In this document: positions 1 through 64,000 of the stretch, in pieces
Position numbering within the stretch: position 1 is the stretch's first letter
How the letters are laid out: each line of letters starts with the position of its first letter
Origin: Chloroflexota bacterium
GTDB lineage: Bacteria; Chloroflexota; Dormibacteria; CF-121
Direction of reading: 5' to 3'
Length of the DNA: 64,000 bases
Assembly: GCA_005889535.1 (NCBI GenBank)
Contig: VBHC01000111.1
Location: 6,060 to 70,059 of the forward strand
The notes under the pieces: generated by a model
The model's input: the letters and a program-made list of their open reading frames with translations, nothing else
Told to the model about the DNA's origin: nothing
Databases searched by the model: none
Position numbers and translations under genes: made by a program

Positions 1-810
1 AGCGATGCCGGCGAAGCGCGTGTCCTCGTGGACGACCAGCACCTTCCCCGTCTTCTTCGCGGTCGCGACGATGGCGGCCTGGTCGATCGGCTTGATGGTG
101 CGCAGATCCAGCACCTCCGCCGAGATGTCCTCGGCCGCGAGTTTCTCAGCCACCTCGAGGCAGTAGGTCAGCATCAAACCGTAGGCGATCAGGCTCAGAT
201 CCGTGCCTTCGCGCTTGACCTCGGCCTTGCCGATCGGCACCACGGCGTCGCCGCCGGGCACCTCGCCCTTCACCAATCGGTAGGTCCGCTTGTGCTCGAG
301 AAAGAGGACCGGATCCGGATCGCGGACCGCCGCTTTGAGCAGCCCCTTGGCATCGGCCGGCGTCCCGGGCGCGACCACCTTCAATCCCGGGATGTGGGCG
401 AAGGTCGCCTCGATGCTCTGCGAATGGTAGAGCGCGCCGTGCACTCCGCCGCCCCAGGGGGCCCGAATCACCATCGGCAGGCTGAAGTCACCGGCAGTCC
501 GGTAACAGAAGCGGGCCGCTTCCTCGATGATCTGGTTCATCGCCGGGGCGATGAAGTCGGCGAACTGGATCTCGGCGATCGGGCGCATCCCATTGACGGC
601 GGCGCCGATCGCCACCCCGACGATGCACGACTCGGCCAGCGGGGAGTCGATCACCCGCAATTCGCCGTACTTCTTGTATAGCCCGTCACTGGCCAGAAAG
701 ACGCCACCGCGCTGACCCACGTCCTCGCCGATCAAGAAGACCGACGGATCGCGGGCCATCTCCTCATCCATGCCTTCGCGGATCGCCTCGATGACGGTCT
801 TCTGCGCCAT
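1..810 (-). CDS. 2-oxoacid (pyruvate/branched-chain) dehydrogenase E1 component beta subunit, partial (C-terminus beyond window start)
   Basis: Reverse-complement translation from the ATG at 808..810 reads MAQKTVIEAIREGMDEEMARDPSVFLIGEDVG..., a typical transketolase-like E1 beta N-terminus. The start overlaps the E1 alpha stop (810..812) by 1 nt. The plus-strand ORF 28..681 is its antisense shadow. Confidence 0.8.
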   Translation of the reverse strand, partial: MAQKTVIEAIREGMDEEMARDPSVFLIGEDVGQRGGVFLASDGLYKKYGELRVIDSPLAESCIVGVAIGAAVNGMRPIAEIQFADFIAPAMNQIIEEAARFCYRTAGDFSLPMVIRAPWGGGVHGALYHSQSIEATFAHIPGLKVVAPGTPADAKGLLKAAVRDPDPVLFLEHKRTYRLVKGEVPGGDAVVPIGKAEVKREGTDLSLIAYGLMLTYCLEVAEKLAAEDISAEVLDLRTIKPIDQAAIVATAKKTGKVLVVHEDTRFAGIA

Positions 811-1847
811 CAGCTCACCGTTCCCTGCTTGTAGACGAACGTCATCAGGTCATCCGGCGTCGGGTCGGGCGCCTGCTCGGCATACTCCGTCGCCTCGTCG
901 ACCTGCTGGTCGACCCGCTCGGTGATGTCCTTTTCGACCGGATCCGTCAGGGTTGCGCTCTCTCGGAGGTACTTCGCGTAGCGCTGGATGGGATCCTTCT
1001 GTCGCCAGGTGGCGACCTCTTCGGCCTGACGATAGCGCTTGTCGTCGTCGTCGCTGGAGTGTGCCGTGAACCGGTAGGTCTTGGCCTCGATCAGCGTCGC
1101 TCCCTCGCCCCGGCGGGCCCGCTCCACCGCGTGTCGCGTCACCTCATAACAGGCCAGCACGTCGTTGCCATCGACCACGACGCCCGGAAATCCATAGCCG
1201 GCCGCCCGGTCGGCGAGGTTGGGGATCGCCATCTGACGGCTCTGGGGGACCGAGATCGCGTAGCCGTTGTTTTCACAAACGAAGATCACCGCCAGCTTGT
1301 GAATGCCGGCGAAGTTCATCGCCTCGTGGCAATCACCCTGGCTGGCCGCGCCTTCGCCGAAATAGGCGGCGGTGACCGCGTCCTCCTTGCGCTGTTTGGA
1401 TGCCAGCGCGATGCCCGCCGCGTGGAGCAGCTGGGTGGCCACCGGACTCCCGCCGGTCAGGATGTGCAACCGCCGGCTGCCAAAGTGCCCGGGCATCTGG
1501 CGGCCGCCGCTGTTAGGATCTTCGCGTCTGGCGAAGAAGGACAACATCTGGTCTTTCGCGGTCATGCCGAACCAGAGGATGACGCCGGCGTCGCGATAGT
1601 AGGGTGCCACCCAATCCTGACCCGGACGGAGCGCCGCCGCGCTGCCGACCTGGGCCCCCTCCTGGCCCTGGCACGAGATCACGAAGGGCGCCCGACCCTG
1701 CCGGTTGATCAACCACATGCGCTCGTCGACGGCACGCGCCAGCCGCATCACCTCGTAGATGCGCAACGCCTGGTCATCACTCAGGCCCAGCGACCGATGG
1801 CGGCTCTGACCGCCTTTGGCTTCGACTTCCTGGGTTTTGGTCGCCAT
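810..1847 (-). CDS. 2-oxoacid dehydrogenase E1 component alpha subunit (TPP-dependent)
   Basis: Translation shows the E1 alpha signature (..FGEGAASQGDCHEAMNFAG.., YRFTAHSSDDDD). The chosen ATG at 1845..1847 gives MATKTQEVEAKGG. The ORF-track start at 1946 is probably an upstream extension. Confidence 0.8.
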   Translation of the reverse strand: MATKTQEVEAKGGQSRHRSLGLSDDQALRIYEVMRLARAVDERMWLINRQGRAPFVISCQGQEGAQVGSAAALRPGQDWVAPYYRDAGVILWFGMTAKDQMLSFFARREDPNSGGRQMPGHFGSRRLHILTGGSPVATQLLHAAGIALASKQRKEDAVTAAYFGEGAASQGDCHEAMNFAGIHKLAVIFVCENNGYAISVPQSRQMAIPNLADRAAGYGFPGVVVDGNDVLACYEVTRHAVERARRGEGATLIEAKTYRFTAHSSDDDDKRYRQAEEVATWRQKDPIQRYAKYLRESATLTDPVEKDITERVDQQVDEATEYAEQAPDPTPDDLMTFVYKQGTVS

Positions 1848-1849
1848 CG

Positions 1850-3244
1850 TCAGATATGGATGGCGAGGCCGTCGACCGCCAGCGCCGCTTCCTTGACAGA
1901 TTCCGAAACCGTCGGGTGCGGATGGATGCTGGCGCCGATCTCCCACGGGGTCGACTCGAGCAACTTGGCCAGCGCCGTTTCCGAGATCAACTCGGTGGCG
2001 TTGGGGCCGATGATAAAGACGCCGAGCAAGTCACCGGAGTCGGCGTCGCTGATGATCTTGACGAAGCCTTCGGTTTCGCCCAAGATCACCGACTTGGCAT
2101 TGCCGACCAGTGGGAATTTTCCGACCTTGACCTTCAGCCCCTGGTCTTTGGCCTGCTTTTCCGACAATCCCAGGCTCGCCACCTGCGGGTAGGTGTAGGT
2201 CGCCCGCGGCACGCGATTGTAGTCGAGCGGCTTGGGGTTTTTGCCGGCGATGTACTCCATGATGTGTTCGCCCTCGTAGTAGGCAACATGGGCCAGCAGG
2301 AAATTCCCGATGACATCTCCGGCCGCATAAACGCTGGGATGCCCGGTCCGATAGTGCTCGTCGGTCTTGATGTAGCCCTTTTCAACCTGGATGTCGAGCT
2401 TCTCCAGCCCAAACCCGTCGGTGATGCCCTCGCGCCCGACGGCGACAAGCAACCGCTCACCATCGATGGTCTGGCTCTGCTCGCCAGTCTTCACTGCGAC
2501 GGTCATCTTGCCGTTCGCCTGCTTGAGCGTGTCTGCCTGCAGCTGGGCGCCGGTCAGCACCGTGATGCCGCGCTTACTGAGAACCTTGGCGAGCTGCTGC
2601 CCGACATCGGAGTCTTCGAGCGGCAGGAGGGTGGGGAGAAATTCGACCAGGGTGACCTTCGCGCCGTAGCCGTTGTAGACGCAGGCGAATTCGGTGCCGA
2701 CGGCGCCCGCGCCCACGATGACTATCGACTTCGGCATCCGATCCAGGCTGACCGCATGGTCGCTGTTGATCACCCGATCGCCATCCATGTTGAGACCGGG
2801 CAGTGACTTGGGCCGTGACCCGGTTGCGACGACCAGGTTCTTCGCATTGATCGCCTGACCGCTGCTCTTGACCACCACCTTGTGTTCCGACTCGATCACG
2901 CCTTCGCCCTGAAAGACGGTGACCTTGTTCTTCTTGAGCAGGAACTCGGTGCCGCGCCAGAGCTGGTTGACCACTGTGTCTTTCCGCTTGAGCACGGCCG
3001 GCCAGTCGACCTGCAGGCCATCGGTCTTGATGCCGAGCGCGGCAGCATCGTGGATCTGGTGAGCTAGCTCCGAGGAATGGAGGAACGACTTGGTAGGAAT
3101 GCAGCCGCGATGCAGGCAGGTCCCACCCACCTTCTCTTTCTCGATGACTGCGACCTTGAGCCCCAGCTGGGCTCCACGAATGGCACCGACATAGCCGGCG
3201 GAGCCGCCGCCGATGACGGCTACGTCAAACGCCTCATCGGGCAT
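1850..3244 (-). CDS. lpd: dihydrolipoyl dehydrogenase (E3)
   Basis: 464 aa with an FAD GxGxxG motif (VIGGGSAGY), the redox CxxxxC (GGTCLHRGCIP) and the C-terminal dimerisation HPHPT motif. Confidence 0.9.
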   Translation of the reverse strand: MPDEAFDVAVIGGGSAGYVGAIRGAQLGLKVAVIEKEKVGGTCLHRGCIPTKSFLHSSELAHQIHDAAALGIKTDGLQVDWPAVLKRKDTVVNQLWRGTEFLLKKNKVTVFQGEGVIESEHKVVVKSSGQAINAKNLVVATGSRPKSLPGLNMDGDRVINSDHAVSLDRMPKSIVIVGAGAVGTEFACVYNGYGAKVTLVEFLPTLLPLEDSDVGQQLAKVLSKRGITVLTGAQLQADTLKQANGKMTVAVKTGEQSQTIDGERLLVAVGREGITDGFGLEKLDIQVEKGYIKTDEHYRTGHPSVYAAGDVIGNFLLAHVAYYEGEHIMEYIAGKNPKPLDYNRVPRATYTYPQVASLGLSEKQAKDQGLKVKVGKFPLVGNAKSVILGETEGFVKIISDADSGDLLGVFIIGPNATELISETALAKLLESTPWEIGASIHPHPTVSESVKEAALAVDGLAIHI

Positions 3245-3278
3245 ACGAAACGATTGTACCCAGCCACCGACGGGTCAC

Positions 3279-4562
3279 CTAACTCTCCAGCAGCGTCAGC
3301 GCGGCGGCGAGCTGAAGGTCCTTGGAGAAATCGTTGGGCGCCTGGTCGACCGCGTACTCATCCTGGGCACTGGGCAGCGTCACCGTCTTGTCCGGGGTGA
3401 TCCCCGTCTTCTCGATCGAGTGACGGTTGGGCGTCAGCCAGTAGGCGATCGTCAGGTGCAGGTCGCCGTTGCCGTTGCGCAGCGGGAAGTCTTCCTGAAC
3501 CGAACCCTTGCCGAAGGTCTTGACGCCGACCAGCTTTCCCCGGGCATGATCCTTGATCGCGCCGGCGGTGATCTCCGAGGCGCTCGCGGAGTTCTCGTTG
3601 ACCAGCACCACGAGGGGATTGCCGAAGGCACGCCCGGTGCCGGTAACACTGCGGATCTCGTCCTTCCCATTACGCGGCACCAGGATCGTGCTGGTCCCGC
3701 TGCTGACGAATTCGCTGATGAGGTCGTTGGCTGCATCCACGTAGCCGCCCGGGTTATCCCGCAGGTCCAGCAGGATCCTGCTGACCGACCCCTTGAGGTT
3801 GGCCTTCAACGCCTGGTCGAATTCGGTGGCCGTTCGGCTCCCAAAGTCGAAGACGCGGATGTAGAGCACCCGGTTGTCGAAGACATGCGTGGCGACACTG
3901 GGCACGTTGATCTCCTGGCGGGTCAGGTCGAAGTTCAGCGTCTTGCCATTGCGGCTCACCCGAACCTGGACGTGCGTGCCAGCCTTTCCGCGGATGTGGT
4001 TGACCGCGTCGTCGGCCGTCCATCCGGCGGTGCTCTGCCCGTCCACCGCGGTGATCACGTCCCCCGGCTTCATGCCGGCCGTCTCCGCCGGCGTCCCGGG
4101 GAGGACACTGGCGATCAGGATCTGGTCGCCCTTCTGCTGCACCGAGGCGCCGATCCCGGCAAACTGGCCGTTGAGGAAGCTCTGGTTCGAACCGTACTCA
4201 TCCGGCGTCAGGTAACGCGAGAACTGGTCGCCGAGGCCGCCCACCATCCCGGAGGCCGCACCCTGCGTCAGTTTCACGCCATCGGGGTTCGACTTGACAT
4301 AGTGCTGCTGGATGTTGGTGAAGACTTCGTCCAGCACACGGTAATCAACATTCGACTTCGGTGGCGTGTAGAACAACAATGCCCTGGTCCAGTCGGGGGC
4401 ATAGCCACCCCACTGGAACTCGGCCAGGCTCCCCGCGTAGAACGCCACGATGGCGACCACGATCAGGATCGCGATGTTCTTGAAGCGACTCATGAAAGGA
4501 TTATCGCCGGGTACGGACGCAGACCCGGGGACGGAAGCCGCGTGGCCGGCCGGCTCGATCAC
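3279..4562 (-). CDS. ctpA: C-terminal processing peptidase (S41, PDZ-containing), membrane-anchored
   Basis: N-terminal TM segment (FKNIAILIVVAIVAF), a PDZ region (GDVITAVDG) and the S41 core (LLDLRDNPGGYV ... TFGKGSVQ). The GTG at 4560..4562 overlaps the upstream stop (GTGA). An alternative ATG lies at 4491..4493. Confidence 0.8.
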   Translation of the reverse strand: MIEPAGHAASVPGSASVPGDNPFMSRFKNIAILIVVAIVAFYAGSLAEFQWGGYAPDWTRALLFYTPPKSNVDYRVLDEVFTNIQQHYVKSNPDGVKLTQGAASGMVGGLGDQFSRYLTPDEYGSNQSFLNGQFAGIGASVQQKGDQILIASVLPGTPAETAGMKPGDVITAVDGQSTAGWTADDAVNHIRGKAGTHVQVRVSRNGKTLNFDLTRQEINVPSVATHVFDNRVLYIRVFDFGSRTATEFDQALKANLKGSVSRILLDLRDNPGGYVDAANDLISEFVSSGTSTILVPRNGKDEIRSVTGTGRAFGNPLVVLVNENSASASEITAGAIKDHARGKLVGVKTFGKGSVQEDFPLRNGNGDLHLTIAYWLTPNRHSIEKTGITPDKTVTLPSAQDEYAVDQAPNDFSKDLQLAAALTLLES

Positions 4563-5731
4563 GAGAGTGGCAGGTAGGCCAGTGGGTCGACGGGCGTGCC
4601 GGCGAGATCGATCTCGAAATGGACGTGGGGGCCGGTAGAGTTCCCGGTGGAACCCTCGTAGCCGATGACGGTGTCCTTGTCGACCTGAGCCCCTTCAGCG
4701 ACGGCCCAGCCGGAGAGATGGCCATACAGCGTGGTGAAGCCGCCGGCATGGACCATCACCACGTAGCGCCCGTAGCCGCAGAGGGCGCTCGGGTTCCAGC
4801 TGCACCCCATGGCGAAGTTGTGCACGATCCCACCGTCGGCCGCATGCACCGGGGTGCCATAGTCCGTCGCGATGTCGAGGCCGCTATGGAAGTGATGGCT
4901 GGGGCAGCTGGGATCGTAGGGCTCGAACGGATAACTGGTGCACCCGAAGCCCTGGGTGATGACCCCGTCGATCGGCCACTTCCACTTGCCGGATGACCGC
5001 GCCCGAAAGCTCTCGCGCACGAGCGACGCGATCTGCGACTGCAGGGCCGCCCGTTGCGCCTGCATATCGGCCAGTTGACGCTGGAACTGGGCTTCGATTG
5101 CGGCGATCTGTTGCTGACGGGCGGCCCGCTGGTCGCGCATCGCCTGCAACTGGGCCTTCTGGTCCTTGATCTGCTTGACGACCTGCGCTTGCTGAGCCTG
5201 CTTGCTCTCGAGGTCGGCCTTCAAGGCCTCCATGGCGGCCCGTTCCTTCTGCAGCTCGGCGACCTGCCGGCGGTCCTCGCGAACGATGTCGTTGAAGAAG
5301 AAGATCCGGTTCATCAGGTCGGTGAAGTTGGCCGCCGAGAAAACCAGCTCCAGCCCGCTCACCTGGCCGCTCTTGTACATGATGCGCATCCGGCGGCCAA
5401 AATCGGCGATGTGCTGGGCGAGCTCCGCTTGCTTGAGCGCCAGCTCCTCCTTCGCCTGGTCGATCTGTTGCCCGATCACGACCAGCTTTTGCGTTTCCTG
5501 GTCGATCTGCGTCTGCACCGTCCGCAGCTGGGAGTCAAGGGCCGCGATCTGACCCTGCAGCGCCCGCTCCTGCGCGAGGAGCTGCCCGATCTGCGTCCGG
5601 GTGGCGATGATCTGGCCGTTGAGGCCCTGCAGCTGGCGCTGTTTGTCGTAGACGCTGTCCGAGACGGCGCCGAGCAAGACAACGGTCAATACCGTTACGG
5701 CCAGGGCCGCGTGGAATCGCGACGGCCTCAC
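4559..5731 (-). CDS. coiled-coil M23 peptidoglycan endopeptidase (EnvC/PcsB-like, catalytic motifs intact)
   Basis: Signal/TM segment, then ~230 aa of Q/A/L-rich coiled coil, then an M23 domain with HSGLD (HxxxD) and HVHFE (HxH). It overlaps the ftsX stop by 4 nt (ATGA). Confidence 0.8.
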   Translation of the reverse strand: MRPSRFHAALAVTVLTVVLLGAVSDSVYDKQRQLQGLNGQIIATRTQIGQLLAQERALQGQIAALDSQLRTVQTQIDQETQKLVVIGQQIDQAKEELALKQAELAQHIADFGRRMRIMYKSGQVSGLELVFSAANFTDLMNRIFFFNDIVREDRRQVAELQKERAAMEALKADLESKQAQQAQVVKQIKDQKAQLQAMRDQRAARQQQIAAIEAQFQRQLADMQAQRAALQSQIASLVRESFRARSSGKWKWPIDGVITQGFGCTSYPFEPYDPSCPSHHFHSGLDIATDYGTPVHAADGGIVHNFAMGCSWNPSALCGYGRYVVMVHAGGFTTLYGHLSGWAVAEGAQVDKDTVIGYEGSTGNSTGPHVHFEIDLAGTPVDPLAYLPLS

Positions 5732-6675
5732 TGCTTGAGGAACCGCCTTACGCCCAGATAGCTCCCAACGCTTCCGAGTAACAGGCCGAAACCGAGCATC
5801 GCCGCCAGCACGATTCGCAGATACACCGGGTCAAAGGCAAGCGGAACAAAGATCAGCACGCTCTGGAGGTTGATCACCGCCGGCCGGTAGCCAAAACCAA
5901 CGATGAGGACGGCGACCGCGGCACCCGCGACGCCCACGATCAGCCCTTCGACGATGAATGGCCAGCGCACGAACCAGTCCGTGGCGCCGACCAGCTTCAT
6001 GACTTCGATCTCCTTGCGGCGCAGGTAGATCGCGGTTCGGATGGTCAGCATGATGATGAAGACCGAGAGCCCCGTCAGGCCGATGATCAACACCAGCCCC
6101 GCGATCCCCGCCACTCGAGCCAGCAGGATGATCTTGTCGATCACGTTGGGCTCGTAGTTCGTCGAGGGGGATTTATCGACCAATGGCGAGTTCCGAACTT
6201 CCTGGTCGATCGCCGCGAGATCGCGGATGTCCTTGACTGTGACGTCCAGGCTGGCCGGCAGCGGGTTGGTGCCCAGGGTGTCGATCACGCTTGGGTCCAA
6301 CGCCGGCAGCTGCCGAAACCTTGCCATGGCCTGATCCTTGGACACGTAGGTCACGTCGGTCACCCGCGGGTCATTCTCAAGGTGCAGCTTGAAATCCATG
6401 GCGCTGCTGAGCGGCGTCGTGTCCGCCAGATAGACCGAGATGGCGCTGGCCTTCGTTTTCTCGAGGGCCACGATCTGATCGAGCGAATGCAGGACGAGCA
6501 GCAGGCTGCCCAGCGCGAGCAGCACCACCCAGACGATGAGCACGCTGGCCACACTGACGGCGGCATTCCGCCAGAAGTTCTGCCAGGCGCTGCTGAAGGC
6601 GAAGTCAATGCGATTCCAGAGCCGGTGCATGGTACCCTCCTGCATCTTCGTCTCTGACAATCTGGCCACCTTCAA
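5728..6675 (-). CDS. ftsX: cell-division permease-like protein FtsX
   Basis: Four-TM FtsX topology with a large extracellular loop and the C-terminal LIVGFGY..LGSVGSYLGVRRFL. The true start may be the internal MHRLWNRIDF at ~6630. Confidence 0.75.
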   Translation of the reverse strand: MKVARLSETKMQEGTMHRLWNRIDFAFSSAWQNFWRNAAVSVASVLIVWVVLLALGSLLLVLHSLDQIVALEKTKASAISVYLADTTPLSSAMDFKLHLENDPRVTDVTYVSKDQAMARFRQLPALDPSVIDTLGTNPLPASLDVTVKDIRDLAAIDQEVRNSPLVDKSPSTNYEPNVIDKIILLARVAGIAGLVLIIGLTGLSVFIIMLTIRTAIYLRRKEIEVMKLVGATDWFVRWPFIVEGLIVGVAGAAVAVLIVGFGYRPAVINLQSVLIFVPLAFDPVYLRIVLAAMLGFGLLLGSVGSYLGVRRFLKQ

Positions 6676-7387
6676 TGGCCACCACCCGGCGCCGCATCAC
6701 GTCGACAATCTCGCGGTTGTGCGTCGCCATCATCACCGTCGTCCCACGCGCGTTGATCTGGAGCAGCAACTGGATGATCTCCCACGACGTCGCCGGGTCA
6801 AGGTTGCCGGTCGGTTCATCCGCGAGGAAGATCCGTGGGTCGTGCACGAGCGCGCGCGCGATTGCCACCCTCTGCTGCTCACCGCCCGATAGCTGCTCGG
6901 GAAACTTCGTTTCCTTTCCTTCCAGACCGACGATGCTGAGCACTTCCTCGACCTTGGGCTTGAGGTGGCGCAGGGCGCCCTCGGTGACACGCAAGGCAAA
7001 GGCGACGTTCTGGAAGACCGTGAGATTCGGCAGCAACTTGAAATCCTGGAAGACCATGCCGATCTTGCGGCGCAGGTACGGCAGGTGCCGGCGCTTCAGG
7101 CGGCTCAGGTCCTGGCCCTCCACCTGAATCGTGCCGGCGGTCACCTTCTCTTCCCGGATCAACAGGCGAACCAGGGTCGACTTGCCTGCTCCGCTCGGCC
7201 CGACCAGGAAGACGAAATCCTGCTTGGGAATGTCGAGGGTGACGTCCCGCAGCGCCACGGTCCCATTGGGGTAGGTCTTCTCCACGTGTGCGAGGTGGAT
7301 CTGCGGGGCAGCCTCGACTACGGCGGCCACGCGCGCCCTCTCTGGCGACAGTATGCGGGTCGGCTGGGTCGTGGTTGTTGCTGGCAC
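6605..7387 (-). CDS. ftsE: cell-division ATP-binding protein FtsE
   Basis: Walker A GPSGAGKST, ABC signature LSGGEQQRVAIARAL and Walker B IFLADEPTGNLD. Exact start is uncertain. Confidence 0.8.
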   Translation of the reverse strand: MPATTTTQPTRILSPERARVAAVVEAAPQIHLAHVEKTYPNGTVALRDVTLDIPKQDFVFLVGPSGAGKSTLVRLLIREEKVTAGTIQVEGQDLSRLKRRHLPYLRRKIGMVFQDFKLLPNLTVFQNVAFALRVTEGALRHLKPKVEEVLSIVGLEGKETKFPEQLSGGEQQRVAIARALVHDPRIFLADEPTGNLDPATSWEIIQLLLQINARGTTVMMATHNREIVDVMRRRVVAIEGGQIVRDEDAGGYHAPALESH

Positions 7388-7539
7388 GTAAACAAATCCA
7401 TTCCGAAAGCCGGTGCCACGACGGGCTGGCCCCTTGAGGGCCGGATGACTTCGGAAGTATAGGGCATCCTGTCGCGCATTGCTGCCTCAGTTCACTGTGC
7501 GTCCAAAGCTTGCCCGCCTCCATCTTTATACTCAGGCGA

Positions 7540-8544
7540 ATGCCCAACCCGGCCGCTCCACTCGTGAGTGTCGAGCGGGCCGATGTGGCGGAGGCAATCC
7601 ATCTCGGGCACCTGGCCGTGGTCGATGCGGATGGCCAGGCCCGCGCCGTCGCCGGCGATCCCGACCATCTGACCTATTTCCGCTCGTGCGCGAAACCGTT
7701 TCAGTCCATGGGCAGCCTTGGGACCGGGATCGCCCATCGCTTCGACCTGCGCCCCGACCATATCGCGATCATGTCGGCCTCACACAACGGCGAACCCCGC
7801 CACGTTGAAATCGTTCGCGACCTGCTGGCGCGGGCGGCGATCCCCGAATCGGCGCTCCAGTGCGGGGCTCACTGGCCTATCCACGAGGCCTCGGCCGCGA
7901 TGGCTCGCCGGCAAATGACCGAGCCGCTGGCCGTCTTCAACAACTGTTCCGGCAAGCACGCCGGCATGCTGGCGGCGGCGAAGGCACTCGATGCGCCGCT
8001 TGAGACCTACCTCGAGCCCGATCATCCCCTGCAGCGGCGGATTTCTGACGTGATCGCCGCGTACACCCACCTCCCATCGCCATCGATTCATTACGGCATC
8101 GACGGTTGCAGCGCGCCGAATGCGGCGGTCCCACTGGCGACGATGGCGCGGAGCTTCGCTGCTCTGGTCCGGTCCGAGGAGGAAACCCCGCGCGCCGTGG
8201 TCGCGGCCATGACCGGGAATCCCTTCCTGGTCGGCGGAACCGATCGGTTCGACACCCGTCTGATGGAGGCGACCAGTGGCCGGCTGCTGGCGAAGGGCGG
8301 CGCGGCCGGCGCACACTGTAGCGCCGATCGTGAGTCCGGGCTGGGCCTGGCCATCAAACTCGACAGCGGCGACGGCACCTGGACGGCCGTAGCGGTGATG
8401 GCGGCGCTCGATCGCCTCGGCTGGCTGAAGCCGGCTGAGCGTCAGGCACTCAGCGCCTTCGCCCGTCCGACCCTGCGCAACCATAGGCGACTGGCCGTTG
8501 GCATCGTCCGTCCGGTGCTCCAACTCGATGTAACGGCCATGTAA
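7540..8544 (+). CDS. L-asparaginase II family protein (PF06089-like)
   Basis: N-terminal pattern E..HLGHLAVVDADG..AGDPD...FRSCAKPFQ...SHNGEPRHV...ESALQCGAHWP matches my recollection of the asparaginase-II family. The in-frame TTG at 7510 is an alternative start. Confidence 0.5.
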   Translation: MPNPAAPLVSVERADVAEAIHLGHLAVVDADGQARAVAGDPDHLTYFRSCAKPFQSMGSLGTGIAHRFDLRPDHIAIMSASHNGEPRHVEIVRDLLARAAIPESALQCGAHWPIHEASAAMARRQMTEPLAVFNNCSGKHAGMLAAAKALDAPLETYLEPDHPLQRRISDVIAAYTHLPSPSIHYGIDGCSAPNAAVPLATMARSFAALVRSEEETPRAVVAAMTGNPFLVGGTDRFDTRLMEATSGRLLAKGGAAGAHCSADRESGLGLAIKLDSGDGTWTAVAVMAALDRLGWLKPAERQALSAFARPTLRNHRRLAVGIVRPVLQLDVTAM

Positions 8545-8563
8545 CAGCAGGCGTGACCTGCCC

Positions 8564-9868
8564 GTGTCCGCGGGTTATATGCGAGTGCGCCGATTGCTGG
8601 GTTGGCCCGATCCGGGCCAGGTTGCCCTCAGCGCCCTGATCGGAATCCTGCTGGCCTTTTACGCCGCGCGCTTCCTGCTGCCCCTGCTGGCTCCCCAGCC
8701 GCCCCGCGCCGACGACTTCCAGGACTACCTGTTCGCCGCCCAGCAGATCGCCACCGGTGGCGACCCGTACGCGAACTTCATCCGCAACCACGTGCCCTGG
8801 GACTGGTCCCTGAGCAGCGGGTACCTCTATCCGCCGGCATTCGCCGTCACCCTGATTCCCCTCACCTGGGTGTCGAACGACCTCGCCGTCCGGATCTGGT
8901 TGTTCCTGATCCAGGCGGCGGTCCTGGCCAGCCTGGTGATCATCTACCGCGTGATCGGCTGGCCGCGTCGCGCCGAGCTGCTCGCGGTTGTCGCCGTGCT
9001 GACCACCTTCTTTCCGCTGGCCAACACCGTGTACGCCGGAGCGATGAACTCCCTGCTCTTGCTCTTGCTCACCGGCAGCTGGGCCTGCTGGCAGCGCCGC
9101 CAGGACATCGCAACGGGCGCGCTGGTCGGCATCGCGGCGATCTTCAAACTGTTTCCGCTCGCCCTTCTCCCCTACCTCGTCTGGCGGCGCCACTTCACGC
9201 TGGTCGCCGTCCTGGGTCTCACCGGCCTGGGCGGGCTCGCCCTCGGCCTGGCCGTGACCAGCCTTGACCACAACATCTATTACTTCCGCGAGATGCTCCC
9301 GCACCTGGCAGCGGGCACCGGCTACCGCGAGAACCAGTCGCTCGCCGGCTTCACCGCCCGGATCTGCCAGCCCTCGAGCGCCGACGCCGGCGGCGGGGCG
9401 GGATGGTGTGGGCGGGTGCTCGACTGGCCGCTCATTGTCGGATTGCTCGTGATCGTGCTGCGCGCCACATCGCGCGCCTCGCGGACCGGCCTGGAGTTCG
9501 CGCTGGCCGTCAGCGCTCTGCCCCTCGTCAGCAGCGTGACCTGGAGCTTCCACCTGGTGATCCTCATCCTCCCCATTGCCCTTTTGATCCGGCTGGCGTT
9601 CACCGGCGCCGTGTCGCGGGTTGGCGGTCGGGTCCTCATGGCCGCCTGGCTCTGCTTTTCGGTGCTGCCCGGGCTCCACTACCTGCTGATCGTCCACCCT
9701 CTCCCCCACTGGCCAGGCCCGCTCGACCTGGTCTCGCTGGGTGTGGCGCGACTCGCTGGCGAGGCCTACGTCATCGGGACCCTCATCATCTTCGGTAGCA
9801 CGTGGGTCGCCCTTCGCAACAGCCGTCAGGCCGCCGCCGAGGCGGTGCGACCGGCAGTGGCCGCCTAG
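8564..9868 (+). CDS. GT-C membrane glycosyltransferase, GT87/DUF2029-like (polyprenyl-P-mannose-dependent mannosyltransferase family), copy 1
   Basis: About 11 TM segments. First-loop motif DFQDYLFAAQQIATGGDPYA and the conserved Lys segment AAIFKLFPLALLPYL are shared with six paralogs in the 27-35 kb cluster. Confidence 0.6.
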   Translation: MSAGYMRVRRLLGWPDPGQVALSALIGILLAFYAARFLLPLLAPQPPRADDFQDYLFAAQQIATGGDPYANFIRNHVPWDWSLSSGYLYPPAFAVTLIPLTWVSNDLAVRIWLFLIQAAVLASLVIIYRVIGWPRRAELLAVVAVLTTFFPLANTVYAGAMNSLLLLLLTGSWACWQRRQDIATGALVGIAAIFKLFPLALLPYLVWRRHFTLVAVLGLTGLGGLALGLAVTSLDHNIYYFREMLPHLAAGTGYRENQSLAGFTARICQPSSADAGGGAGWCGRVLDWPLIVGLLVIVLRATSRASRTGLEFALAVSALPLVSSVTWSFHLVILILPIALLIRLAFTGAVSRVGGRVLMAAWLCFSVLPGLHYLLIVHPLPHWPGPLDLVSLGVARLAGEAYVIGTLIIFGSTWVALRNSRQAAAEAVRPAVAA

Positions 9869-9871
9869 CCC

Positions 9872-10282
9872 ATGGGGAAACATGCCCGGCCGGCCGTGAT
9901 GGCGATCCTGATCAGCTTTGGCTTACAGGGGGCGATCGTCGTCGTGGGCTGGCTGTTCGGCGGCGCCTTTGGTACGCCGATTCCGGATGGCAAATCCAGT
10001 GGAATCAGCTCGAGCCTGTTGGGCGGGTCGTCGGACCTGTCCATGCTGCTCGTCGGCGTCAACGTCGTCGTGACCGCCGTGCCGACATTTATCCTGGTTC
10101 GTCCGTCGACGTCCCGCCGGCTTGGCCTCATCGGCCTGGGGCTGCTGGCGGCCCTGGTCGTCGTTGGACCGCTGCTCCTGGTGGCCCGCGACTTCCAGGT
10201 GAACACGGTAGCGCTGGTGCTCGACATCGTCCTGGCCGTGATTGCCGGGCGGCTGGGCATCGCGATCAGTCGTGATATGTGA
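9872..10282 (+). CDS. small 4-TM membrane protein (possible GtrA-like accessory/flippase; hypothetical)
   Basis: 136 aa with four hydrophobic segments, starting 4 nt after the GT87-like gene. No recognisable motif. Confidence 0.4.
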   Translation: MGKHARPAVMAILISFGLQGAIVVVGWLFGGAFGTPIPDGKSSGISSSLLGGSSDLSMLLVGVNVVVTAVPTFILVRPSTSRRLGLIGLGLLAALVVVGPLLLVARDFQVNTVALVLDIVLAVIAGRLGIAISRDM

Positions 10283-10301
10283 TGTCGTCGCCGCCTGATC
10301 C

Positions 10302-10892
10302 CTACGCTTGCGGGAGCAGCTTTTCAAGTGGTACCGGGAACCGAAAGCTGGGTGGCTCTTTGGAGCTGAGCGACGTCTCCTCCAGAATCTCACGCTGATG
10401 GAAAAGCCAGAGAATGCGCTGTGAACGCACGCCGAGTTTGGCCCTCTTGCCATCAAGATCGAGGCTTGCGTTAACACCTCGCGGATTCGCTGAAGCGCCC
10501 TGGAATATCCAGCTCAATGTCATGGGCCGCGAGAGTTCGTGTTGCAGCGTCGCTGCGAACTGATCGAGATCACTGCCGCCGTTGATCTGCCACTGTGCGA
10601 CCGGATGACCCAGGTCCATCTGATCATGATCCGTGAGGTCCGTCAGCGCGGTCCAGCGCAAACCGATCTGCGGAGATTCGGACCATACGACCAGGGAAAT
10701 TCCTCCCAGCCAGTGGTGCGGAACGATAAGCAAGGCTACGCCCGGGCCTTCTCCGGTTACGAAAGTCTCAGCCGGCTCGACCATGCCTGGTGCACGTGAC
10801 TCGAGCTCCTGGCGCACCCTGGCGATGACCTGGCCGTGCTCGGTGGAGGTTTCATATTGCCGGGCAGCTCCCAACGCCAGGTATTCACTCAT
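10302..10892 (-). CDS. hypothetical protein (lower-GC island)
   Basis: 196-aa ORF starting 20 nt downstream of the prfB stop. GC is visibly lower (~58-60%) than the flanks. No recognisable domain. Confidence 0.45.
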   Translation of the reverse strand: MSEYLALGAARQYETSTEHGQVIARVRQELESRAPGMVEPAETFVTGEGPGVALLIVPHHWLGGISLVVWSESPQIGLRWTALTDLTDHDQMDLGHPVAQWQINGGSDLDQFAATLQHELSRPMTLSWIFQGASANPRGVNASLDLDGKRAKLGVRSQRILWLFHQREILEETSLSSKEPPSFRFPVPLEKLLPQA

Positions 10893-10912
10893 GAGCTTCG
10901 GGCTCGAGCGAG

Positions 10913-12029
10913 TTAGGCTGCCTTCCCCTCGCGGCCCGCGTCCCAGCGGAGGAAGGCTTCCATGAATGCCGAAAGATCGCCATCCAGGACCGCCTGGACA
11001 TTGCCCGTCTCATAACCGGTGCGGTGGTCCTTGACCAGCGTGTAGGGGTGCAGGACGTAGCTGCGGATCTGGCTCCCCCACTCATTGGACTGATGCTCGC
11101 CTTTCAGCTCCTGCCGCTGCTCCGACCGCTGCTGTTCGCGGAGCGCCACCAGCCGGGAGCGGAGCACCTTCATCGCCATGTCGCGGTTCTTGATCTGTGA
11201 CCGCTCGTTCTGGCAAGTGACGATGATGCCGGTTGGCAGATGTGTCATGCGCACCGCCGACGACGTCTTGTTGACGTGCTGGCCGCCGGCGCCGCTCGAG
11301 CGGTAGACGTCGACCTTCAGGTCCTCCGGCCGGATCTCGACGTCGGCAGCCTCCTCGATCTCGGGGATCACCTCGACCAGCGCGAACGACGTATGCCGCC
11401 GGTGGGCCTGGTCGAAGGGCGACAGCCGCACCAGCCGGTGGACCCCGCGCTCGGCACGTAACCAGCCAAAGGCGCGCTTGCCGGAAATCCGGACGGTGAC
11501 GCTCTTGTAGCCGGCCTCTTCACCAGGCGACTCGTCCAGGATCTCGCCCTGCATCTTGGTGCGCTCCGCCCAACGCAGGTACATGCGCAGCAGCATCTCG
11601 GTCCAATCCTGCGAGTCGGTTCCGCCCGCGCCCGCGTGGATGCTGACCAACGCCGGATGCTCGGCATAGGGGTTGGCGAAGAGCAGGTCGACCTCCTGCT
11701 TGCCGACGTCAGCATCAAGAGCGCGCAGCTCCTGTTCGAGCGTGCTCTGCAGATGGCCGTCGTCCTCGGCGATGGCCAGCTCGGCCAGGCCGACGATGTC
11801 GCGCGCTCGAGCTTCGAGCTTTCGCCAGACCTGGACCTCTTCCCGCAACCCTTTCGACTCCTGGGCGAGCCGCTGGGCTCGCTGGGGGTCCTGCCAGATG
11901 TTCGGGTCGGCTAGATCGCGCTGCAGCCCGTCGAGGCGCTGGCCTTTGTTGGGCAGGTCAAAGATGCTCCTGGAGCTGGAGGATCTTTTTCAAGAGATCG
12001 TTCGCGCGCTCGAGGATCTGTTCCATCAT
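10913..12029 (-). CDS. prfB: peptide chain release factor 2, with programmed +1 ribosomal frameshift
   Basis: Frame 0 reads ATGATGGAACAG...CAG GAG CAT CTT TGA C, i.e. MMEQILERANDLLKKILQLQEHL* with the canonical CUU UGA C shift site (plus strand 11957..11963). The +1 frame continues DLPNKGQRLDGL... through the SPF and GGQ motifs. A Shine-Dalgarno-like GGAGG lies just upstream of the shift site. Confidence 0.9.
11957..11963 (-). other. prfB: RF2 programmed +1 frameshift site (CUU UGA C)
   Basis: Plus-strand gtcaaag is CUUUGAC on the minus strand, exactly where frame 0 of prfB terminates. Confidence 0.85.
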
Positions 12030-12299
12030 TCAGTGCCCGTGGCAGTTCTTGAATCGCTTGCCGCTGCCGCAGGGGCAGATGTCGTTACGTCCGACGCCGG
12101 CGAAGTTCAGCGACGGTGGGCGGCGGAACGGCAACCGGGCAGGGGCGGCCGGCGCAGCGCTGCCCGCTTTCGGGGGCGTCGGCGCCTGCGTGACATCCTC
12201 CGCGCGTACCGGGTTGGCAGCGGCCGCGGCCCGGGCCCGGTCCGCTTTGGACCCGGCCGGCTTGACCTTGGCCGACGTGGTCGCCTTCTTCTTGGCCAT
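12030..12299 (-). CDS. small SEC-C zinc-finger motif protein (stand-alone copy of the SecA C-terminal tail)
   Basis: 89 aa, Ala/Lys/Pro-rich, ending ..[20 protein letters not shown], which parallels the SecA C-terminus [21 protein letters not shown]. It lies between secA and prfB, and its stop abuts the prfB ATG. Confidence 0.55.
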
Positions 12300-12311
12300 C
12301 GGCGCTACATC

Positions 12312-14888
<2,577 letters not shown>

Positions 14889-14955
14889 GGATTACACGCT
14901 ATGCCGCAACCAGTAAGCATACCCGGCCTCCGGCGGGCCAAACGAGAACTCGCCT

Positions 14956-15516
14956 TCAGCTGAGGTCGGCTTCCACCAGGCCCAGCGAGCCGTCGTGGCG
15001 CCGGTAGAGCAGGTTCAGCTCCTGGCTGTCCTCGTTGAGAAAGAGAAAGAAGGCGTGACCCAGGCCCTCCATCTGGTCGCGGGCCTGCTCCTCCGACATG
15101 GGCCGCATTTTGAAGCGCTTGACTCTGGCTACCCCATTGGGCCTGACTGCCGTGGTAGCCGACGTCGTCGGGATCTGGGCGGCTACGGCCGCCGGCTTCG
15201 CCTTGCGATGGTCCTTGAGCTTCTCTTTATGCTCCCGAATCTGCCGGACCATCTTGTCGATCACGAGATCGACCGCCTCGTTCATGTGACCGGCCGACTG
15301 AACGGCCTTGAGGATGTTGCCGGTGCGCCCCGTTACGTGCACGGTCAGCTCGGCCACCTTCATGTTCTCGAGACTCTTGTTCTTCTCGGTACCCAGCTCC
15401 ATACGCGCTTCCAGGATATGGTCGAAGTGGCGCGCCAGCTTCTCGAGCTTGGCCTGCGCGTACGCCTTGATCTGGGGATCGGCCGCGGACTTCTTGGCCT
15501 GAATCAAGATCTCCAT
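14956..15516 (-). CDS. hpf: ribosome hibernation-promoting factor (long HPF / sigma-54 modulation protein family)
   Basis: MEILIQAKK...VHVTGRTGNIL at the N-terminus and a C-terminal dimerisation domain. An AGGAGG sits 5 nt upstream of the ATG at 15514..15516. The order hpf-secA-prfB matches Bacillus. Confidence 0.8.
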   Translation of the reverse strand: MEILIQAKKSAADPQIKAYAQAKLEKLARHFDHILEARMELGTEKNKSLENMKVAELTVHVTGRTGNILKAVQSAGHMNEAVDLVIDKMVRQIREHKEKLKDHRKAKPAAVAAQIPTTSATTAVRPNGVARVKRFKMRPMSEEQARDQMEGLGHAFFLFLNEDSQELNLLYRRHDGSLGLVEADLS

Positions 15517-15546
15517 GGTCGCCTCCTGTGAGATCTTTGTGCCCCG

Positions 15547-15552
15547 AGTATA
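15547..15552 (-). promoter_or_regulatory. candidate -10 element (TATACT) upstream of hpf
   Basis: Minus-strand TATACT lies ~25 nt upstream of the hpf Shine-Dalgarno sequence. No convincing -35. Confidence 0.25.
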
Positions 15553-15604
15553 GAGCACGCGCTTCGCCGATTCGGCAGCGCGAGCGGCGGCGCCTCTGGT
15601 TGTC

Positions 15605-16747
15605 CTAGTGGCCCGGCCGTTCGTTGGCGCGACGATCGGGGAAGACCCGCGACAGCTCGGGCGGGATCGGCACACCAGCCGCGAAGAGCTTGTCCATGAT
15701 GTGCGGCCGGATGCCGGTCGGCCGGAAGACGCCGGTCATCACGCCCTCCTTGCTGATGCCGTGCGATTCGTAGAGAAAGATCTCCTGCATGGTGATGGTG
15801 TCGCCTTCCATGCCCGTGATCTCAGTGATGCTCGTGACCTTGCGCTGACCGTCGCGCATGCGCGAGAGCTGGACGATCAGATCGATGGCCGAGGCCACCT
15901 GCTGCCGGATTGCCCTCATGGGCAGATCGATGCCCGCCATCAGCACCATCGTCTCCAGCCGGGACAGGGCATCACGGGTGGTGTTGGCGTGCAGCGTCGT
16001 GATCGAGCCGTCGTGGCCGGTGTTCATCGCCTGCAACATGTCCAGCGCCTCGCCGGCACGGCACTCGCCGACCACGATCCGGTCCGGGCGCATACGCAGG
16101 GCGTTGATGACGAGATCGCGGATGCCGACCCGATTTTCCCCGTTGAGGTCCGGAGGCCGTGACTCCATCCGGCAGACGTGCTCCTGGTGGAGTTGCAACT
16201 CGGCCGCGTCTTCGATGGTCACGATCCGCTCGTCGGGCGGGATGAACGAGGAGGCAACGTTGAGCAACGTCGTCTTTCCCGTCCCGGTCCCTCCCGAGAT
16301 CATGATGTTCGCCCGGGCCATGACACAGGCCTTGAGAAAGCCGACCGCCTCATTGGTGATCGTCCCGAAGTTCACGAGGTCCTCGGACTGGTAGGGATCG
16401 CGGGAGAACTTTCGAATCGTCAGCATTGGCCCGTCCAGGGCAATCGGCGAGATGACCGCATTGACGCGGGAGCCGTCCAGCAGGCGGGCGTCGACCATCG
16501 GAGTGCGGAAATCGATCCGCCGGCCGACGGCGGAGACGATGAAGTCGATGACGCGGAGCAGGTGGTTCTCGTCGTCGAACTTTCGGTCCGTCAGCAGGAT
16601 CTTGCCGTTGCGCTCGACGTAGATGTTTTCATGGCCGTTGACCATGACCTCCGTCAAGCTGTCGTCGAGGACCAGATCGCGAATCGGTCCCAGCGCCTCG
16701 TAATAACGGGCAAGCTCGTCCTGCGAAACCTCGGACGCATTGACCAT
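15605..16747 (-). CDS. CpaF/TadA-family pilus-assembly ATPase, second (N-terminally short) paralog
   Basis: Walker A GGTGTGKTT and Asp/His boxes. The whole ATPase core is highly similar to the gene at 19712..21133 but lacks its ~90-aa N-terminal extension. Confidence 0.8.
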   Translation of the reverse strand: MVNASEVSQDELARYYEALGPIRDLVLDDSLTEVMVNGHENIYVERNGKILLTDRKFDDENHLLRVIDFIVSAVGRRIDFRTPMVDARLLDGSRVNAVISPIALDGPMLTIRKFSRDPYQSEDLVNFGTITNEAVGFLKACVMARANIMISGGTGTGKTTLLNVASSFIPPDERIVTIEDAAELQLHQEHVCRMESRPPDLNGENRVGIRDLVINALRMRPDRIVVGECRAGEALDMLQAMNTGHDGSITTLHANTTRDALSRLETMVLMAGIDLPMRAIRQQVASAIDLIVQLSRMRDGQRKVTSITEITGMEGDTITMQEIFLYESHGISKEGVMTGVFRPTGIRPHIMDKLFAAGVPIPPELSRVFPDRRANERPGH

Positions 16748-16775
16748 CTAAGCCACAATCCCCCAAAACCGAGAT

Positions 16776-17429
16776 TCAGGGACAGGTGGACTGTCCGGGG
16801 AATGTAACGGCGAGTGCCGGCAAAGTTTGCGCCCTGGCGAGCGCCAGGAAGGCCCCGATCGAGCCGCCCGCTCGGCCAACGGCTTCGGCGGCAGCTTCCA
16901 GGGTGGCGCCCGTGGTGCTCACGTCGTCGACCAGCGCCAGCTGCTCAGGGGGCGGCTGGGTCCCCGACCAGCAAAAGGCCCCCACCATGTTGGCTCGGCG
17001 CTCGGTCTCCCCCAGGCCGACCTGTGCGGGCGTGGCCCGCACTCGGGACAGGCTGGCGACCACCGGCAGCCCGAGCGCCTGACCCAGGCACCGCGCCAGC
17101 CGCTCAGCCTGATTGAAGCCGCGCTCGCGCTGGCGAGCCGCGTGAAGCGGGACGAACGTCAGCACCGCGATCCTGATGCCGGACTCGCGGACCGCGCCGG
17201 CGAGGCACGCCGAAAGCGCGGTCGCCAGCTCCGGCCGGGGACGGTACTTGTACGTGTGGATGGCGCGCTGCAGCGGACCGTCCAGCCGGCCAACGGTGAT
17301 CAGCGGAATCCCGGCCACCATGCCCGGCGGCATTGGCGGGACGCGCGCCGCACAGCGACCGCACCAGCTGGCGCCATACGCGCCACAACCGCCGCAGCGC
17401 GGCGGAAAAATCAGATCGAGGAAACCCAC
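16776..17429 (-). CDS. comF: ComF-family protein (double zinc-ribbon + phosphoribosyltransferase domain)
   Basis: N-terminal CxxC..CxxC (PPRCGGCGAYGASWCGRC) and a PRTase motif VDDVSTTGATL. Confidence 0.75.
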   Translation of the reverse strand: MGFLDLIFPPRCGGCGAYGASWCGRCAARVPPMPPGMVAGIPLITVGRLDGPLQRAIHTYKYRPRPELATALSACLAGAVRESGIRIAVLTFVPLHAARQRERGFNQAERLARCLGQALGLPVVASLSRVRATPAQVGLGETERRANMVGAFCWSGTQPPPEQLALVDDVSTTGATLEAAAEAVGRAGGSIGAFLALARAQTLPALAVTFPGQSTCP

Positions 17430-17774
17430 TCAGGCGGCGATGAGCAGCTGGTCGCCGGCCTTGATGGCGTACCGCCGGATGGTGCCGGCCGGCAGCTCGG
17501 CGACCCTGTCGGCGCGCCAGACGAGTGGCACCAGCCCAATCCAGGGCAGCAGCCGTTCGTAGGTCTTCACGACGACCCCCTTCTTGTCGACGAAGACGGC
17601 ATCGATCGGGAAGCGCATGAACATCATGTGGATCCCATTGCAGCCGTGGATCAGCAGCCCACCGTTCTCCGGGAGGCGCCGGCGGCCCATCAGGCCAAGG
17701 CCACGCGCGATGAAATTGCTCGCCATCTCGAGGGGTTGCGCGACGATCGTCCCGTCCTCTTTTGTTAGCCGCAA
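17430..17774 (-). CDS. DUF192 domain protein
   Basis: ARGLGLMGRRRLPENGGLLIHGCNGIHMMFMRFPIDAVFVDKKGVVV matches the DUF192/COG1430 consensus. Its stop abuts the comF start. Confidence 0.6.
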   Translation of the reverse strand: MRLTKEDGTIVAQPLEMASNFIARGLGLMGRRRLPENGGLLIHGCNGIHMMFMRFPIDAVFVDKKGVVVKTYERLLPWIGLVPLVWRADRVAELPAGTIRRYAIKAGDQLLIAA

Positions 17775-17830
17775 AACTTCTTCTCCGTATTATACGACCG
17801 GGCGGTCCGGGGCCGCCGCCACGGCGCGTT

Positions 17831-18757
17831 TTATTTGTGCTGGAAGGTGTGGATGATGATGATGACCGCCGGTCCCATCAGCACGATGAACAGGGTCGGG
17901 AAGATACAGCCGATCATCGGGAAGAGCATCTTCAACGGGGCCTGGGCCGCCTGTTCCTCGGCGCGCTGACGGCGGCGGCGGCGCATCTCTTCGGACTGAA
18001 TCCGCAGGACTTTCGCGATACCGACGCCGAGCTGCTCGGACTGGATCAGCGCCTGGATGAAGGTGTGCAGCTCCTCGACGCCGGAGCGGCGACCCATGTC
18101 ATCGAGCGCCTCGAGTCGGGGCCGGCCGAGCCGGATTTCGTTGAGCACCTGAGCGAACTCATCGGACAGCGCATTCTTGAACTTCTCCGTCAGGCGGCCG
18201 ATGGCAGCATCGAAGCCAAGCCCGGCCTCGACCGAGATGGTCAGCAAGTCCAGCGCGTTCGGCAGCGCGAGTCGAAGTTCTTTCTGCCGACCCTTGATCT
18301 TGTTGTTCAGCCAGACGTCGGGCAGGTACCGCCCCAGCAGGAAGGCGACACCGCCGGCGCCCAGCCGCAGCGGAAAGCTGGTGCTGAAGACCAGGCCGCC
18401 AATCCAGAAGCCCAGTAACGCGACGACGATGCCGGCGATCACCTTGAAGACCTCGAAGCCGTTGACGCTGAGCGCATACGGTCGACCGGCAAGGTTGATC
18501 TTGTTCTGGAGCACAATCTGCCGGTTCTTCGCCATGCGGGCGGTGAGCAGGCTGCCCAACCGCTCGAGCGCCGGCTTGATGAAGCGCTCGCTGAAGGGCA
18601 GCGAGAGCTCGATCTCGTCGAGGGTCAAGTTGTGATCGCGGTACTGCGCCAGCCGTTCCGCGATCAGGTCCTGTCGCGGCTTTGCGGTGACGGCCTGGAT
18701 CGCGATGAAGACACCGCTGAAGGCCAGGAAGGCGAAGACGATAGTAAAAATGTTCAT
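17831..18757 (-). CDS. tadC: Flp pilus assembly protein TadC (T2SS-F domain)
   Basis: Three-TM T2SS-F/GspF-like membrane protein adjacent to tadB. Confidence 0.75.
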   Translation of the reverse strand: MNIFTIVFAFLAFSGVFIAIQAVTAKPRQDLIAERLAQYRDHNLTLDEIELSLPFSERFIKPALERLGSLLTARMAKNRQIVLQNKINLAGRPYALSVNGFEVFKVIAGIVVALLGFWIGGLVFSTSFPLRLGAGGVAFLLGRYLPDVWLNNKIKGRQKELRLALPNALDLLTISVEAGLGFDAAIGRLTEKFKNALSDEFAQVLNEIRLGRPRLEALDDMGRRSGVEELHTFIQALIQSEQLGVGIAKVLRIQSEEMRRRRRQRAEEQAAQAPLKMLFPMIGCIFPTLFIVLMGPAVIIIIHTFQHK

Positions 18758-18760
18758 TCG

Positions 18761-19711
18761 CTACACCTGGATGTTCGTGATTTTCGAGATGATGCCGTAG
18801 CCGATGGCGATCGAGACCAGGCCCATCCCGATCAGGACGTAGCCAAGCCATTCGTGGAACAGGGGCGTGATATAGCTGGGTGAGATGAAGGTCAGGATCA
18901 GGGCCAGCGCGAACGGCAGCCCCGTGATGATGTAGCCGGAGGCGCGCGCCTGGGCCGTCAGGGTCCGGATTTCACCCTGGATCCGGATCCGCTCCCGGAT
19001 CGTGAAGGCGATGGTGTCGAGGATCTCCGCCAGGTTGCCGCCGACCACCCGGTGGATCTGCACCGCGGTGACCATCAGGTCGAAGTCTTCGCTCTCGATG
19101 CGCTTGACCATGTGCTGCAGCGCGTCGTCGACCGACACGCCGAGGTTCATCTCGCGGACCGCCCGGCTGAACTCGTCGGCCATGGGCGGCGATGAGCTCT
19201 TGGCGATGGTGGCCATGGCCTGGGCGAATGAATAACCGGCCTTCAGCGCGTTCGACAGGAGGACGATCGTGTCGCCCAGCTGGTTGTTGAAGGCCTTGAG
19301 CCGGCGACGCTGCCGGAACTTCAAGAAGAAACCAGGGATGAAGTAACCCGCCGGGACGCCCGCGAGCGCCAGGACCGGGTTGTGGAAGCGCAGGAAGAGG
19401 ACGGCGCAGAGCAGGAGAATCAGGCCGACGATCAGCATCACGTATTCCGATACGCGCAGCTTGAGGTCCGCCTTGGCCAGCTCCTCGGTCAGCCTCGAAG
19501 TGCGGCCGCCCTTGTTGCGGGTCAGGCTCTTGTTGAAGCCTTCCAGGAAGCCTTCGAAGATGCCACCCTTCTTCGCCGTCGGACTGGCAGCCGGGTTGTA
19601 GCTATCCATGTGCAGCTCAACCTCGCTCGTCTTCCGGCCGGACATCAACGCCATCACGACAATCAGGGCGGCGATCGCTGCCATGGCCGCGAAGAGCAGT
19701 TGGATCGACAC
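18761..19711 (-). CDS. tadB: Flp pilus assembly protein TadB (T2SS-F domain)
   Basis: T2SS-F membrane protein. Its start abuts the cpaF stop. Confidence 0.75.
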   Translation of the reverse strand: MSIQLLFAAMAAIAALIVVMALMSGRKTSEVELHMDSYNPAASPTAKKGGIFEGFLEGFNKSLTRNKGGRTSRLTEELAKADLKLRVSEYVMLIVGLILLLCAVLFLRFHNPVLALAGVPAGYFIPGFFLKFRQRRRLKAFNNQLGDTIVLLSNALKAGYSFAQAMATIAKSSSPPMADEFSRAVREMNLGVSVDDALQHMVKRIESEDFDLMVTAVQIHRVVGGNLAEILDTIAFTIRERIRIQGEIRTLTAQARASGYIITGLPFALALILTFISPSYITPLFHEWLGYVLIGMGLVSIAIGYGIISKITNIQV

Positions 19712-21133
19712 TTACTTGCCTCCTTGCCCGGCAGGATCCGGCACCGGCGTAAAGAGATCCTTTGGCACGCCTTCGCCCGATGACTGCAGGTGATCGAAAT
19801 ACTTGGGAACGATGCCGGTGGCCGTAAACCAGCCCTGCACCTTGCCGTCTTCGCTGACGCCTGTCTGTTTGAACACGAAAATGTCCTGCACCTTTACCTG
19901 GTCCCCGTGCAGTCCGAGCACCTCGCTGACGGCGATGATCTTCCGCGACCCGTCCCGCAAGCGGCTCTGCTGCACGATGACGTTTATGGCGGAAGAGATC
20001 TGTTCCCGGATCGCTCGGGAGGGCAGCTCTGCGCCCGCCATCAACACCAACGTTTCCAGGCGGTTCAAACTGTCACGCGGCGAGTTGGCGTGAATAGTCG
20101 TCAACGATCCGTCATGGCCTGTATTCATCGCCTGGAGCATGTCAAGGGCTTCGCCACCGCGGCACTCCCCTACCACGATCCGATCTGGCCGCATGCGTAA
20201 CGCATTGACCACGAGGTCCCGGATCGCGATCCGGCCTCGGCCCTCCACGGTCGCCGGCCGTGACTCAAGTGTTACAACGTGCTCCTGGTTCAGCTGGAGC
20301 TCGGCGGCATCCTCGACGGTCACCACCCGCTCCTCCTCGGGAATGAAGCTGGACAGGACGTTGAGGGTGGTGGTCTTGCCGGAGCCGGTGCCGCCCGAGA
20401 CCAGCATGTTCAGCCGGGACCGCACGCAGGCCCGCACGAACTGCGCCATCGGGTCGGTCAGGCTGCCGAACTTGATCAGGTCGCTGATCTTGTAGGGGTC
20501 CTTGGAGAACTTTCGGATGGTCAGGATGGGCCCGTTCAGGGAGAGCGGCGGGATGATGACGTTGACGCGGGAGCCGTCCTTCAGCCGGGCGTCGACCATG
20601 GGAGAGCTCTCATCGATGCGCCGCCCGATGGTGGAGACGATCCGGTCGATCACCCGTCGAAGCTGCTCTTCGCTCTCGAACTGAGTGGTGGACAGGGTCA
20701 GCTTTCCCTTGTGCTCGACGAAGATCTGGTCTGGCCCGTTGACCATGATCTCGGTGATGGTCGGATCGCTGATCAGCGCCTCGATCGGGCCCAAGCCGAG
20801 GAAGTCGTTGAGCACCGACTCCAGCAGGCGCTGCTTCTCCGGCTTGGTGAGCGACAGGCCCATCTCCGCCACCACCGCGTTGAGCGCGTCGGTGATGCGG
20901 GCCGCCCGCTGCTCCCGATCTTCGTCTTCGCCCTCGTCGATGTTCTCGATCAGCCGCGCTTGCAGACGGTTCTTGATGCGTTCCGCCTGGAGCTCGAAGG
21001 AGGTGCGTACGCGCGTGGACGACGTACCCTGGCGCGTCCCCGGGGTCCCACCGGCCTGCGGGACGTAGGCGCCCTCGGGCACCGCCGTCGGATCGGGGCC
21101 CTGCTGCTTCTGGACGCGATCGAGGAGCGACAC
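19712..21133 (-). CDS. cpaF: Flp pilus assembly ATPase CpaF/TadA
   Basis: Walker A GGTGSGKTT and the VirB11-like motifs (RPDRIVVGECRGGEALDMLQAMNTGHDGS). Confidence 0.9.
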   Translation of the reverse strand: MSLLDRVQKQQGPDPTAVPEGAYVPQAGGTPGTRQGTSSTRVRTSFELQAERIKNRLQARLIENIDEGEDEDREQRAARITDALNAVVAEMGLSLTKPEKQRLLESVLNDFLGLGPIEALISDPTITEIMVNGPDQIFVEHKGKLTLSTTQFESEEQLRRVIDRIVSTIGRRIDESSPMVDARLKDGSRVNVIIPPLSLNGPILTIRKFSKDPYKISDLIKFGSLTDPMAQFVRACVRSRLNMLVSGGTGSGKTTTLNVLSSFIPEEERVVTVEDAAELQLNQEHVVTLESRPATVEGRGRIAIRDLVVNALRMRPDRIVVGECRGGEALDMLQAMNTGHDGSLTTIHANSPRDSLNRLETLVLMAGAELPSRAIREQISSAINVIVQQSRLRDGSRKIIAVSEVLGLHGDQVKVQDIFVFKQTGVSEDGKVQGWFTATGIVPKYFDHLQSSGEGVPKDLFTPVPDPAGQGGK

Positions 21134-21230
21134 CTAGACCCGCCTCAGCACGGTAACGGAGCGCTGCCGGCAAGTCACGCAGCGTGGTTTGTCCGGGTAG
21201 GCGGCGACCCCCGAATTCATCTCAACCTTC

Positions 21231-22490
21231 CTAACGGCGGGCGAACAGACCCTTGCGGGGTTTTTTCTCGGCCGTCTCCGGCTCGGCGGCAGGCGCCGAG
21301 GGCAGCAGCTTGGCGACCAGCTCGCGGATCCGCTGGCTGATTTCCGACTCGGGGTGAGTGGTCACGAACGGATTGCCCCGGTTGATGGAGTTGATCACGA
21401 GCTTCGGATCGTTCGGGATCTGGCCGGCGATCGGGAAGCGCAGGTTCGCCTCCACACTCTCCTTGTTGAACTCCGAGTGCGCGTCGGACTTGTTCAGGAG
21501 GAGAACGACGCGGTCGGGTGAAATCGACAGAGAGTCGAAAATTTTGAGGGCCAGCTTGGTGTTCTTGATCGCCGGAATGCTGAGCGAGGTGACGACCACC
21601 ACCCGATCGGCGTGGTCCAGGACCTCCAGGTTGATCTCACCCAGATGGGCGCTGCTGTCGACGATGATGTAGTCGAACATCTTGCGGAGCTCGCTGAAAA
21701 TGCGGCGCACGTGGTCGACGGTGACCAGGTCCGCCAGCTCCGGGCTGATCGGGGTCAGCAGCACCTTGATGCCGTAGGGGCCGTCGACCATGATCTCCCG
21801 GATGAAGTCCGGATCCATGTGGTCGATGTTTTCGATCAGGTCGGTAATGCCCTGGGAGTGGTCGAGGTTCAGCAGTACGCCGATGTCGCCGAACTGCAGG
21901 TCGAGATCGACCAGGGCGACCTTCCCCTTGGTCTCGTTCGCCATGGAGACGGCCAGGTTGGCCGCGATCAGGGACTTGCCCACGCCGCCTTTGCCGGAAT
22001 AGAAGAAGAAGACCTGTCCATGCTCCCCGCGGCGCGAGGATTGGCCGTCGGCGGGGGCCGCTGGCGCGGCGGCCGTTGTGCCGGTCGATTTGGCGAGGAA
22101 GGATTCCTTCTTCTGTTCGAGCTGGTAGACGCGCCGGATACTGGCGATCAGCTCGTCGCCCGAGAAGGGCTTGATCAGGAACTCGCGGGCCCCCGACTGC
22201 ATAGCCCGCCGCAGGTAGTCCCGCTCGCCCTGGACCGACATGATGATGACCGGGGACCCGGGCGCCTCCTGGGCCAGCATCTCGGTCGCCTGGATGCCGT
22301 CCATGATCGGCATGTTGACGTCCATCAGGACGAGGTCCGGGGCGACCTTCTTCGCCTGCTCGACGCCCTCCTTGCCATTGACGGCGGTGGCGACGACCTG
22401 GATGTCGGGCTCGAAGGAGAGCAGCTTCTGGAGATTGTCCAGCGTGCTGGGGATGTCGTCCACGATCAGGACTTTGATTGGCTCGCTCAT
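21231..22490 (-). CDS. cpaE: Flp pilus assembly protein CpaE/TadZ (receiver domain + MinD/ParA-like ATPase)
   Basis: The N-terminal CheY-like receiver looks intact (DD, phospho-Asp in LVLMDVNMP, Ser/Thr, Lys in IKPF). The C-terminal half has a deviant Walker A GKGGVGKS. Confidence 0.8.
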   Translation of the reverse strand: MSEPIKVLIVDDIPSTLDNLQKLLSFEPDIQVVATAVNGKEGVEQAKKVAPDLVLMDVNMPIMDGIQATEMLAQEAPGSPVIIMSVQGERDYLRRAMQSGAREFLIKPFSGDELIASIRRVYQLEQKKESFLAKSTGTTAAAPAAPADGQSSRRGEHGQVFFFYSGKGGVGKSLIAANLAVSMANETKGKVALVDLDLQFGDIGVLLNLDHSQGITDLIENIDHMDPDFIREIMVDGPYGIKVLLTPISPELADLVTVDHVRRIFSELRKMFDYIIVDSSAHLGEINLEVLDHADRVVVVTSLSIPAIKNTKLALKIFDSLSISPDRVVLLLNKSDAHSEFNKESVEANLRFPIAGQIPNDPKLVINSINRGNPFVTTHPESEISQRIRELVAKLLPSAPAAEPETAEKKPRKGLFARR

Positions 22491-22571
22491 CTGGTCATCT
22501 CGTTAAAGAAGGCACCCCGCGAAATCTTCCGATTTCGCGGGGAGCCTGTCAACGTTTTTTTCTTGGCCGGT

Positions 22572-23330
22572 CTACTTGACGTGGTAGGTGTTGTTGAAGG
22601 TGTCGATATCCGTGATGCCGGTTGGCACCTCGGGCACCGGGTAGTCCTGAACCGACCGGAGCACGAACTTGTAGTTGGTGTTGTCAAGCAACCATTTGAG
22701 GTCCTGAGCCTGCTGCAGCGTGACGATCACCGTGAGGCTCGAGGTGATGCCACGGGCGTTGGCGCCGCCGGCCGGCCCAACCCGGATGATCTGAAGGTTG
22801 GTAAAGGTCGTCTGCGTCTTCGTCTTCTGCTTCGCGTCCGCCGGGTTCGGGTTATAGCTGACGATGATGTCGATCCGGTCGTCGGGCTGGATGTTGCCAC
22901 CGATCCCGACCAGTTCGCCGGTTGGGATCTGCATCGCCACCATCCCCTTGGGGATGGGCAGGAAGGCCTGCTTGGCCGGCTGCACGCCGCTGGCGTCGCT
23001 CACCAGGTCATAGTCGATGATCGCCGAGTCCTTATGGATCGGAATCGCGGCAAACTTGCCGACCACGACCTCCTTGGTCCGGTAGGCAAACGGCGGTGCC
23101 TGCTCGGTCGAGTATTGCGCGATGGTCACCATGTCGGCCGTGATCTGGGTCGACGCCGGGATGTCTTTGGTCGCCACCACGGCGGGGATGTTCCTCGGGC
23201 CGGTGACCAGCGAGTTAGCGCCGCCCCCCGTCCGGCCCACCAGCAAAGCCCCTCCAAACGCCACAATGGCGAGGAAAAACCCGAAGATCAAGAGGATGCG
23301 GTTGCTCTTCGGCTTTACCTCAGTCGCCAA
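22572..23330 (-). CDS. cpaB: Flp pilus assembly protein CpaB/RcpC (SAF domain)
   Basis: N-terminal TM anchor and SAF/RcpC-like domains. TTG start at 23328..23330 with an upstream AGGAGG. Confidence 0.7.
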   Translation of the reverse strand: MATEVKPKSNRILLIFGFFLAIVAFGGALLVGRTGGGANSLVTGPRNIPAVVATKDIPASTQITADMVTIAQYSTEQAPPFAYRTKEVVVGKFAAIPIHKDSAIIDYDLVSDASGVQPAKQAFLPIPKGMVAMQIPTGELVGIGGNIQPDDRIDIIVSYNPNPADAKQKTKTQTTFTNLQIIRVGPAGGANARGITSSLTVIVTLQQAQDLKWLLDNTNYKFVLRSVQDYPVPEVPTGITDIDTFNNTYHVK

Positions 23331-23446
23331 TCAACTCACCTCCTGATATTCGGCGCCAGCGCTTGTCGGCGTGACGCTCCTTCGCGTCATGTATCTATGA
23401 GTCAGCGGTCTTCCTTGCGCAAGCTGATGATTCGTGACCAGCGGGG

Positions 23447-23484
23447 CCAAAAAACGAAGAGAGCCTGCTTGCGCAGGCTCTCTC
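23447..23484 (-). terminator. intrinsic terminator downstream of the flp pilin gene
   Basis: 11-bp perfect stem (agagagcctgc/gcaggctctct, loop ttgc at 23458..23483) followed on the minus strand by UCGUUUUUUGG. Confidence 0.7.
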
Positions 23485-23501
23485 TTGTTGCTCCCAAGAG
23501 C

Positions 23502-23691
23502 GTTGGGTGCGTTACTGGCCGAGACCGCCCGAGATGTTGCAGAACACGTTCTTGACCTGGTTGCCGAGCACGATCAGAACTACGATCACGACCACCGCGA
23601 TCAAGACGAGAATGAGGGCGTACTCTACCATACCCTGCCCTTCCTCACGGTTGAGCAGCTCACGGAGGCGCAGATAAAGGTTGGTCAACAT
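23502..23691 (-). CDS. flp: Flp/Fap type IVb pilin precursor (59 aa; absent from ORF track)
   Basis: Translated by hand: MLTNLYLRLRELLNREEGQGMVEYALILVLIAVVVIVVLIVLGNQVKNVFCNISGGLGQ*. This is a Flp prepilin with a G/xxxEY processing motif and a hydrophobic helix. AGGAGGTGA sits 6 nt before the ATG. Confidence 0.8.
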
Positions 23692-23830
23692 GCTAATTCA
23701 CCTCCTTTTGAAGTGGATCGACCACAGTCTCACACTCAGTGGCGTACGGATCAACGCACGCTCCGCCGAAGAACGGCGAAAGACTTTTGACGAGTCCGTA
23801 ACGGCGAGCGCGTTCCCTTGCGAAAACAGT
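23692..23830 (-). promoter_or_regulatory. flp pilin upstream region (RBS + probable promoter)
   Basis: Strong Shine-Dalgarno AGGAGG. The stretch upstream has locally lower GC. No clean -35/-10 assignable. Confidence 0.3.
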
Positions 23831-24017
23831 TACACGGTGACTTGAGCGGCCGGTTGCGTCGCCGCCGGTGTCCTCCAGCGTGCCCGTCGCGGCGACAGGA
23901 GTCGCACGCTCCGGTTGCACTTTTCCGGACGCGCCGCCGCCCGGCCGACGCTAAAGCTGCGCGCTTCGCGCGCGTGCCGGTCCGTGCCAAGGCCGGCCCG
24001 GCGCTTTCTTAGTGGTA

Positions 24018-25103
24018 CTAGCGCTTGGCGAGAGGGATTTCGACTTTGACTTCGGTGCCCCGCCCGGGTTGGGAGCGGATCTCGAGGGTCCCCTTTTCCA
24101 GCTCGGCGCGTTCGCGCATCGAGAGCAGGCCCAGGTTCTTGTTCTTGTGGAGGTTTGCCTCCGTGCGGGCGACATCGAACCCCTGGCCGTCGTCCTTGAC
24201 GACCACCGAGACCCGGGACGGCTGCAGGTTCATGGTGACCTCCGCCATCTTTGCCCGGGCGTGCTTGTGCACGTTGGTCAGGGCTTCCTGCACGATACGG
24301 AACAGGACGCCCTCGGTGTTGCCCAGCAGCCGGCGCTCCTGCCCCACCACGTTGAAGCGGGTCGCCAGGCCGTAGCGGTCGCCGTATTCCTTGATGAACT
24401 TGCGCAGCGTGGGGACCAACCCGAGGTCGTCGAGCGTCATCGGCCGGAGGTCGAAGATCAGTTGGCGGGTCTCCTCCAGCGCATTGCGGACGCTGTTCTT
24501 GAACTCGGCCAGCTCCGTTACCAATTGCTTGGGATTGCGGTCGAGCAACCGCTCCAGGATCTCCGCCTGCAGCACCAGGTTGGCCATCGACTGCGCGGGA
24601 CCGTCGTGCATGTCGCGGGCGATGCGCATCCGTTCCTCTTCGATGATCTGAAACACCTGCCGGGAGGCGTCACGGAACTGCTTGTCGCCATCGGCCGGGG
24701 GCTGATGGGCGCCATTTTCTCCGTACATCCGCTGCAGGTCGGCCAGGATCTGACTGGCCGAACGCAGGAACTGGCCCTGGTCCTTGAGCTCGGCGCGGCG
24801 GCTGGCAAGCGCCTCGTACTCGATCTGCACCCGTTCCACGCTGAGCTGTGTTTCCCGAATGTTGCCGAACGTCTCCTGGACCTCCGACGGCGAGAACTGC
24901 TTGAGGTTGTTGAGCAGGTGCTTTTCGACGACTCGGGACTCCTCGGCCAGATCGCGGACTCGCTCGAGGGATGCCTCCAGGTCGCGCGACTTCTGCTCGG
25001 CCGTCTCGAGTTCGGCCTCGACCGTCTGCAGGCGAGCCGTGACCGATTGGTGAATCAACACGAATGGATCGAAAATCTCATCCGTGGCCTGGATCGCACT
25101 CAT
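24018..25103 (-). CDS. cytoplasmic sensor histidine kinase, DegS-like (coiled-coil N-terminus, HisKA_3 + HATPase_c)
   Basis: No TM segments. Coiled-coil N-terminal half, H-box RIARDMHDGPAQ and ATPase N/G boxes (VQEALTNVHKHA, DDGQGF, GLLSMRERA). No cognate NarL-type regulator is adjacent. Confidence 0.8.
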   Translation of the reverse strand: MSAIQATDEIFDPFVLIHQSVTARLQTVEAELETAEQKSRDLEASLERVRDLAEESRVVEKHLLNNLKQFSPSEVQETFGNIRETQLSVERVQIEYEALASRRAELKDQGQFLRSASQILADLQRMYGENGAHQPPADGDKQFRDASRQVFQIIEEERMRIARDMHDGPAQSMANLVLQAEILERLLDRNPKQLVTELAEFKNSVRNALEETRQLIFDLRPMTLDDLGLVPTLRKFIKEYGDRYGLATRFNVVGQERRLLGNTEGVLFRIVQEALTNVHKHARAKMAEVTMNLQPSRVSVVVKDDGQGFDVARTEANLHKNKNLGLLSMRERAELEKGTLEIRSQPGRGTEVKVEIPLAKR

Positions 25104-25204
25104 ATAGGACTAGGGAAACGGCCCCCGCTCCCGGCTGGAGCCCCCGTTTGGCGGCCCAATGATAGCAGGAAAATCGATGAATTCACGCTGAATCTCCGTA
25201 GCAG

Positions 25205-25870
25205 ATGAGCGAACGGGCGTCCTTCATCCTCGGACGGGCGCTACCGCTGGGAGTCTTTGGCTTCCTGGTGGCGATCCAGGCCGAGCTCGCCTACTCCGGG
25301 ATCGAGCGCGCCGTCAGCGGCGAGCTGGACCGTGCCGAAGCCATGTATCTGCTCAACCGTGTCCTGACGGTGGCCTTCTTCGCCTTCCTGCTCGGGATCT
25401 ACGCCGTGCGCAGCAAGGCGATCGCCCACGATCACAATCCGCTCGCCATCGCGGTCGCGCTGATCGGCAGCTTCATCCTCTATGGCATCTTCTTGATCCC
25501 GGGCCAGCTGCGCAGCACCGACGTCTGGGTGCTCGCCTTGAGTGATATCTGCCTGGCCTGCGGCATGGTCCTCGCCCTCTACTCCCTGAGCTATCTCCGA
25601 AACCGCTTCAGCATCGTGCCCGAGGCCCGCGGACTGGTGACCAGCGGCCCCTACCGGTTCGTGCGCCACCCGATCTATCTGGGGGAGATCATCGCCGGCT
25701 TTGGCCTGGTGACGCCGACCCTCTTCAGTCTGCACGCGCTGGTCCTCGCCATTTTTGTGGCTGCCCAATTGTGTCGGACGTACTACGAGGAGCGAATGCT
25801 GCAGAGGGTGTATCCCACCTACGAGGGCTACGCCAGGCGGACCCGCCGGCTCATTCCCTTCCTCGTCTAG
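25205..25870 (+). CDS. ICMT/PEMT-family membrane methyltransferase
   Basis: Five to six TM segments and the C-terminal motif GPYRFVRHPIYLGEIIAGFG...YEERML typical of isoprenylcysteine carboxyl / phospholipid methyltransferases. Confidence 0.65.
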   Translation: MSERASFILGRALPLGVFGFLVAIQAELAYSGIERAVSGELDRAEAMYLLNRVLTVAFFAFLLGIYAVRSKAIAHDHNPLAIAVALIGSFILYGIFLIPGQLRSTDVWVLALSDICLACGMVLALYSLSYLRNRFSIVPEARGLVTSGPYRFVRHPIYLGEIIAGFGLVTPTLFSLHALVLAIFVAAQLCRTYYEERMLQRVYPTYEGYARRTRRLIPFLV

Positions 25871-25874
25871 TAGA

Positions 25875-27464
25875 TTGGCAAGCCTGGCCCGCTCCTCAGT
25901 TCCGTCCTCGCTCGAGCCAGAGGCTGACCGCTGGCTCGCCCGAGCCGTGCGCTGGCTCGACCTGCCGCATTTCTTCACCATCGCCATCTTCGTGACGATG
26001 CTGATCGCCGCCATCCAACCGGTCACCGACCCGGACTTCTGGTGGCACATCACCACCGGAAACTGGATCCTCAGCCACCACGCCGTACCGCACCAGGACC
26101 TGTACACCTTTACCGTTCCCGACCATCGCTGGATCACCCACGAGTGGCTGAGCGAAGTCGTGCTCGCGGTGCTCTATGCCGTTGGACGGCTGCCCCTGGT
26201 CAGCCTGACGCTGGGCGCCGTAACCGCCGCCGGATTCCTGCTGGTCTACCTCGCCATCGATCGCCGGGTCAACTTCGTGATCGCCGGACTCGCCCTGGCC
26301 CTCGGGGTGGCGGCAGCCAATCCCATCTGGGGACCGCGCATCCAGATGATCACTTTCGCGCTCAGCGCGCTGACTTACCTGTGGGTCAAGCGGTTTTGCG
26401 AAGGCAACAGCCGCGCGCTCTATTTCCTGCCCGCCGTCATGCTCGTCTGGGTTAACCTCCACGCCGGGTTTGTCCTCGGCTACGCGATCCTCGGCGTTGC
26501 CCTGGTGGTGGAGGGGCTGCGCTACCTGCTCCGGCGTCCGGGGTCAATGCCCCTCCCCCGATTGCGGGCCATGACGTTGGTGCTTGCGGCCTCGATCGGC
26601 GTCGCCATCCTCAACCCGAACGGCTGGGATATCTATCTCTATCCCTTCCAGACCGGGGGCAGCCCCGAACAGCAGCGGCTCATCGTCGAATGGTTCTCGC
26701 CCAACTTCCAGATGTCGCAGATCTGGGCCTTCGAGGCGATGATCTTCCTGATCATCGGCGGGCTCGCCCTGTCGCGCCGCATCGAGCCCCGCCAGTTCCT
26801 GCTGCTCCTGATCGGGCTTGGCCTCGCTCTGCACTCCGTGCGCAACCTTTCGCTGTTCATGCTCGTCGCGGTCCCCGCCCTGGCCGACTATGCCCAGCAG
26901 GCGCGCGAGCGCCTTCCCTGGCGGTGGCCGCTGCGGGTGCCGAAGACCACGCCGGTCACCTTCGTCGCCAACGTCGCCATGGTGCTGGCGCTGGTCGCGC
27001 TCGTGGCGCTGGCCAGCGTGCCCAGCGCGCTACAGCGCGTCGACGGGAAGCTGGTCGCCCGGGACTTCCCCATCAAGGCCGCGGATTTCCTCGTCCAGCA
27101 CCCGGCCCCGGGCCGCATGTTGAATGCCTACGGGTGGGGCGGCTACCTGATCTTCCGCTTATACGGTCGCGAGCCGGCGGAGCCGGTCTTCATCTTCGGT
27201 GACGCGGCGCTCTCCGGCGACGCGTTGCTGCGTGACTACGATCACCTGCAGTCACTGGGTTCGGACCAGGCCCAGTTGTTCGAGCATTACCGCATCAACT
27301 GGGTGATCTTCCACACCAGTGACCCGATCATTACCGGTCTGCGCCAGGACCACAACGCGCCCGGCCATGTCGGGTGGTTCGAGCTGCGCACCTTCGACAA
27401 GGCGACGATCATGATGCGCGACACCCCCGACAATCGCTCATACGCCGCCCGGGCAGCGACGTGA
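25875..27464 (+). CDS. polytopic GT-C-like membrane protein, family B (DPDxWWH motif), copy 1
   Basis: About 11-13 TM segments with a C-terminal soluble domain. Paralog of 39998..41569 (DPDFWWHITTGNWIL vs DPDLWWHLANGRLMV; C-terminal NAYGWGGYLIFRLY vs NYYDYGGYLLWRLY). Start uncertain; the TTG at 25875 lies just after the upstream stop. Confidence 0.5.
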   Translation: MASLARSSVPSSLEPEADRWLARAVRWLDLPHFFTIAIFVTMLIAAIQPVTDPDFWWHITTGNWILSHHAVPHQDLYTFTVPDHRWITHEWLSEVVLAVLYAVGRLPLVSLTLGAVTAAGFLLVYLAIDRRVNFVIAGLALALGVAAANPIWGPRIQMITFALSALTYLWVKRFCEGNSRALYFLPAVMLVWVNLHAGFVLGYAILGVALVVEGLRYLLRRPGSMPLPRLRAMTLVLAASIGVAILNPNGWDIYLYPFQTGGSPEQQRLIVEWFSPNFQMSQIWAFEAMIFLIIGGLALSRRIEPRQFLLLLIGLGLALHSVRNLSLFMLVAVPALADYAQQARERLPWRWPLRVPKTTPVTFVANVAMVLALVALVALASVPSALQRVDGKLVARDFPIKAADFLVQHPAPGRMLNAYGWGGYLIFRLYGREPAEPVFIFGDAALSGDALLRDYDHLQSLGSDQAQLFEHYRINWVIFHTSDPIITGLRQDHNAPGHVGWFELRTFDKATIMMRDTPDNRSYAARAAT

Positions 27465-28672
27465 GTGGTGCCGGCCGCCGGCGGCTGCGCCAGCGGCTGC
27501 TGATCGTCTTCCTCGTCGCGATGACGATCCCGTATGTCCGCCAGCTGGCGAGCTCACCGACCGTGGGACAGGACTTCCGGGCCTTCTTCGCGGCGGCCAC
27601 CGTCGTCGCGCACCACGGTGATCCCTACGATTGGCCCTCGCTGGCGCGCGTCGAGGCTCAACTCTACGATGCCCCGCGGCAGCTCGAGCCGGGCGACCCG
27701 GCCTTCTATGAGTTTCTCGCGTATCCGGAAGGTCCCTGGCTCGCCTTCGCCCTCGTCCCGTTGACCTCACTGCCGTGGCAGGTCGCGGACGCGATCTACA
27801 CCACTCTTCTGTTGCTGGTGCTGGTCGCCGCTTCGTTCACGGTTTTCGCCGTGCTGGGCTGGCGGCCCAGACGAGCCTGGCTCGGTGCCGCCTGCGCCGC
27901 CCTGTCCGCGGTCGGGTTCATCAATCTCTTCATGGGCCAGGTCTCGGTCATCGTGTTCGGCGCCTTTGTCGCGGCCTGGTACCTGGCCGGCCGCGGCCAC
28001 GGCTGGTGGGCCGGCCTGGCGCTGGTGCTGATCTGGCTGAAGCCCAACATCGGCCTTCCGCTGCCGCTGGTCATCGTTTTGCTCGAGCCGTCGATGGCGC
28101 GCCGCGTCGTCGGGGGCTTCCTCGCCGCCTCGGCGGTCGCCTTCGGCGCCGCGACCGTCGTGCTTCACGCCGGCTTTGTGGAGTGGCCGCTGCAGATCCC
28201 GCGCATGTGGCAGGCGGTGCAGGGCATCCAGCCGGATATCGCCTCCATCGAGAGTTTTTTCTACCCTGGCCTGCACGGCTGGCCAAAGCTGGCGGCCCTG
28301 CTGCTGACCATGGCCGCCGCCACCGGCTATGCCGGATGGGCGCTGCGGCGTGCTTCCGACCCACAGACCCGCGGGCTCACGCTGTTGCTCGTCTGGCTAG
28401 CCGCGCTCCCCTTCGTCCAGTCGTACGACATGATCTTGCTGCTGCCGCTGGTGGTGGTGCTGCTCGGCCCGCGGCTCGAGGGCTGGGCCGACCCGCTGGT
28501 CGAGGTCACGATCTGGGCCTTTTTGATCTTTCCCCTCTGTTATTTCCTGGGGCTCCGCCTGGGGTACTTCAACGGCTTCACCGCGATCCCGGTCACCCTG
28601 CTGTTGCTCGCGTGGCACCGTCGACGCATCGCCCGGGCTCCGGCCCAGCTCGCCCCGGCGGTGGCCGCATGA
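27461..28672 (+). CDS. GT87/DUF2029-like GT-C glycosyltransferase, copy 2
   Basis: The GTG start overlaps the upstream stop (GTGA). Motifs VGQDFRAFFAAATVVAHHGDPYD and WLKPNIGLPLPLV. Confidence 0.55.
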   Translation: MSGAGRRRLRQRLLIVFLVAMTIPYVRQLASSPTVGQDFRAFFAAATVVAHHGDPYDWPSLARVEAQLYDAPRQLEPGDPAFYEFLAYPEGPWLAFALVPLTSLPWQVADAIYTTLLLLVLVAASFTVFAVLGWRPRRAWLGAACAALSAVGFINLFMGQVSVIVFGAFVAAWYLAGRGHGWWAGLALVLIWLKPNIGLPLPLVIVLLEPSMARRVVGGFLAASAVAFGAATVVLHAGFVEWPLQIPRMWQAVQGIQPDIASIESFFYPGLHGWPKLAALLLTMAAATGYAGWALRRASDPQTRGLTLLLVWLAALPFVQSYDMILLLPLVVVLLGPRLEGWADPLVEVTIWAFLIFPLCYFLGLRLGYFNGFTAIPVTLLLLAWHRRRIARAPAQLAPAVAA

Positions 28673-30018
28673 GCGTACGCACCTGGTATGGCATCCGCCG
28701 GCTGTACGAGCCTCGATTCCGGGAGCGCATCCTTTTGCTGCTGGTCGTCATCGCCGCCGCCTACTACGCCGTCTGGTCGATCGCGCAGTGGGTCGGCCTG
28801 ACGCCCGCCGCGTTGCGCTTCGACTTCGTCAATTACTTCGGCGGCGCCCAGGCAGCGGCGCACGGCGGCGACATCTACGGCGATTTCAAGCGCTCCTGGG
28901 GCACCGAAGCCTGGGTGGTCGCGTACATCTATCCTCCCTTCTTCGCGGAGCTGCTCGCGCCCCTGACTCCGCTCGGACTTTTGACCGCGGCTCGGATCTG
29001 GCTGATCGCCGTGCACGGCGCATTCCTCGGATCGCTGGCGCTGATACTTCGCATCCATCCCGAGCTCTCCCGCACCGGCCGCCGCCTGCTGCTGCTGGCA
29101 GCGTTCGGCTTCATGCCGGTCTATCTCAACCTGAAGTTCCAGCAGGTGGCCACGGTGTGGCTGCTGCTCGTCACCATCACGCTGTGGGCCGCCCTGCGGC
29201 GCCGGGATGGGATTGCCGGAATCTTCATCGCGCTGGCCGCATCGCTCAAGGTCACGCCGATCTTTTTGATTCCGCTCTTCGCCCGGCTGGGCCGTCTCCG
29301 CCTGGCGGCCATCGGCGCTGCGGCGCTGGTGGCGCTGACGGCAACCACGATGCTGGCCTCACCCGGCAGCTGGCAATTCTTCACGGTCGTGCTCCCGCGG
29401 ATCGGCTTGGGCACGGCCAACTGGGACAACGGTTCGATCGATGGGCTCGTCAGCCGGATCGTGCAGCTCTCGCCGAACCTATTGGGAAGCATGACCCAGA
29501 GTGCGGCCAAGGTCGTGATCGCGCTGGCCGCCGTTGTCGTTATCGGCGTCACGATCTGGCAGGCCCGGGGCGTCGCCCCACGCGAGCCGCGCTTCAGTGC
29601 GATGCGAGCGTTTGAGACGTCGTCAGCGGACGCTCGATGGACGCTCCGGCTCAGCGTGGCCGCGCTGATGACCTCGTTGCTGATCGCCAGCAGCGTGACC
29701 TGGCAGCACCACCTCGTCACCTTGCTCCTCCCGGTGGCGACCGCGGTCGCCTGGATCACGGTCCGGCGGCCCGGCCATCGATACGGGTGGTGGTTGTTCG
29801 CCGGTTACGCGATGTGCTGGCTCGACCGGCGCGCCTTTCCGTTGCCGGCCGACCTGCAGGTGCACGGCGCCGGCCAGGCCGTGCTGGTGCTGGCCGGAAC
29901 ATCGGTCAAACTCCTCGGTCTGCTGTTGCTGTGGACGCTGCTGCTGCAGATGTTGCGACGAGAGCGGTCCGGCGCGGTCATGCAGCCTGCGCGACCCGCG
30001 GCGGGCGCCGCCGCCTGA
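28669..30018 (+). CDS. GT87/DUF2029-like GT-C glycosyltransferase, copy 3
   Basis: The ATG overlaps the upstream stop (ATGA). Motifs LRFDFVNYFGGAQAAAHGGDIYG and AASLKVTPIFLIPLF. The ORF-track 747-aa ORF is a frame run-on through the previous gene. Confidence 0.6.
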   Translation: MSVRTWYGIRRLYEPRFRERILLLLVVIAAAYYAVWSIAQWVGLTPAALRFDFVNYFGGAQAAAHGGDIYGDFKRSWGTEAWVVAYIYPPFFAELLAPLTPLGLLTAARIWLIAVHGAFLGSLALILRIHPELSRTGRRLLLLAAFGFMPVYLNLKFQQVATVWLLLVTITLWAALRRRDGIAGIFIALAASLKVTPIFLIPLFARLGRLRLAAIGAAALVALTATTMLASPGSWQFFTVVLPRIGLGTANWDNGSIDGLVSRIVQLSPNLLGSMTQSAAKVVIALAAVVVIGVTIWQARGVAPREPRFSAMRAFETSSADARWTLRLSVAALMTSLLIASSVTWQHHLVTLLLPVATAVAWITVRRPGHRYGWWLFAGYAMCWLDRRAFPLPADLQVHGAGQAVLVLAGTSVKLLGLLLLWTLLLQMLRRERSGAVMQPARPAAGAAA

Positions 30019-31132
30019 TCCACACCGCCCGGCCGTACCAGGCGAGGCAGGCCAGCAGCACCACCGGTGCCAGGTTGACCAGCGGCCGTCCCAGGTCGAC
30101 GAGCAGGGCCAGCGCAATAGCGAGGCAGGCTGGCGCCGGGCTGGGCACCGCCCCCGCACGGTAGAGGACGAACCCGAGCCAGGCCGGCACGACCAGGAGG
30201 ACGGTGTCGTAGGGCAGCGCATGCGGAGAGAAGCCGATGGCGATCCCGGTCGCCAGGGTGGCGACGGCGATCGAGCTCCGGTGACGAATGGCAATTGGCG
30301 TCAGCACCGCCAGGACGACACCCCACATGGCGAAGCCGACGATGGTCGGCAGCGGTCCGGGAAGCAGGGGCGCGATGGTCGCGATCAGGCTCTCGTTGTA
30401 GCGCACCACGCCCTGGCCGGCGTCGAGGGCGCTCCAGACCATGGCCAGCAGACCGGATGGACCGCCGGCGAGCATCGGGCTGAGGCCCACGACGACGGCG
30501 CCCCCCATCGCCGCGCCCAGCGCCCGCCACTGGCGCCGGGCGCCAAGCAGGATCAGGTAGGCCGGCAGATACTGCGGCTTGAGCGCCAGCAGCAGGCCGC
30601 CAACGAAAGCCAGGCGCCATGAATCCCGGCACCAGGCACCGATGAGAAGGACTGCCCCCAGGAGAAGCAGCGCCGTTGACTGGCCCTCCGAGAGAAGAGC
30701 CCAGGTCGCCGGAAAGCCGAGCAGCCCCAGGAGCGCGATGGCCGGCGCCCGCCGGCCAAGCGGCAACCATCGCCCCATCAGGACGAGCGACAGGCAGAGC
30801 AGAAGAAGCGTGATGAGCTGCCAGGCGTGGAAGGCCACCTCCAGCGGAAGAAATGTCAGCGGCACCAGGGGCAACGCCCCTGCCAGCGGGGCGTCGAACG
30901 GGAGCCGCGGGTCAATCGCGTTGTCGGACAGGCGCAGCATCAGCGGGCCGAGTTGATCGGTCTGGTAGATGGCGTCCGGCCGGCCCTCGCGGATCAGCAG
31001 CGCCGCCGAATAGGTGATCGTGAAATCGGCGCTGCGGCGGGCGAGGCTGGACTCACGGCCCACGACGAGCAGGCCGGCGATCACGAACCCGACCGCCACG
31101 GCCATCGTCCACCGCTGCCAGCGGCCGGTCAT
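29978..31132 (-). CDS. GT87/DUF2029-like GT-C glycosyltransferase, copy 4
   Basis: Motifs ADFTITYSAALLIREGRPDAIYQ and LLLALKPQYLPAYLIL. Its 3' end overlaps the convergent copy 3 by 41 nt. Confidence 0.6.
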   Translation of the reverse strand: MTGRWQRWTMAVAVGFVIAGLLVVGRESSLARRSADFTITYSAALLIREGRPDAIYQTDQLGPLMLRLSDNAIDPRLPFDAPLAGALPLVPLTFLPLEVAFHAWQLITLLLLCLSLVLMGRWLPLGRRAPAIALLGLLGFPATWALLSEGQSTALLLLGAVLLIGAWCRDSWRLAFVGGLLLALKPQYLPAYLILLGARRQWRALGAAMGGAVVVGLSPMLAGGPSGLLAMVWSALDAGQGVVRYNESLIATIAPLLPGPLPTIVGFAMWGVVLAVLTPIAIRHRSSIAVATLATGIAIGFSPHALPYDTVLLVVPAWLGFVLYRAGAVPSPAPACLAIALALLVDLGRPLVNLAPVVLLACLAWYGRAVWIRRRRPPRVAQAA

Positions 31133-32730
31133 CGGGTCACCTCGAAGAGCGCCGCGCCGCCCTCACGCTCGATCAGCCGAAGTCCAGGGTCACGCTCGAG
31201 GCTGCCGGTGGCCTCGCCGTCGGTGGTGAGCACATAGTCGATATGGTTGGCCGCGAGAAACCTGGCGCGCTCGACCTGGTCCCAGTCATGAAAAAAGGCC
31301 AGCGCTTCGGAGGACTTGCGGGGGGCATCGATCGTCATCTCCGGGTGGCCGGCGAAGACGCGGGCATCGGTCTGCGCCGGGACGAAGATGCCGTCGAGGT
31401 AGGTGGTCAGCACCAGATCCCGGGCCGATACCTGCGGGGCCAGCCGCGCCAGGAGCACGGCTTCCGCGCGGCTCTCGTACTCCGCCCGCGGATCCAACCG
31501 GAAGCCCGCGACCCAGTACGCCTGAGCGAGGCTGAAGATTCCAAAAAAACTCGAGGCCGTGAGCGCCACAGCCAGCAGCCGCCGCCGCCAGCGAAGCCCC
31601 CGAACTTCGCGCAGCAGCGCAAGCAGGCCGGGCGTTGCGCACAACCCGAATGGGATGGAGCTGGCCATGAAACTGCGGCCCAGAACTCCGCTGATGCCGG
31701 GCGAAAACATGAAGATCGTCATCCCCGCGATCCACAGCGCGGGGAGCAGAAGATCACCGCGAAGCCGGCGGCGCCAGATCGCCACGACGATCAAGCCGCT
31801 GGCCATCAGGTGCGAGAGGACCAGGAACCCGAACGGATCGCCCACCTCCAGCACCGGACGGATCACCGACAGAGCGGCGGGCGTTGTGCGCCAGACCCAG
31901 AACAGATAGATCAGATATGGCAGCTGCACCAATGCGCCGGCTAACGCAAACCAGCCGGCGTGGCGATGCCGCCGAACGATCGACCAGCCCAGCAGCGCGC
32001 CCACGGCGAGAAGGGCGAGCTGCGGATAGATCAGCTGCAGGCCCAGGATTGCCGCGATTCCACCGAGCAGCCAGCGCCGGCTGGCGCGATGACGCAGGCG
32101 GAGCCCGGCCACCATCGTCAAACACATCAGCGCCATGGCCCAGGACAGATGCGGCGCCATCGCGATCAGGTCCGCCACGCTGGTGCCAGGGACGCTCATC
32201 TCGGTGGCACGGGTGACGACCGGCCCGATGTGGACCTCGCTCGGCAGGAGCGCGCCGACGCCGCCCCCCAGGACGCAGAGCAGGAAGGCCCAGCGGCGCA
32301 GCAGCCGTGGCCGAAACAATTCCCCGGTCAGCATGAAGACCGCGGCCAGTAGGGCTCCCGCTGCGGCCACCCGCGCGAGGTGATAGAGCCATGGCCCGGC
32401 CGCCCAACCCAGCAGGTGAGCCGGCCACAGGTACCAGGAGTAGAGCACGATGCCGGGCAGGGTCTCCGCTGTGAACGCGGAGTGGAAGAGCCAGGCGCCC
32501 TGCCAGCCGGTGCGCCACATCGCCTGGTAGACGTACGCGTCGCGGGCGATGACGACGTATCCGGAGAACACGCTGTCCGCTGGCACGCGAATGGCGGCGA
32601 GCGCGATCGGCGGAATCGTGAGCAGGCAGAGCACGGCACCGACGACCGCCGGCCACCGCCAGGCTGCCGGACCGCGCCTCGTCCGGGGGTTTTGCTCAGC
32701 CACCGCCCAGCGGCGCGCGGCGAAGGCCAT
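31129..32730 (-). CDS. ArnT/PMT-like (GT39/GT83-type) GT-C glycosyltransferase with C-terminal extracytoplasmic domain, copy 1
   Basis: First-loop motif YVVIARDAYVYQAMWRTG resembles the ArnT/PMT D-E-x-x-Y...R signature. Paralog of 35322..36953, including the C-terminal domain. Coupled to its neighbours by 4-nt and 1-nt overlaps. Confidence 0.5.
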   Translation of the reverse strand: MAFAARRWAVAEQNPRTRRGPAAWRWPAVVGAVLCLLTIPPIALAAIRVPADSVFSGYVVIARDAYVYQAMWRTGWQGAWLFHSAFTAETLPGIVLYSWYLWPAHLLGWAAGPWLYHLARVAAAGALLAAVFMLTGELFRPRLLRRWAFLLCVLGGGVGALLPSEVHIGPVVTRATEMSVPGTSVADLIAMAPHLSWAMALMCLTMVAGLRLRHRASRRWLLGGIAAILGLQLIYPQLALLAVGALLGWSIVRRHRHAGWFALAGALVQLPYLIYLFWVWRTTPAALSVIRPVLEVGDPFGFLVLSHLMASGLIVVAIWRRRLRGDLLLPALWIAGMTIFMFSPGISGVLGRSFMASSIPFGLCATPGLLALLREVRGLRWRRRLLAVALTASSFFGIFSLAQAYWVAGFRLDPRAEYESRAEAVLLARLAPQVSARDLVLTTYLDGIFVPAQTDARVFAGHPEMTIDAPRKSSEALAFFHDWDQVERARFLAANHIDYVLTTDGEATGSLERDPGLRLIEREGGAALFEVTR

Positions 32731-34046
32731 CAGGCGGCGAGCCGCCCAGCCCGGTCCGCGCGCGACGGCGCCAGGCTCGCCGCGCCCAGGGGCAGGACAC
32801 AGAGGAACAGGGTGATCACGACCGCGACGTAGTTGTCGTTGAAGAACCGCGCGAAGAACATGAAGGCGAGCAGGGCACCGGCGTAGCCAGCCATCCAGCG
32901 ACCGACGGTCGGCCGTCGAGTCAGCGCGCGGCCGGCCAGCCAGATCACCGGTACCACGGCGGCGAGCTGAAACGCCCCGAACGGAAACGCGTCGGTGCGG
33001 TGAGTGATGAGGCCGGTCGCATAAAGCATGGCGCCAAAGCCATAGCCTTGAATTGGATAGGCATCGGGTACCCCGCCGCTGGTGTAGAGGACGACGTCCG
33101 TCCAGAAGGCCTGCGGATTGGCGATGAAGAATGGAATGATCGTCACGATCGGGGTGATGACCAGGACGGCGAGACTGGTGAGCAGCTCACGATGGCCCTG
33201 GCCGGAACGCCACCGCGTGAGGAGCAGGAGCAGCAAGAAGGGCACCGCCAGCCAGGCGAACGGTTTCAACGCGACCGCAATGCCGAGCGCGCCGGAGGCC
33301 AGGATCGGATGGCCACGCGACAGGAACGTCAGGCTCAGAAGCACGGCGGCCAGGAACTCGATGTCGTTGCGCCCCGACCACAGGTACAGCGTGATCAGAG
33401 GGCTGACGTAGATCGCAGCCATCAGCATCATGCGGCGCTCCGCGGAGAGCGGCAGCGCCGCGATGGCGATGAGGCCGAGCAGAGCGAAACCGATGAGAAC
33501 GATCCGGTAGTCGAAGGGCAGGCCGAGCGCGCCGGTCAGCAACCGGAATGGAATCCCAACCAGCACGGTCAGCGGAAGGTACGCCATGTGGTGCAGCGCC
33601 GGGTTGCCACCGGTGGTCAGATCCCAGGGCAGCCTGGCCATCGGCGTGGCGGACCAGTCGACGCCGTAGACCGGCTGCCCGCCGAGGACTCGGTCGATCG
33701 CCGACTCGACCTGGAGCATGCCGTCGTGCTCCATGGTGAGCCCGACCCTCGGCCGCTCGAGCATCGCAGACAGCGTCGGTCCGATGGCGGTGAAGGCGCC
33801 GAGCGCCGCCACGCCCCAGGTCGCTAACCCGGGACCCGGCTTGAGCCGGACCAGTACCAGCACCACGACCAGGCCGACCGTGGCGGTCGCCGGCAGCCAG
33901 ATTCCGATATGCGGCCGCAGCGTCCACAACACCGACAGCTGGAGCCCGCCGAGCACCGCCAGGTAGGCGAACGGGGTGGTCAACCGGGCGGCGACCCGGG
34001 TCAGCGATACCCCAAGTCCACCGGCCGGCGGTCGTGCGCCAGCCAT
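32730..34046 (-). CDS. GT87/DUF2029-like GT-C glycosyltransferase, copy 5
   Basis: Motifs MEHDGMLQVESAIDRVLGGQPVYG and GIAVALKPFAWLAVPFLLLLL. Confidence 0.55.
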   Translation of the reverse strand: MAGARPPAGGLGVSLTRVAARLTTPFAYLAVLGGLQLSVLWTLRPHIGIWLPATATVGLVVVLVLVRLKPGPGLATWGVAALGAFTAIGPTLSAMLERPRVGLTMEHDGMLQVESAIDRVLGGQPVYGVDWSATPMARLPWDLTTGGNPALHHMAYLPLTVLVGIPFRLLTGALGLPFDYRIVLIGFALLGLIAIAALPLSAERRMMLMAAIYVSPLITLYLWSGRNDIEFLAAVLLSLTFLSRGHPILASGALGIAVALKPFAWLAVPFLLLLLLTRWRSGQGHRELLTSLAVLVITPIVTIIPFFIANPQAFWTDVVLYTSGGVPDAYPIQGYGFGAMLYATGLITHRTDAFPFGAFQLAAVVPVIWLAGRALTRRPTVGRWMAGYAGALLAFMFFARFFNDNYVAVVITLFLCVLPLGAASLAPSRADRAGRLAA

Positions 34047-34104
34047 GACGACGGTGTAACGACGAGTGTGAGGAACCCCTTCTCCGGGGCGTTATAGGCT
34101 GGCA

Positions 34105-35343
34105 GTGTCGTTTCCTCCCTCCGCGGCTCGGGCGATGCCGGCTGCGCCCGCCTCACGGAAGGTTCGGCCGGCGTTCGTCGCCCAGGCCGGCTTGATCGGC
34201 TCTGCGATCGCCGTCTATCTCGTCGTCCTCGGTGCCGCCGGGTTACGCCACCAGGACCTCGCCGCCTACCTGGGCGCCGCCCGCGACATCTTTGATGGGG
34301 CGCCGCTCTACGCCACGTTCCTCCACCATCCATTCCCCGACCCGACGCTGAGGCCGGCGTTCATCTACCCGCCGGTGTTCGCCCTGCTGATCGCTCCGTT
34401 GGGGCTGCTGCCTGAGGCGCTGGCGAGCGCGATCTGGCTGTTGATCGGCCAGGCGTCACTGATCGGCGCGATCGCCCTCATCGTTCGCTGGCGAAGGCCA
34501 CCAGGCTGGGCGGTGACCACGCTGGTGCTGGCGACCCTGACCTTCTATCCGCTGTGGATCGATGCCGTGCAGGGTCAGGCGAACCTGCCAATCCTGCTGC
34601 TGGTTACCGCCGGCATCATCGGCATCGTCCAGGGCCGGCCGCGGTTCGGTGCGGCGCTGGGGGTCGCCGCCGCATTGAAGCTGACCCCGATCATCCTGCT
34701 GGTCTGGCTCGTGCTCGACCGCCGCCTTCGAGCGGCGGGCTGGATGGTCGGCGCCCTCGCCGCCCTCACCGGCGTTGGCGCGGTATTTCGCTTCCACGAC
34801 ACTGTCGTCTTTGTCGGGCAAGTCCTGCCCACCCTGGGCCACGGCACGGCCTTCTACGCCAACCAGTCGCTTAGCGGTTTTCGCGTCCGGGTTTCCAGTG
34901 CCAACCCCTACACCCGGCCGTGGGTCGAGATTCCGTGGGCCTTCCTCCTGCCTGCCGCCGTCGGCGTTCTCCTCGTCGGCGGGTGGTTCTGGCGTACGCA
35001 GCATCATTCGGGGCTGGCCCGCTGTGCCGCCTTCATACCGCTGATCCCGCTGCTGTCGTCGGTGACGTGGCCGCATCATCTTGTCATCCTGCTGCCCGTC
35101 ATCTGGTTGGGCGCCATCGCCCTCGCCGAACGCGAGTGGCCGATCATCCCCACGGTTGCCCTCGCCGGCTTGCTCTTCGTCTTCAGCGTGCTGTCCCGCT
35201 ATCCGGCCGGCCCGGCCTTTGGCCAGGCGGGTTTCCGCGATGCCCAGACCCACGACCCCATCGTGTTCGTGGCATCCAACGCGATGTTCTTTGGAACCCT
35301 GATGGTCTTTCTGGCCGCACCATGGCTGCTGCGCTCCCGCTAG
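34105..35343 (+). CDS. GT87/DUF2029-like GT-C glycosyltransferase, copy 6
   Basis: Motifs RHQDLAAYLGAARDIFDGAPLYA and AAALKLTPIILLVWLVL. Transcribed divergently from copy 5 across a 58-bp intergenic region. Confidence 0.6.
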   Translation: MSFPPSAARAMPAAPASRKVRPAFVAQAGLIGSAIAVYLVVLGAAGLRHQDLAAYLGAARDIFDGAPLYATFLHHPFPDPTLRPAFIYPPVFALLIAPLGLLPEALASAIWLLIGQASLIGAIALIVRWRRPPGWAVTTLVLATLTFYPLWIDAVQGQANLPILLLVTAGIIGIVQGRPRFGAALGVAAALKLTPIILLVWLVLDRRLRAAGWMVGALAALTGVGAVFRFHDTVVFVGQVLPTLGHGTAFYANQSLSGFRVRVSSANPYTRPWVEIPWAFLLPAAVGVLLVGGWFWRTQHHSGLARCAAFIPLIPLLSSVTWPHHLVILLPVIWLGAIALAEREWPIIPTVALAGLLFVFSVLSRYPAGPAFGQAGFRDAQTHDPIVFVASNAMFFGTLMVFLAAPWLLRSR

Positions 35344-36953
35344 ACCGGCCGCGTCCACGCCCGACCGCCCGCCGGCGACCGCGGCTCACCTTTGCCCTCG
35401 GCTTCGCTGCGGCCATCGCGGCGCTCTCGCTTCTGCCGTATCTGCTGGCCTACGCCTGGACGCCGCCTGGCCATCATTTCGCCGGCTTCTTCTTCATCGC
35501 CGACGACGCCACAACTTACCTCGCGAAGATGAGGCAGGGTGCGGACGGCTCCTGGCTCTGGTCCGATCCCTACACGAGCGAGCCGCATGGTGGCGTCTTT
35601 CTGTTCGGTTTCTATCTGCTGTTCGGCCATCTGGCCGCGCTGCTTCATCTCCCGCTGATCGCCACCTATCACCTCGCCCGGATTTCCGGCGCCCTCGTGC
35701 TCGTGCTGGCGGTCGACCGTCTCTGCCGGCGGCTGCTCCCGCCCGAGCTTCGCCGCCTCGGACTGGTCCTCGTCATCCTGGGGTCGGGCCTCGGCTTTCT
35801 CGCGCAGGCAGCGGGCAATCCCGCCATCTTTGGCACCAAGCTCGAGGCGCTCGACCTCCATCTTCCCGAGCTGAGCGGCTGGTACTCGATCATCGCCATC
35901 CCGCACTTCGCCTGGGCGACGGCGCTCATCATCGCGAGCCTGCTGGGGCTGCTGCAGATCGCCGATCGGCCTGGCCGGCGCTCCGTGGCGCTGACCTCGG
36001 CGGCGCTCCTGGCGCTCACCGCGATCCATCCCCAGATGATCCCGGTCATCGCCATCATCTGGATCGGGTACCAGGTGCTGCTGCTGGCGTGGGGCCGGCG
36101 ACCCGCATGGCGAACCCTCGCCGCCGAGATGGTGCCGTTTATCGCCACCGCGCCGCTGCTCGCCTACAACGCCTGGATCCTCTTCTCCGACCCGACCATC
36201 GCCGAATGGGCACGGCAGTGGCGCCATCAGGCGCCGGCCCCACTCAGCCTCGCGGTCAGCCTGGGGGTTCCCCTCCTGCTGGCCATCGGCGGGATGGTGA
36301 TCGTCTGGCGGCGCCGCGACCAGGGCCTGGCGCTAATGCTGACGTGGCCGCCGCTGGTCATCCTCCTCCTCTACCTTCCCAACCTGGCGAACATTCAGCG
36401 CCGGCTGCTCGACGCGCTCTACGTCCCGATCGGCATCCTGGCGGCGATCGGCCTCCGCGCCCTGACGGCCCGCCTCCGCCGCGCCTCCGCCCGCCGGGTC
36501 ACCGCCATCCTGGTGACCACATGCTGCTTCGCCTCGGCCATCGTGCTGGCCATCGCCCTGCGCTTCGCTTCGGGCGCCTTTCCCGAGGCCTACGTGGGCA
36601 ACGATGGCTGGCAGGCCATGGCCTGGCTGTCCGCGCACCATCAGGCCGGCGACCGGGCGCTTTCCTCTCCCCAGGCGGGGCAGCTACTGCCCGCCTGGGC
36701 CGGGGTCAGTGTCTACGTCGGCCACTACAGCGAAACGCTCGACTATTTCCAGAAGATCCACAACGTCGCGACCGTGCTCACCCCGGGCCAGCCGCCGGCA
36801 ACCGTGCAGGGATTTCTCAAGGCCAACGGCATCACGCTGCTGTACTGGGGACCCGACGAGGCAAAAACCGGCTTCATGCCGGCGGGGCAACCGTATTTGC
36901 AGGCTGTGCATGACGAGGGCACCGTCGTCATCTATCGGGTGATGGGAGGATAG
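35322..36953 (+). CDS. ArnT/PMT-like GT-C glycosyltransferase with C-terminal domain, copy 2
   Basis: Motif FFFIADDATTYLAKMRQG. Paralog of 31129..32730. The ATG at 35322 overlaps the upstream gene by 22 nt. The ORF-track 677-aa form is an upstream extension. Confidence 0.5.
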   Translation: MAAALPLDRPRPRPTARRRPRLTFALGFAAAIAALSLLPYLLAYAWTPPGHHFAGFFFIADDATTYLAKMRQGADGSWLWSDPYTSEPHGGVFLFGFYLLFGHLAALLHLPLIATYHLARISGALVLVLAVDRLCRRLLPPELRRLGLVLVILGSGLGFLAQAAGNPAIFGTKLEALDLHLPELSGWYSIIAIPHFAWATALIIASLLGLLQIADRPGRRSVALTSAALLALTAIHPQMIPVIAIIWIGYQVLLLAWGRRPAWRTLAAEMVPFIATAPLLAYNAWILFSDPTIAEWARQWRHQAPAPLSLAVSLGVPLLLAIGGMVIVWRRRDQGLALMLTWPPLVILLLYLPNLANIQRRLLDALYVPIGILAAIGLRALTARLRRASARRVTAILVTTCCFASAIVLAIALRFASGAFPEAYVGNDGWQAMAWLSAHHQAGDRALSSPQAGQLLPAWAGVSVYVGHYSETLDYFQKIHNVATVLTPGQPPATVQGFLKANGITLLYWGPDEAKTGFMPAGQPYLQAVHDEGTVVIYRVMGG

Positions 36954-36956
36954 ACG

Positions 36957-38564
36957 GTGGCGATGCTCGAGCCGGTTCGAAGGCCGGCGGCGATTGTTGC
37001 TCACCGTCGATGGCCTTCGCCGGCGCTGATCGCCCAGGGACTGGCGGTCACCCTCTTTTTCTCGCTGGCCGCGCTGCGCTTTACGATCGCGCCCCTTGAC
37101 CGCTACGACGAAGGCGTCACCCTGACCAAAGCCGCCCTGACGGCGGCCGGGTCGATTCCCTTTCGCGACTACTGGATCACCTATGGACCACTGGACACAT
37201 ACGCGCTGGCCGCTGCGTTCAAAGCATTCGGGATCAACCTGGTCATCGAGCGGGCCCTGGGGGTCGTGGTGCTGGGGCTGCTGTTCCTGGTTACGTATGC
37301 AGTGACCGGGCGACTCGGGCTGCGCGGTGGCATGCGGTTGCTCCTCACCGGGCTCATCAGTGTGGTACCGATCTCGGTTCCCGCCTTCAACTCCGCGTTC
37401 CTGGCAAACCTGGTCGGCGTGTCGGCGGTGCTGGCCTTCCTCTGCGGCATCGATGACGACCGGGCGCGCTGGCCGCTGCTGGCCGGGGCCCTGGTCGGAC
37501 TGGCATCCTTCTCTCGACCCGAGTTCGCCCTTGCGCTCGGAATCGGGCTGGGCGCCGGCTATCTGGTGATGGGGCTAACGATCATGTCAGTCCGGGACCG
37601 GCTGATGCCCTATGTGCTCGGTGCCGTGAGCGTTGCCGCCGGCCTCTGGGGTGGCACAGTCCTCATGGCCGGAATCAGGCCCGTCTGGTTCGACCTGGTC
37701 ACCTATGCCACCAGCCTCTACCCGCGGGCTCGTGGCATCCCGTTCGGTCAGGGTGACGAGGCCCCCATCGTGATCGTCCTCGGCGTGGTGTTTTCGCTGA
37801 TCTGGGTCTGGGCGACCATCCGCGCCTACCGCCAGCGCGCGGTCGCCGGTGAGCGAGCCCGGCTGGCGGCGCTGCTCGTCGGCGGCATGCTGATCTTCAC
37901 CTGGGTGCGCACCCGGGCCGACGGGATTCACGCGATGGACGCCTGGCCGCTGACGGCCATCCTGCTCGCCCTGCTGCTCGAGCGCCGCGGCCGGCAGGTC
38001 CGACCGGCGACTGGCGCGCTGCCGGCGCTGGTGCCAATCGCCGGCATCCTCTTGTTGAGCCTGGGGGCGGGCGGGCTAGCCTATCGCGACCTGGCCCGGC
38101 CGCACGCCGCGGCCGGCATTCCGCACAGCGGCATCAGTGGCCAACGCGCCTGGATGCCGACGCCCGAGCTGGCCGGCGTCATTCGGGAGATCGATGCGGT
38201 CACCCCGCCCGACCGTCCCATCTGGGTCGGACTCCAGCGAAATGACCTGGTCACCTTCAACGACACGATGCTCTACTTTCTCAGCGGCAGAAAGCCCGGC
38301 ACCGTCTACTACGAGACCCTGCCCGGCCTTACCAATAGTGAGCCCGTCGAGCGGGCCATCGCGTGTCAGCTGGCGCGCGCCGGCGTCGAGTTGGCCGTGC
38401 TCGGCCCAAATGGCGCCGGCGAGCCGTGGAATCTGAGCTCAGTCAATGGGTCGCCGTATCTCGATCAGTGGTTGGCCGCTCGTACGACGGCCCGTTCGCA
38501 GCTCGGCCCCTATCTGCTGCTCAGGCTGACGCCTGGTTTGCGTCCTTCAGACCGATGTCCTTAG
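36957..38564 (+). CDS. GT-C-like membrane glycosyltransferase (DE-motif first loop) with C-terminal soluble domain
   Basis: First-loop motif LDRYDEGVTLTKAAL, ~10 TM segments and a ~170-aa C-terminal hydrophilic domain. Its 3' end overlaps the convergent GT2 gene by 44 nt. Confidence 0.5.
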   Translation: MAMLEPVRRPAAIVAHRRWPSPALIAQGLAVTLFFSLAALRFTIAPLDRYDEGVTLTKAALTAAGSIPFRDYWITYGPLDTYALAAAFKAFGINLVIERALGVVVLGLLFLVTYAVTGRLGLRGGMRLLLTGLISVVPISVPAFNSAFLANLVGVSAVLAFLCGIDDDRARWPLLAGALVGLASFSRPEFALALGIGLGAGYLVMGLTIMSVRDRLMPYVLGAVSVAAGLWGGTVLMAGIRPVWFDLVTYATSLYPRARGIPFGQGDEAPIVIVLGVVFSLIWVWATIRAYRQRAVAGERARLAALLVGGMLIFTWVRTRADGIHAMDAWPLTAILLALLLERRGRQVRPATGALPALVPIAGILLLSLGAGGLAYRDLARPHAAAGIPHSGISGQRAWMPTPELAGVIREIDAVTPPDRPIWVGLQRNDLVTFNDTMLYFLSGRKPGTVYYETLPGLTNSEPVERAIACQLARAGVELAVLGPNGAGEPWNLSSVNGSPYLDQWLAARTTARSQLGPYLLLRLTPGLRPSDRCP

Positions 38565-39282
38565 TCGGGTGTTTGCGGACACGTCCGGGGATGGCCAGCA
38601 GCTCGAGGAACATCGCCGTCGAGTCGCGGATCGGGTGCACCCGGCTCTGCGGCGAGTTGATCCAGCGGGTCGGCACCTCAACAACCTGGTAGCCGGCGTG
38701 CTGCGCTCGGTAGAGCACCTCCACGTCGAAGCCGAAGCCTCGGGTCTGTAGCACCGGAAAGACCCGGTCCGCGACTTCCGCCGTGAATGCCTTGAAGCCG
38801 CACTGCGTGTCGTGCACGCCGCCGAGCACGAAGATGCGGACCAACCGGTTGAAGATCTTGCCCATGGTTTCCCGGTACCAGGGCTGATGCAGCTCCACCT
38901 GGGAGGACCGCAATCCGCGGGAGGCGATCGCTACTCCGGCCCCGGTGTGAAGCGGACGCAGCAGCTTTTCCATGTCATCAATGGGAACACTCAGGTCCGC
39001 ATCGCTGAACACCCGGTAACGACCACGAGCCGCCACCATCCCGAGTCGCACCGCCACGCCCTTGCCGGCATTCCGCTCCGCGACGACCAGCTTCAGCTGC
39101 GGCCAGCGCTTCGCCCGCTGCGCAACAACTTCGGCTGTGGCATCGCGGCTGCCGTCATCGACCACGATCACCTCGGCGGTGAGGCCTGCGCGCTTGAGGT
39201 AGGCCTCAATCCGGTCCAGGGTGGCGGGCAGCCGCAGCGCTTCGTTGAAGGCCGGGATCACGATTGAAATCTCCGGCGTCAT
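38521..39282 (-). CDS. GT2 polyprenyl-phosphate hexose synthase (DPM1/ALG5-like)
   Basis: IVIPAFNE, VVDDGSRD, GKGVAV and DADLS motifs. Soluble, ~250 aa. Confidence 0.7.
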   Translation of the reverse strand: MTPEISIVIPAFNEALRLPATLDRIEAYLKRAGLTAEVIVVDDGSRDATAEVVAQRAKRWPQLKLVVAERNAGKGVAVRLGMVAARGRYRVFSDADLSVPIDDMEKLLRPLHTGAGVAIASRGLRSSQVELHQPWYRETMGKIFNRLVRIFVLGGVHDTQCGFKAFTAEVADRVFPVLQTRGFGFDVEVLYRAQHAGYQVVEVPTRWINSPQSRVHPIRDSTAMFLELLAIPGRVRKHPTKDIGLKDANQASA

Positions 39283-40001
39283 GCGGCCTTCTCCACTTTC
39301 CGCATCTCGGCTTTGAAGGCGAGCAACTCACGGAAGGCGCGTGCCACGACACGCAGGTTGGCGCCGGTCTGTTTGCCGGACATGCGCGGATAATGGTGCA
39401 CCGGCACTTCCACGATGCGGGCATGCATCTGGCGGGCCAGGACCAGCACCTCGGTATTGATCAGGGCGCCATCCGAATGCAACGCCATGCGGGCAAGGAG
39501 ATCGCGCCGGATCAATTTGAAGGCGCAGTTGACGTCGCGCACCAGCCGGCCGAAGATGAGCCGCACCAGCGTGAAGAAGGCCCAGGCGTTGAGCCGCCGA
39601 AGCAGCGGGTCGCGGCGGCGCTTGCGGTACCCGGCCACGATATCGGCGTCGGCCGCCCGGGCGAGCAGCTGTGCGACCTCCACGGGATCAAACTGGTTGT
39701 CAGCATCCATCAGGAAAATCCAGGGAAACCGCGCGGCCTGGAATCCCGATCGCAGCGCGGCGCCGTATCCGCGATTGACCGGGTGGCGAACCACCCGCAG
39801 GTTCGGATGAGTGGTCTTGAGCCGGTCCAGCACGGCCGGGCTGCCGTCCTGGCTGCCGTCGTCGACCACGACGATCTCGAAGGCGCGAGCATGCCTCTCG
39901 AGCGCCTTCGCCATCCGGCCGACCGATTCCTCCAGGTTGGCGGCCTCGTTGAAGGCCGGCAGGACGGCGCTGATCTCCACCGATGACGCAACGGCGGTCA
40001 T
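39279..40001 (-). CDS. GT2 polyprenyl-phosphate hexose synthase (GtrB/Dpm1-like), second tandem copy
   Basis: LPAFNE, VVDDGSQDGS, NRGYGAAL and MDADNQ motifs. 4-nt overlaps with the genes on either side. Confidence 0.7.
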   Translation of the reverse strand: MTAVASSVEISAVLPAFNEAANLEESVGRMAKALERHARAFEIVVVDDGSQDGSPAVLDRLKTTHPNLRVVRHPVNRGYGAALRSGFQAARFPWIFLMDADNQFDPVEVAQLLARAADADIVAGYRKRRRDPLLRRLNAWAFFTLVRLIFGRLVRDVNCAFKLIRRDLLARMALHSDGALINTEVLVLARQMHARIVEVPVHHYPRMSGKQTGANLRVVARAFRELLAFKAEMRKVEKAA

Positions 40002-41569
40002 GGAGCGAAGCCTACTCGGGTGAAAACGGTGGCCACCCGATCACGGCTAAACAGCTGCCATTCCGGGTTCTGCCCGAGCAGTCCGACGAGGGGATGCCCG
40101 TTCGGCAGCACGATCGCGTCCGGGTCGGCGTCCGCGATAACCGAAGGCCAGCCCTCGGCCAGGTAGCTCACGCGCAGGTATCGGCTGAAGAGCGCCGATC
40201 CGTAGACTTCCACCCGACCATCGATGAAGATGCGGCTCCCCTGGGGATAGAGTCGCCACAGCAGGTAGCCGCCATAGTCGTAGTAGTTGAAGATGCGGAT
40301 CGGTTTCCCGATGGCCTGGAGCGCATCCGTCGCCTGCACCGGAAAGACCGAGGCGATGGCGTCCGCCTCATCGGCGGAGCGGAGATTCGGGAGGGCGCGG
40401 TAGGTGATCATGACGACAACGGCCACCACCAGCAGCGCCAGGTTGAGCACCCCAAGCGCGGCAGTGGGAGGGTTGAGCCGGATCGGCGTCCAGCGCAACG
40501 CCGCCTGGGCGGCCGGTCGGCGGACGGCCGTGGGCAGGATCGCCGAGAGGGTGACGAGCAGCGCCTGGGCGCCGCGAGCGGCGAGCGGCGCCGCGCCGAT
40601 GACGAACAACGGTACGTTGCGCTGCGATGCCAGCGCCAGGTACAGAAGGGCGAAGGCCCACAACCACTCGTGCGTGCGGGCCTTGACCTTCCCGGTCGCC
40701 AGCCCACCCAGGATAAGGAAGACGATCGCTTCGAACATCACGCCGGCCATCGAGTGGAAGTCCGGCGATGCCCATTCCTGGATGTTGTTCTGGATCAGGG
40801 GCGACGTCAGCGTGCCCAGCGGAAACAGCAGGGTCTGGACACCCGACGGGTTGACCACGGACAGCAGCGTCCCGGCCCCGATCGCCGACCCGAACAGGAT
40901 CCGGCGTCGCGCCGGCATCCCGGTCGCGGGCGAACGCCGGGCATCGAACCATTCACCGATCAAAAACAGGCCGGCGATGATGACGCCCACCAGGAAGCCA
41001 GAATGCAGGTTGGCCCACAACCAGATGAAGGGCAGAAGCAGGAATGGACTGAGGCGCCCTTGCCGGTAGAAACCGAGCCCGACCACCAGCACGCCCATCA
41101 TCAGGAGGTTGAGCAGCTGGGGACGGGCTCCCCAGGCTGTCGAACCCGCAAGCGCCCCGACCAGGGTCAGCACCGCGGCCAGCGTCGGATGCAAGTTCGA
41201 CCGCCGCAGAATGACGTAGAGGCAGATGGCGCCGGCCGTCACCACGCCGGCGAAGACGGCAACCAGGAGCGGCAGGCCGCCAAGCTGGTAGAGCAGGTAC
41301 ATGGTGAGATCGGCCAGCCACTCGTGCATCACCCAGGGGTGGCCGGCGGCGCTGAAGGAGTAGAGATCGACGTGGGGAATGGTGCCGGTCGTGACCATGA
41401 GGCGCCCGTTGGCCAGGTGCCACCACAGGTCGGGATCCAGCGGGGGCACCGCGGCCAGGCTGAAGATCGCCGTAAAAAGGAGCCAGCGAAGAACAACCGC
41501 GCTGCTAACCCGGCGCAGCGCGCCGACGACGACAGGCATCAGGGCATGTAACGAGCGGGTGACGGGCAT
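39998..41569 (-). CDS. polytopic GT-C-like membrane protein, family B (DPDxWWH motif), copy 2
   Basis: Motifs LDPDLWWHLANGRLMV...HEWL and the C-terminal NYYDYGGYLLWRLY. Paralog of 25875..27464. Confidence 0.55.
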   Translation of the reverse strand: MPVTRSLHALMPVVVGALRRVSSAVVLRWLLFTAIFSLAAVPPLDPDLWWHLANGRLMVTTGTIPHVDLYSFSAAGHPWVMHEWLADLTMYLLYQLGGLPLLVAVFAGVVTAGAICLYVILRRSNLHPTLAAVLTLVGALAGSTAWGARPQLLNLLMMGVLVVGLGFYRQGRLSPFLLLPFIWLWANLHSGFLVGVIIAGLFLIGEWFDARRSPATGMPARRRILFGSAIGAGTLLSVVNPSGVQTLLFPLGTLTSPLIQNNIQEWASPDFHSMAGVMFEAIVFLILGGLATGKVKARTHEWLWAFALLYLALASQRNVPLFVIGAAPLAARGAQALLVTLSAILPTAVRRPAAQAALRWTPIRLNPPTAALGVLNLALLVVAVVVMITYRALPNLRSADEADAIASVFPVQATDALQAIGKPIRIFNYYDYGGYLLWRLYPQGSRIFIDGRVEVYGSALFSRYLRVSYLAEGWPSVIADADPDAIVLPNGHPLVGLLGQNPEWQLFSRDRVATVFTRVGFAP

Positions 41570-41583
41570 CCTTCATGAGGTCG

Positions 41584-42306
41584 TCATCGGGGCTCGCGCA
41601 TCACCCGCAGGACGAATTGCGGCAGGGCCAGCATGCGTCGCCAGCGCCAGGGCTCCCGGCGCAGCCGATGGAGCCATTCCAGACCGCTGTCGCGCATCCA
41701 GCGAGGAGCGCGCCGAGCTCGACCGGAGATGAAGTCGAAGCTTCCGCCCACCCCCATTCCGACGACGGCGCCGGAACGGGCGAGGTTGCGGGCGAGCCAC
41801 GCCTCTTCCGCGGCCGCGCCGTAGGCCAGGAACAGCAACTGGGCGCCACTCGACCGGACGGCTTGCGTGGTGGCGGGGTCGTTCCCCGGATCCGGCGAGC
41901 CGGCGTGCGTCCCGGCCAGGGTGAAGCCGGGATAGCGCTGGCGGAGCGCGCGGCCGGCCGCCTCCGCGACGCCCGGCCCGCCGCCGAGAAAGAAGAAGCG
42001 CCATCCGTCGCGGGCACCGCGGGCCGCGAGTGCCGTGACGAAATCGACGCCCGCCAACCGGTTGGGGAGCCGGTACCCCAGCCGCCGGGCCGCCCAGAGG
42101 ACGCCAGCGCCGTCAGCCAGCGCCAGGTCGGCGCGACGCAGGATGGCCGCGAAGTCGGGGTCGCGCTCGGCTTGCATGATCCGCTCGGGATTGACGCTGA
42201 TCACCAGGCGGGGCCGCCCCTCCGTCAGCGCCCGGGCCACCCACTCGATCGCCTCCGCCTCGCTGAGTGGGTCGATCGGAACCCCCAGCAGGCTGAACCG
42301 CGTCAC
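41584..42306 (-). CDS. WecB/TagA/CpsF-family glycosyltransferase (GT26; N-acetylmannosaminyltransferase-like)
   Basis: ~240 aa with the LLFLAYGAAAEEAWL...SFDFISG pattern typical of TagA/WecG. Confidence 0.7.
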   Translation of the reverse strand: MTRFSLLGVPIDPLSEAEAIEWVARALTEGRPRLVISVNPERIMQAERDPDFAAILRRADLALADGAGVLWAARRLGYRLPNRLAGVDFVTALAARGARDGWRFFFLGGGPGVAEAAGRALRQRYPGFTLAGTHAGSPDPGNDPATTQAVRSSGAQLLFLAYGAAAEEAWLARNLARSGAVVGMGVGGSFDFISGRARRAPRWMRDSGLEWLHRLRREPWRWRRMLALPQFVLRVMREPR

Positions 42307-43448
42307 GCGGCGAATGCCTGCCGGTAGACCTCCGCCGTTTCACGGCCGAGGCGTTCAATGCTGAACGCCTTCGACCGTTGAAGGCCGGCATTCCGAAGAC
42401 GGGACTGCTCATCATCGAAGCGCAGCAGGCGTTCCATTGCCTGGGTCAGCTCCTCCACGCTCTCCGTGCGCAGCACCACGCCCGCCTCATCGACCAGCTC
42501 GGCCAGGGCCTCGGCCGAAGACACGATCACCGGGGTGGCGCACGACATCGCCTCCAGCACCGGCAGCCCAAAGCCTTCGTAGCGGGACGGATAGACGAAG
42601 ATCGACGCGCCGCTGTAGATCGCGGGCAGAGCATCGCGCGGGATGTAGTCCAGCGCAATCACGTGGCTGCGCGGTCCCGCCTGGCGTACCTGCCGCGCCA
42701 GTCGCTCGGCTCCCCGGTTGGTCCGGCCGACGAAGACTAGCGCCGAGTCGTCCGTGAGATCAGGTGGAAGCAGCTCATAAGCGGCCCGCAACCGGGCAAG
42801 GTCTTTGCGCGGATCGATGGTGCCGACGTAGAGGACATACCGCTCCGGTAACCCGAAGCGCTTGCGCACGGCGGCGACCTCGTCCGCCGGCCGCGGTTTG
42901 AAGGTCGCGTCGGCGCACAGCGGGACATAAGCAACCCGCTCCGGCGCGATATGGTACAGGTCGATGACCTGCCGGCAGACCGCTTTGGATGAGACCATGA
43001 CCCGTTGCGCCCGCCGAATGCTCCGCGGGCCGAGCATCCCGAAGTACCAGCGGGCACGCGGATGCAGGTCGTCAGGGCGGATCCGATAGGCGAGGTCGGG
43101 CACGCTCAGCACCAGCGGGACGGCGCTCAGCAGAGGCGCCACGCCGAGCACCGAGTGCAACAGCCGCAGGGCGCGGGGATACGCTCCAAAACGCCAGGGG
43201 AGCGACCATTGTTCGCGGCCCATCCGCAAGCCCCGTGGCACGCGCCGAAAAGGCACGACTCGATGACCCTGGAGCGCGTCCTGAATGTGGGGGATGACAT
43301 CGCTGGGAGCCAGGACGTCGACCGAGGCCCCGACCTGGTGCAGGCCGCGAAGGATGTGCAGCGCATGATGCTCGAGACCGGTAAACGGCTGAGCCGCAAA
43401 CAGGAGGTCGACCGCGATGCCATCCGGGACGGCATTCTTCGCCGACAT
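42303..43448 (-). CDS. GT4 (GT-B) glycosyltransferase
   Basis: C-terminal EGFGLPVLEAMSCATPVIVS motif (E-x7-E). Confidence 0.75.
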   Translation of the reverse strand: MSAKNAVPDGIAVDLLFAAQPFTGLEHHALHILRGLHQVGASVDVLAPSDVIPHIQDALQGHRVVPFRRVPRGLRMGREQWSLPWRFGAYPRALRLLHSVLGVAPLLSAVPLVLSVPDLAYRIRPDDLHPRARWYFGMLGPRSIRRAQRVMVSSKAVCRQVIDLYHIAPERVAYVPLCADATFKPRPADEVAAVRKRFGLPERYVLYVGTIDPRKDLARLRAAYELLPPDLTDDSALVFVGRTNRGAERLARQVRQAGPRSHVIALDYIPRDALPAIYSGASIFVYPSRYEGFGLPVLEAMSCATPVIVSSAEALAELVDEAGVVLRTESVEELTQAMERLLRFDDEQSRLRNAGLQRSKAFSIERLGRETAEVYRQAFAA

Positions 43449-43534
43449 TGCGCGATGCTAGCGGATTCCCGCTCCGCGGGCCACGGTTACACAGTGACTG
43501 AACCGCGCCGTCGCGCCGTCTCCGCGCCGCACCC

Positions 43535-44608
43535 ATGATCGTCGGCATCGACGGAACCCCCGCGATGCGCCGCGTGGCGACGGGAACAGAGGTTTACGCG
43601 CGCAGCGTCATCGAGGCCCTCGCTGCATCGAAGGGTGATCGCACGATGCGCGTCTACGCGAATGCGACCGATCCCCCACCATGGTTGCCCGCAGCCGTCG
43701 AATGGCGCGGCATCCCGTTTCCGCGCCTCTGGACGCACTGGCGGCTGCGACAGGCGCTTCGCCGGGAGCGGCCCGAGGTGACGTTTATTCCCAGCCATGT
43801 GTTGCCGTTCGCCCTTGGTCTCACATCGGTGGTCACCATTCATGACGTCGGGCATCGGCGAGAGCCGCGGTCCTACTCGCGCCGGGCGCGCTGGTATCTG
43901 GAGGCAACCACCAGGTACGCGGCTCGGCGCGCGAACCGTTTGATCGCCGTCTCGAAAGCCACCGCCGCGGACCTCGTCCGGTTCTATGGCGTGCCGGGCG
44001 GGCGCGTGGTCGTGGTGCATTCCGGTGTCGATCCGCGCATGCGTCCGCAGGACCCGGCGAGGGTGGCGGAAGTCACCCACCGGTTGGGCGTGGTCGGCCC
44101 TTACTTCCTTTATGTTGGACGGAATCATCCCCGCAAGAACCTGTCGATGCTGCGCCGTGCCTTCGACGAGGCGCGCCGGCGGGGCCTGAACGCGACCCTG
44201 GTCCTCGCCGGACCAGGCCACGATCACGCGCTGTCCAGTGATGTCCTGACCACGCTGCCCTATGTGTCGCCCGATGATCTGCCCGCGCTCTACGCGGGAG
44301 CCATTGCCCTGGCCCTTCCGTCACGCTTTGAAGGCTTTGGGTTCCCCGCGTTGGAGGCTATGCGCTGTGGCACTGCCGTCATCGCCTCGAGCGCCGGGGC
44401 CCTTCCGGAGATCGTCGGCACGGCCGGCATTCTCCTGAGCCCAGACGATCCCGGCGCCTGGAGCCAGGCCGTGCTCGAGCTGGCCCATGATCCGGCACTG
44501 CAGCAGCGGTTGATCGTGGCCGGAAGCGCGCGCAGCGCCGACTTCACGTGGGAGATTGCCGCTTCGAAGACCTGGCGGGTGCTGGACGGCGCCGCCGGCC
44601 AGGGTTAG
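43535..44608 (+). CDS. GT4 (GT-B) glycosyltransferase
   Basis: Motif FEGFGFPALEAMRCGTAVIAS. Confidence 0.75.
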   Translation: MIVGIDGTPAMRRVATGTEVYARSVIEALAASKGDRTMRVYANATDPPPWLPAAVEWRGIPFPRLWTHWRLRQALRRERPEVTFIPSHVLPFALGLTSVVTIHDVGHRREPRSYSRRARWYLEATTRYAARRANRLIAVSKATAADLVRFYGVPGGRVVVVHSGVDPRMRPQDPARVAEVTHRLGVVGPYFLYVGRNHPRKNLSMLRRAFDEARRRGLNATLVLAGPGHDHALSSDVLTTLPYVSPDDLPALYAGAIALALPSRFEGFGFPALEAMRCGTAVIASSAGALPEIVGTAGILLSPDDPGAWSQAVLELAHDPALQQRLIVAGSARSADFTWEIAASKTWRVLDGAAGQG

Positions 44609-44877
44609 CGGCGGAGCGCTATCGCGCGCCGATCAAGTTCCGTCGATTCTCGGGAAATCGGGAACCGCGGAATCGCCATACGCCGCATTCATGGGACTGA
44701 AGCGCCGCCCGGCCCCTTTCTTACGCCGCTCCTTAGGTTTCGAGAGCTCCGTGGATTTGGGTGCCGTTTCCGACGTCTCGTCGCTGACACGCTCATCGCG
44801 CCGTGACGGCTTTGCGGCCCGGGCCATGGCGTCATCATTCTATTGCGCAACGGCGCAGACGGTCGGCCCGCTATCGG

Positions 44878-45822
44878 TTAGTCCCTGAGGACGGATTCGT
44901 AGACGTCGCGGTGCGCGGCGGCGCTGGCGGACCAGGTATACAGCGCGGCCCGGGCCCGACCGGCCGCCACCTGGCGGTCGCGCAGCTCGCGGTCGCTGAG
45001 CAACCGGCGCAGATTGTCAGCCAAGGCCTCGTCATCTGCCGGCGCCGTAAGCAGGGCCGCATTGCCGGCCACTTCCGGGATGGCACCGGCGTTGGACGCG
45101 ACCACCGGCGTGCCCGCGGCGAACGCCTCCAGGATCGGCAAACCGAAGCCCTCGTCGAGGGACGGGAACACGACGGCCTGCGCCATCTGGTAGAGCGCCG
45201 GAAGGTCGGGCATCCCGGCATAACCGACAAACCGCACCGAATGCGTCAGCTCGAGGTTGCGCACGGCATCGACCACCGGGTCGTAGTTCCAGCCGAAACC
45301 GCCGACCGCGATCAGGGGGACGCGTTCCGCGGCCGGGATCCGCGCCAGGGCGCGCAACGTGGTGATGTAGTTCTTCCGTGGTTGCACAGTCCCGACTTGC
45401 AGCAGGTACCGTTTCGGCAGTCCATAGCGAGCCTGAACCTCTGCCCGCAATGATGGTGACGCCGGCAGCGAGAACTCGGTCTCGACGCCGTGCGGAATCA
45501 CGCGGCAGCGCGCCGCCTCGACGCCAAAGAGCCGCGTGATCGCCAGCTTCGTCGCGTTCGAGGGGCAGATGATCAGACGGGCCTGATGGACAGACCGCGG
45601 AACCACCACTCTGGTGGCAAACCACTGGTCAGCCGGAAACCATTCCGGGTGATCGTAGATCGCCAGGTCATGGATGGTGACCACCCCCGGAAGGCCGACG
45701 ACGAGTAAGGGCAGCGAATTGGCGGGACCGTGGATGAGCTGGGCGCCGTCCCGCCGCATTCGGAGTGGGGTCAGGACCTGAGGACCGATGACTCTGGGAC
45801 CTCGCTTTGCGTAGGTCGCCAC
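44878..45822 (-). CDS. GT4 (GT-B) glycosyltransferase
   Basis: Motif DEGFGLPILEAFAAGTPVVAS. Confidence 0.75.
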   Translation of the reverse strand: MATYAKRGPRVIGPQVLTPLRMRRDGAQLIHGPANSLPLLVVGLPGVVTIHDLAIYDHPEWFPADQWFATRVVVPRSVHQARLIICPSNATKLAITRLFGVEAARCRVIPHGVETEFSLPASPSLRAEVQARYGLPKRYLLQVGTVQPRKNYITTLRALARIPAAERVPLIAVGGFGWNYDPVVDAVRNLELTHSVRFVGYAGMPDLPALYQMAQAVVFPSLDEGFGLPILEAFAAGTPVVASNAGAIPEVAGNAALLTAPADDEALADNLRRLLSDRELRDRQVAAGRARAALYTWSASAAAHRDVYESVLRD

Positions 45823-45959
45823 GGTGATCCCGTGACTGTCGTCGAATGCGGTGATCAGCGCCCGGATGTAACGCCCGACCCCGGTCGCGTTATTGTCGCT
45901 CAGCGCCCGCGTGTCGAGCGCTACCCGTAGTGGTTGTGTCGTCGCGACGCTAGACCGCC

Positions 45960-46925
45960 TCAGGCGTAGGTGTCGATCCGAGCCTGCCGAAAAAGAGCCT
46001 CCACGACATGCCGGGCCGGGAACTGGGCGAGATCAGCCGCCCAGAGTGTCACCACGCGGTCGCCCATCGGCGGAATGTCTGGCCGGCGGGCAATGGCGAG
46101 CACCACGGCGCCGGCTGCTGCCGCCGTGTGAAGCGCATCACCATCGTGGCCGATTACGGCAAGGCTGAGCTCGCTGAGCACGGCCACCTCATCGACCGTC
46201 ATGTCGGCCAGCTTGACGACGGTCGTGGGCTTGGCAATGCCTGCCCGTGTCTCGCGCACCACGCGCTCGTCGCCGACGCCGGACAGCAGGATGACGCGCT
46301 CGGCCGTCGCCTGGTTGGCCACCACGGCGAAGCGCTCGGCCGGCCACGATTGGCCCGACCGCCCGCCGGACCAGCCGCCGCCGCCTGGAATCAAGACCAA
46401 TGGACGCCGGCCGCCCCCAATGAAAGCCGGCCAGCGGGCAATCGCTTTCGCCCGCACGGTCTCCGGTGGATGCAACGTCGGCGCATCGCCGGGCGCGAGC
46501 ACCGGCCGGTTGCCGGCCGCCGCCGCAAGCCGCCAGTTGGCTTCGACCGGATGCATCCCGCGGATGGCGGTGACTCGCTCGGTCGCGGCCCAATCATTGG
46601 CGCCCGCCACCATCAGGCGGCGCGGAACACCGGCGAAGTAGGTCAGCGCAAGGTGGAGGAACCTCGCCGGGAACGGGACGACAACCGTGCTGATCGGGCC
46701 GGCGCGCAGGCGCCGAAAGACACGCAACAACTCCCGAGGCGAGTCATCGAACACGAACGCACGGCCGACAGACGGCAGACCGAGCAACGTCCCAACCGCG
46801 TCGCCCGAGGTAAAGACCATGGCTCCCTCACACGCACGCAGGAGGGGTTGCGCCATCAGCGCTTCCCGGACGCCACCGCCGAGCAAGATGGCGACCCGCG
46901 ACGAAGGGCGCGGTACCGTGCTCAT
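45960..46925 (-). CDS. GT9 (heptosyltransferase-family) glycosyltransferase
   Basis: Heptosyltransferase-like N-terminus (RVAILLGGGVREALMAQPLL) and C-terminal IGHDGDALHTAAAAGAVVLAI. Its ATG at 46923..46925 overlaps the mreB-like stop. Confidence 0.6.
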   Translation of the reverse strand: MSTVPRPSSRVAILLGGGVREALMAQPLLRACEGAMVFTSGDAVGTLLGLPSVGRAFVFDDSPRELLRVFRRLRAGPISTVVVPFPARFLHLALTYFAGVPRRLMVAGANDWAATERVTAIRGMHPVEANWRLAAAAGNRPVLAPGDAPTLHPPETVRAKAIARWPAFIGGGRRPLVLIPGGGGWSGGRSGQSWPAERFAVVANQATAERVILLSGVGDERVVRETRAGIAKPTTVVKLADMTVDEVAVLSELSLAVIGHDGDALHTAAAAGAVVLAIARRPDIPPMGDRVVTLWAADLAQFPARHVVEALFRQARIDTYA

Positions 46926-47923
46926 GTGATGTAGTGCTGGCCCCGCCGGATCACCTGCAAGTTGTCGAGCGCCATCCCGGTTCCGACGGCCACGCAACTC
47001 TGCGGATCGCGAGCCACCCGCGTGGGGACGCCGGCGTGCGCCGTCAGAAATTCCGCAATCCCAGGGAGCTGCGCACCGCCACCGGTGAGGATGGCGCCAT
47101 TGCGCTTCAGGGAAAGACGCCGGTCTTCCGTGACCTGGGCCATCACCCGCTGCAGCCCAGCGACGATCGCGAGCAGCGGCTCCTGAATGGCACGCTGCAC
47201 CTCCTTCCCGGAGAGACGAAGTCGGAGCGCCTGGCCCTCGCCATCGGCGGCGGCGAGCTCGAGCCAGGCGTCCGCGGCGGGTTCCGTCGCCGAGCCGGTA
47301 GCGACCTTGAAACGCTCGGCTTCACCCGGCAACAGCCGCACACCGTGGGTCGCGGCGACGGCCTCTTCGATCGCGCGGTCGAGGCTCTCGCCGCCGATGC
47401 GGATGGATTCCAGAGCGAGCATCTCCCCCTGGGCAATGGCGACCACGTCGGTGGAACCGGCGCCCAGGTTGACGACCAGGATCCCGTCCGTCGTCGCCAC
47501 CGGGACTCGGGCGCCGATCGCCGCCGCCATCGGCTTGTCGATCAGATAGGCGCTCTTGGCCCCCGCATGCATGGTGGCCTCGAGCACTGCGCGCCTCTCG
47601 ACACCGGTGACCATCGGCGGCACTGAGAGCATCACGTCCGGTCGGAAGATCCGCTGCCGGCCGACGATCCGACCAATCAGATGCTGGACCATGGCCCCGG
47701 CCGCGCCGTAATCCACGCCGTCCCCATCGCGGACCGGCCGAATGGCACGAGCTTTGCCGCCGCGTCCGAGCAGTTCCGAGGCCGCGCGTCCGATGGCCAG
47801 CACGCGCACCCCTCGCTCATCGGTTGCCATCAGCGCCGGTTCGTTCACCACAATGCCCTCGCCTTTGACATAGACAAGCACCGTCGAGGTGCCGAGATCA
47901 ATCCCAATTTTCTTGGAGAGCAC
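46922..47923 (-). CDS. MreB/Mbl-family actin-like cell-shape protein
   Basis: IGIDLGTSTVLVY, LVVNLGAGSTDVVAI and C-terminal GGGAQLPGIAEFL motifs. The order mreB-like - murA - atp is as in Bacillus (mbl-murAA-atp). Confidence 0.7.
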   Translation of the reverse strand: MLSKKIGIDLGTSTVLVYVKGEGIVVNEPALMATDERGVRVLAIGRAASELLGRGGKARAIRPVRDGDGVDYGAAGAMVQHLIGRIVGRQRIFRPDVMLSVPPMVTGVERRAVLEATMHAGAKSAYLIDKPMAAAIGARVPVATTDGILVVNLGAGSTDVVAIAQGEMLALESIRIGGESLDRAIEEAVAATHGVRLLPGEAERFKVATGSATEPAADAWLELAAADGEGQALRLRLSGKEVQRAIQEPLLAIVAGLQRVMAQVTEDRRLSLKRNGAILTGGGAQLPGIAEFLTAHAGVPTRVARDPQSCVAVGTGMALDNLQVIRRGQHYIT

Positions 47924-47930
47924 GGCGACC

Positions 47931-49229
47931 TCAATCCCCCACTACCCTGGAGAGATCTGGCCGCACCTCGGCCTCACCGTCGACCCGAGTGATATGTGCG
48001 CCGAGTCGCTCCAGCTTGGCCACCATGTCCTGATAGCCGCGGTCGAGATGGTAGATGTTGTCGAGGGCGGTCGTCCCTTTGGCGCAGAGTGCCGCCACGA
48101 CGAGGGCGGCGCCGGAGCGGATGTCGGGCACGTTGACCGAACCGCCGTGCAGCGCGCTGGGGCCGGAGACGATCGCGCTGCGGCCCTCGACCTCGATGTC
48201 CGCCCCCAGCTTGCGCAGCTCGGGAACGTGCTGGAAGCGGTTTTCGAAGACGGCTTCCGAAACCACACACCGTCCGGCCGCTTGGGTCATCAGGCTGACC
48301 CAGGGCGCCTGCAGGTCCGTCGGGAAGCCGGGATGTGGCCAGGTCGTGACGTCCACCGGTTGGACCCGGTCGTTGCCCTGCACCCAGAGGCTGTGTGTCT
48401 GATCCTGTACCTCGACGCCAGCCGCCCGCAGCTTGAGGATCAGGGCCCGAAGGTCTCCCGTTACAACATCTTCCAGGACAGCCTCACCACCCGTCGCCGC
48501 GATAGCGATCGCGTACGTCCCGGTCTCGATGTTGTCGGGGATGACACGATGGGTCGCGCCGCTCAGCTCGGATACGCCCTCGATCTGCAGTACGTCGGTG
48601 CCAATCCCCTGGATGCGGGCCCCCATCTTGCCCAAGAAAAATGCCAGGTCGACGACGTGCGGCTCGCGGGCGGCGTTGTGGATCGTGGTGATGCCGTCAG
48701 CAGTGGCGGCCGCCATCATCAGGTTCTCCGTGCCGGTCACGGTCGGCATGTCCAGGTGGATGGTCGCGCCCCTCAGCCGGTCGGCGCGGGCCACGTACTC
48801 GCCACCCTCGAGCTCGACCCGAGCGCCCATCAAGCGGAGGCCGACCACGTGCTGCTCGACGCGGCGCATACCGATGTCGTCGCCGCCGGGTTTGGCCACC
48901 CTGGCCTCACCGCGGCGGGCCAGCAGCGGCCCCATCAACAGGAACGAGGCGCGCATCCGGTTGGCCATGGCCGCGAGCACCTCGCTCTTGGCCAGCCGCT
49001 CGGCATCGACCTGGATCTGCTGCGGGTCGAGCCAGCGGGTGTGAACCCCCATGGCACCGAGCAAACGCTCCATGGTAAAGACGTCCTCGATCCGCGGCAC
49101 GTTCTTGATCCGGCACTCTTCCTCCGTCAGCAGGCAGGCAGCCAGGATTGGAAGCACGGCGTTTTTGGAACCGCTGATGGGCACACGCCCGACCAACCGG
49201 GATCCCCCCTCGATCAGGAGCTGCGCCAC
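47931..49229 (-). CDS. murA: UDP-N-acetylglucosamine 1-carboxyvinyltransferase MurA (Asp in place of catalytic Cys)
   Basis: Full MurA fold motifs. The active-site loop reads KPGGDDIG (D117, codon 48879..48881) where E. coli has PGGCAIG. Confidence 0.9.
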   Translation of the reverse strand: MAQLLIEGGSRLVGRVPISGSKNAVLPILAACLLTEEECRIKNVPRIEDVFTMERLLGAMGVHTRWLDPQQIQVDAERLAKSEVLAAMANRMRASFLLMGPLLARRGEARVAKPGGDDIGMRRVEQHVVGLRLMGARVELEGGEYVARADRLRGATIHLDMPTVTGTENLMMAAATADGITTIHNAAREPHVVDLAFFLGKMGARIQGIGTDVLQIEGVSELSGATHRVIPDNIETGTYAIAIAATGGEAVLEDVVTGDLRALILKLRAAGVEVQDQTHSLWVQGNDRVQPVDVTTWPHPGFPTDLQAPWVSLMTQAAGRCVVSEAVFENRFQHVPELRKLGADIEVEGRSAIVSGPSALHGGSVNVPDIRSGAALVVAALCAKGTTALDNIYHLDRGYQDMVAKLERLGAHITRVDGEAEVRPDLSRVVGD

Positions 49230-49296
49230 TGACCCCCTAGGGTAACAGTCCGCGCCGCGCCCGGCCGTGAATGACGGCTATCAGGTTTGCGATCGG

Positions 49297-49716
49297 CTAG
49301 ACGCGCCGACGGCGGCGGAGTTCCGCCAGCCGTAGCCGGGCTTCAGCCCGAGCCAGGGCGGTCGTCGCGGCGGCCTGGTCGGCGTCGGAGAGCTTCTGCT
49401 GTAGCAGGCTCTCGGCACGACGGCGCGCCTCCTCGGCGCGGGCTTCATCGATGTCGTCGGCCCGCTCCGCGGAGTCCGCCAGGACGGTGACCTGGTCCGG
49501 CCGCACTTCCAGGAATCCGCCCGAAACGAAGAAGTAATGTTCCTCGCCCTCGTTGCGGACCTTCACCGAGCCGGGCGCCAGCGGGGTCAGCAGCGGAATG
49601 TGCCGCGGCAGGACACCGAGCTCGCCTTCTGATCCGGGGGCGACCACGAAATCGGCATCGCCTTTGAATCGCCGCCCTTCGACGGTGACGATGTCGACGT
49701 GCAGCTTATCGGCCAC
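49297..49716 (-). CDS. atpC: F1 ATP synthase epsilon subunit
   Basis: N-terminal beta-sandwich (LHVDIVTVEG...) plus a C-terminal helical hairpin. Confidence 0.85.
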   Translation of the reverse strand: MADKLHVDIVTVEGRRFKGDADFVVAPGSEGELGVLPRHIPLLTPLAPGSVKVRNEGEEHYFFVSGGFLEVRPDQVTVLADSAERADDIDEARAEEARRRAESLLQQKLSDADQAAATTALARAEARLRLAELRRRRRV

Positions 49717-49719
49717 GCG

Positions 49720-51264
<1,545 letters not shown>

Positions 51265-52119
51265 CTATCCGGCGGCCAGCGCCTCGGCGCCACCGACGAT
51301 CTCACTGAGTTCTTTGGTGATCGTGGCCTGCCGCACCTTGTTCCGCAGCAGGGTCAAGTCGGTGATCAGCTCGCCGGCGTTGTCGGTCGCGTTACGCATG
51401 GCAATCATCTGCGCGGCGTAAAAGCTGGCCAGGTTATCGAGCACCGCCGCATAAACCTCCGCTTCAACATACCGCGGGAGGAGACGAGCCAGTACCTCCT
51501 CGGGTTCTGGTTCGTACAGGTAGTCGACGCGCACCCCTTCTTTCCGTTCGGGCACCTCGACCGGGACCAAGACAGAGACGGTGGGCACCAGCTTGGCCAC
51601 CGAGACAAAGTGGGTATGCACCAGCGCCACCTGGTCAACGCTCTCCTTGATGTACTCATCGCGGGCAACCGTGATCGCGGGGAGGATATCTTTCAACTCG
51701 GGCCGGTCGCCGGTCTGCGACACATCGGCGATGATCGGCACACCGAGTCGCCGAAAGTAGTCGCGCCCCTTGCGGCCGATCGTCACGAGCACGGTGTCGG
51801 GCCCCTGTCGGATGTAGCCCAGCGCCGCCCGGAAGGCGTTGACGTTCAGCCCACCTGCCAGGCCGCGATCGGCGCTCACGAGGATCAGCAATCGTTTTTT
51901 CACATCGCGCCGTGTCAGGAAAGGGTTGCGCGTCCCGGTTGTGCGACTGGCGACCTCGGTAAGCACCTCAGCCATCCGGTCGGCGTACGGCCGGCCGGCC
52001 TCGGCCCTCGCCTGCACCCGCCGGAGCTTCGAAGCTGCCACCGCCTGCAACGCGCGGGTGATCTGCTGCGTGTTCTGCAGGCTCGCGATCCTGCGGCGAA
52101 TCTCAGCGAGAGTGGCCAG
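51265..52119 (-). CDS. atpG: F1 ATP synthase gamma subunit, apparently initiating at CUG
   Basis: The conserved N-terminus LATLAEIRRRIASLQNTQQITRALQAVAASK aligns residue-for-residue with E. coli [31 protein letters not shown]. It begins right after the atpA stop (TAG AAG CTG) with no ATG/GTG/TTG in frame. AAGGAGG lies 8 nt upstream of the CTG. The ORF-track start at the TTG at 52050 would truncate the conserved helix. Confidence 0.7.
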   Translation of the reverse strand: MATLAEIRRRIASLQNTQQITRALQAVAASKLRRVQARAEAGRPYADRMAEVLTEVASRTTGTRNPFLTRRDVKKRLLILVSADRGLAGGLNVNAFRAALGYIRQGPDTVLVTIGRKGRDYFRRLGVPIIADVSQTGDRPELKDILPAITVARDEYIKESVDQVALVHTHFVSVAKLVPTVSVLVPVEVPERKEGVRVDYLYEPEPEEVLARLLPRYVEAEVYAAVLDNLASFYAAQMIAMRNATDNAGELITDLTLLRNKVRQATITKELSEIVGGAEALAAG

Positions 52120-52122
52120 CTT

Positions 52123-53739
<1,617 letters not shown>

Positions 53740-53760
53740 CTCGAATTGCCTCCTCCCGGG

Positions 53761-54291
53761 CTAACCCACTAGCTGCTGGCGCAGCCGATCCAGCTGAGTC
53801 CGTACGCTGCCGTCGATGAGCCGGTCGCCGATCTGCACAGTCGCGCCGGCGACCAACGCCGGATCATGTCGGTATTCCATGCGAACGCTCTTCCCCAGCC
53901 GCTCGGCGAGCGCTCGCTCGTATCGCTTTCGTTCCGAATCGTCGAGCTCGACCGCCGTGGTCAGCGCGACGTTCACGATGCCGGCGGCCTCGTCGGCCAT
54001 CCGCTCGAACTCACGCCGGATGGCAGGCATCTCCGAGGATCGACGATGCTCGATCAACAGCCGCAAGAGGTTCTGCGTTTCCGGTCGAAGCTCCGGCGCC
54101 AGCCGCTGAGCCAGCTCCATCCGCCGCGGCGTCGTGACGGCAGGATTGGCGAAGGCCGCCCGCAACACGTCATCCTGCAGCAGGGCGTCGAGCTGGGTGA
54201 GCTCGCGCCGCCACCCATCGAAGTCGTGCTCGGCTTCGGCCAGCTGGAAGACCCCCTGCGCGTAGCGCCGAGCGATGTTACTGCGCGGCAT
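53761..54291 (-). CDS. atpH: F1 ATP synthase delta subunit (OSCP)
   Basis: 176 aa with the OSCP-like pattern (IARRYAQGVFQLA...). Confidence 0.8.
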   Translation of the reverse strand: MPRSNIARRYAQGVFQLAEAEHDFDGWRRELTQLDALLQDDVLRAAFANPAVTTPRRMELAQRLAPELRPETQNLLRLLIEHRRSSEMPAIRREFERMADEAAGIVNVALTTAVELDDSERKRYERALAERLGKSVRMEYRHDPALVAGATVQIGDRLIDGSVRTQLDRLRQQLVG

Positions 54292-54802
54292 TCGGCTCCT
54301 TTTCCACCTGTTCGATTGCGGCTTCGATCAGCTTGCGGTGCCGTTCACCGTCGAGGCTCTCGCCGACGATCCGGCGCACCGCCTCGGTAACGATGTCCGC
54401 CATTTGCCGGCGTATCGAGTGAATCGCTCGCTGGCGCTCGGCTTCGATGTCCCGGCTGGCCGCCTCCACGATGCGCCTCGCCTCGTCGCGGGCCTTCTCC
54501 TGTGCCTCCCCTTGAATCCGCTCGGCCGCCCGGTTCGCCCGCTCGATGATTTGTCCCGCCTCTTCGCGAGCTCGCTGAATCTCCGCCTGCGCCTCCCGGA
54601 GGTGTTGTTCGGCCTCCTGGCGCGATTTCTCCGCCTGCTCCAGTTGCGCCTTGATCTGCAGCTGGCGAGCCTCTGCCGCGCGAATGATCGGTGGGCAAAC
54701 CCATCTGGCAAGAACTCCAAGCATGAGCAGGAAGGCGATGAACTCGGCAATCAAGGTGCCGTTGATGCTCAGCAAGCCGGCAGCGAGGTAGGCGATCAGC
54801 AA
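54278..54802 (-). CDS. atpF: Fo ATP synthase subunit b
   Basis: Single N-terminal TM segment plus a long charged coiled coil. TTG start at 54800..54802. Confidence 0.75.
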   Translation of the reverse strand: MLIAYLAAGLLSINGTLIAEFIAFLLMLGVLARWVCPPIIRAAEARQLQIKAQLEQAEKSRQEAEQHLREAQAEIQRAREEAGQIIERANRAAERIQGEAQEKARDEARRIVEAASRDIEAERQRAIHSIRRQMADIVTEAVRRIVGESLDGERHRKLIEAAIEQVEKEPNAAQ

Positions 54803-54805
54803 TCT

Positions 54806-55063
54806 TTACCCGCTGACACCACTGGCCACAGCGGTGATGAAGTAGAAGCCAAGCGCCAGGTTGATGAAATACATGGCTTCCACCAGGCCGATGATCAGGA
54901 ACATGATGATTTGCAGGCGGGCTTGCGCCTCCGGCTGCCGGGCCGTACCCTGAATCGTTGCATTGCCGGCGAGGCCATCACCAACGGCGGCGCCAATCGC
55001 GCCGCCACCCAGCGCAAGGCCGGCGGCGATAAGCGCTCCAGCGAGGACGATCGCGTGATTCAT
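54806..55063 (-). CDS. atpE: Fo ATP synthase subunit c
   Basis: 85-aa hairpin [24 protein letters not shown]...[13 protein letters not shown] with the ion-binding Glu. The ORF-track 132-aa form is an upstream extension. Confidence 0.85.
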
Positions 55064-55067
55064 AGAT

Positions 55068-55913
55068 TTACCCTCCAGTTTCCGCAGTTGCCGGGGCCGT
55101 GCTTGGATGTCCGCCGTGCCCCTCTTCCTCGAGACCCTCGCGCGCCATACCGAAATAGATGATGGTGAGCAACGTAAAGATGAAGGCCTGGATGGTGCCG
55201 ACAAAGAAGATGTCGAACGCTTTCCAGACGATCAGACCAAGCTCAGCGAGCGGTCCGAAGACGACCCCCAGGGCGGTCGTCAAGCCACCGCTCGGCACCA
55301 GCCCGGCGAGGAAGGTGATGAGCGACCCGATGAGATACACCATCAACGCGCCCGCGAAGATGTTGCCGAAGAGCCGGAGGGAAAGGGTCACCGGCTTGAC
55401 GACCTCTTCCACGATGTTGAGCGGAATAAATGCGATCCGCACCGGCAGCGCCATCTCGAAAGGTTTCGTGAATCGACGAAGGTAGCCCCGTAACCCCAGA
55501 ACCCGAAGGCTGTACGCCTGGACCACGATGATGACCAGCAAGGCCATGGCCAGGGTCTGGTTCAAGTCGGCATTGGCGGGATGGATCGGATCCGCCAGCG
55601 GAAAGAAATCGAGCCAGTTGGCGATCAGGATGTAGAAGCCGAGCGTCATTGCCAGCGGCACGATGAAGCCGCCGCCCTCGCCGACGGACTCACGGATCAG
55701 CCCGCGCACGTAGTCGATGAGGAACTCGAAGAGCAGCTGGAGCTTGCCCGGCACGCCATGACTCAGCCGGTCGGCGACCAGGAAACCGACGATGAGCGTG
55801 ATGATGATGGCGATCGCGCTCGAGATCAGGCTGTCGTAGTTGAAGGTGCAGTACCAGGAACCGCAGACACTGACGGTGGGATGGGTGCCGGGCGCCTCAG
55901 CAAGAAAGATCAC
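55068..55913 (-). CDS. atpB: Fo ATP synthase subunit a
   Basis: Five to six TM segments and the conserved [12 protein letters not shown] (Arg) motif. Confidence 0.85.
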
Positions 55914-56248
55914 CCGGCCAGCGCCTCCCGCACCGCGAACCCGGCGAGGACCAGCTGAGCAACGGCAATGCCGCCGACCACCAGCCAGACCTGCGAGAGT
56001 CCGATCAACAGCCCAATGCCGAGGCCCAGGCCCGTCAGCAGCAGCAACCGGACAAGACTGAGGGCGGTAAAGCCCATTCCGAAAGCGAGCGAGCGCTGGA
56101 CGAGCAGCCCGTTTGCCGAACCGACCAGCAGGCCGATGGCGAATGCCAGGGCATTCTTGACCTGTCCCGTGGCGAACCCAAGCGCGATCACCGAAGCGGC
56201 CGCGATGCCGGAGGCGGTCACCGTGTTTCGGACCAGCCGGTTCTTCAC
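55910..56248 (-). CDS. atpI: ATP synthase protein I (AtpI-like)
   Basis: 112-aa four-TM protein immediately upstream of atpB. Confidence 0.55.
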   Translation of the reverse strand: MKNRLVRNTVTASGIAAASVIALGFATGQVKNALAFAIGLLVGSANGLLVQRSLAFGMGFTALSLVRLLLLTGLGLGIGLLIGLSQVWLVVGGIAVAQLVLAGFAVREALAG

Positions 56249-56508
56249 AGGTATCGTTTGAACCTCGTATAGACCATGGCGCCGCCCGCGATGATGCCGA
56301 TCACCAGACCGGCGAGGAGCAGCAGGGGCGCGGTATGGGCCACACCGTCGATCACGGCGCCAATCAGGAGGGGAAGGACGACGACGACGGCGAGCAACAG
56401 GCCGAGACCGGCCAGCTCGCCGCCCGACGGGGCGTGGCCGCGCGGTGCCGCTGCATCGTAAGTAGGATGATCCATGCCGGGCTCCTTGCGCTTATCCTTC
56501 GGGGCCAT
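56245..56508 (-). CDS. AtpZ/AtpR-like small membrane protein
   Basis: 87 aa, two TM segments, overlapping the atpI start by 4 nt. Confidence 0.45.
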   Translation of the reverse strand: MAPKDKRKEPGMDHPTYDAAAPRGHAPSGGELAGLGLLLAVVVVLPLLIGAVIDGVAHTAPLLLLAGLVIGIIAGGAMVYTRFKRYL

Positions 56509-56593
56509 CGTTGCCTCCGAAATGGGGCCTCAACGAGTTCAGCTTAACAGGCGCCAAATTCAACTCGCTATCCGGTGAGCGCCCTAACCGAGC

Positions 56594-57691
56594 TCAACCG
56601 CGGCTGGTTCGCTGGAATCGCCGCATCATGATGACGACGATCCCCAACAGCATCAGCAGGATCGCGCCGAGCAACACTTTCCGGTGGCCGTAGATGGCGA
56701 GACCGAGAGCTGCGAAAATGGCCGTCCCGAAGTAGAAGACGAGCGCCGTCTCCCGCGGGCTGAGACCAAAATCGAGCAGCCGATGATGCAGATGCTCCGT
56801 ATCCGGAGCGGCGATCGATCGGCCCCGCATCCGGCGCCGCAGAATCGCCCAACCCGTATCGAAAATCGGGATGGCCAGGGCGGCGATCGGCACGATCAGG
56901 GCCAGGACCACGGCGCCCTTCGCCACTGACAGTACGGAGAGGGCCGCCAGCGTGAAACCGAGAAAGTTGCTACCGGTATCACCCATGAAAACGCGGGCCG
57001 GATGCCAGTTGAAGAAGAGAAAGCCGGCACAGGCCCCGATCAAGGCACCAGACAGGATGACGATATCCATCTGCTCTCGGTTGATCGCCGCCAGCAGAAG
57101 GGTCGCCGCCACGATGGCGACGACGCCCGCCGCCAGTCCATCAACACCGTCGATCAGGTTGATCGTGTTTTGCAGACCGACGAACCAGAGGAGTGTCAGC
57201 GGGATCGATACCGCGACCGCCAGGTTGACGATGTGGCCGCCGGGCAGGTTCACCGAGTGGATATAGATGCCGAACACGACGATCGCCAGCAAGGATGCGC
57301 CGATCTGAGCAAGAAGCTTGGAAAGGGCTCGGAGCCCGTGCAGGTCATCGAAGACCATCAGCGTAGTGATGACCGCCGCCGAAAGGAGCAGCCCGAGGGT
57401 TGAGGGGTTGGTCGAGAAAAGCGCCGCCGAAAGGCCGAATCCCAGGTACATGGCGAGTCCGCCGAGGCGGGCCGTCGGCCGGCTGTGGATCCGCCGCTCA
57501 CCCGGCTCGGCGACCGCCCCGAGACGGAATGCCAGCCAGCGCACGGGGAGCACGGCGATCGCCGTGAAGACCAGAGCGACGAAAAACGGCCGAACGGCCG
57601 GCCCGAAACGTGCGGCTGAGAACGTAGACCAGAACGTCGGATCGCTGAAGAAGGTTGTGCCGGCTAGTACGGCAATGGGAACCGCTCGCAC
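56594..57691 (-). CDS. polyprenyl-phosphate GlcNAc-1-phosphate transferase (WecA/TagO, MraY family)
   Basis: DDxxD-like region, VFMGDTGSNFLG and 10-11 TM segments. It sits between glyA and the atp operon, as rfe does in actinobacteria. Confidence 0.8.
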   Translation of the reverse strand: MRAVPIAVLAGTTFFSDPTFWSTFSAARFGPAVRPFFVALVFTAIAVLPVRWLAFRLGAVAEPGERRIHSRPTARLGGLAMYLGFGLSAALFSTNPSTLGLLLSAAVITTLMVFDDLHGLRALSKLLAQIGASLLAIVVFGIYIHSVNLPGGHIVNLAVAVSIPLTLLWFVGLQNTINLIDGVDGLAAGVVAIVAATLLLAAINREQMDIVILSGALIGACAGFLFFNWHPARVFMGDTGSNFLGFTLAALSVLSVAKGAVVLALIVPIAALAIPIFDTGWAILRRRMRGRSIAAPDTEHLHHRLLDFGLSPRETALVFYFGTAIFAALGLAIYGHRKVLLGAILLMLLGIVVIMMRRFQRTSRG

Positions 57692-58932
57692 AACGCCCGG
57701 CTATGGGCGCGCACCTGTTCGTGCACCGCGCGGTCGTCGAGATTGACAAGCAGCTCGGCGACCATTTCGGCAATCTGGTTCATCTCGTTGGGACCCATGC
57801 CGCGCGTCGTGACCGAAGGCGTCCCCAACCGGATGCCACTCGGATTGAACTTGCTCGCCGTGTCGAACGGAATCGAGTTCCGGTTGACGGTAATGCCAAC
57901 GGTATCGAAAGTCTCCTGGACTTTCTTCCCGGTCAGGCCAAGCGGCCGCAGGTCGATCAGCATCAGGTGGTTGTCGGTCCCACCGCTGACGAGTCGCAAC
58001 TTTCGGCGGGTCAGGCCTTCCGCCAGCAGCCGCGCGTTATTGACCACCGACTGCGCGTAGGACCTGAACTCCGGTGTCTTCCATTGCGCCAGCATCACGG
58101 CTTTGCCCGCGATCGCGTGATTGTGCGGCCCCCCCTGGCTCCCGGGGAAGACGCTCTTGTCGATGTCGGCGGCGAACTTCGCCTTGCACAGGATCATGGC
58201 GCCCCATGGGCCGCGCATAGTCTTGTGCGTCGTGAAGCTCACGAAATCAGCATGCGGCACCGGGCTTGGATGGGCTCCGCCCGCCACCAGCCCGGCGAAA
58301 TGCGCCATGTCAACGAAGAAGTAGGCGTCGAGGCCGCGGGCGATCGCGGCCATCCGCTCGAAGTCGAGGATGCGAGGATAGGCGCTGTAGCCGGCCAGCA
58401 GCATCTTCGGCCGCACCTCTCGCGCCTGCCGCTCCAGCACGTCGTAGTCGATCCGCTCCGTATTCGGGTCGACGCCGTAGGGCACGAAGTGGTAGAGCTT
58501 GCCCGAGAAGTTGACCGGGCTGCCGTGGCTGAGGTGGCCCCCGTGGCTCAGGTCCATGCCCAGCACGGTGTCGCCCGGACTGAGCACGGCGGCGTAGACG
58601 GCATAATTCGCGGTGGTCCCGCAATGTGATTGCACGTTCGCGTGCTCGGCGTTGAAGAGGGCCTTGGCCCGTTCGATGGCCAGTGTTTCGATCCGGTCGA
58701 CGTTTTCGCAGCCGCCGTAGTAGCGCTTGCCCGGGTAGCCTTCCGCATACTTGTTGTTGAGCAGCGACCCCAGTGCCTGCAACACCGCCGGACTGGCGAT
58801 GTTCTCCGAGGGAATGAGTTCGAGCGTGTACTGCTGCCGTTCGAACTCGTCCCGGATCGCGGCACCGACCTCGGGATCGACGGCGTCGATCCGGCTGGTC
58901 AGGTCGGTGTGGGCCTGGAGCATTCCGCTCAT
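57664..58932 (-). CDS. glyA: serine hydroxymethyltransferase
   Basis: TLELIPSENI and the PLP-lysine region VTTTTHKTLRGPRGG-like (FTTHKTMRGPWGA). Start chosen at MSGMLQAH; the ORF-track start is further upstream. Confidence 0.9.
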   Translation of the reverse strand: MSGMLQAHTDLTSRIDAVDPEVGAAIRDEFERQQYTLELIPSENIASPAVLQALGSLLNNKYAEGYPGKRYYGGCENVDRIETLAIERAKALFNAEHANVQSHCGTTANYAVYAAVLSPGDTVLGMDLSHGGHLSHGSPVNFSGKLYHFVPYGVDPNTERIDYDVLERQAREVRPKMLLAGYSAYPRILDFERMAAIARGLDAYFFVDMAHFAGLVAGGAHPSPVPHADFVSFTTHKTMRGPWGAMILCKAKFAADIDKSVFPGSQGGPHNHAIAGKAVMLAQWKTPEFRSYAQSVVNNARLLAEGLTRRKLRLVSGGTDNHLMLIDLRPLGLTGKKVQETFDTVGITVNRNSIPFDTASKFNPSGIRLGTPSVTTRGMGPNEMNQIAEMVAELLVNLDDRAVHEQVRAHSRALCERFPLPY

Positions 58933-58942
58933 TATCCCGAAA

Positions 58943-59533
58943 TCACGACGTGATGAGCTCAGTCTGTGGAATCGCTCCCTGGCGAAGGATGCGGGGCACC
59001 TCGCCACTCAGGTCCAGGATGGTCGATGGTTGGCCGATCCGGCACCGTCCGCCGTCGAGCACGAGATCGATCCGGTCTCCCATTCCCGCGATCACGTGAT
59101 CGGCGTCGACGGGCGGCGCCTGGCCGGCGGGATTGGCGCTGCTGCTCGCGATTGGTTCGCCCAGGGATTGCAGCAATTCGAGCGCCACGTGGTGGTTCGG
59201 TGCGCGTACCGCAATGGTTGGACCTTCCAGAGCGAGGCGCGCCGGAAGAACGAGGGTTAATGGACCCGGCCAGAACCGCGCGATCAGCTCGGAGGCAACC
59301 TCCGACACGACGGCGATCGGCTCGACCTGCGGGCGGCCACTGACGAGCCAGACCATCGGCTGGCCGGAAGGCCGGCGCTTGATTTCGTAGAGTCGCTGGA
59401 CCGCGGCCGGATCGCCGGCCCGCGCCCCGACCGCATAGAGCGTGTCCGTGGGAAACGCGATGACGGCGCCTTGCCGAAGGCGTTCCGCAGCCCGGTCGAC
59501 GTGGCTCGGGTCAGCCGGCCAGCGCTCGGTCAC
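58943..59533 (-). CDS. tsaC: L-threonylcarbamoyladenylate synthase (TsaC/YrdC family)
   Basis: YrdC-fold motifs (IAFPTDTLYAVGA, PGPLTLVLP, SSSANPAGQ). Confidence 0.8.
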   Translation of the reverse strand: MTERWPADPSHVDRAAERLRQGAVIAFPTDTLYAVGARAGDPAAVQRLYEIKRRPSGQPMVWLVSGRPQVEPIAVVSEVASELIARFWPGPLTLVLPARLALEGPTIAVRAPNHHVALELLQSLGEPIASSSANPAGQAPPVDADHVIAGMGDRIDLVLDGGRCRIGQPSTILDLSGEVPRILRQGAIPQTELITS

Positions 59534-59551
59534 AGTGGCGTCTCGGTCCGG

Positions 59552-60382
59552 TCAAGGCAGTTGGATGCGCACCACGCGGTCGCGCCCGGCGAGATCTTTG
59601 TGGACGCTGATGTCTGCTGCAGGCCACTGACCCTGGGCGAGGCGGACGATGCGACGTGTCTGCGCCGGGTCGTACTCGAAGAACAGGGCGCCGCCCGGCT
59701 TCACCACGGCGGGCGCTTGCGACAATGCCGTGCGGATCAACGCCAGCCCATCCTCGCCGCCATCGAGCGCGAGCGCCGGCTCGTACTCGAGTTCCTTCGG
59801 AAGGTTTGCCAGGATCAGGTCTGCCGGCCGGGCGCCACGCAGCAGGTCCGCCTTGACGGTCGTGATGCGACGGCGCAGCCGGTGGCGCGCGATATTTGTT
59901 GCGGCCACCCGCAGGGCGCGGGCGCTCACATCCCTGGCAACGATGCGAACCCGTGATACCGCCTTGGCGACGGCAATCGCCACCGCGCCGCTGCCGGTAC
60001 CGAGGTCGATGACCCGCCGCGGGCCCGGATGCGCGTTCAGCCATTCGATGGCCAGCTCGACGAGGCTCTCGCTTTCCGGTCGTGGAATCAGGACTGCCGG
60101 ACTCACCATCAGCATGTGACCGTAGAACTCGCGCTCGCCGGTCAGGTAGGGCACCGGAACGCGGGCGGCCCGGCGCGCCGCCAGGCGACGCAGCCGCCGC
60201 CGCTGTGGTTCGGTCAGCCGTTGCTCGGGGTGACTGTGCAGCCGCTCGCGCGAGACCTTGAGGACGTGCGCGACCAGGATCTCGGCGTCGAGCCAGGCGT
60301 AGGCGATGCCGGCCTTTCGCAGTGTCGCACGCGTGGTGGCGAGCTGGACCTTGACGGTGTCGCGGTCAGGCGCGGGAGCCAT
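59552..60382 (-). CDS. prmC: release-factor glutamine methyltransferase PrmC/HemK, motif IV degenerate (NLPK instead of NPPY)
   Basis: HemK N-terminal domain (YLTGEREFYG) and SAM motif I VIDLGTGSGAVAI. The canonical DLIVSNPPY position reads ADLILANLPKELEYEP (codons around 59795..59806, checked on the DNA). Confidence 0.75.
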   Translation of the reverse strand: MAPAPDRDTVKVQLATTRATLRKAGIAYAWLDAEILVAHVLKVSRERLHSHPEQRLTEPQRRRLRRLAARRAARVPVPYLTGEREFYGHMLMVSPAVLIPRPESESLVELAIEWLNAHPGPRRVIDLGTGSGAVAIAVAKAVSRVRIVARDVSARALRVAATNIARHRLRRRITTVKADLLRGARPADLILANLPKELEYEPALALDGGEDGLALIRTALSQAPAVVKPGGALFFEYDPAQTRRIVRLAQGQWPAADISVHKDLAGRDRVVRIQLP

Positions 60383-61466
60383 TTGGCGGCGGTTCGCTCA
60401 GGCGGTTGCCCTGGTCCCAGGCGATGAGGCGGTCGATCACCGGATCGAGGTCGCCGGCTTCCACGAACTGTGGGAGCTTGTAGTACTTGAAATCGATCCG
60501 GTGGTCGGTGATGCGCGCCTCCGGATAGTTATAGGTACGAACTTTTTCGCTGCGGTCGCCCGAGCCCACGGCCGAACGACGAACCTCGGTCAAGGCCTCC
60601 TGCTGCTGCGCCATCTGGCGGTCGAGCAGGCGGGCCATCAGCACCTTTTCCGCCTTGGCCTTGTTCTTGAGCTGCGAGCGCTCATCCTGGCAGGTGACCA
60701 CGATCGGCGGACCGCCGTCCTCCGGCGTGTAAGTGAGGCGCACTGCCGAGTCCGTCGTATTGACGCTCTGCCCGCCGTGTCCGCCGGAACGATAGACATC
60801 GACCTTGAGCCGTTCGGGGTCGATGGCGACATCGACCTCTTCGGCCTCCGGCATGACCACCACCGTGGCCGTCGAGGTGTGAATCCGGCCCTGCGCCTCC
60901 GTCTCGGGCACCCGCTGCACGCGGTGCACGCCATTCTCGAACTTCAGCCTCGAGTATGCGCCGTGGCCGCGAACCTCGAAGACCACTTCTTTGAAGCCGC
61001 CCCGCTCGGTCACGTTCTCCGAGAGCAGGTCGACCTTCCACCGCCGCGACTCGGCGTAGCGGCTGTACATGCGGAAGAGGTCAGCGGCAAACAATCCCGC
61101 CTCGTCCCCGCCGGTTCCCTGGCGGATCTCGATGATGACGTCCTTGTCGTCGGTGGGGTCCTTGGGCACGAGCGCCAGCTTGAGCTCGCCTTCGAGGCGG
61201 TCGCGCTCCGCCTGTTGCTTCTCGAACTCCTGCCTCGCATAGGCCTGCATCTCCGGATCCCGCTCCTGCTCCGCGAGCTCGCGAGCTTCGGCCATGGCGT
61301 GCTCGGCACGGCGGTACGCCTCGTAGAGCTGCACAAGGTCCTTGAGTTGGGCCTGCTCCTTGCTCAGCCGCTGGAGCTCCTTGAGGTTAGCGTGGACCGC
61401 GGGATCGGCCAGCCGTTCGGTGATCGCCTTGTACCGAGCCCGAACGGCTTCGAGCTGTTCGAACAT
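60366..61466 (-). CDS. prfA: peptide chain release factor 1
   Basis: GGQ (SGGHGGQSVNTTDS) and PET tripeptide motifs. Start at MFEQLEAVRARY (ATG 61464..61466, overlapping the upstream stop by 1 nt). The ORF-track 468-aa form is an upstream extension. Confidence 0.9.
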   Translation of the reverse strand: MFEQLEAVRARYKAITERLADPAVHANLKELQRLSKEQAQLKDLVQLYEAYRRAEHAMAEARELAEQERDPEMQAYARQEFEKQQAERDRLEGELKLALVPKDPTDDKDVIIEIRQGTGGDEAGLFAADLFRMYSRYAESRRWKVDLLSENVTERGGFKEVVFEVRGHGAYSRLKFENGVHRVQRVPETEAQGRIHTSTATVVVMPEAEEVDVAIDPERLKVDVYRSGGHGGQSVNTTDSAVRLTYTPEDGGPPIVVTCQDERSQLKNKAKAEKVLMARLLDRQMAQQQEALTEVRRSAVGSGDRSEKVRTYNYPEARITDHRIDFKYYKLPQFVEAGDLDPVIDRLIAWDQGNRLSEPPPNGSRA

Positions 61467-62347
61467 CAGGCCGCCGCCTCTTTTTCCTCCTGGCGGGCGG
61501 CCTGGAACGCCGCCAGGGCGACTTCCAGCTGGCGGTCGTCCGGCTCTCGAGTGGTGAGCTTCTGGGTAAGGAGGAACGGGATGATCAAGACTTTGACGAC
61601 CGGGTTGTTGCGGTGCCGTCCCGCAAACCGAATGAACTCGTAGGCCAGCATCGCGATCAGTGGGATGAGCACGATCCGCGACAGGAGTAGCAGCGGCAGC
61701 GCTGGCCGCCCGACCAGCCCGAAGACGAACGCACTGACGACCATGACCGCGAGCAGAAACCCGGTGCCGCACCGCGGATGGAGGGTGCTCTGGGTGCGCA
61801 CATTCGGCACGTCCAGCGCCAGGCCGGCTTCGAACGCATTGATGGTCTTGTGCTCGGCACCGTGGTAGGCGAAGAGGCGGGCGATCTCGGCCTTGAACGA
61901 GATGGCGTAGAGGTACAGGAGGAGGAGCGCGATCCGAACGACGCCGTCGACGATGCCGAAGAAGAGGCTGCCGTGGCCGCGGCTGAGGAAGCCTGCCGCG
62001 AGGAGTGGCACACCGAGGAAGAAGAGCAGGGCGCCGAGGACCGCGATCCCCATGGTGATCCGGATGGCATTCGCGCTCAACTCCACCTGCTCACCGGCAG
62101 CCTGGATGTTCGCCGACCAGACCAGCGCCTTCATCCCGAGATGGAGTTGCTCCCACAATCCGGCCAGCCCCCGGAGCAAGGGCAGCTTCCAGAGCCGATG
62201 GGTGTAGATGATCGAGCGGAGGCGCTCGCGCAGCACCTGGATCTCGCCGTCGGGCTTGCGGACGGCGACCGCGTACGTGGTCCGGCCGCGCATCATGACG
62301 CCTTCAAGCACGGCCTGGCCGCCATAGAAGAACTTGTCCTGGCTCAC
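61466..62347 (-). CDS. DUF1385 (YqhQ-like) membrane protein
   Basis: FYGGQAVLEGVMMRG...AYHGAEHKTINAFE pattern of the DUF1385 family, which is commonly adjacent to prfA. Confidence 0.6.
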   Translation of the reverse strand: MSQDKFFYGGQAVLEGVMMRGRTTYAVAVRKPDGEIQVLRERLRSIIYTHRLWKLPLLRGLAGLWEQLHLGMKALVWSANIQAAGEQVELSANAIRITMGIAVLGALLFFLGVPLLAAGFLSRGHGSLFFGIVDGVVRIALLLLYLYAISFKAEIARLFAYHGAEHKTINAFEAGLALDVPNVRTQSTLHPRCGTGFLLAVMVVSAFVFGLVGRPALPLLLLSRIVLIPLIAMLAYEFIRFAGRHRNNPVVKVLIIPFLLTQKLTTREPDDRQLEVALAAFQAARQEEKEAAA

Positions 62348-62411
62348 GCCGCGCTCATCCTAGTCCGTCGAGAACCCCTGTGGGCCACAAGGGCCTCAAC
62401 GCCGAAGGCGA

Positions 62412-62618
62412 TTATCTCTTCCGCTGCTGGCGCTGCTGGAACCGGTCGACGCGGCCCTGGGTGTCGACGATCCGCTGCTGGCCGCTGAAGAAGGGGTGGC
62501 ATACCGAGCAGACCTCGGTCTTGAGCTCTTTCTGCGTCGAGCCGGTCGTGAATTTATTGCCGCAGAGGCAGGTCACGACCGCGTCGTGGTAGTAGGTGGG
62601 GTGGATGGTGGCTTTCAC
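62412..62618 (-). CDS. rpmE: 50S ribosomal protein L31 (Zn-ribbon type)
   Basis: [10 protein letters not shown]...CLCGN...CSVCHPFF. Confidence 0.9.
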
Positions 62619-62630
62619 GGGCTCCCTATT

Positions 62631-63524
62631 CTATCTCAGGATTGCCGAGGTCTGGAGCATGCCCCACCCCAGGGCGAAGAGCAAGGCGAGGTAGAGCGAT
62701 CCAACGACGACCTTGGTCTGGACATCGACCGCGTAATACGCCGGGTTGAGGGCGGTCGACCGGAACCGCTGCCAGGTGGCAAAAGCGCCGAAGATCAAGA
62801 CCAGGAAGAGGACGGGGCTCACGGTGGTCCCGGACTGCATCTCGAAAAGCAGCAGCCCAGCCGCGATCAGCAGGCCGGCGACGTTGAACCATTTGGAGAG
62901 CAACGACGTCACGCGGCCGCCGTCGAGCGGGGTCAGCGGGATCAGGTTGAAAAGGTTGATCAGGAATCCAAAGTAGGCCAGCGCCTGCAACAGCCGACCG
63001 GTGCTCGAGTCCGGCATGCTCAGGTATCCGGCGTAGCACAGGCCCGCGGCGATCGATCCCAGGACTGGACCGCCGATCGCCATGATGGACTCCTGGGCGA
63101 CGGTCCGTGGCTGTTGTTTCATGCTGACGAAGGCGCCAAGGAATGGGATCATGACCGGAAGGGTGACCGGCAGGCCCATGATGCGGGCCACCACGACGTG
63201 GCCACTTTCATGGATCAAGATGAGGACAACGATGCCGACCCCGAAAGCCCAACCGAAGAGTTGGGCGTAGATCAAAGCCGTGACGCCGGTCGATACGAGC
63301 GTAAACCACAGACTCTTGAATTTGAGGAGCAGCAGCCCGACGTATGACAGCTTGCTGACGACGAGCCCAAGCGCCGCGAGGATCCCGGCGACAACCCCAC
63401 CGTTGCGACGGCCGCGGCTTCCGGGCTGTGCGGGGATGTCCGCCTGCACCGGCCGGTTCGTGCCGTAGCCGTAATCAGCCGCGTGCTGCTCGGGATCGCC
63501 GTTCTTCGGATAGATGCCTGCCAC
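62631..63524 (-). CDS. M50-family site-2 protease-like zinc metalloprotease
   Basis: HESGH (HExxH) within a TM helix and the downstream LDGG motif. Confidence 0.7.
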   Translation of the reverse strand: MAGIYPKNGDPEQHAADYGYGTNRPVQADIPAQPGSRGRRNGGVVAGILAALGLVVSKLSYVGLLLLKFKSLWFTLVSTGVTALIYAQLFGWAFGVGIVVLILIHESGHVVVARIMGLPVTLPVMIPFLGAFVSMKQQPRTVAQESIMAIGGPVLGSIAAGLCYAGYLSMPDSSTGRLLQALAYFGFLINLFNLIPLTPLDGGRVTSLLSKWFNVAGLLIAAGLLLFEMQSGTTVSPVLFLVLIFGAFATWQRFRSTALNPAYYAVDVQTKVVVGSLYLALLFALGWGMLQTSAILR

Positions 63525-64000
63525 TAATTAGAGGATGCCCAGGCGGGCTGCCTTTCAATCGCCGGCCAGGGGCGGGTGAAGTTGCCAAGCTGGAGGTCCG
63601 GGCAGCGCTCGCCCAGCTGCCGGACGAACGTCCGCATCCCAATACCTCGAGTTGGCTGGGGGATCCGCTCCAGCAACCAGTGGGGGTCAACGTTCAGGCT
63701 CCGGAGTTGCACCTGGTGCACCCCATGGCGGTGGATGAAGCTGACGAGCGCATCCAGTTCCGGCGGAGAATCGCTGATTCCGGGGAAGGTCAGCAGGTTG
63801 ATGGTGACCTGGCCCCCACCGGCAGCCACGACCCCGGCACACTCGGCGACCTGGTCGAGCCCGTATCCGACCGGGCGGTAGTAGGCACGGAAGCGCGAGT
63901 CGTCAAGGCTGAACACACTGATCCGCACCGAATTCAGGCCAGCGTCGACCAATCGCCGCAGGACGTCGGGGCGGGAGCCATTGGTATTGACGTGGATGGT
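63524..64000 (-). CDS. partial CDS (C-terminal part; gene continues past window end), unassigned
   Basis: The 142-aa ORF runs to the window edge. No confident family assignment. Confidence 0.35.
   Translation of the reverse strand, partial: TIHVNTNGSRPDVLRRLVDAGLNSVRISVFSLDDSRFRAYYRPVGYGLDQVAECAGVVAAGGGQVTINLLTFPGISDSPPELDALVSFIHRHGVHQVQLRSLNVDPHWLLERIPQPTRGIGMRTFVRQLGERCPDLQLGNFTRPWPAIERQPAWASSN

Follow-up and report, generated by a model that had tools for sequence, protein, structure and literature searches.

The DNA analysed is a 64-kb window, the whole of the stretch considered here, from a soil bacterium of the uncultured phylum Candidatus Dormibacterota. Between positions 25205 and 41569, ten polytopic GT-C candidates (G2-G10 and G13) are packed with hardly any intergenic space, and all of the sequence is assigned. 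Two soluble GT2 enzymes (G11 and G12) and an ICMT/PEMT-like methyltransferase (G1) are also encoded inside this array (Table 1), the genes of which have a GC3 of 0.77-0.87. The initial annotation of this DNA had described eleven packed GT-C proteins from several families; the dense packing and the several families stand, but the count is ten. The sequence motifs that it quoted are all present, and the methyltransferase at the head of the array and the two GT2 genes alongside were likewise found where it had placed them.

Table 1. Coordinates of the array genes and of related features in the 64-kb window.
Feature	Position	Strand	Description	Basis
Gx	8564..9868	+	Sixth GT87 (PimE-like), 434 aa, outside the array	Pfam GT87 8.7e-28; NCBIfam PimE model 1e-17
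G1	25205..25870	+	Integral-membrane PEMT/ICMT-like methyltransferase, 221 aa, first in the G1-G4 block	Pfam
G2	25875..27464	+	Family B (DPDFWWH), GT-C fold, 529 aa; start uncertain (TTG 25875 or GTG 25947)	
G3	27461..28672	+	Divergent GT87, 403 aa	Pfam GT87 2.2e-10; hhalign to G4/G8 profile E 3e-10
G4	28669..30018	+	Canonical PimE-like GT87, 449 aa	Pfam GT87 1.4e-30; NCBIfam PimE 2e-12, below cut-off
G5	29978..31132	-	Divergent GT87, 384 aa	Pfam GT87 2.7e-10; D58 and K195 equivalents kept
G6	31129..32730	-	Family A, GT-C-like, 533 aa (IARDAYVY)	Paralogy to G9
G7	32730..34046	-	Most divergent GT87, 438 aa	Pfam GT87 7e-9; weak PIG-U match
G7/G8	34047..34104		58-bp spacer separating the diverging genes G7 (-) and G8 (+)	
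G8	34105..35343	+	Canonical PimE-like GT87, 412 aa	Pfam GT87 1.3e-33; NCBIfam PimE model 2.5e-19
G9	35322..36953	+	Family A, GT-C-like, 543 aa (motif IADDATTYLAKM)	
G10	36957..38564	+	Divergent PMT_2/GT39-like GT-C, 535 aa (loop-1 YDEG)	PMT_2 matches of orthologs
G11	38521..39282	-	Soluble GT2, 253 aa, putative polyprenyl-phosphate hexose synthase	Pfam Glycos_transf_2 1.7e-28
G12	39279..40001	-	Second soluble GT2 (240 aa), likewise a putative polyprenyl-phosphate sugar synthase	Pfam Glycos_transf_2 4.7e-29
G13	39998..41569	-	Family B, GT-C-like, 523 aa (DPDLWWH; FNYYDYGGYL)	Paralogy to G2
TagA	41584..42306	-	TagA/WecG family (GT26), in the block of G13-G12-G11	Pfam Glyco_tran_WecG 7e-56
GT4a	42303..43448	-	Cytoplasmic GT4	Pfam Glycos_transf_1 6.8e-31
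GT4b	43535..44608	+	Cytoplasmic GT4	Pfam Glyco_trans_1_4 9e-27
GT4c	44878..46032	-	Cytoplasmic GT4	Pfam Glycos_transf_1 2e-34
WecA-like	56594..57700	-	WecA/TagO-like polyprenyl-phosphate GlcNAc-1-P transferase	Pfam Glycos_transf_4 2.5e-39; NCBIfam WecA 1.7e-37, below cut-off

Organisation and conservation of the locus

The genes form four predicted transcription blocks, G1-G4 (+), G7-G5 (-), G8-G10 (+), and GT4a-TagA-G13-G12-G11 (-), and not the three sub-operons proposed at first, although the junctions on which that layout was built were confirmed: GTGA at 27461, ATGA at 28669, genes of the G7-G5 block that share 4 nt at 31129-31132 and 1 nt at 32730, and the divergent region between G7 and G8. 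TagA and GT4a are co-transcribed with G13-G12-G11, as read from genes that overlap or abut on one strand: GT4a overlaps TagA by 4 nt, and G13 lies 14 nt downstream of TagA and overlaps G12 by 4 nt. No sigma-70-type consensus promoter was found in a scan of positions 25000-44700.

The acidic motifs of the GT-C candidates lie 1-18 residues past TM1, behind Lys/Arg-rich N-termini (in G7, 41 residues past the first predicted TM), which is the placement expected for an extracytoplasmic loop 1 and agrees in predicted topology with the outer location first suggested for them.

Together with TagA and the GT4 genes, the whole array belongs to a region, GT4c to CpaB, whose synteny is kept in 11 Candidatus Dormibacterota loci, and the order of nine of the ten GT-C genes is strictly kept across species-level genomes. 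The array is a conserved feature of Candidatus Dormibacterota. This conservation, the TagA and GT4 genes of the block, and the oligosaccharyltransferase-like architecture of G2/G13 and G6/G9 were not part of the initial annotation.

GT87 proteins

Membership of GT87 was judged with Pfam PF09594 at its gathering cut-off of 25 bits. Five array proteins, G3 (41 bits), G4 (107), G5 (41), G7 (36), and G8 (117), score above it, as does Gx (98); the other five GT-C candidates (G2, G6, G9, G10, and G13) do not match GT87 and have no Pfam match of their own. The array had been credited with six GT87 members and Gx counted as a seventh copy; Gx is indeed a GT87 protein, but it is the sixth.

G4, G8, and Gx are mutually 29-34% identical (G8 and Gx, 34%), and their profile matches the solved PimE structure 9dm5 with an E value of 1.2e-19. 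In the profile alignment, D51, Y55, K192, and W322/H324/H325 of G8 correspond to D58, Y62, K195, and W319/H321/H322 of PimE, and the equivalent of Q163 also aligns; D51, Y55, and K192 are invariant. The roles of the catalytic residues of PimE have been described (PMC12041525). All seven equivalents are kept in G4. The Lys equivalent to K195 is present in all six GT87 proteins, and the loop-1 Asp (D58) in all of them except G7, where it is shifted by one column. A Tyr equivalent to Y62 occurs only in G4, G8, and Gx, with Phe in G3. The WxHH motif (W319/H321/H322) is found in G4 and G8, partially in Gx (WSFH), and is absent from G3, G5, and G7. Among these divergent members, G3 keeps the equivalents of D58, Q163, and K195; G5 is one of the fastest-evolving genes of the array, with orthologs down to 47% identity; and G7 has extra N-terminal TM helices but retains a TxEHDG...Q..E loop and the LKP motif. 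Since G3, G5, and G7 lack WxHH and the Asp of G7 is displaced, some of these paralogs could have another chemistry or be non-catalytic. Membership of GT87 does not prove that the sugar is mannose.

The PMT_2-like protein G10

G10 itself has no Pfam match, including PF13231 and PF02366 at E<=10, and weak NCBIfam matches to LA_3751 and Agl23 (E 0.003). PF13231 is, however, matched by 8 of 47 orthologs (44-81% identity; best 1.5e-7), one ortholog is named GT39 by NCBI, and D51-E52-G53 of loop 1 is invariant in 47 sequences and kept in the syntenic orthologs. This DE first-loop motif had been noted, and G10 had been set apart from an ArnT/PMT-like pair, G6 and G9; the motif holds, whereas it is G10 that appears to be PMT_2/GT39-like, and G6 and G9 match neither PF13231 nor PF02366 even at E<=10. 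G10 resembles PMT_2 proteins (PF13231; GT39/GT83-type) in its loop-1 DE and in the matches of its orthologs, and family A (G6/G9) is a remote relative of the G10 family (hhalign, 93.5% probability). Unlike PMT_2 proteins, G10 and all proteins of families A and B fall below PF13231/PF02366 detection. G10 is also accessory in this lineage: of 10 loci in which its slot is covered, 5 are without it.

Families A and B

The two DPDxWWH proteins recognised earlier, G2 and G13 (family B), share 30% identity over 492 aa (E 2e-55), and the motifs of G13 are kept in all orthologs. G6 and G9 (family A) share 29% identity (E 1e-25), with an invariant Asp and an invariant Tyr of loop 1 common to both in the alignment; this D...Y aligns with D58/Y62 of GT87. 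The two families match each other with an E value of 3e-4 over 329 colinear columns. None of the four proteins has a Pfam, NCBIfam, or PDB sequence match, and judged by sequence they appear to represent families unrecognised by these databases. Family A has thousands of uncharacterised relatives; one scanned member, probably P0351 (785 aa, family A match from residue 249), matches Pfam Glycos_transf_2.

The AlphaFold model of G2 is confident and that of G9 weak, loop 1 especially; both are GT-C folds, and G6 and G13 are placed as putative GT-C proteins by paralogy only. The features of the GT-C_A class, namely the conserved N-terminal TM module, a juxtamembrane helix with the catalytic acid in loop 1, and structural likeness to solved GT-C enzymes, were found. 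The nearest structural neighbours of both models are the oligosaccharyltransferases (OSTs) STT3 and AglB, a likeness that extends to the C-terminal globular domain, and the models suggest that families A and B have the C-terminal globular core fold of OSTs. It is conceivable, but unlikely, that the locus encodes a protein glycosylation system. In one form of it, a lipid-linked glycan, built and lengthened by the route proposed below, would be moved en bloc onto proteins by family B, family A, or both, acting as STT3/AglB-like enzymes; in the other, G10, a probable member of the PMT_2 clan, would add single mannoses to Ser/Thr for extension by GT87 enzymes, as in the O-mannosylation of actinobacteria. 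The OST motifs DXD (EL1 and EL2), TIXE/SVSE (EL5), and WWDYG (PMC8342417) have putative sequence-level counterparts in family B in the same order: loop 1 carries an invariant D-P-D, an outer loop modelled with low pLDDT carries [LN]-I-x-E-W, and FNYYDYGGY stands at the start of the C-terminal domain of G13. No clear second DXD was seen in family B, and no DK/MI motif was identified in either family. The WWDYG position is occupied by a conserved YYDYG in G13, AYGWG in G2, and S-x-x-x-G-N-x-I-P-A in family A, with only Gly and the next hydrophobic residue in common; the WWD triad that reads the Ser/Thr of the sequon is thus missing from G2 and family A and is kept in G13 as a Tyr-for-Trp version. 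Furthermore, Pfam STT3 is not matched at E<=10 and the profile of family B finds no PDB sequence, the model of G2 has about 11 TM helices as against 13 in STT3, AglB, and PglB (GT66), the proteins of both families are about 530 aa long compared with 700-870, and DPY19, Pmt4, ArnT, and AftA score almost as high as the OSTs. The TagA/GT4 surroundings are typical of wall polymers, and the core function cannot lie with G10, which every second related genome lacks.

The locus is also similar in logic to the OSTs with the eukaryotic lumenal ALG GT-C enzymes and DPM1/ALG5, in which cytoplasmic GT4 steps are followed by GT-C enzymes using two lipid-phosphate sugars. A bacterial counterpart of archaeal and eukaryotic N-glycosylation would have the GT26 and GT4 enzymes start a lipid-PP-oligosaccharide, the GT87 and other GT-C proteins extend it outside, and a hitherto unrecognised, shortened STT3/AglB-like enzyme attach it as a whole to protein or some other acceptor; we consider this very improbable. 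Extension in such a scheme may draw on two lipid-phosphate sugars, by analogy with ALG3/9/12 (Dol-P-Man) and ALG6/8/10 (Dol-P-Glc), and its transferase may be sought in family B, foremost in G13, with its DPD, IxE, and YYDYG motifs. If it were true, A and B would count as novel families of oligosaccharyl- or glycan-transferases.

Putative donor synthases, methyltransferase, and flanking glycosyltransferases

G11 and G12 are 32% identical, and neither has a TM segment or C-terminal TM helices. The best solved relatives of G11 are DPMS (1.3e-18), ArnC (6e-14), and GtrB (2e-12), and those of G12 are ArnC (2e-24), DPMS (2e-16), and GtrB (6e-10). Their top NCBIfam matches, AglJ, ArnC, Dol-P-hexose transferase, and PpgS, are all below equivalog cut-offs. 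G1, with about five hydrophobic segments, matches PEMT (PF04191; 3e-11, 44 bits, cut-off 25) and ICMT (PF04140; 1.9e-8, 35 bits, cut-off 24), as well as the NCBIfam isoprenylcysteine methyltransferase model (1.8e-9, below cut-off), and is kept in the syntenic loci. TagA is above the cut-off of the NCBIfam superfamily model and matches the TarA equivalog at 4e-32, below its cut-off. The WecA-like gene is a candidate initiator of a lipid-PP-linked primer; it lies 15 kb off, and its proposed link with the array is positional only. A flippase (GtrA, Wzx, or a Wzm/Wzt- or TagGH-type ABC transporter) and an LCP ligase were both looked for in the 64-kb window and not found.

Proposed function of the array

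The gene content, the folds, the catalytic residues conserved on predicted outer loops, the operon structure, and the synteny suggest that Candidatus Dormibacterota probably has here a conserved locus for assembling a cell-envelope glycan by the route of polyprenyl-phosphate sugars and GT-C enzymes. The same route had been proposed at first, with a mannan, a lipoglycan, or a protein glycan as the putative product, and it is in keeping with the GT87 matches, the PimE profile match with its catalytic residues, PMT_2 in the orthologs of G10, and the ArnC/DPMS/GtrB-like GT2 enzymes. By analogy with mycobacterial lipomannan and arabinogalactan synthesis, the locus is most likely an extracytoplasmic glycan-assembly line running on two polyprenyl-phosphate sugars. 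We infer its sugars, its acceptor, the order of its steps, and the role of G1. Acting on the inner face of the membrane, G11 and G12 would charge polyprenyl phosphate with two different sugars taken from nucleotide sugars, and a putative flippase would bring the lipid-linked sugars to the outer face, where the ten GT-C-fold enzymes would add sugars to a growing glycan. In the five GT87 (PimE/MptC-like) enzymes the loop-1 Asp would probably serve as catalytic base, with the leaving phosphate held by the conserved Lys; the remainder would be the PMT_2-like G10 and the family A and B pairs, with a GT-C membrane core and an STT3/AglB-like C-terminal globular domain. The acceptor would most likely be a lipid-PP-linked primer made by TagA, GT4a, GT4b, GT4c, and the WecA-like initiator, and the product a branched, probably mannose-containing heteroglycan anchored to wall or membrane, analogous to mycobacterial lipomannan/LAM/arabinogalactan.

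Alternatively, the GT-C enzymes could be decorating enzymes, each attaching one side-chain sugar to a polymer that is synthesised elsewhere, such as a teichoic-acid-like or other wall polysaccharide, without building any backbone, as in GtrA/GtrB/GtrX and CsbB-GtcA-YfhO; this seems quite improbable. As in these three-component systems and ArnC/ArnT, a putative polyprenyl-P-sugar GT2 is encoded beside its presumed GT-C user, the pairing of a GtrB/ArnC-like GT2 with a GT-C being their hallmark; G12 has ArnC as its best solved relative, the top fold matches include ArnT, and a few family A relatives match YfhO, DUF6541, or DUF2206. The slot of G10 is variable (in locus L005 it is occupied by two different polytopic genes, both Pfam-less), and divergence is faster in the GT-C genes than in the genes around them, as it would be for a variable surface decoration. 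However, nine GT-C genes in strictly conserved order show less variation than would be expected of serotype-like decoration genes, the GT2 enzymes have no C-terminal TM helices, the GtrA-type flippase is absent, there are ten GT-C proteins in place of one, and the presence of five or six different enzymes of the PimE/MptC type suggests that a complex structure is built step by step.

For the glycan-assembly line, the closest comparison is the mycobacterial and corynebacterial synthesis of PIM-LM-LAM and arabinogalactan (PimE, MptA-D, AftA-D, EmbA-C, Ppm1, WecA primer). Both have GT87 proteins with the Asp/Tyr/Lys/His set of PimE and, as proposed here for Dormibacterota, extracytoplasmic GT-C enzymes fed by GT2-made polyprenyl-phosphate sugars and a lipid-PP primer from a WecA-type enzyme and cytoplasmic glycosyltransferases. 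Unlike that pathway, the present locus belongs to a different, uncultured phylum and has TagA (GT26) rather than WbbL, and four of its enzymes belong to families that match no Pfam, NCBIfam, or PDB sequence. No Emb/Aft (GT53/GT85/GT89) families were detected by sequence at the locus, and no phosphatidylinositol-mannoside genes were identified in the stretch. The GT-C genes of mycobacteria are dispersed, no more than about four of them lying side by side, whereas ten are contiguous in 16 kb in the Dormibacterota array. M. tuberculosis shares the relative order of the atp operon, murA, and the WecA-like gene.

Gene organization of the array

Codon-position GC analysis, the ORF list, and inspection of start codons place 13 genes, with hardly any spacing between them, at positions 25205-41569 of the high-GC (62-69%) window. 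Ten of the encoded proteins (G2-G10 and G13) are large and polytopic, each with roughly 8-12 hydrophobic segments, rather than the eleven counted in the initial annotation. The junctions described there are correct, namely GTGA at 27461, ATGA at 28669, a 4-nt overlap at 31129, a 1-nt overlap at 32730, and a 58-bp divergent spacer at 34047-34104; however, instead of the three sub-operons proposed, strand and overlap give four transcription blocks, the last of which consists of GT4a (a cytoplasmic GT4 gene), TagA, G13, G12, and G11. A promoter scan found no sigma-70 promoters in the array, and terminator-like sites showed no excess over shuffled expectation.

The AT skew at 28000-36000 swings between about -0.3 and +0.33, far more strongly than in the rest of the window, and its sign tracks the GT-C coding strand exactly. 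The flips are attributed to T-rich second codon positions of hydrophobic membrane proteins, and the skew is a handy strand indicator in a high-GC genome.

Window coordinates of the array genes and of neighbouring features
Feature	Position	Strand	Assignment
FtsE-like ABC ATPase, FtsX, M23 peptidase, S41 (Ctp) protease	4562-7486		Cell-division hydrolase-control module
Asparaginase gene	7438-8544		
Gx	8564-9868	+	GT87
137-aa ORF	9869-10282	+	
Tad pilus cluster with putative pilin ORF	about 15605-23691		
59-aa ORF	23512-23691	-	Putative Flp-family pilin
Histidine kinase	24018-25103	-	HisKA_3
G1	25205-25870	+	PEMT/ICMT match
G2	25875-27464	+	Family B
G3	27461-28672	+	GT87
G4	28669-30018	+	GT87
G5	29978-31132	-	GT87
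G6	31129-32730	-	Family A
G7	32730-34046	-	GT87
G8	34105-35343	+	GT87
G9	35322-36953	+	Family A
G10	36957-38564	+	Probable PMT/ArnT type
G11	38521-39282	-	GT2
G12	39279-40001	-	GT2
G13	39998-41569	-	Family B
MreB, MurA-type transferase, ATP synthase operon, WecA/TagO-like transferase	46922-57700		

Glycosyltransferase families

The best reading of all ten polytopic proteins is that they are GT-C_A enzymes, from four sequence families, whose first outer loop carries the catalytic acid. Five array members (G3, G4, G5, G7, and G8) match Pfam GT87 above the gathering score, as does the stand-alone Gx, which lowers the earlier tally of six plus one to five plus one. The profile built from G8, G4, Gx, and their orthologs matches the solved Mycobacterium abscessus PimE, a GT87 mannosyltransferase (9dm5, E 1.2e-19); the single G8 sequence found nothing meaningful in PDB. 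Experiments have shown that D58 (the catalytic base), Y62, Q163, K195, W319, H321, and H322 are important in PimE (PMC12041525). In the profile alignment, each of these residues falls on a column invariant in both G8 and G4. G3 and G5 retain the Asp, Gln, and Lys without the WxHH, and G7, the most divergent GT87 member, conserves a TxEHDG loop together with the Lys. Directly 3' of Gx, a 137-aa ORF with coding-like GC3 has no match in Pfam or NCBIfam; one might look for a GtrA-like flippase at this position, but none was detected.

By pairwise comparison, the other five proteins form three groups: the family A pair (G6/G9; 29% identity, E 1e-25), the family B pair (G2/G13; 30%, E 2e-55), and G10 alone. 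The initial annotation had assigned G6 and G9 to the ArnT/PMT type. This label is not supported, since neither has a relevant match in Pfam (E<=10) or NCBIfam (E<=0.1) and the PMT_2 matches belong to G10 orthologs. G10 itself gave nothing relevant in Pfam at E<=10, only weak NCBIfam matches to LA_3751 and Agl23 (E 0.003), and nothing meaningful in a single-sequence search of PDB. Its orthologs (44-81% identical) match PF13231 PMT_2 in 8 of 47 cases, one is named GT39 by NCBI, and the loop-1 YDEG is invariant. Therefore, the PMT/ArnT-type member is probably G10.

Family B (the 'DPDxWWH' proteins) has no annotation at all: G2 and G13 gave nothing relevant in Pfam (E<=10) or NCBIfam (E<=0.1), and neither the single G2 sequence nor the family profile found anything meaningful among PDB sequences. 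The AlphaFold2 model of G2 is confident (pLDDT 84.6, pTM 0.84) and has GT-C neighbours, with human and yeast STT3 as top Foldseek matches (E 4e-7, TM 0.54-0.61) and DPY19 close behind. It contains about 11 TM helices, and Lys/Arg-rich loops alternate on the cytoplasmic side. Every conserved motif of the family faces outward; besides W-x-N-L-H, these are D52-P-D54-x-W-W-H where the first juxtamembrane helix starts, [LN]-I-x-E-W-x-S-P within a flexible loop, and N-x-Y-x-x-G-G-Y-L where the C-terminal domain starts. In every G13 ortholog the last motif reads FNYYDYGGYL, which resembles the WWDYG of oligosaccharyltransferases (OSTs).

Searching 1.84 billion cluster representatives (clusters at 50% identity) with its profile shows family A to be very large, with 5863 clusters at E<=1e-3, of which 1582 reach E<=1e-30. 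Pfam coverage is almost nil: among 66 diverse members, only a few gave matches, to DUF6541 (three), DUF2206 (two, weakly), YfhO (one), and Glycos_transf_2 (one). The last match (6e-24, in a member of the diverse alignment) is probably in P0351, a protein of 785 aa named 'glycosyltransferase involved in cell wall biosynthesis' whose family A match begins at residue 249. Such a GT2-family A fusion, if true, would link family A with polyprenyl-P-sugar synthesis. In both P0351 and another G9 relative, P0293 (1391 aa), the family A domain is the C-terminal part of a longer protein. Ten family A representatives that were looked up yielded neither taxonomy nor informative names. The G9 model is poor (pLDDT 60.8) because the alignment behind it was shallow, and the single G9 sequence found nothing meaningful in PDB. 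The best PDB sequence match of the diverse family A profile is the AglB-S2 C-terminal domain (E 0.032), where the AglB WWDYGN segment aligns with the family A signature S-x-x-x-G-N-x-I-P-A.

At the profile level, the groups are loosely connected. Family A matches the G10 family (93.5% probability, E 2e-7) and family B (E 3e-4, 329 colinear columns), and its loop 1 (D62...Y66) matches GT87 loop 1 at the equivalents of PimE D58...Y62 (E 7.5e-4); family B against the G10 family was negative. Only the deeper alignments gave links, as shallow ortholog profiles (hhalign) connected none of families A, B, G10, and GT87.

Relationship to oligosaccharyltransferases

OSTs are characterized by 13 TM helices, DXD in EL1 and EL2, TIXE/SVSE in EL5, and WWDYG and DK/MI in the C-terminal domain (PMC8342417). 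Families A and B are like OSTs (STT3/AglB) in fold neighbourhood and C-terminal core domain, but they lack the 13 TM helices (about 11 in the G2 model), a match to the STT3 profile, and a conserved WWD triad, of which only G13 has a Tyr-for-Trp version. Family B alone has a DXD in loop 1 and possibly a counterpart of the IxE. In addition, DPY19, Pmt4, ArnT, and AftA score nearly level with OSTs as fold matches. Therefore, families A and B are not classed as true OSTs but as new GT-C families whose architecture resembles that of OSTs. Glycosylation of proteins, with en bloc transfer in the manner of OSTs as one form, is an alternative function for the locus that the shared fold and C-terminal core would suit; given the missing hallmarks, en bloc transfer by families A and B is a minority possibility. 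A supposed AglB loop-1 motif, 'DPDxxYH', was considered as an argument and dropped, because the first DXD of AfAglB is Gly-Asn-Asp (PMC8342417).

Conservation and genomic context

G9 and G10 are 100% identical to the soil-MAG proteins E6I74_05645 and E6I74_05650 ('Chloroflexi bacterium'), encoded on an 84-kb contig, and those near homologs with an organism name are labelled Candidatus Dormibacteraeota, Chloroflexi/Chloroflexota MAGs, and once Candidatus Angelobacter. A scan of GTDB species representatives gave 11 loci from Dormibacterota MAGs, and the order GT4c, GT4b, GT4a, TagA, G13 to G1, histidine kinase, and CpaB is identical in all of them. GT-C genes evolve faster than their neighbours: median cross-locus identity is 62-76% for most of them (83% for G2; minima of 47% for G3 and G5) compared with 93% for the kinase and 81-84% for the GT2 genes. 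Since the array paralogs are mutually only about 30% identical, the expansion is ancient and fixed, not recent.

The G10 slot is empty of G10 in five of the ten loci covering that position. L001, L002, L006, and L007 have no G10 match there, and L005 has two other large polytopic ORFs, 3619-5613 (-) and 5409-7082 (-), with no significant Pfam match (only TgpA_N at 0.0065). The slot appears to be a variable site occupied by accessory GT-C-like genes.

On its downstream side, the array is followed by TagA/WecG (GT26), three GT4 genes, MreB, a MurA-type enolpyruvyl transferase, the ATP synthase operon, and a WecA/TagO-like phosphotransferase; upstream are the HisKA_3 kinase, the Tad pilus cluster, SecA, RF2, FtsEX, and envelope proteases. 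Neither a flippase nor an LCP ligase was found within the 64-kb window.

Proposed function

G11 and G12 are soluble GT2 proteins whose best solved relatives are the polyprenyl-phosphate glycosyltransferases ArnC, DPMS, and GtrB, and G1 matches both PEMT and ICMT above the Pfam cut-offs. The computational analysis shows which gene families and folds the locus contains, which residues are conserved, and how topology, operons, and synteny are arranged, and the best-supported reading is an extracytoplasmic glycan assembly line. Which sugars and acceptor are used, in what order the steps run, and what the methyltransferase G1 does are inferred. G11 and G12 would make two polyprenyl-phosphate sugars, which the ten GT-C enzymes would spend outside the membrane on building or elaborating a glycan, probably begun on a lipid-PP primer from the WecA-like, TagA, and GT4 enzymes. 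The product would be a heteroglycan anchored in the wall or the membrane, probably with mannose in it and comparable to mycobacterial LM/LAM/AG. Alternatively, the enzymes may decorate a polymer of other origin with side chains.

Because its components (GT-C enzymes, GT87, and DPMS-like GT2 enzymes) are familiar, the system is of a known kind. What is new is a contiguous, fixed ten-gene GT-C array in an uncultured phylum; model actinobacterial clusters are not known to group more than about four GT-C genes. Also new are two GT-C families, one very large, that have an OST-like architecture and match no sequence in Pfam, NCBIfam, or PDB. No prior description was found in the literature on Dormibacterota glycosyltransferases, DUF6541, and DUF2206, nor were papers found on the cell envelope of Candidatus Dormibacterota, an abundant uncultured soil phylum. 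The conserved locus gives a concrete, testable prediction that Dormibacterota carry a complex lipid-carrier-dependent surface glycan, much like mycobacteria. The 'dark' families A and B now have a telling genomic context; their activities, once assigned, would extend the catalogue of glycosyltransferase families and could inform the evolution of OST-type enzymes.

Other features of the region

The histidine kinase is 90-98% identical across loci compared with 47-92% for the adjacent GT-C genes, and its immediate surroundings showed no gene for a LuxR-type response regulator. Between CpaB and the kinase, a 59-aa ORF (MLTNLYLRLRELLNREEGQGMVEYALILVLIAVVV...) looks like a Flp-family type IVb pilin, which would complete a Tad pilus cluster of two CpaF-like ATPases, two TadB/C-like proteins, a receiver+ParA-type (TadZ/CpaE-like) protein, and CpaB. 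Farther upstream, the asparaginase gene lies between Gx and the cell-division module, whose M23 peptidase has a PcsB-like coiled coil. On the other side of the array, the gene order from MreB to the WecA/TagO-like transferase is presumably that of the M. tuberculosis rfe(wecA)-atp-murA arrangement, which may reflect an ancient association between envelope genes and the atp operon in Terrabacteria.

Follow-up and report, generated by a model that had tools for sequence, protein, structure and literature searches.

Most glycans of bacterial surfaces are built or decorated by GT-C enzymes that use lipid donors. In oligosaccharyltransferases (OSTs), an acidic motif of the second external loop is a metal ligand that binds metal and diphosphate, the catalytic Glu sits in a TIXE/SVSE motif of a flexible external loop, and the W-W-D triad of the WWDYG motif binds the +2 Ser/Thr of the sequon. 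Three-component systems made up of a GT2, a flippase and a GT-C enzyme have also been described (PMC11127046, PMC8035078). A GT-C enzyme that acts on a pilin is known as well: TfpW, the pilin arabinosyltransferase of Pseudomonas aeruginosa group IV, is encoded beside pilA and glycosylates the pilin (bioRxiv 10.1101/2020.04.19.049825). The only solved Tad pilus, that of Caulobacter crescentus, is without glycan density (PMC10710030), and in the literature we found no enzyme proposed for Tad pilus glycosylation. Here we describe a protein family, family B. With a probability of roughly 60%, we consider it to supply the GT-C enzyme of a three-component system that glycosylates with single sugars and probably acts on Flp pilins.

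The 64,000-nucleotide stretch analysed (the window) contains two ORFs of this family. Paralog A (39998..41569, minus strand, 523 aa) is a predicted 11-TM GT-C(A) glycosyltransferase, and paralog B (25875..27464, plus strand, 529 aa) represents the type usual in the family at large; they share 30% identity over 492 residues (E = 1e-53). By score, 45 of 48 distant genomic homologues are closer to B than to A, and paralog A is a Dormibacterota-specific duplicate. Neither paralog has a Pfam, NCBIfam or PDB sequence match, and no PDB sequence match was obtained with profiles either. A survey of the spread of the family, which the sequence-only reading had proposed, returned about 8,850 to 34,000 cluster representatives, and the source names of all members seen are "hypothetical protein". 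Family B is a large family of putative integral-membrane glycosyltransferases of GT-C(A) fold without a name in any database, and its thousands of members are covered by no Pfam or NCBIfam model.

The AF2 model (pLDDT 95.8, pTM 0.93) has a GT-C fold. A total of 11 TM helices is predicted, the N-terminus being inside the cell, and a small C-terminal alpha/beta domain faces outward; in paralog A this domain is extracytoplasmic and spans about 125 aa. All of the top 25 Foldseek matches in the PDB are GT-C enzymes (STT3, ArnT, AglB, DPY19, PglB, AftA/B/D, Pmt1 and PimE among them) except one transporter (probability 0.11). Model and matches bear out the earlier view of the paralogs as a compact, divergent GT-C family. 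The comparison with PglB and AglB structures that had been suggested gave a divided answer. STT3 subunits fill the first nine places and are nominally the best match (E = 3e-7 to 6e-6, TM 0.50–0.56), but ArnT, AglB, DPY19 and PglB are nearly as good, with E = 8e-6 to 6e-5 (AglB about 1e-5; PglB 5.6e-5; ArnT 5f15 8e-6, TM 0.48). Since these enzymes fit almost equally, the fold is no pointer to oligosaccharyltransferases in particular. The nominal lead of STT3 is nevertheless a point against single-sugar transfer.

Two motifs had been singled out from the sequence, and both are present at the expected sites of A and B, as judged by coordinates, six-frame translation and helix positions. The first comes directly after the first hydrophobic helix, where it begins the first external loop, and reads DPDLWWH in A (nt 41417-41437, minus strand, residues 45-51) and DPDFWWH in B (nt 26028-26048, plus strand, residues 52-58). 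The second, NYYDYGGYLLWRLY in A (nt 40247-40288, minus strand, residues 428-441) and NAYGWGGYLIFRLY in B (nt 27123-27164, plus strand, residues 417-430), opens the C-terminal domain about 30 residues past the last TM helix, where a strand of the model gives way to a helix (E425-428, H430-440). In the six-frame translation of the whole window, the patterns DPD.WWH and Y.[YW]GGY occur twice each, every time in paralogs A and B. Across 150 diverse homologues, whose mean column identity is only 20%, both motifs are conserved far beyond chance: D45 in 132/150, D47 in 149/150, W50 in 140/150, H51 in 143/150 and G55 in 148/150 in the first loop, and G433 in 148/150, G434 in 147/150 and Y435 in 142/150 in the C-terminal motif. 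Further conserved columns are R149 (147/150), W185 (150/150), N187 (149/150), H189 (148/150), P241 (150/150), I263 (121/150), E265 (143/150) and R317 (150/150). D47, R149, W185, N187, H189, P241, E265 and R317 are all located in loops predicted to face outward.

The likeness of the DPD motif to the STT3 first-loop D-x-D withstood closer comparison. Against a profile of 64 AglB/STT3-like proteins with a D-L-D-P-W motif, hhalign gave a gapless 33-column match of the two first loops (probability 58%, P = 9.9e-5), in which D47 aligns to the second, catalytic Asp of D-L-D-P-W; reversed and PMT_2 controls gave P = 0.13-0.21, and 0/120 shuffles reached the score. D47 is the predicted catalytic Asp. 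At full length, family B can be aligned collinearly with the AglB/STT3 profile along 507 columns (P = 1.3e-4), whereas the PMT_2 profile yields P = 0.32 in local and 0.9 in global mode. Family B further resembles STT3/AglB/PglB (GT66) in its GT-C(A) fold, where the N-terminus is inside and the last TM helix is followed by a soluble alpha/beta domain, in the gapless first-loop pattern D/E-x-D...W...L...G-x-[IL]-P-x-x-D, in two arginines, one conserved after TM3 and the other invariant within a late TM segment, and, by direct reading, in the order of an N-P...I-x-E loop and a strand-motif-helix unit followed by [VI]-D-G. The alignment of the catalytic loop, the collinear full-length match and the first nine Foldseek places together speak for the possibility that family B is a compact oligosaccharyltransferase- or ligase-like enzyme, transferring a glycan en bloc from polyprenyl-diphosphate onto a protein or envelope acceptor.

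Other features set the family apart from oligosaccharyltransferases. Known oligosaccharyltransferases have 13 TM helices and 640-870 aa, as opposed to 11 predicted TM helices and about 520 aa in family B, and the earlier remark on the shortness of the paralogs is correct. No counterpart of the metal- and diphosphate-related acidic D-x-D/E of the second external loop was found in family B, either in the columns of the 150 homologues or by hhalign. The family-B loop after TM3 reads W-G-x-R-P-Q and has no conserved acid; its R149 pairs with an OST Arg, and the I-P-E-K-E / Y-D-N-E segment of the OSTs is left unmatched. On the catalytic Glu the observations point both ways: I263-x-E265-W is conserved in a long external loop, but hhalign puts the OST Glu 8 residues upstream, at a variable position. 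The supposed resemblance to WWDYG did not hold up: the C-terminal domain alone scored 16.1 against the OST profile, which was equalled by 21/60 and 47/60 shuffles, and the W-W-D triad is not conserved across the family, where the motif has the consensus F-N-x-Y-x-W-G-G-Y-L-I-W, position 431 (the Asp of 'YYDYG') is G35/N34/D29 and position 429 is variable too. Close resemblance is limited to the paralog A clade, whose Y-Y-D-Y-G has the same pattern as W-W-D-Y-G and to that extent favours an en-bloc enzyme. The Pfam STT3 model matched neither A nor B at E <= 10 and none of 42 family members at E <= 0.1. The silence of this model, the absence of the second acidic motif, the lack of W-W-D conservation and the shuffle-level C-terminal score weigh against an en-bloc activity, and membership in STT3 is not supported.

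Enzymes of the ArnT/PMT_2 type (GT83, GT39) are similar in other respects. ArnT has 537-541 residues in PDB entries, a GT-C(A) fold and a small C-terminal alpha/beta domain, and by direct reading its first juxtamembrane helix is followed, as in family B, by a G-x-[IWL]-[IV]-P element. A GT2 partner resembling the ArnC type of polyprenyl-phosphate glycosyltransferase is encoded next to family B as well, although the GT2s of the window match such enzymes only under the cut-offs. However, the first-loop motif is of the D-E type in these enzymes and D-P-D-x-W-W-H in family B, for which Pfam PMT and PMT_2 gave no match; hhalign against E. coli ArnT reached a probability of 0.3%, and that against the PMT_2 alignment the P = 0.32 given above. 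As ArnT, DPY19 and the Aft enzymes fit the fold nearly as well as STT3, the structural argument for an oligosaccharyltransferase is weakened further.

Gene context bears on the donor. Plasmids of Phyllobacterium zundukense, Pararhizobium qamdonense and Sulfuricystis multivorans have a module of GT2, class I SAM methyltransferase, GtrA and family-B genes, in this order. The family-B proteins of these proteobacteria have D-P-D-x-W-W, R-P, W-x-N-L-H-G, N-P-Y-G and I-x-E-W and also keep the invariant Arg, N-x-Y-x-F-G-G and F-I-D-G-R. At full length, the GT2s of Phyllobacterium and Sulfuricystis match PgfS with E = 1e-72 to 4e-87 and ArnC with E = 1e-52 to 1e-61. In Chloroflexota, triads of GT2, methyltransferase and family B are found at loci L062 and L221, and a GT2 gene is close upstream of family B at further loci such as L070, L076 and L078. 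GtrB/ArnC/PgfS-like GT2s with GtrA partners are a signature of single-sugar transfer from polyprenyl-monophosphate donors; thus, these modules disfavour the en-bloc transfer that had been suggested, and they set family B apart from STT3/AglB/PglB. We regard an en-bloc enzyme as improbable. The same combination of a GtrB/PgfS/ArnC-like GT2, a GtrA-family protein and a GT-C enzyme is seen in the GtrA/GtrB/GtrC, CsbB/YfhO, PgfS/PgfM and GT136 systems. The GT-C enzyme of family B, however, belongs to a different family, an extra SAM methyltransferase is a regular part of its module, and the acceptor suggested for it is Flp pilin rather than O-antigen or teichoic acid. GtrB-like GT2, GtrA and GT-C are co-encoded in the three proteobacterial genera, whereas the window itself has GT2 genes only, and many Acidobacteriota loci have flp and no GT2 nearby.

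In the window, paralog A is the third gene of a five-gene operon on the minus strand with the order GT4-WecG-familyB-GT2-GT2. The first gene encodes a GT4 glycosyltransferase (42303..43448) and the second a WecG/TagA/CpsF-family glycosyltransferase (41584..42306; Pfam PF03808, E = 7e-56; NCBIfam TIGR00696, 139.8 bits against a cut-off of 69), located 14 nt upstream of A. The gene of the 240-aa GT2 (39279..40001; Pfam Glycos_transf_2, E = 4.7e-29), a candidate polyprenyl-phosphate sugar synthase, starts within paralog A and shares 4 nt with its end, and the second, 253-aa GT2 (38521..39282) overlaps the first by 4 nt. Their best NCBIfam matches, ArnC, AglJ, PgfS and PpgS, are all under the curated cut-offs. 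The paralog A-GT2 synteny is kept in L001-L032, every complete Dormibacterota locus shows translational coupling of paralog A to both ArnC/AglJ/PpgS-like GT2 genes, and WecG/TagA is kept upstream down to 40% identity. WecG/TagA relatives act on polyprenyl-diphosphate-GlcNAc, and together with GT4 they are typical builders of lipid-diphosphate-linked glycans. This neighbour would also suit an en-bloc transferase, and the short GT2s of the window (240-253 aa) could extend a lipid-linked oligosaccharide instead of loading a single sugar.

Three more membrane proteins of the window are distant relatives of family B. The 535-aa protein (36957..38564, plus strand) has 'PLDRYDEG...GSIP.RD' after TM1, aligns with family B over 407 columns (hhalign probability 49.5%, P = 1.7e-4) and has no Pfam or NCBIfam match. 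The 543-aa (35322..36953, plus strand; 72%, P = 3.4e-5) and 533-aa (31129..32730, minus strand; 88%, P = 3.1e-6) proteins are related through the C-terminal domain. These three and five GT87 genes form a 20-kb cluster, in which Pfam revealed no flippase gene; WecG, GT4 and GT9 genes are found in the window too. Paralog A probably serves the same envelope glycan as the B type, or a related one. GT87, the family-B relatives, WecG, GT4 and GT9 look like a typical polysaccharide assembly line, and it is conceivable, if clearly less probable than pilin modification, that family B does use a single polyprenyl-phosphate sugar but transfers it to an envelope glycopolymer or lipid, like ArnT, YfhO, GtrC and mycobacterial Aft/Emb. 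In that case, the closeness of tad genes would be a sign of co-regulated remodelling of the surface. Consistent with such an acceptor, homologues of Anaerolineae lie beside PMT_2 and Wzy_C/TPR genes and others beside YfhO and GT87, and several family members are without tad neighbours: no tad genes were found within the examined flanks of the Anaerolineae homologues, L220, L221 and L223.

Paralog B lies close to a tad locus. The tad pilus genes (15605..23330, minus strand; Pfam) encode RcpC/CpaB (22572-23330), a CpaE-like protein (21231-22490), CpaF (19712-21133), TadB (18761-19711), TadC (17831-18757) and a second T2SSE ATPase (15605-16747). Next to them, 2.2 kb from paralog B, a motif scan identified the gene of a 59-aa Flp prepilin (23512..23691, minus strand; Pfam Flp_Fap, 36.6 bits against a cut-off of 32.2) with the sequence ...REEGQG|MVEYALILVLIAVVVI...NVFCNISGGLGQ, a candidate acceptor. 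Between Flp and the paralog B operon lies an ORF for a HisKA_3-type histidine kinase (24018..25103, minus strand), with homologues in the same position in L218, L219 and L213-215 and, in L045/046, 4-5 kb downstream of family B, beside flp. A PEMT/ICMT-like membrane methyltransferase gene (25205..25870, plus strand; Pfam PEMT E = 3e-11, ICMT E = 1.9e-8) ends 4 nt before paralog B, a pairing that recurs in L218, L219 and L222, and the whole layout of tad-flp, HisKA_3, PEMT and family B is common to the window, L218 and L219.

Beyond these relatives, 1-4 tandem flp genes occur at 23/48 distant genomic loci, all but two of them from Acidobacteriota, a fraction that overstates independent events because the Acidobacteriota loci are related to one another. 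At these loci flp is mostly on the same strand as family B, 0.2-1.5 kb downstream, with cpaB, secretin, cpaE and cpaF after it. Flp is beside family B at L216, L218, L219 and L226 as well. In a deltaproteobacterial genome, Flp is 120 bp downstream of family B, with prepilin peptidase and TadE after it, and in Phyllobacterium two Flp genes are directly upstream of the GT2-methyltransferase-GtrA-familyB module. Same-strand adjacency to flp in Terriglobia, Pyrinomonadaceae, the deltaproteobacterial genome and Phyllobacterium argues against an envelope acceptor, since its persistence despite differing local gene orders would be difficult to account for if the enzyme did not act on the pilin or pilus. 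The Flp (Tad) pilin next door is the most likely acceptor for the paralog B type; a protein substrate encoded close by would suit an en-bloc enzyme as well. Recurrence beside tad genes could also mean that family B is a non-enzymatic structural or accessory component of Tad assembly with a leftover GT-C-like fold. This is highly improbable, given that the catalytic-position Asp and outward polar and charged residues are almost invariant at such low column identity, that the partner GT2 and GtrA genes play no part in pilus assembly and that many members are encoded well away from tad genes.

The fold, the conserved motifs, the first-loop likeness to oligosaccharyltransferases and the gene neighbourhoods are direct observations, from which we infer catalysis, donor, acceptor and the role of each residue. 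In the mechanism that we propose, a GtrB/ArnC-like GT2 would load a single sugar onto polyprenyl phosphate on the inner side of the membrane, the associated methyltransferase would possibly methylate the lipid-linked sugar, a GtrA-type or other flippase would carry it across, and the family-B enzyme would pass the sugar to the acceptor at the outer face. D47 together with D45, H51, N187/H189, E265, R149 and R317 may form the active site and phosphate-binding site, and the C-terminal domain (F-N-x-Y-x-W-G-G-Y, then V-F-I-D-G-R-x-D) may help to hold the acceptor. TfpW is similar by description: it, too, is predicted to have 11 TM helices, its first periplasmic loop contains an acidic motif, and its C-terminal domain is periplasmic (bioRxiv 10.1101/2020.04.19.049825). 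Its gene is directly beside the pilin gene, as family B is beside flp, pilin modification being putative for the latter. TfpW differs in its length of 646 aa, its TPR C-terminal domain, its type IVa pilin, its closest template ArnT and its donor polyprenyl-phosphate-D-Araf; in family B the C-terminal domain (about 125 aa, alpha/beta in the model) has no TPR match in Pfam. Adjacency to flp provides a testable hypothesis, according to which several soil phyla would glycosylate their Tad pili.

A broader evolutionary proposal, which we consider unlikely, is that family B is a tad-linked bacterial offshoot of STT3/AglB that glycosylates Flp pilins, with a single sugar or en bloc, and has lost sequon recognition. 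The tad pilus system is thought to be archaeal in origin, and such an offshoot would have travelled with the system, or been recruited to it, retaining the catalytic first loop of an oligosaccharyltransferase. If so, the Flp/Tad pili of Acidobacteriota, Dormibacterota and some Chloroflexota and Proteobacteria would be glycoproteins, and family B a previously unrecognised class of protein glycosyltransferases. The family is a natural comparison for the use of the STT3 active-site loop outside N-glycosylation. New GT-C families receive CAZy numbers once one member has been characterised, as GT136 did in 2024 (PMC11127046). Cultured carriers of family B are found in Phyllobacterium, Pararhizobium, Sulfuricystis and Granulicella.

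Family B comprises two paralogs in the window, A (39998..41569, minus strand; an ORF of 523 aa) and B (25875..27464, plus strand; an ORF of 529 aa), which share 30% identity over 492 residues (E = 1e-53). The window (65.7% G+C) derives from a member of Candidatus Dormibacterota, and both proteins have their nearest named relatives in 'Chloroflexi bacterium' and 'Candidatus Dormibacteraeota' metagenome-assembled genomes. Motif 1, located after TM1, is DPDLWWH in A (residues 45-51, nt 41417-41437) and DPDFWWH in B (residues 52-58, nt 26028-26048), and motif 2, in the C-terminal domain, is NYYDYGGYLLWRLY in A (residues 428-441, nt 40247-40288) and NAYGWGGYLIFRLY in B (residues 417-430, nt 27123-27164). 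The positions assigned to both motifs by the sequence-only reading are correct, and six-frame translation of the whole window reveals the two patterns nowhere outside the paralogs. A 522-aa ORF (39983-41551, plus strand) runs antisense to all of paralog A, and the window has many other shadow ORFs like it; such long antisense ORFs are expected artefacts of 66% G+C DNA, not genes.

Family B is a new, unnamed variant inside a known enzyme kind. As single sequences, neither paralog has a match among Pfam, NCBIfam or PDB sequences; family profiles of 21 and 42 sequences matched no model or chain in the same collections, and the 42 members scanned singly gave no match in Pfam. The source name is 'hypothetical protein' in every case, and a literature search found the family nowhere described. 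When 1.84 billion cluster representatives were searched with a profile, the matches numbered 8,850 at E <= 1e-30, 24,074 at E <= 1e-10 and 34,117 at E <= 1e-3, the last figure possibly including neighbouring GT-C families. Furthermore, strict motifs taken from a closer alignment (A1) and scanned against one genome per GTDB species identified 421 stretches encoding relatives in Dormibacterota, Chloroflexota (mainly Anaerolineae) and Acidobacteriota (Pyrinomonadaceae and Terriglobia). Members are also found in one deltaproteobacterial genome, and others are plasmid-borne in cultured Phyllobacterium, Pararhizobium, Methylobacterium, Azospira, Sulfuricystis and Granulicella.

A first AF2 model based on 21 sequences (pLDDT 73.4) matched ArnT, STT3 and AglB about equally; it did not separate ArnT from the oligosaccharyltransferases (OSTs) and was replaced by a model based on a 150-sequence alignment (mean pLDDT 95.8, pTM 0.93). 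In a Foldseek search of the PDB, the best 25 matches of the second model are GT-C enzymes throughout, apart from one low-probability transporter (prob 0.11). Nine entries of eukaryotic STT3 come first (E 3e-7 to 6e-6, query TM-score 0.50-0.56), followed by ArnT 5f15 (E 8e-6, 0.48), AglB (E 8e-6 to 2e-5, 0.51), the C-mannosyltransferase DPY19 (E 3e-5 to 7.5e-5, 0.51-0.54) and PglB 3rce (E 5.6e-5, 0.50), with AftA, AftD, AftB, partial Pmt1 and PimE among the lower matches. Because of these matches, the model assigns family B to the GT-C enzymes of the ArnT/STT3 structural class, an established one (PMC11127046). The GT-C fold proposed earlier is thus borne out, and STT3 is the nearest structural neighbour of the model, leading the other GT-C matches only narrowly.

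Hydropathy, positively charged cytoplasmic loops and the helices of the model predict an inside N-terminus and 11 transmembrane helices, and the conserved polar residues all lie in loops with a predicted outward orientation. Conservation was counted in 150 homologues with a mean column identity of 20% (residue numbers are those of paralog A). The first external loop retains D45 (132 of 150), D47 (149), W49 (123), W50 (140), H51 (143) and G55 (148), and further along P65 (133), D68 (142), W79 (146), H82 (120), E83 (121) and W84 (144). R149, in the loop after TM3, is present in 147 homologues, and a W-x-N-L-H-G motif contributes W185 (150), N187 (149) and H189 (148). The long external loop contains N240 (131), P241 (150), I263 (121), E265 (143) and W266 (143), and R317 in a late TM segment is present in all 150. 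In the C-terminal domain, motif 2 is represented by N428 (131), Y430 (137), W432 (114), G433 (148), G434 (147) and Y435 (142), and the V-F-I-D-G-R-x-D-x-Y-G-D segment by D450 (125), G451 (140) and R452 (124).

For a profile comparison with OSTs, OST sequences were gathered by a W-W-D-Y-G-Y scan of viral contigs, two candidates of which were confirmed against STT3/AglB chains in PDB, and by one metagenome scan yielding 80 loci, 64 of them with full-length AglB/STT3-like proteins. The proteins of this set are AglB/STT3-like and ~900 aa long, and many come from groundwater metagenomes; D-L-D-P-W in the first loop and I-P-E-K-E in the second replace the textbook OST motifs E-F-D-P (first loop) and D-x-D/E (second loop). 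After the first TM helix the set reads L-G-P-D-L-D-P-W-L-F-L-R-Y-A-K-x-I-V-E-N-G-S-L-P-x-x-D. In full-length hhalign comparisons, family B aligned with the OST profile at P = 0.0028 locally (score 36.5) and at P = 1.3e-4 globally, over 507 collinear columns; the alignment of family B with eight PMT_2 neighbours gave P = 0.32, that of OST with PMT_2, two families within one structural class, P = 6.7e-4, and reversed-sequence controls P = 0.14-0.9. E. coli ArnT, a PMT_2 neighbour and two window proteins, each compared as a single sequence, gave uninformative alignments.

The likeness is strongest when residues 20-135 are aligned with the OST profile (score 38.0, probability 58%, P = 9.9e-5). Here 33 gapless columns pair D45-P-D47-x-W-W-H-L..G..I....I-P..D68 with D-L-D-P-W-L-F-L-R..A..I...G.L-P..D, and the score was reached by 0/60 column shuffles (maximum 23.2) and 0/60 block shuffles (maximum 34.2), that is, by none of 120. 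D47 falls in register with the E-F-D-P Asp of human STT3A, which is the catalytic Asp of OSTs, and R149 aligns with a conserved Arg of OSTs. As judged from these alignments, motif 1 is related to the OST catalytic loop, and the first-loop resemblance to STT3 noted in the sequence-only reading holds. Its second comparison, of motif 2 with WWDYG, does not. The C-terminal domain alone scored 16.1 against the OST profile, which 21/60 and 47/60 shuffles reached, even though the register is the expected one (F-N-x-Y-x-W-G-G-Y with F-a-H-W-W-D-Y-G-Y, and V-F-I-D-G with T-V-L-D-G-G). Moreover, W-W-D is not conserved: the 'D' of Y-Y-D-Y-G falls at position 431, which reads G35/N34/D29 across the 150 homologues, and position 429 is variable too. 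Homology to WWDYG, which had seemed plausible by eye from the shared succession of strand, motif, helix and [VI]-D-G, was dropped after the shuffle controls, and motif 2 resembles WWDYG in position and appearance only. In the loop after TM3, the acidic I-P-E-K-E / Y-D-N-E segment of OSTs has no counterpart in the hhalign alignment of family B; one defining OST catalytic motif is absent. Three tested features speak against membership in the STT3 family.

Paralog A stands third in a closely packed operon on the minus strand with 4-nt overlaps or a 14-nt gap, preceded by GT4 (42303-43448) and WecG/TagA (41584-42306) and followed by two GT2 genes (39279-40001 and 38521-39282). The order GT4-WecG/TagA-A-GT2-GT2 is retained in every complete Dormibacterota locus within L001-L032, and a compact form persists at only ~40% identity in two further loci (L218 and L222). 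Both window GT2s match ArnC, AglJ, PpgS and dolichyl-phosphate hexose transferases best, below curated cut-offs. Between mreB/murA and the glycosyltransferase cluster is a weak GT9 (heptosyltransferase-like) gene (45960-46997, minus strand), and the order GT9-WecG-family B also occurs in L218 and L222; this is unusual for a lineage grouping with monoderm Chloroflexota. Three polytopic membrane proteins of ~535 aa, encoded at 31129-32730 (minus), 35322-36953 (plus) and 36957-38564 (plus), have no Pfam or NCBIfam match and are distant relatives of family B by hhalign (probability 88%, 72% and 49.5%, respectively); they are probably further unnamed GT-C enzymes. After TM1, 'FIADDATTY' is found in the 35322 protein and 'PLDRYDEG' in the 36957 protein. 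Five GT87 genes, polyprenyl-phosphate-mannose-dependent mannosyltransferase-like, lie within one cluster (27374-28672, plus; ~28800-30018, plus; 29978-31132, minus; 32730-34046, minus; 34105-35343, plus), and a 20-kb stretch of the window therefore contains at least 10 GT-C genes.

Homologues elsewhere show two recurring associations, with a putative donor-supply module and with flp/tad genes. In the plasmid annotations of Phyllobacterium zundukense, Pararhizobium qamdonense and Sulfuricystis multivorans, genes for a GT2, a class I SAM methyltransferase and a GtrA family protein are followed by a family-B homologue, and these proteobacterial module homologues retain the conserved residues of family B. 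The GT2s scanned, those of Phyllobacterium and Sulfuricystis, give full-length matches to PgfS (E = 1e-72 to 4e-87) and ArnC (E = 1e-52 to 1e-61). Chloroflexota also have GT2-methyltransferase-family B triads. A GtrB/ArnC-like GT2, a GtrA flippase and a GT-C enzyme are the hallmark of three-component systems, which use polyprenyl-phosphate donors to add single sugars on the outer side of the membrane (PMC11127046, PMC8035078). Family B is probably the GT-C member of such a module, with a methyltransferase as frequent fourth partner. Proteobacteria and Chloroflexota have one of class I SAM type, and Dormibacterota a PEMT/ICMT-like membrane enzyme; because of this frequent partner, the sugar moved by family B may be methylated. 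The earlier proposal of OST-like en-bloc glycan transfer, for which the WecG/TagA gene adjoining paralog A could speak, especially in the case of A itself, is less likely: homologues have the GT2 and GtrA donor module, the second acidic motif is missing and W-W-D is not conserved. In the window, a PEMT/ICMT-like membrane methyltransferase gene (25205-25870, plus) lies directly 5' of paralog B, and in Dormibacterota-like lineages this enzyme is always directly upstream of the paralog B type (L218 4463-5140, L219 6247-7011, L222 14030-14569); proteobacterial and Chloroflexota modules have the class I SAM methyltransferase in the equivalent place. Some modules contain tandem family-B duplicates (L035, L073 and the Sulfuricystis plasmid, L229 4524-6038 and 6046-7557); the second Sulfuricystis copy has a degenerate C-terminal motif, D-T-L-E-A-S-Y versus Y-x-W-G-G-Y.

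Beyond a HisKA_3 kinase gene divergent from paralog B (24018-25103, minus) lie an Flp prepilin gene (23512-23691, minus; Pfam Flp_Fap 36.6 bits, cut-off 32.2), which heads the tad operon, and the operon itself (15605-23330, minus), encoding RcpC/CpaB, a CpaE-like protein (a response-regulator/ParA fusion), CpaF, TadB, TadC and a second T2SSE ATPase. This layout of tad-flp, HisKA_3, PEMT and family B is repeated in L218 and L219. Paralog B is a closer relative than A for 45 of 48 distant genomic homologues, and 23 of the 48 loci have one to four flp genes in tandem, all but two of these loci being from Acidobacteriota. Most such flp genes share the strand of family B and lie 0.2-1.5 kb downstream, followed by RcpC/CpaB, secretin, CpaE and CpaF. 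The order in the deltaproteobacterial genome is family B, Flp, prepilin peptidase and TadE; T2SSF and a CpaE-like gene occur close by in L213-215, and the GT2/methyltransferase/GtrA/family-B module of Phyllobacterium is directly preceded by two 'Flp family type IVb pilin' genes. The examined flanks of Anaerolineae homologues, where family B neighbours PMT_2 and a Wzy_C/TPR protein, and of L220, L221 and L223 contain no tad genes. Since flp adjacency recurs in at least four phyla with differing local gene orders, the Flp pilin is, by guilt by association, the leading candidate acceptor of family B, giving the family a specific, testable link to Tad pili. A precedent is TfpW, a GT-C enzyme encoded beside pilA that glycosylates pilin (bioRxiv 10.1101/2020.04.19.049825); the solved Caulobacter Tad pilus has no glycan density (PMC10710030), and our literature search found no paper tying a GT-C enzyme to flp/tad loci.

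Three or four near-identical tandem flp genes follow family B in Pyrinomonadaceae (Acidobacteriota, L038-L080; e.g. L075 7581-8440 and L043 8196-8767), and the tails of their products contain many Ser, Thr and Asn residues (e.g. TTLGGNISTKINNLAAKISTTP). The C-terminal tail of the window Flp, NVFCNISGGLGQ, includes an N-I-S sequon, and several Pyrinomonadaceae Flps have N-I-S/T; the N-x-S/T sequon is not conserved across lineages and was set aside as evidence. The HisKA_3 kinase gene, which in the window, L218 and L219 separates flp from the family-B operon, is also found close to family B in L213-215 and L045/046, adjoining flp in the latter, a placement which suggests that the pilus and glycosylation genes are jointly regulated.
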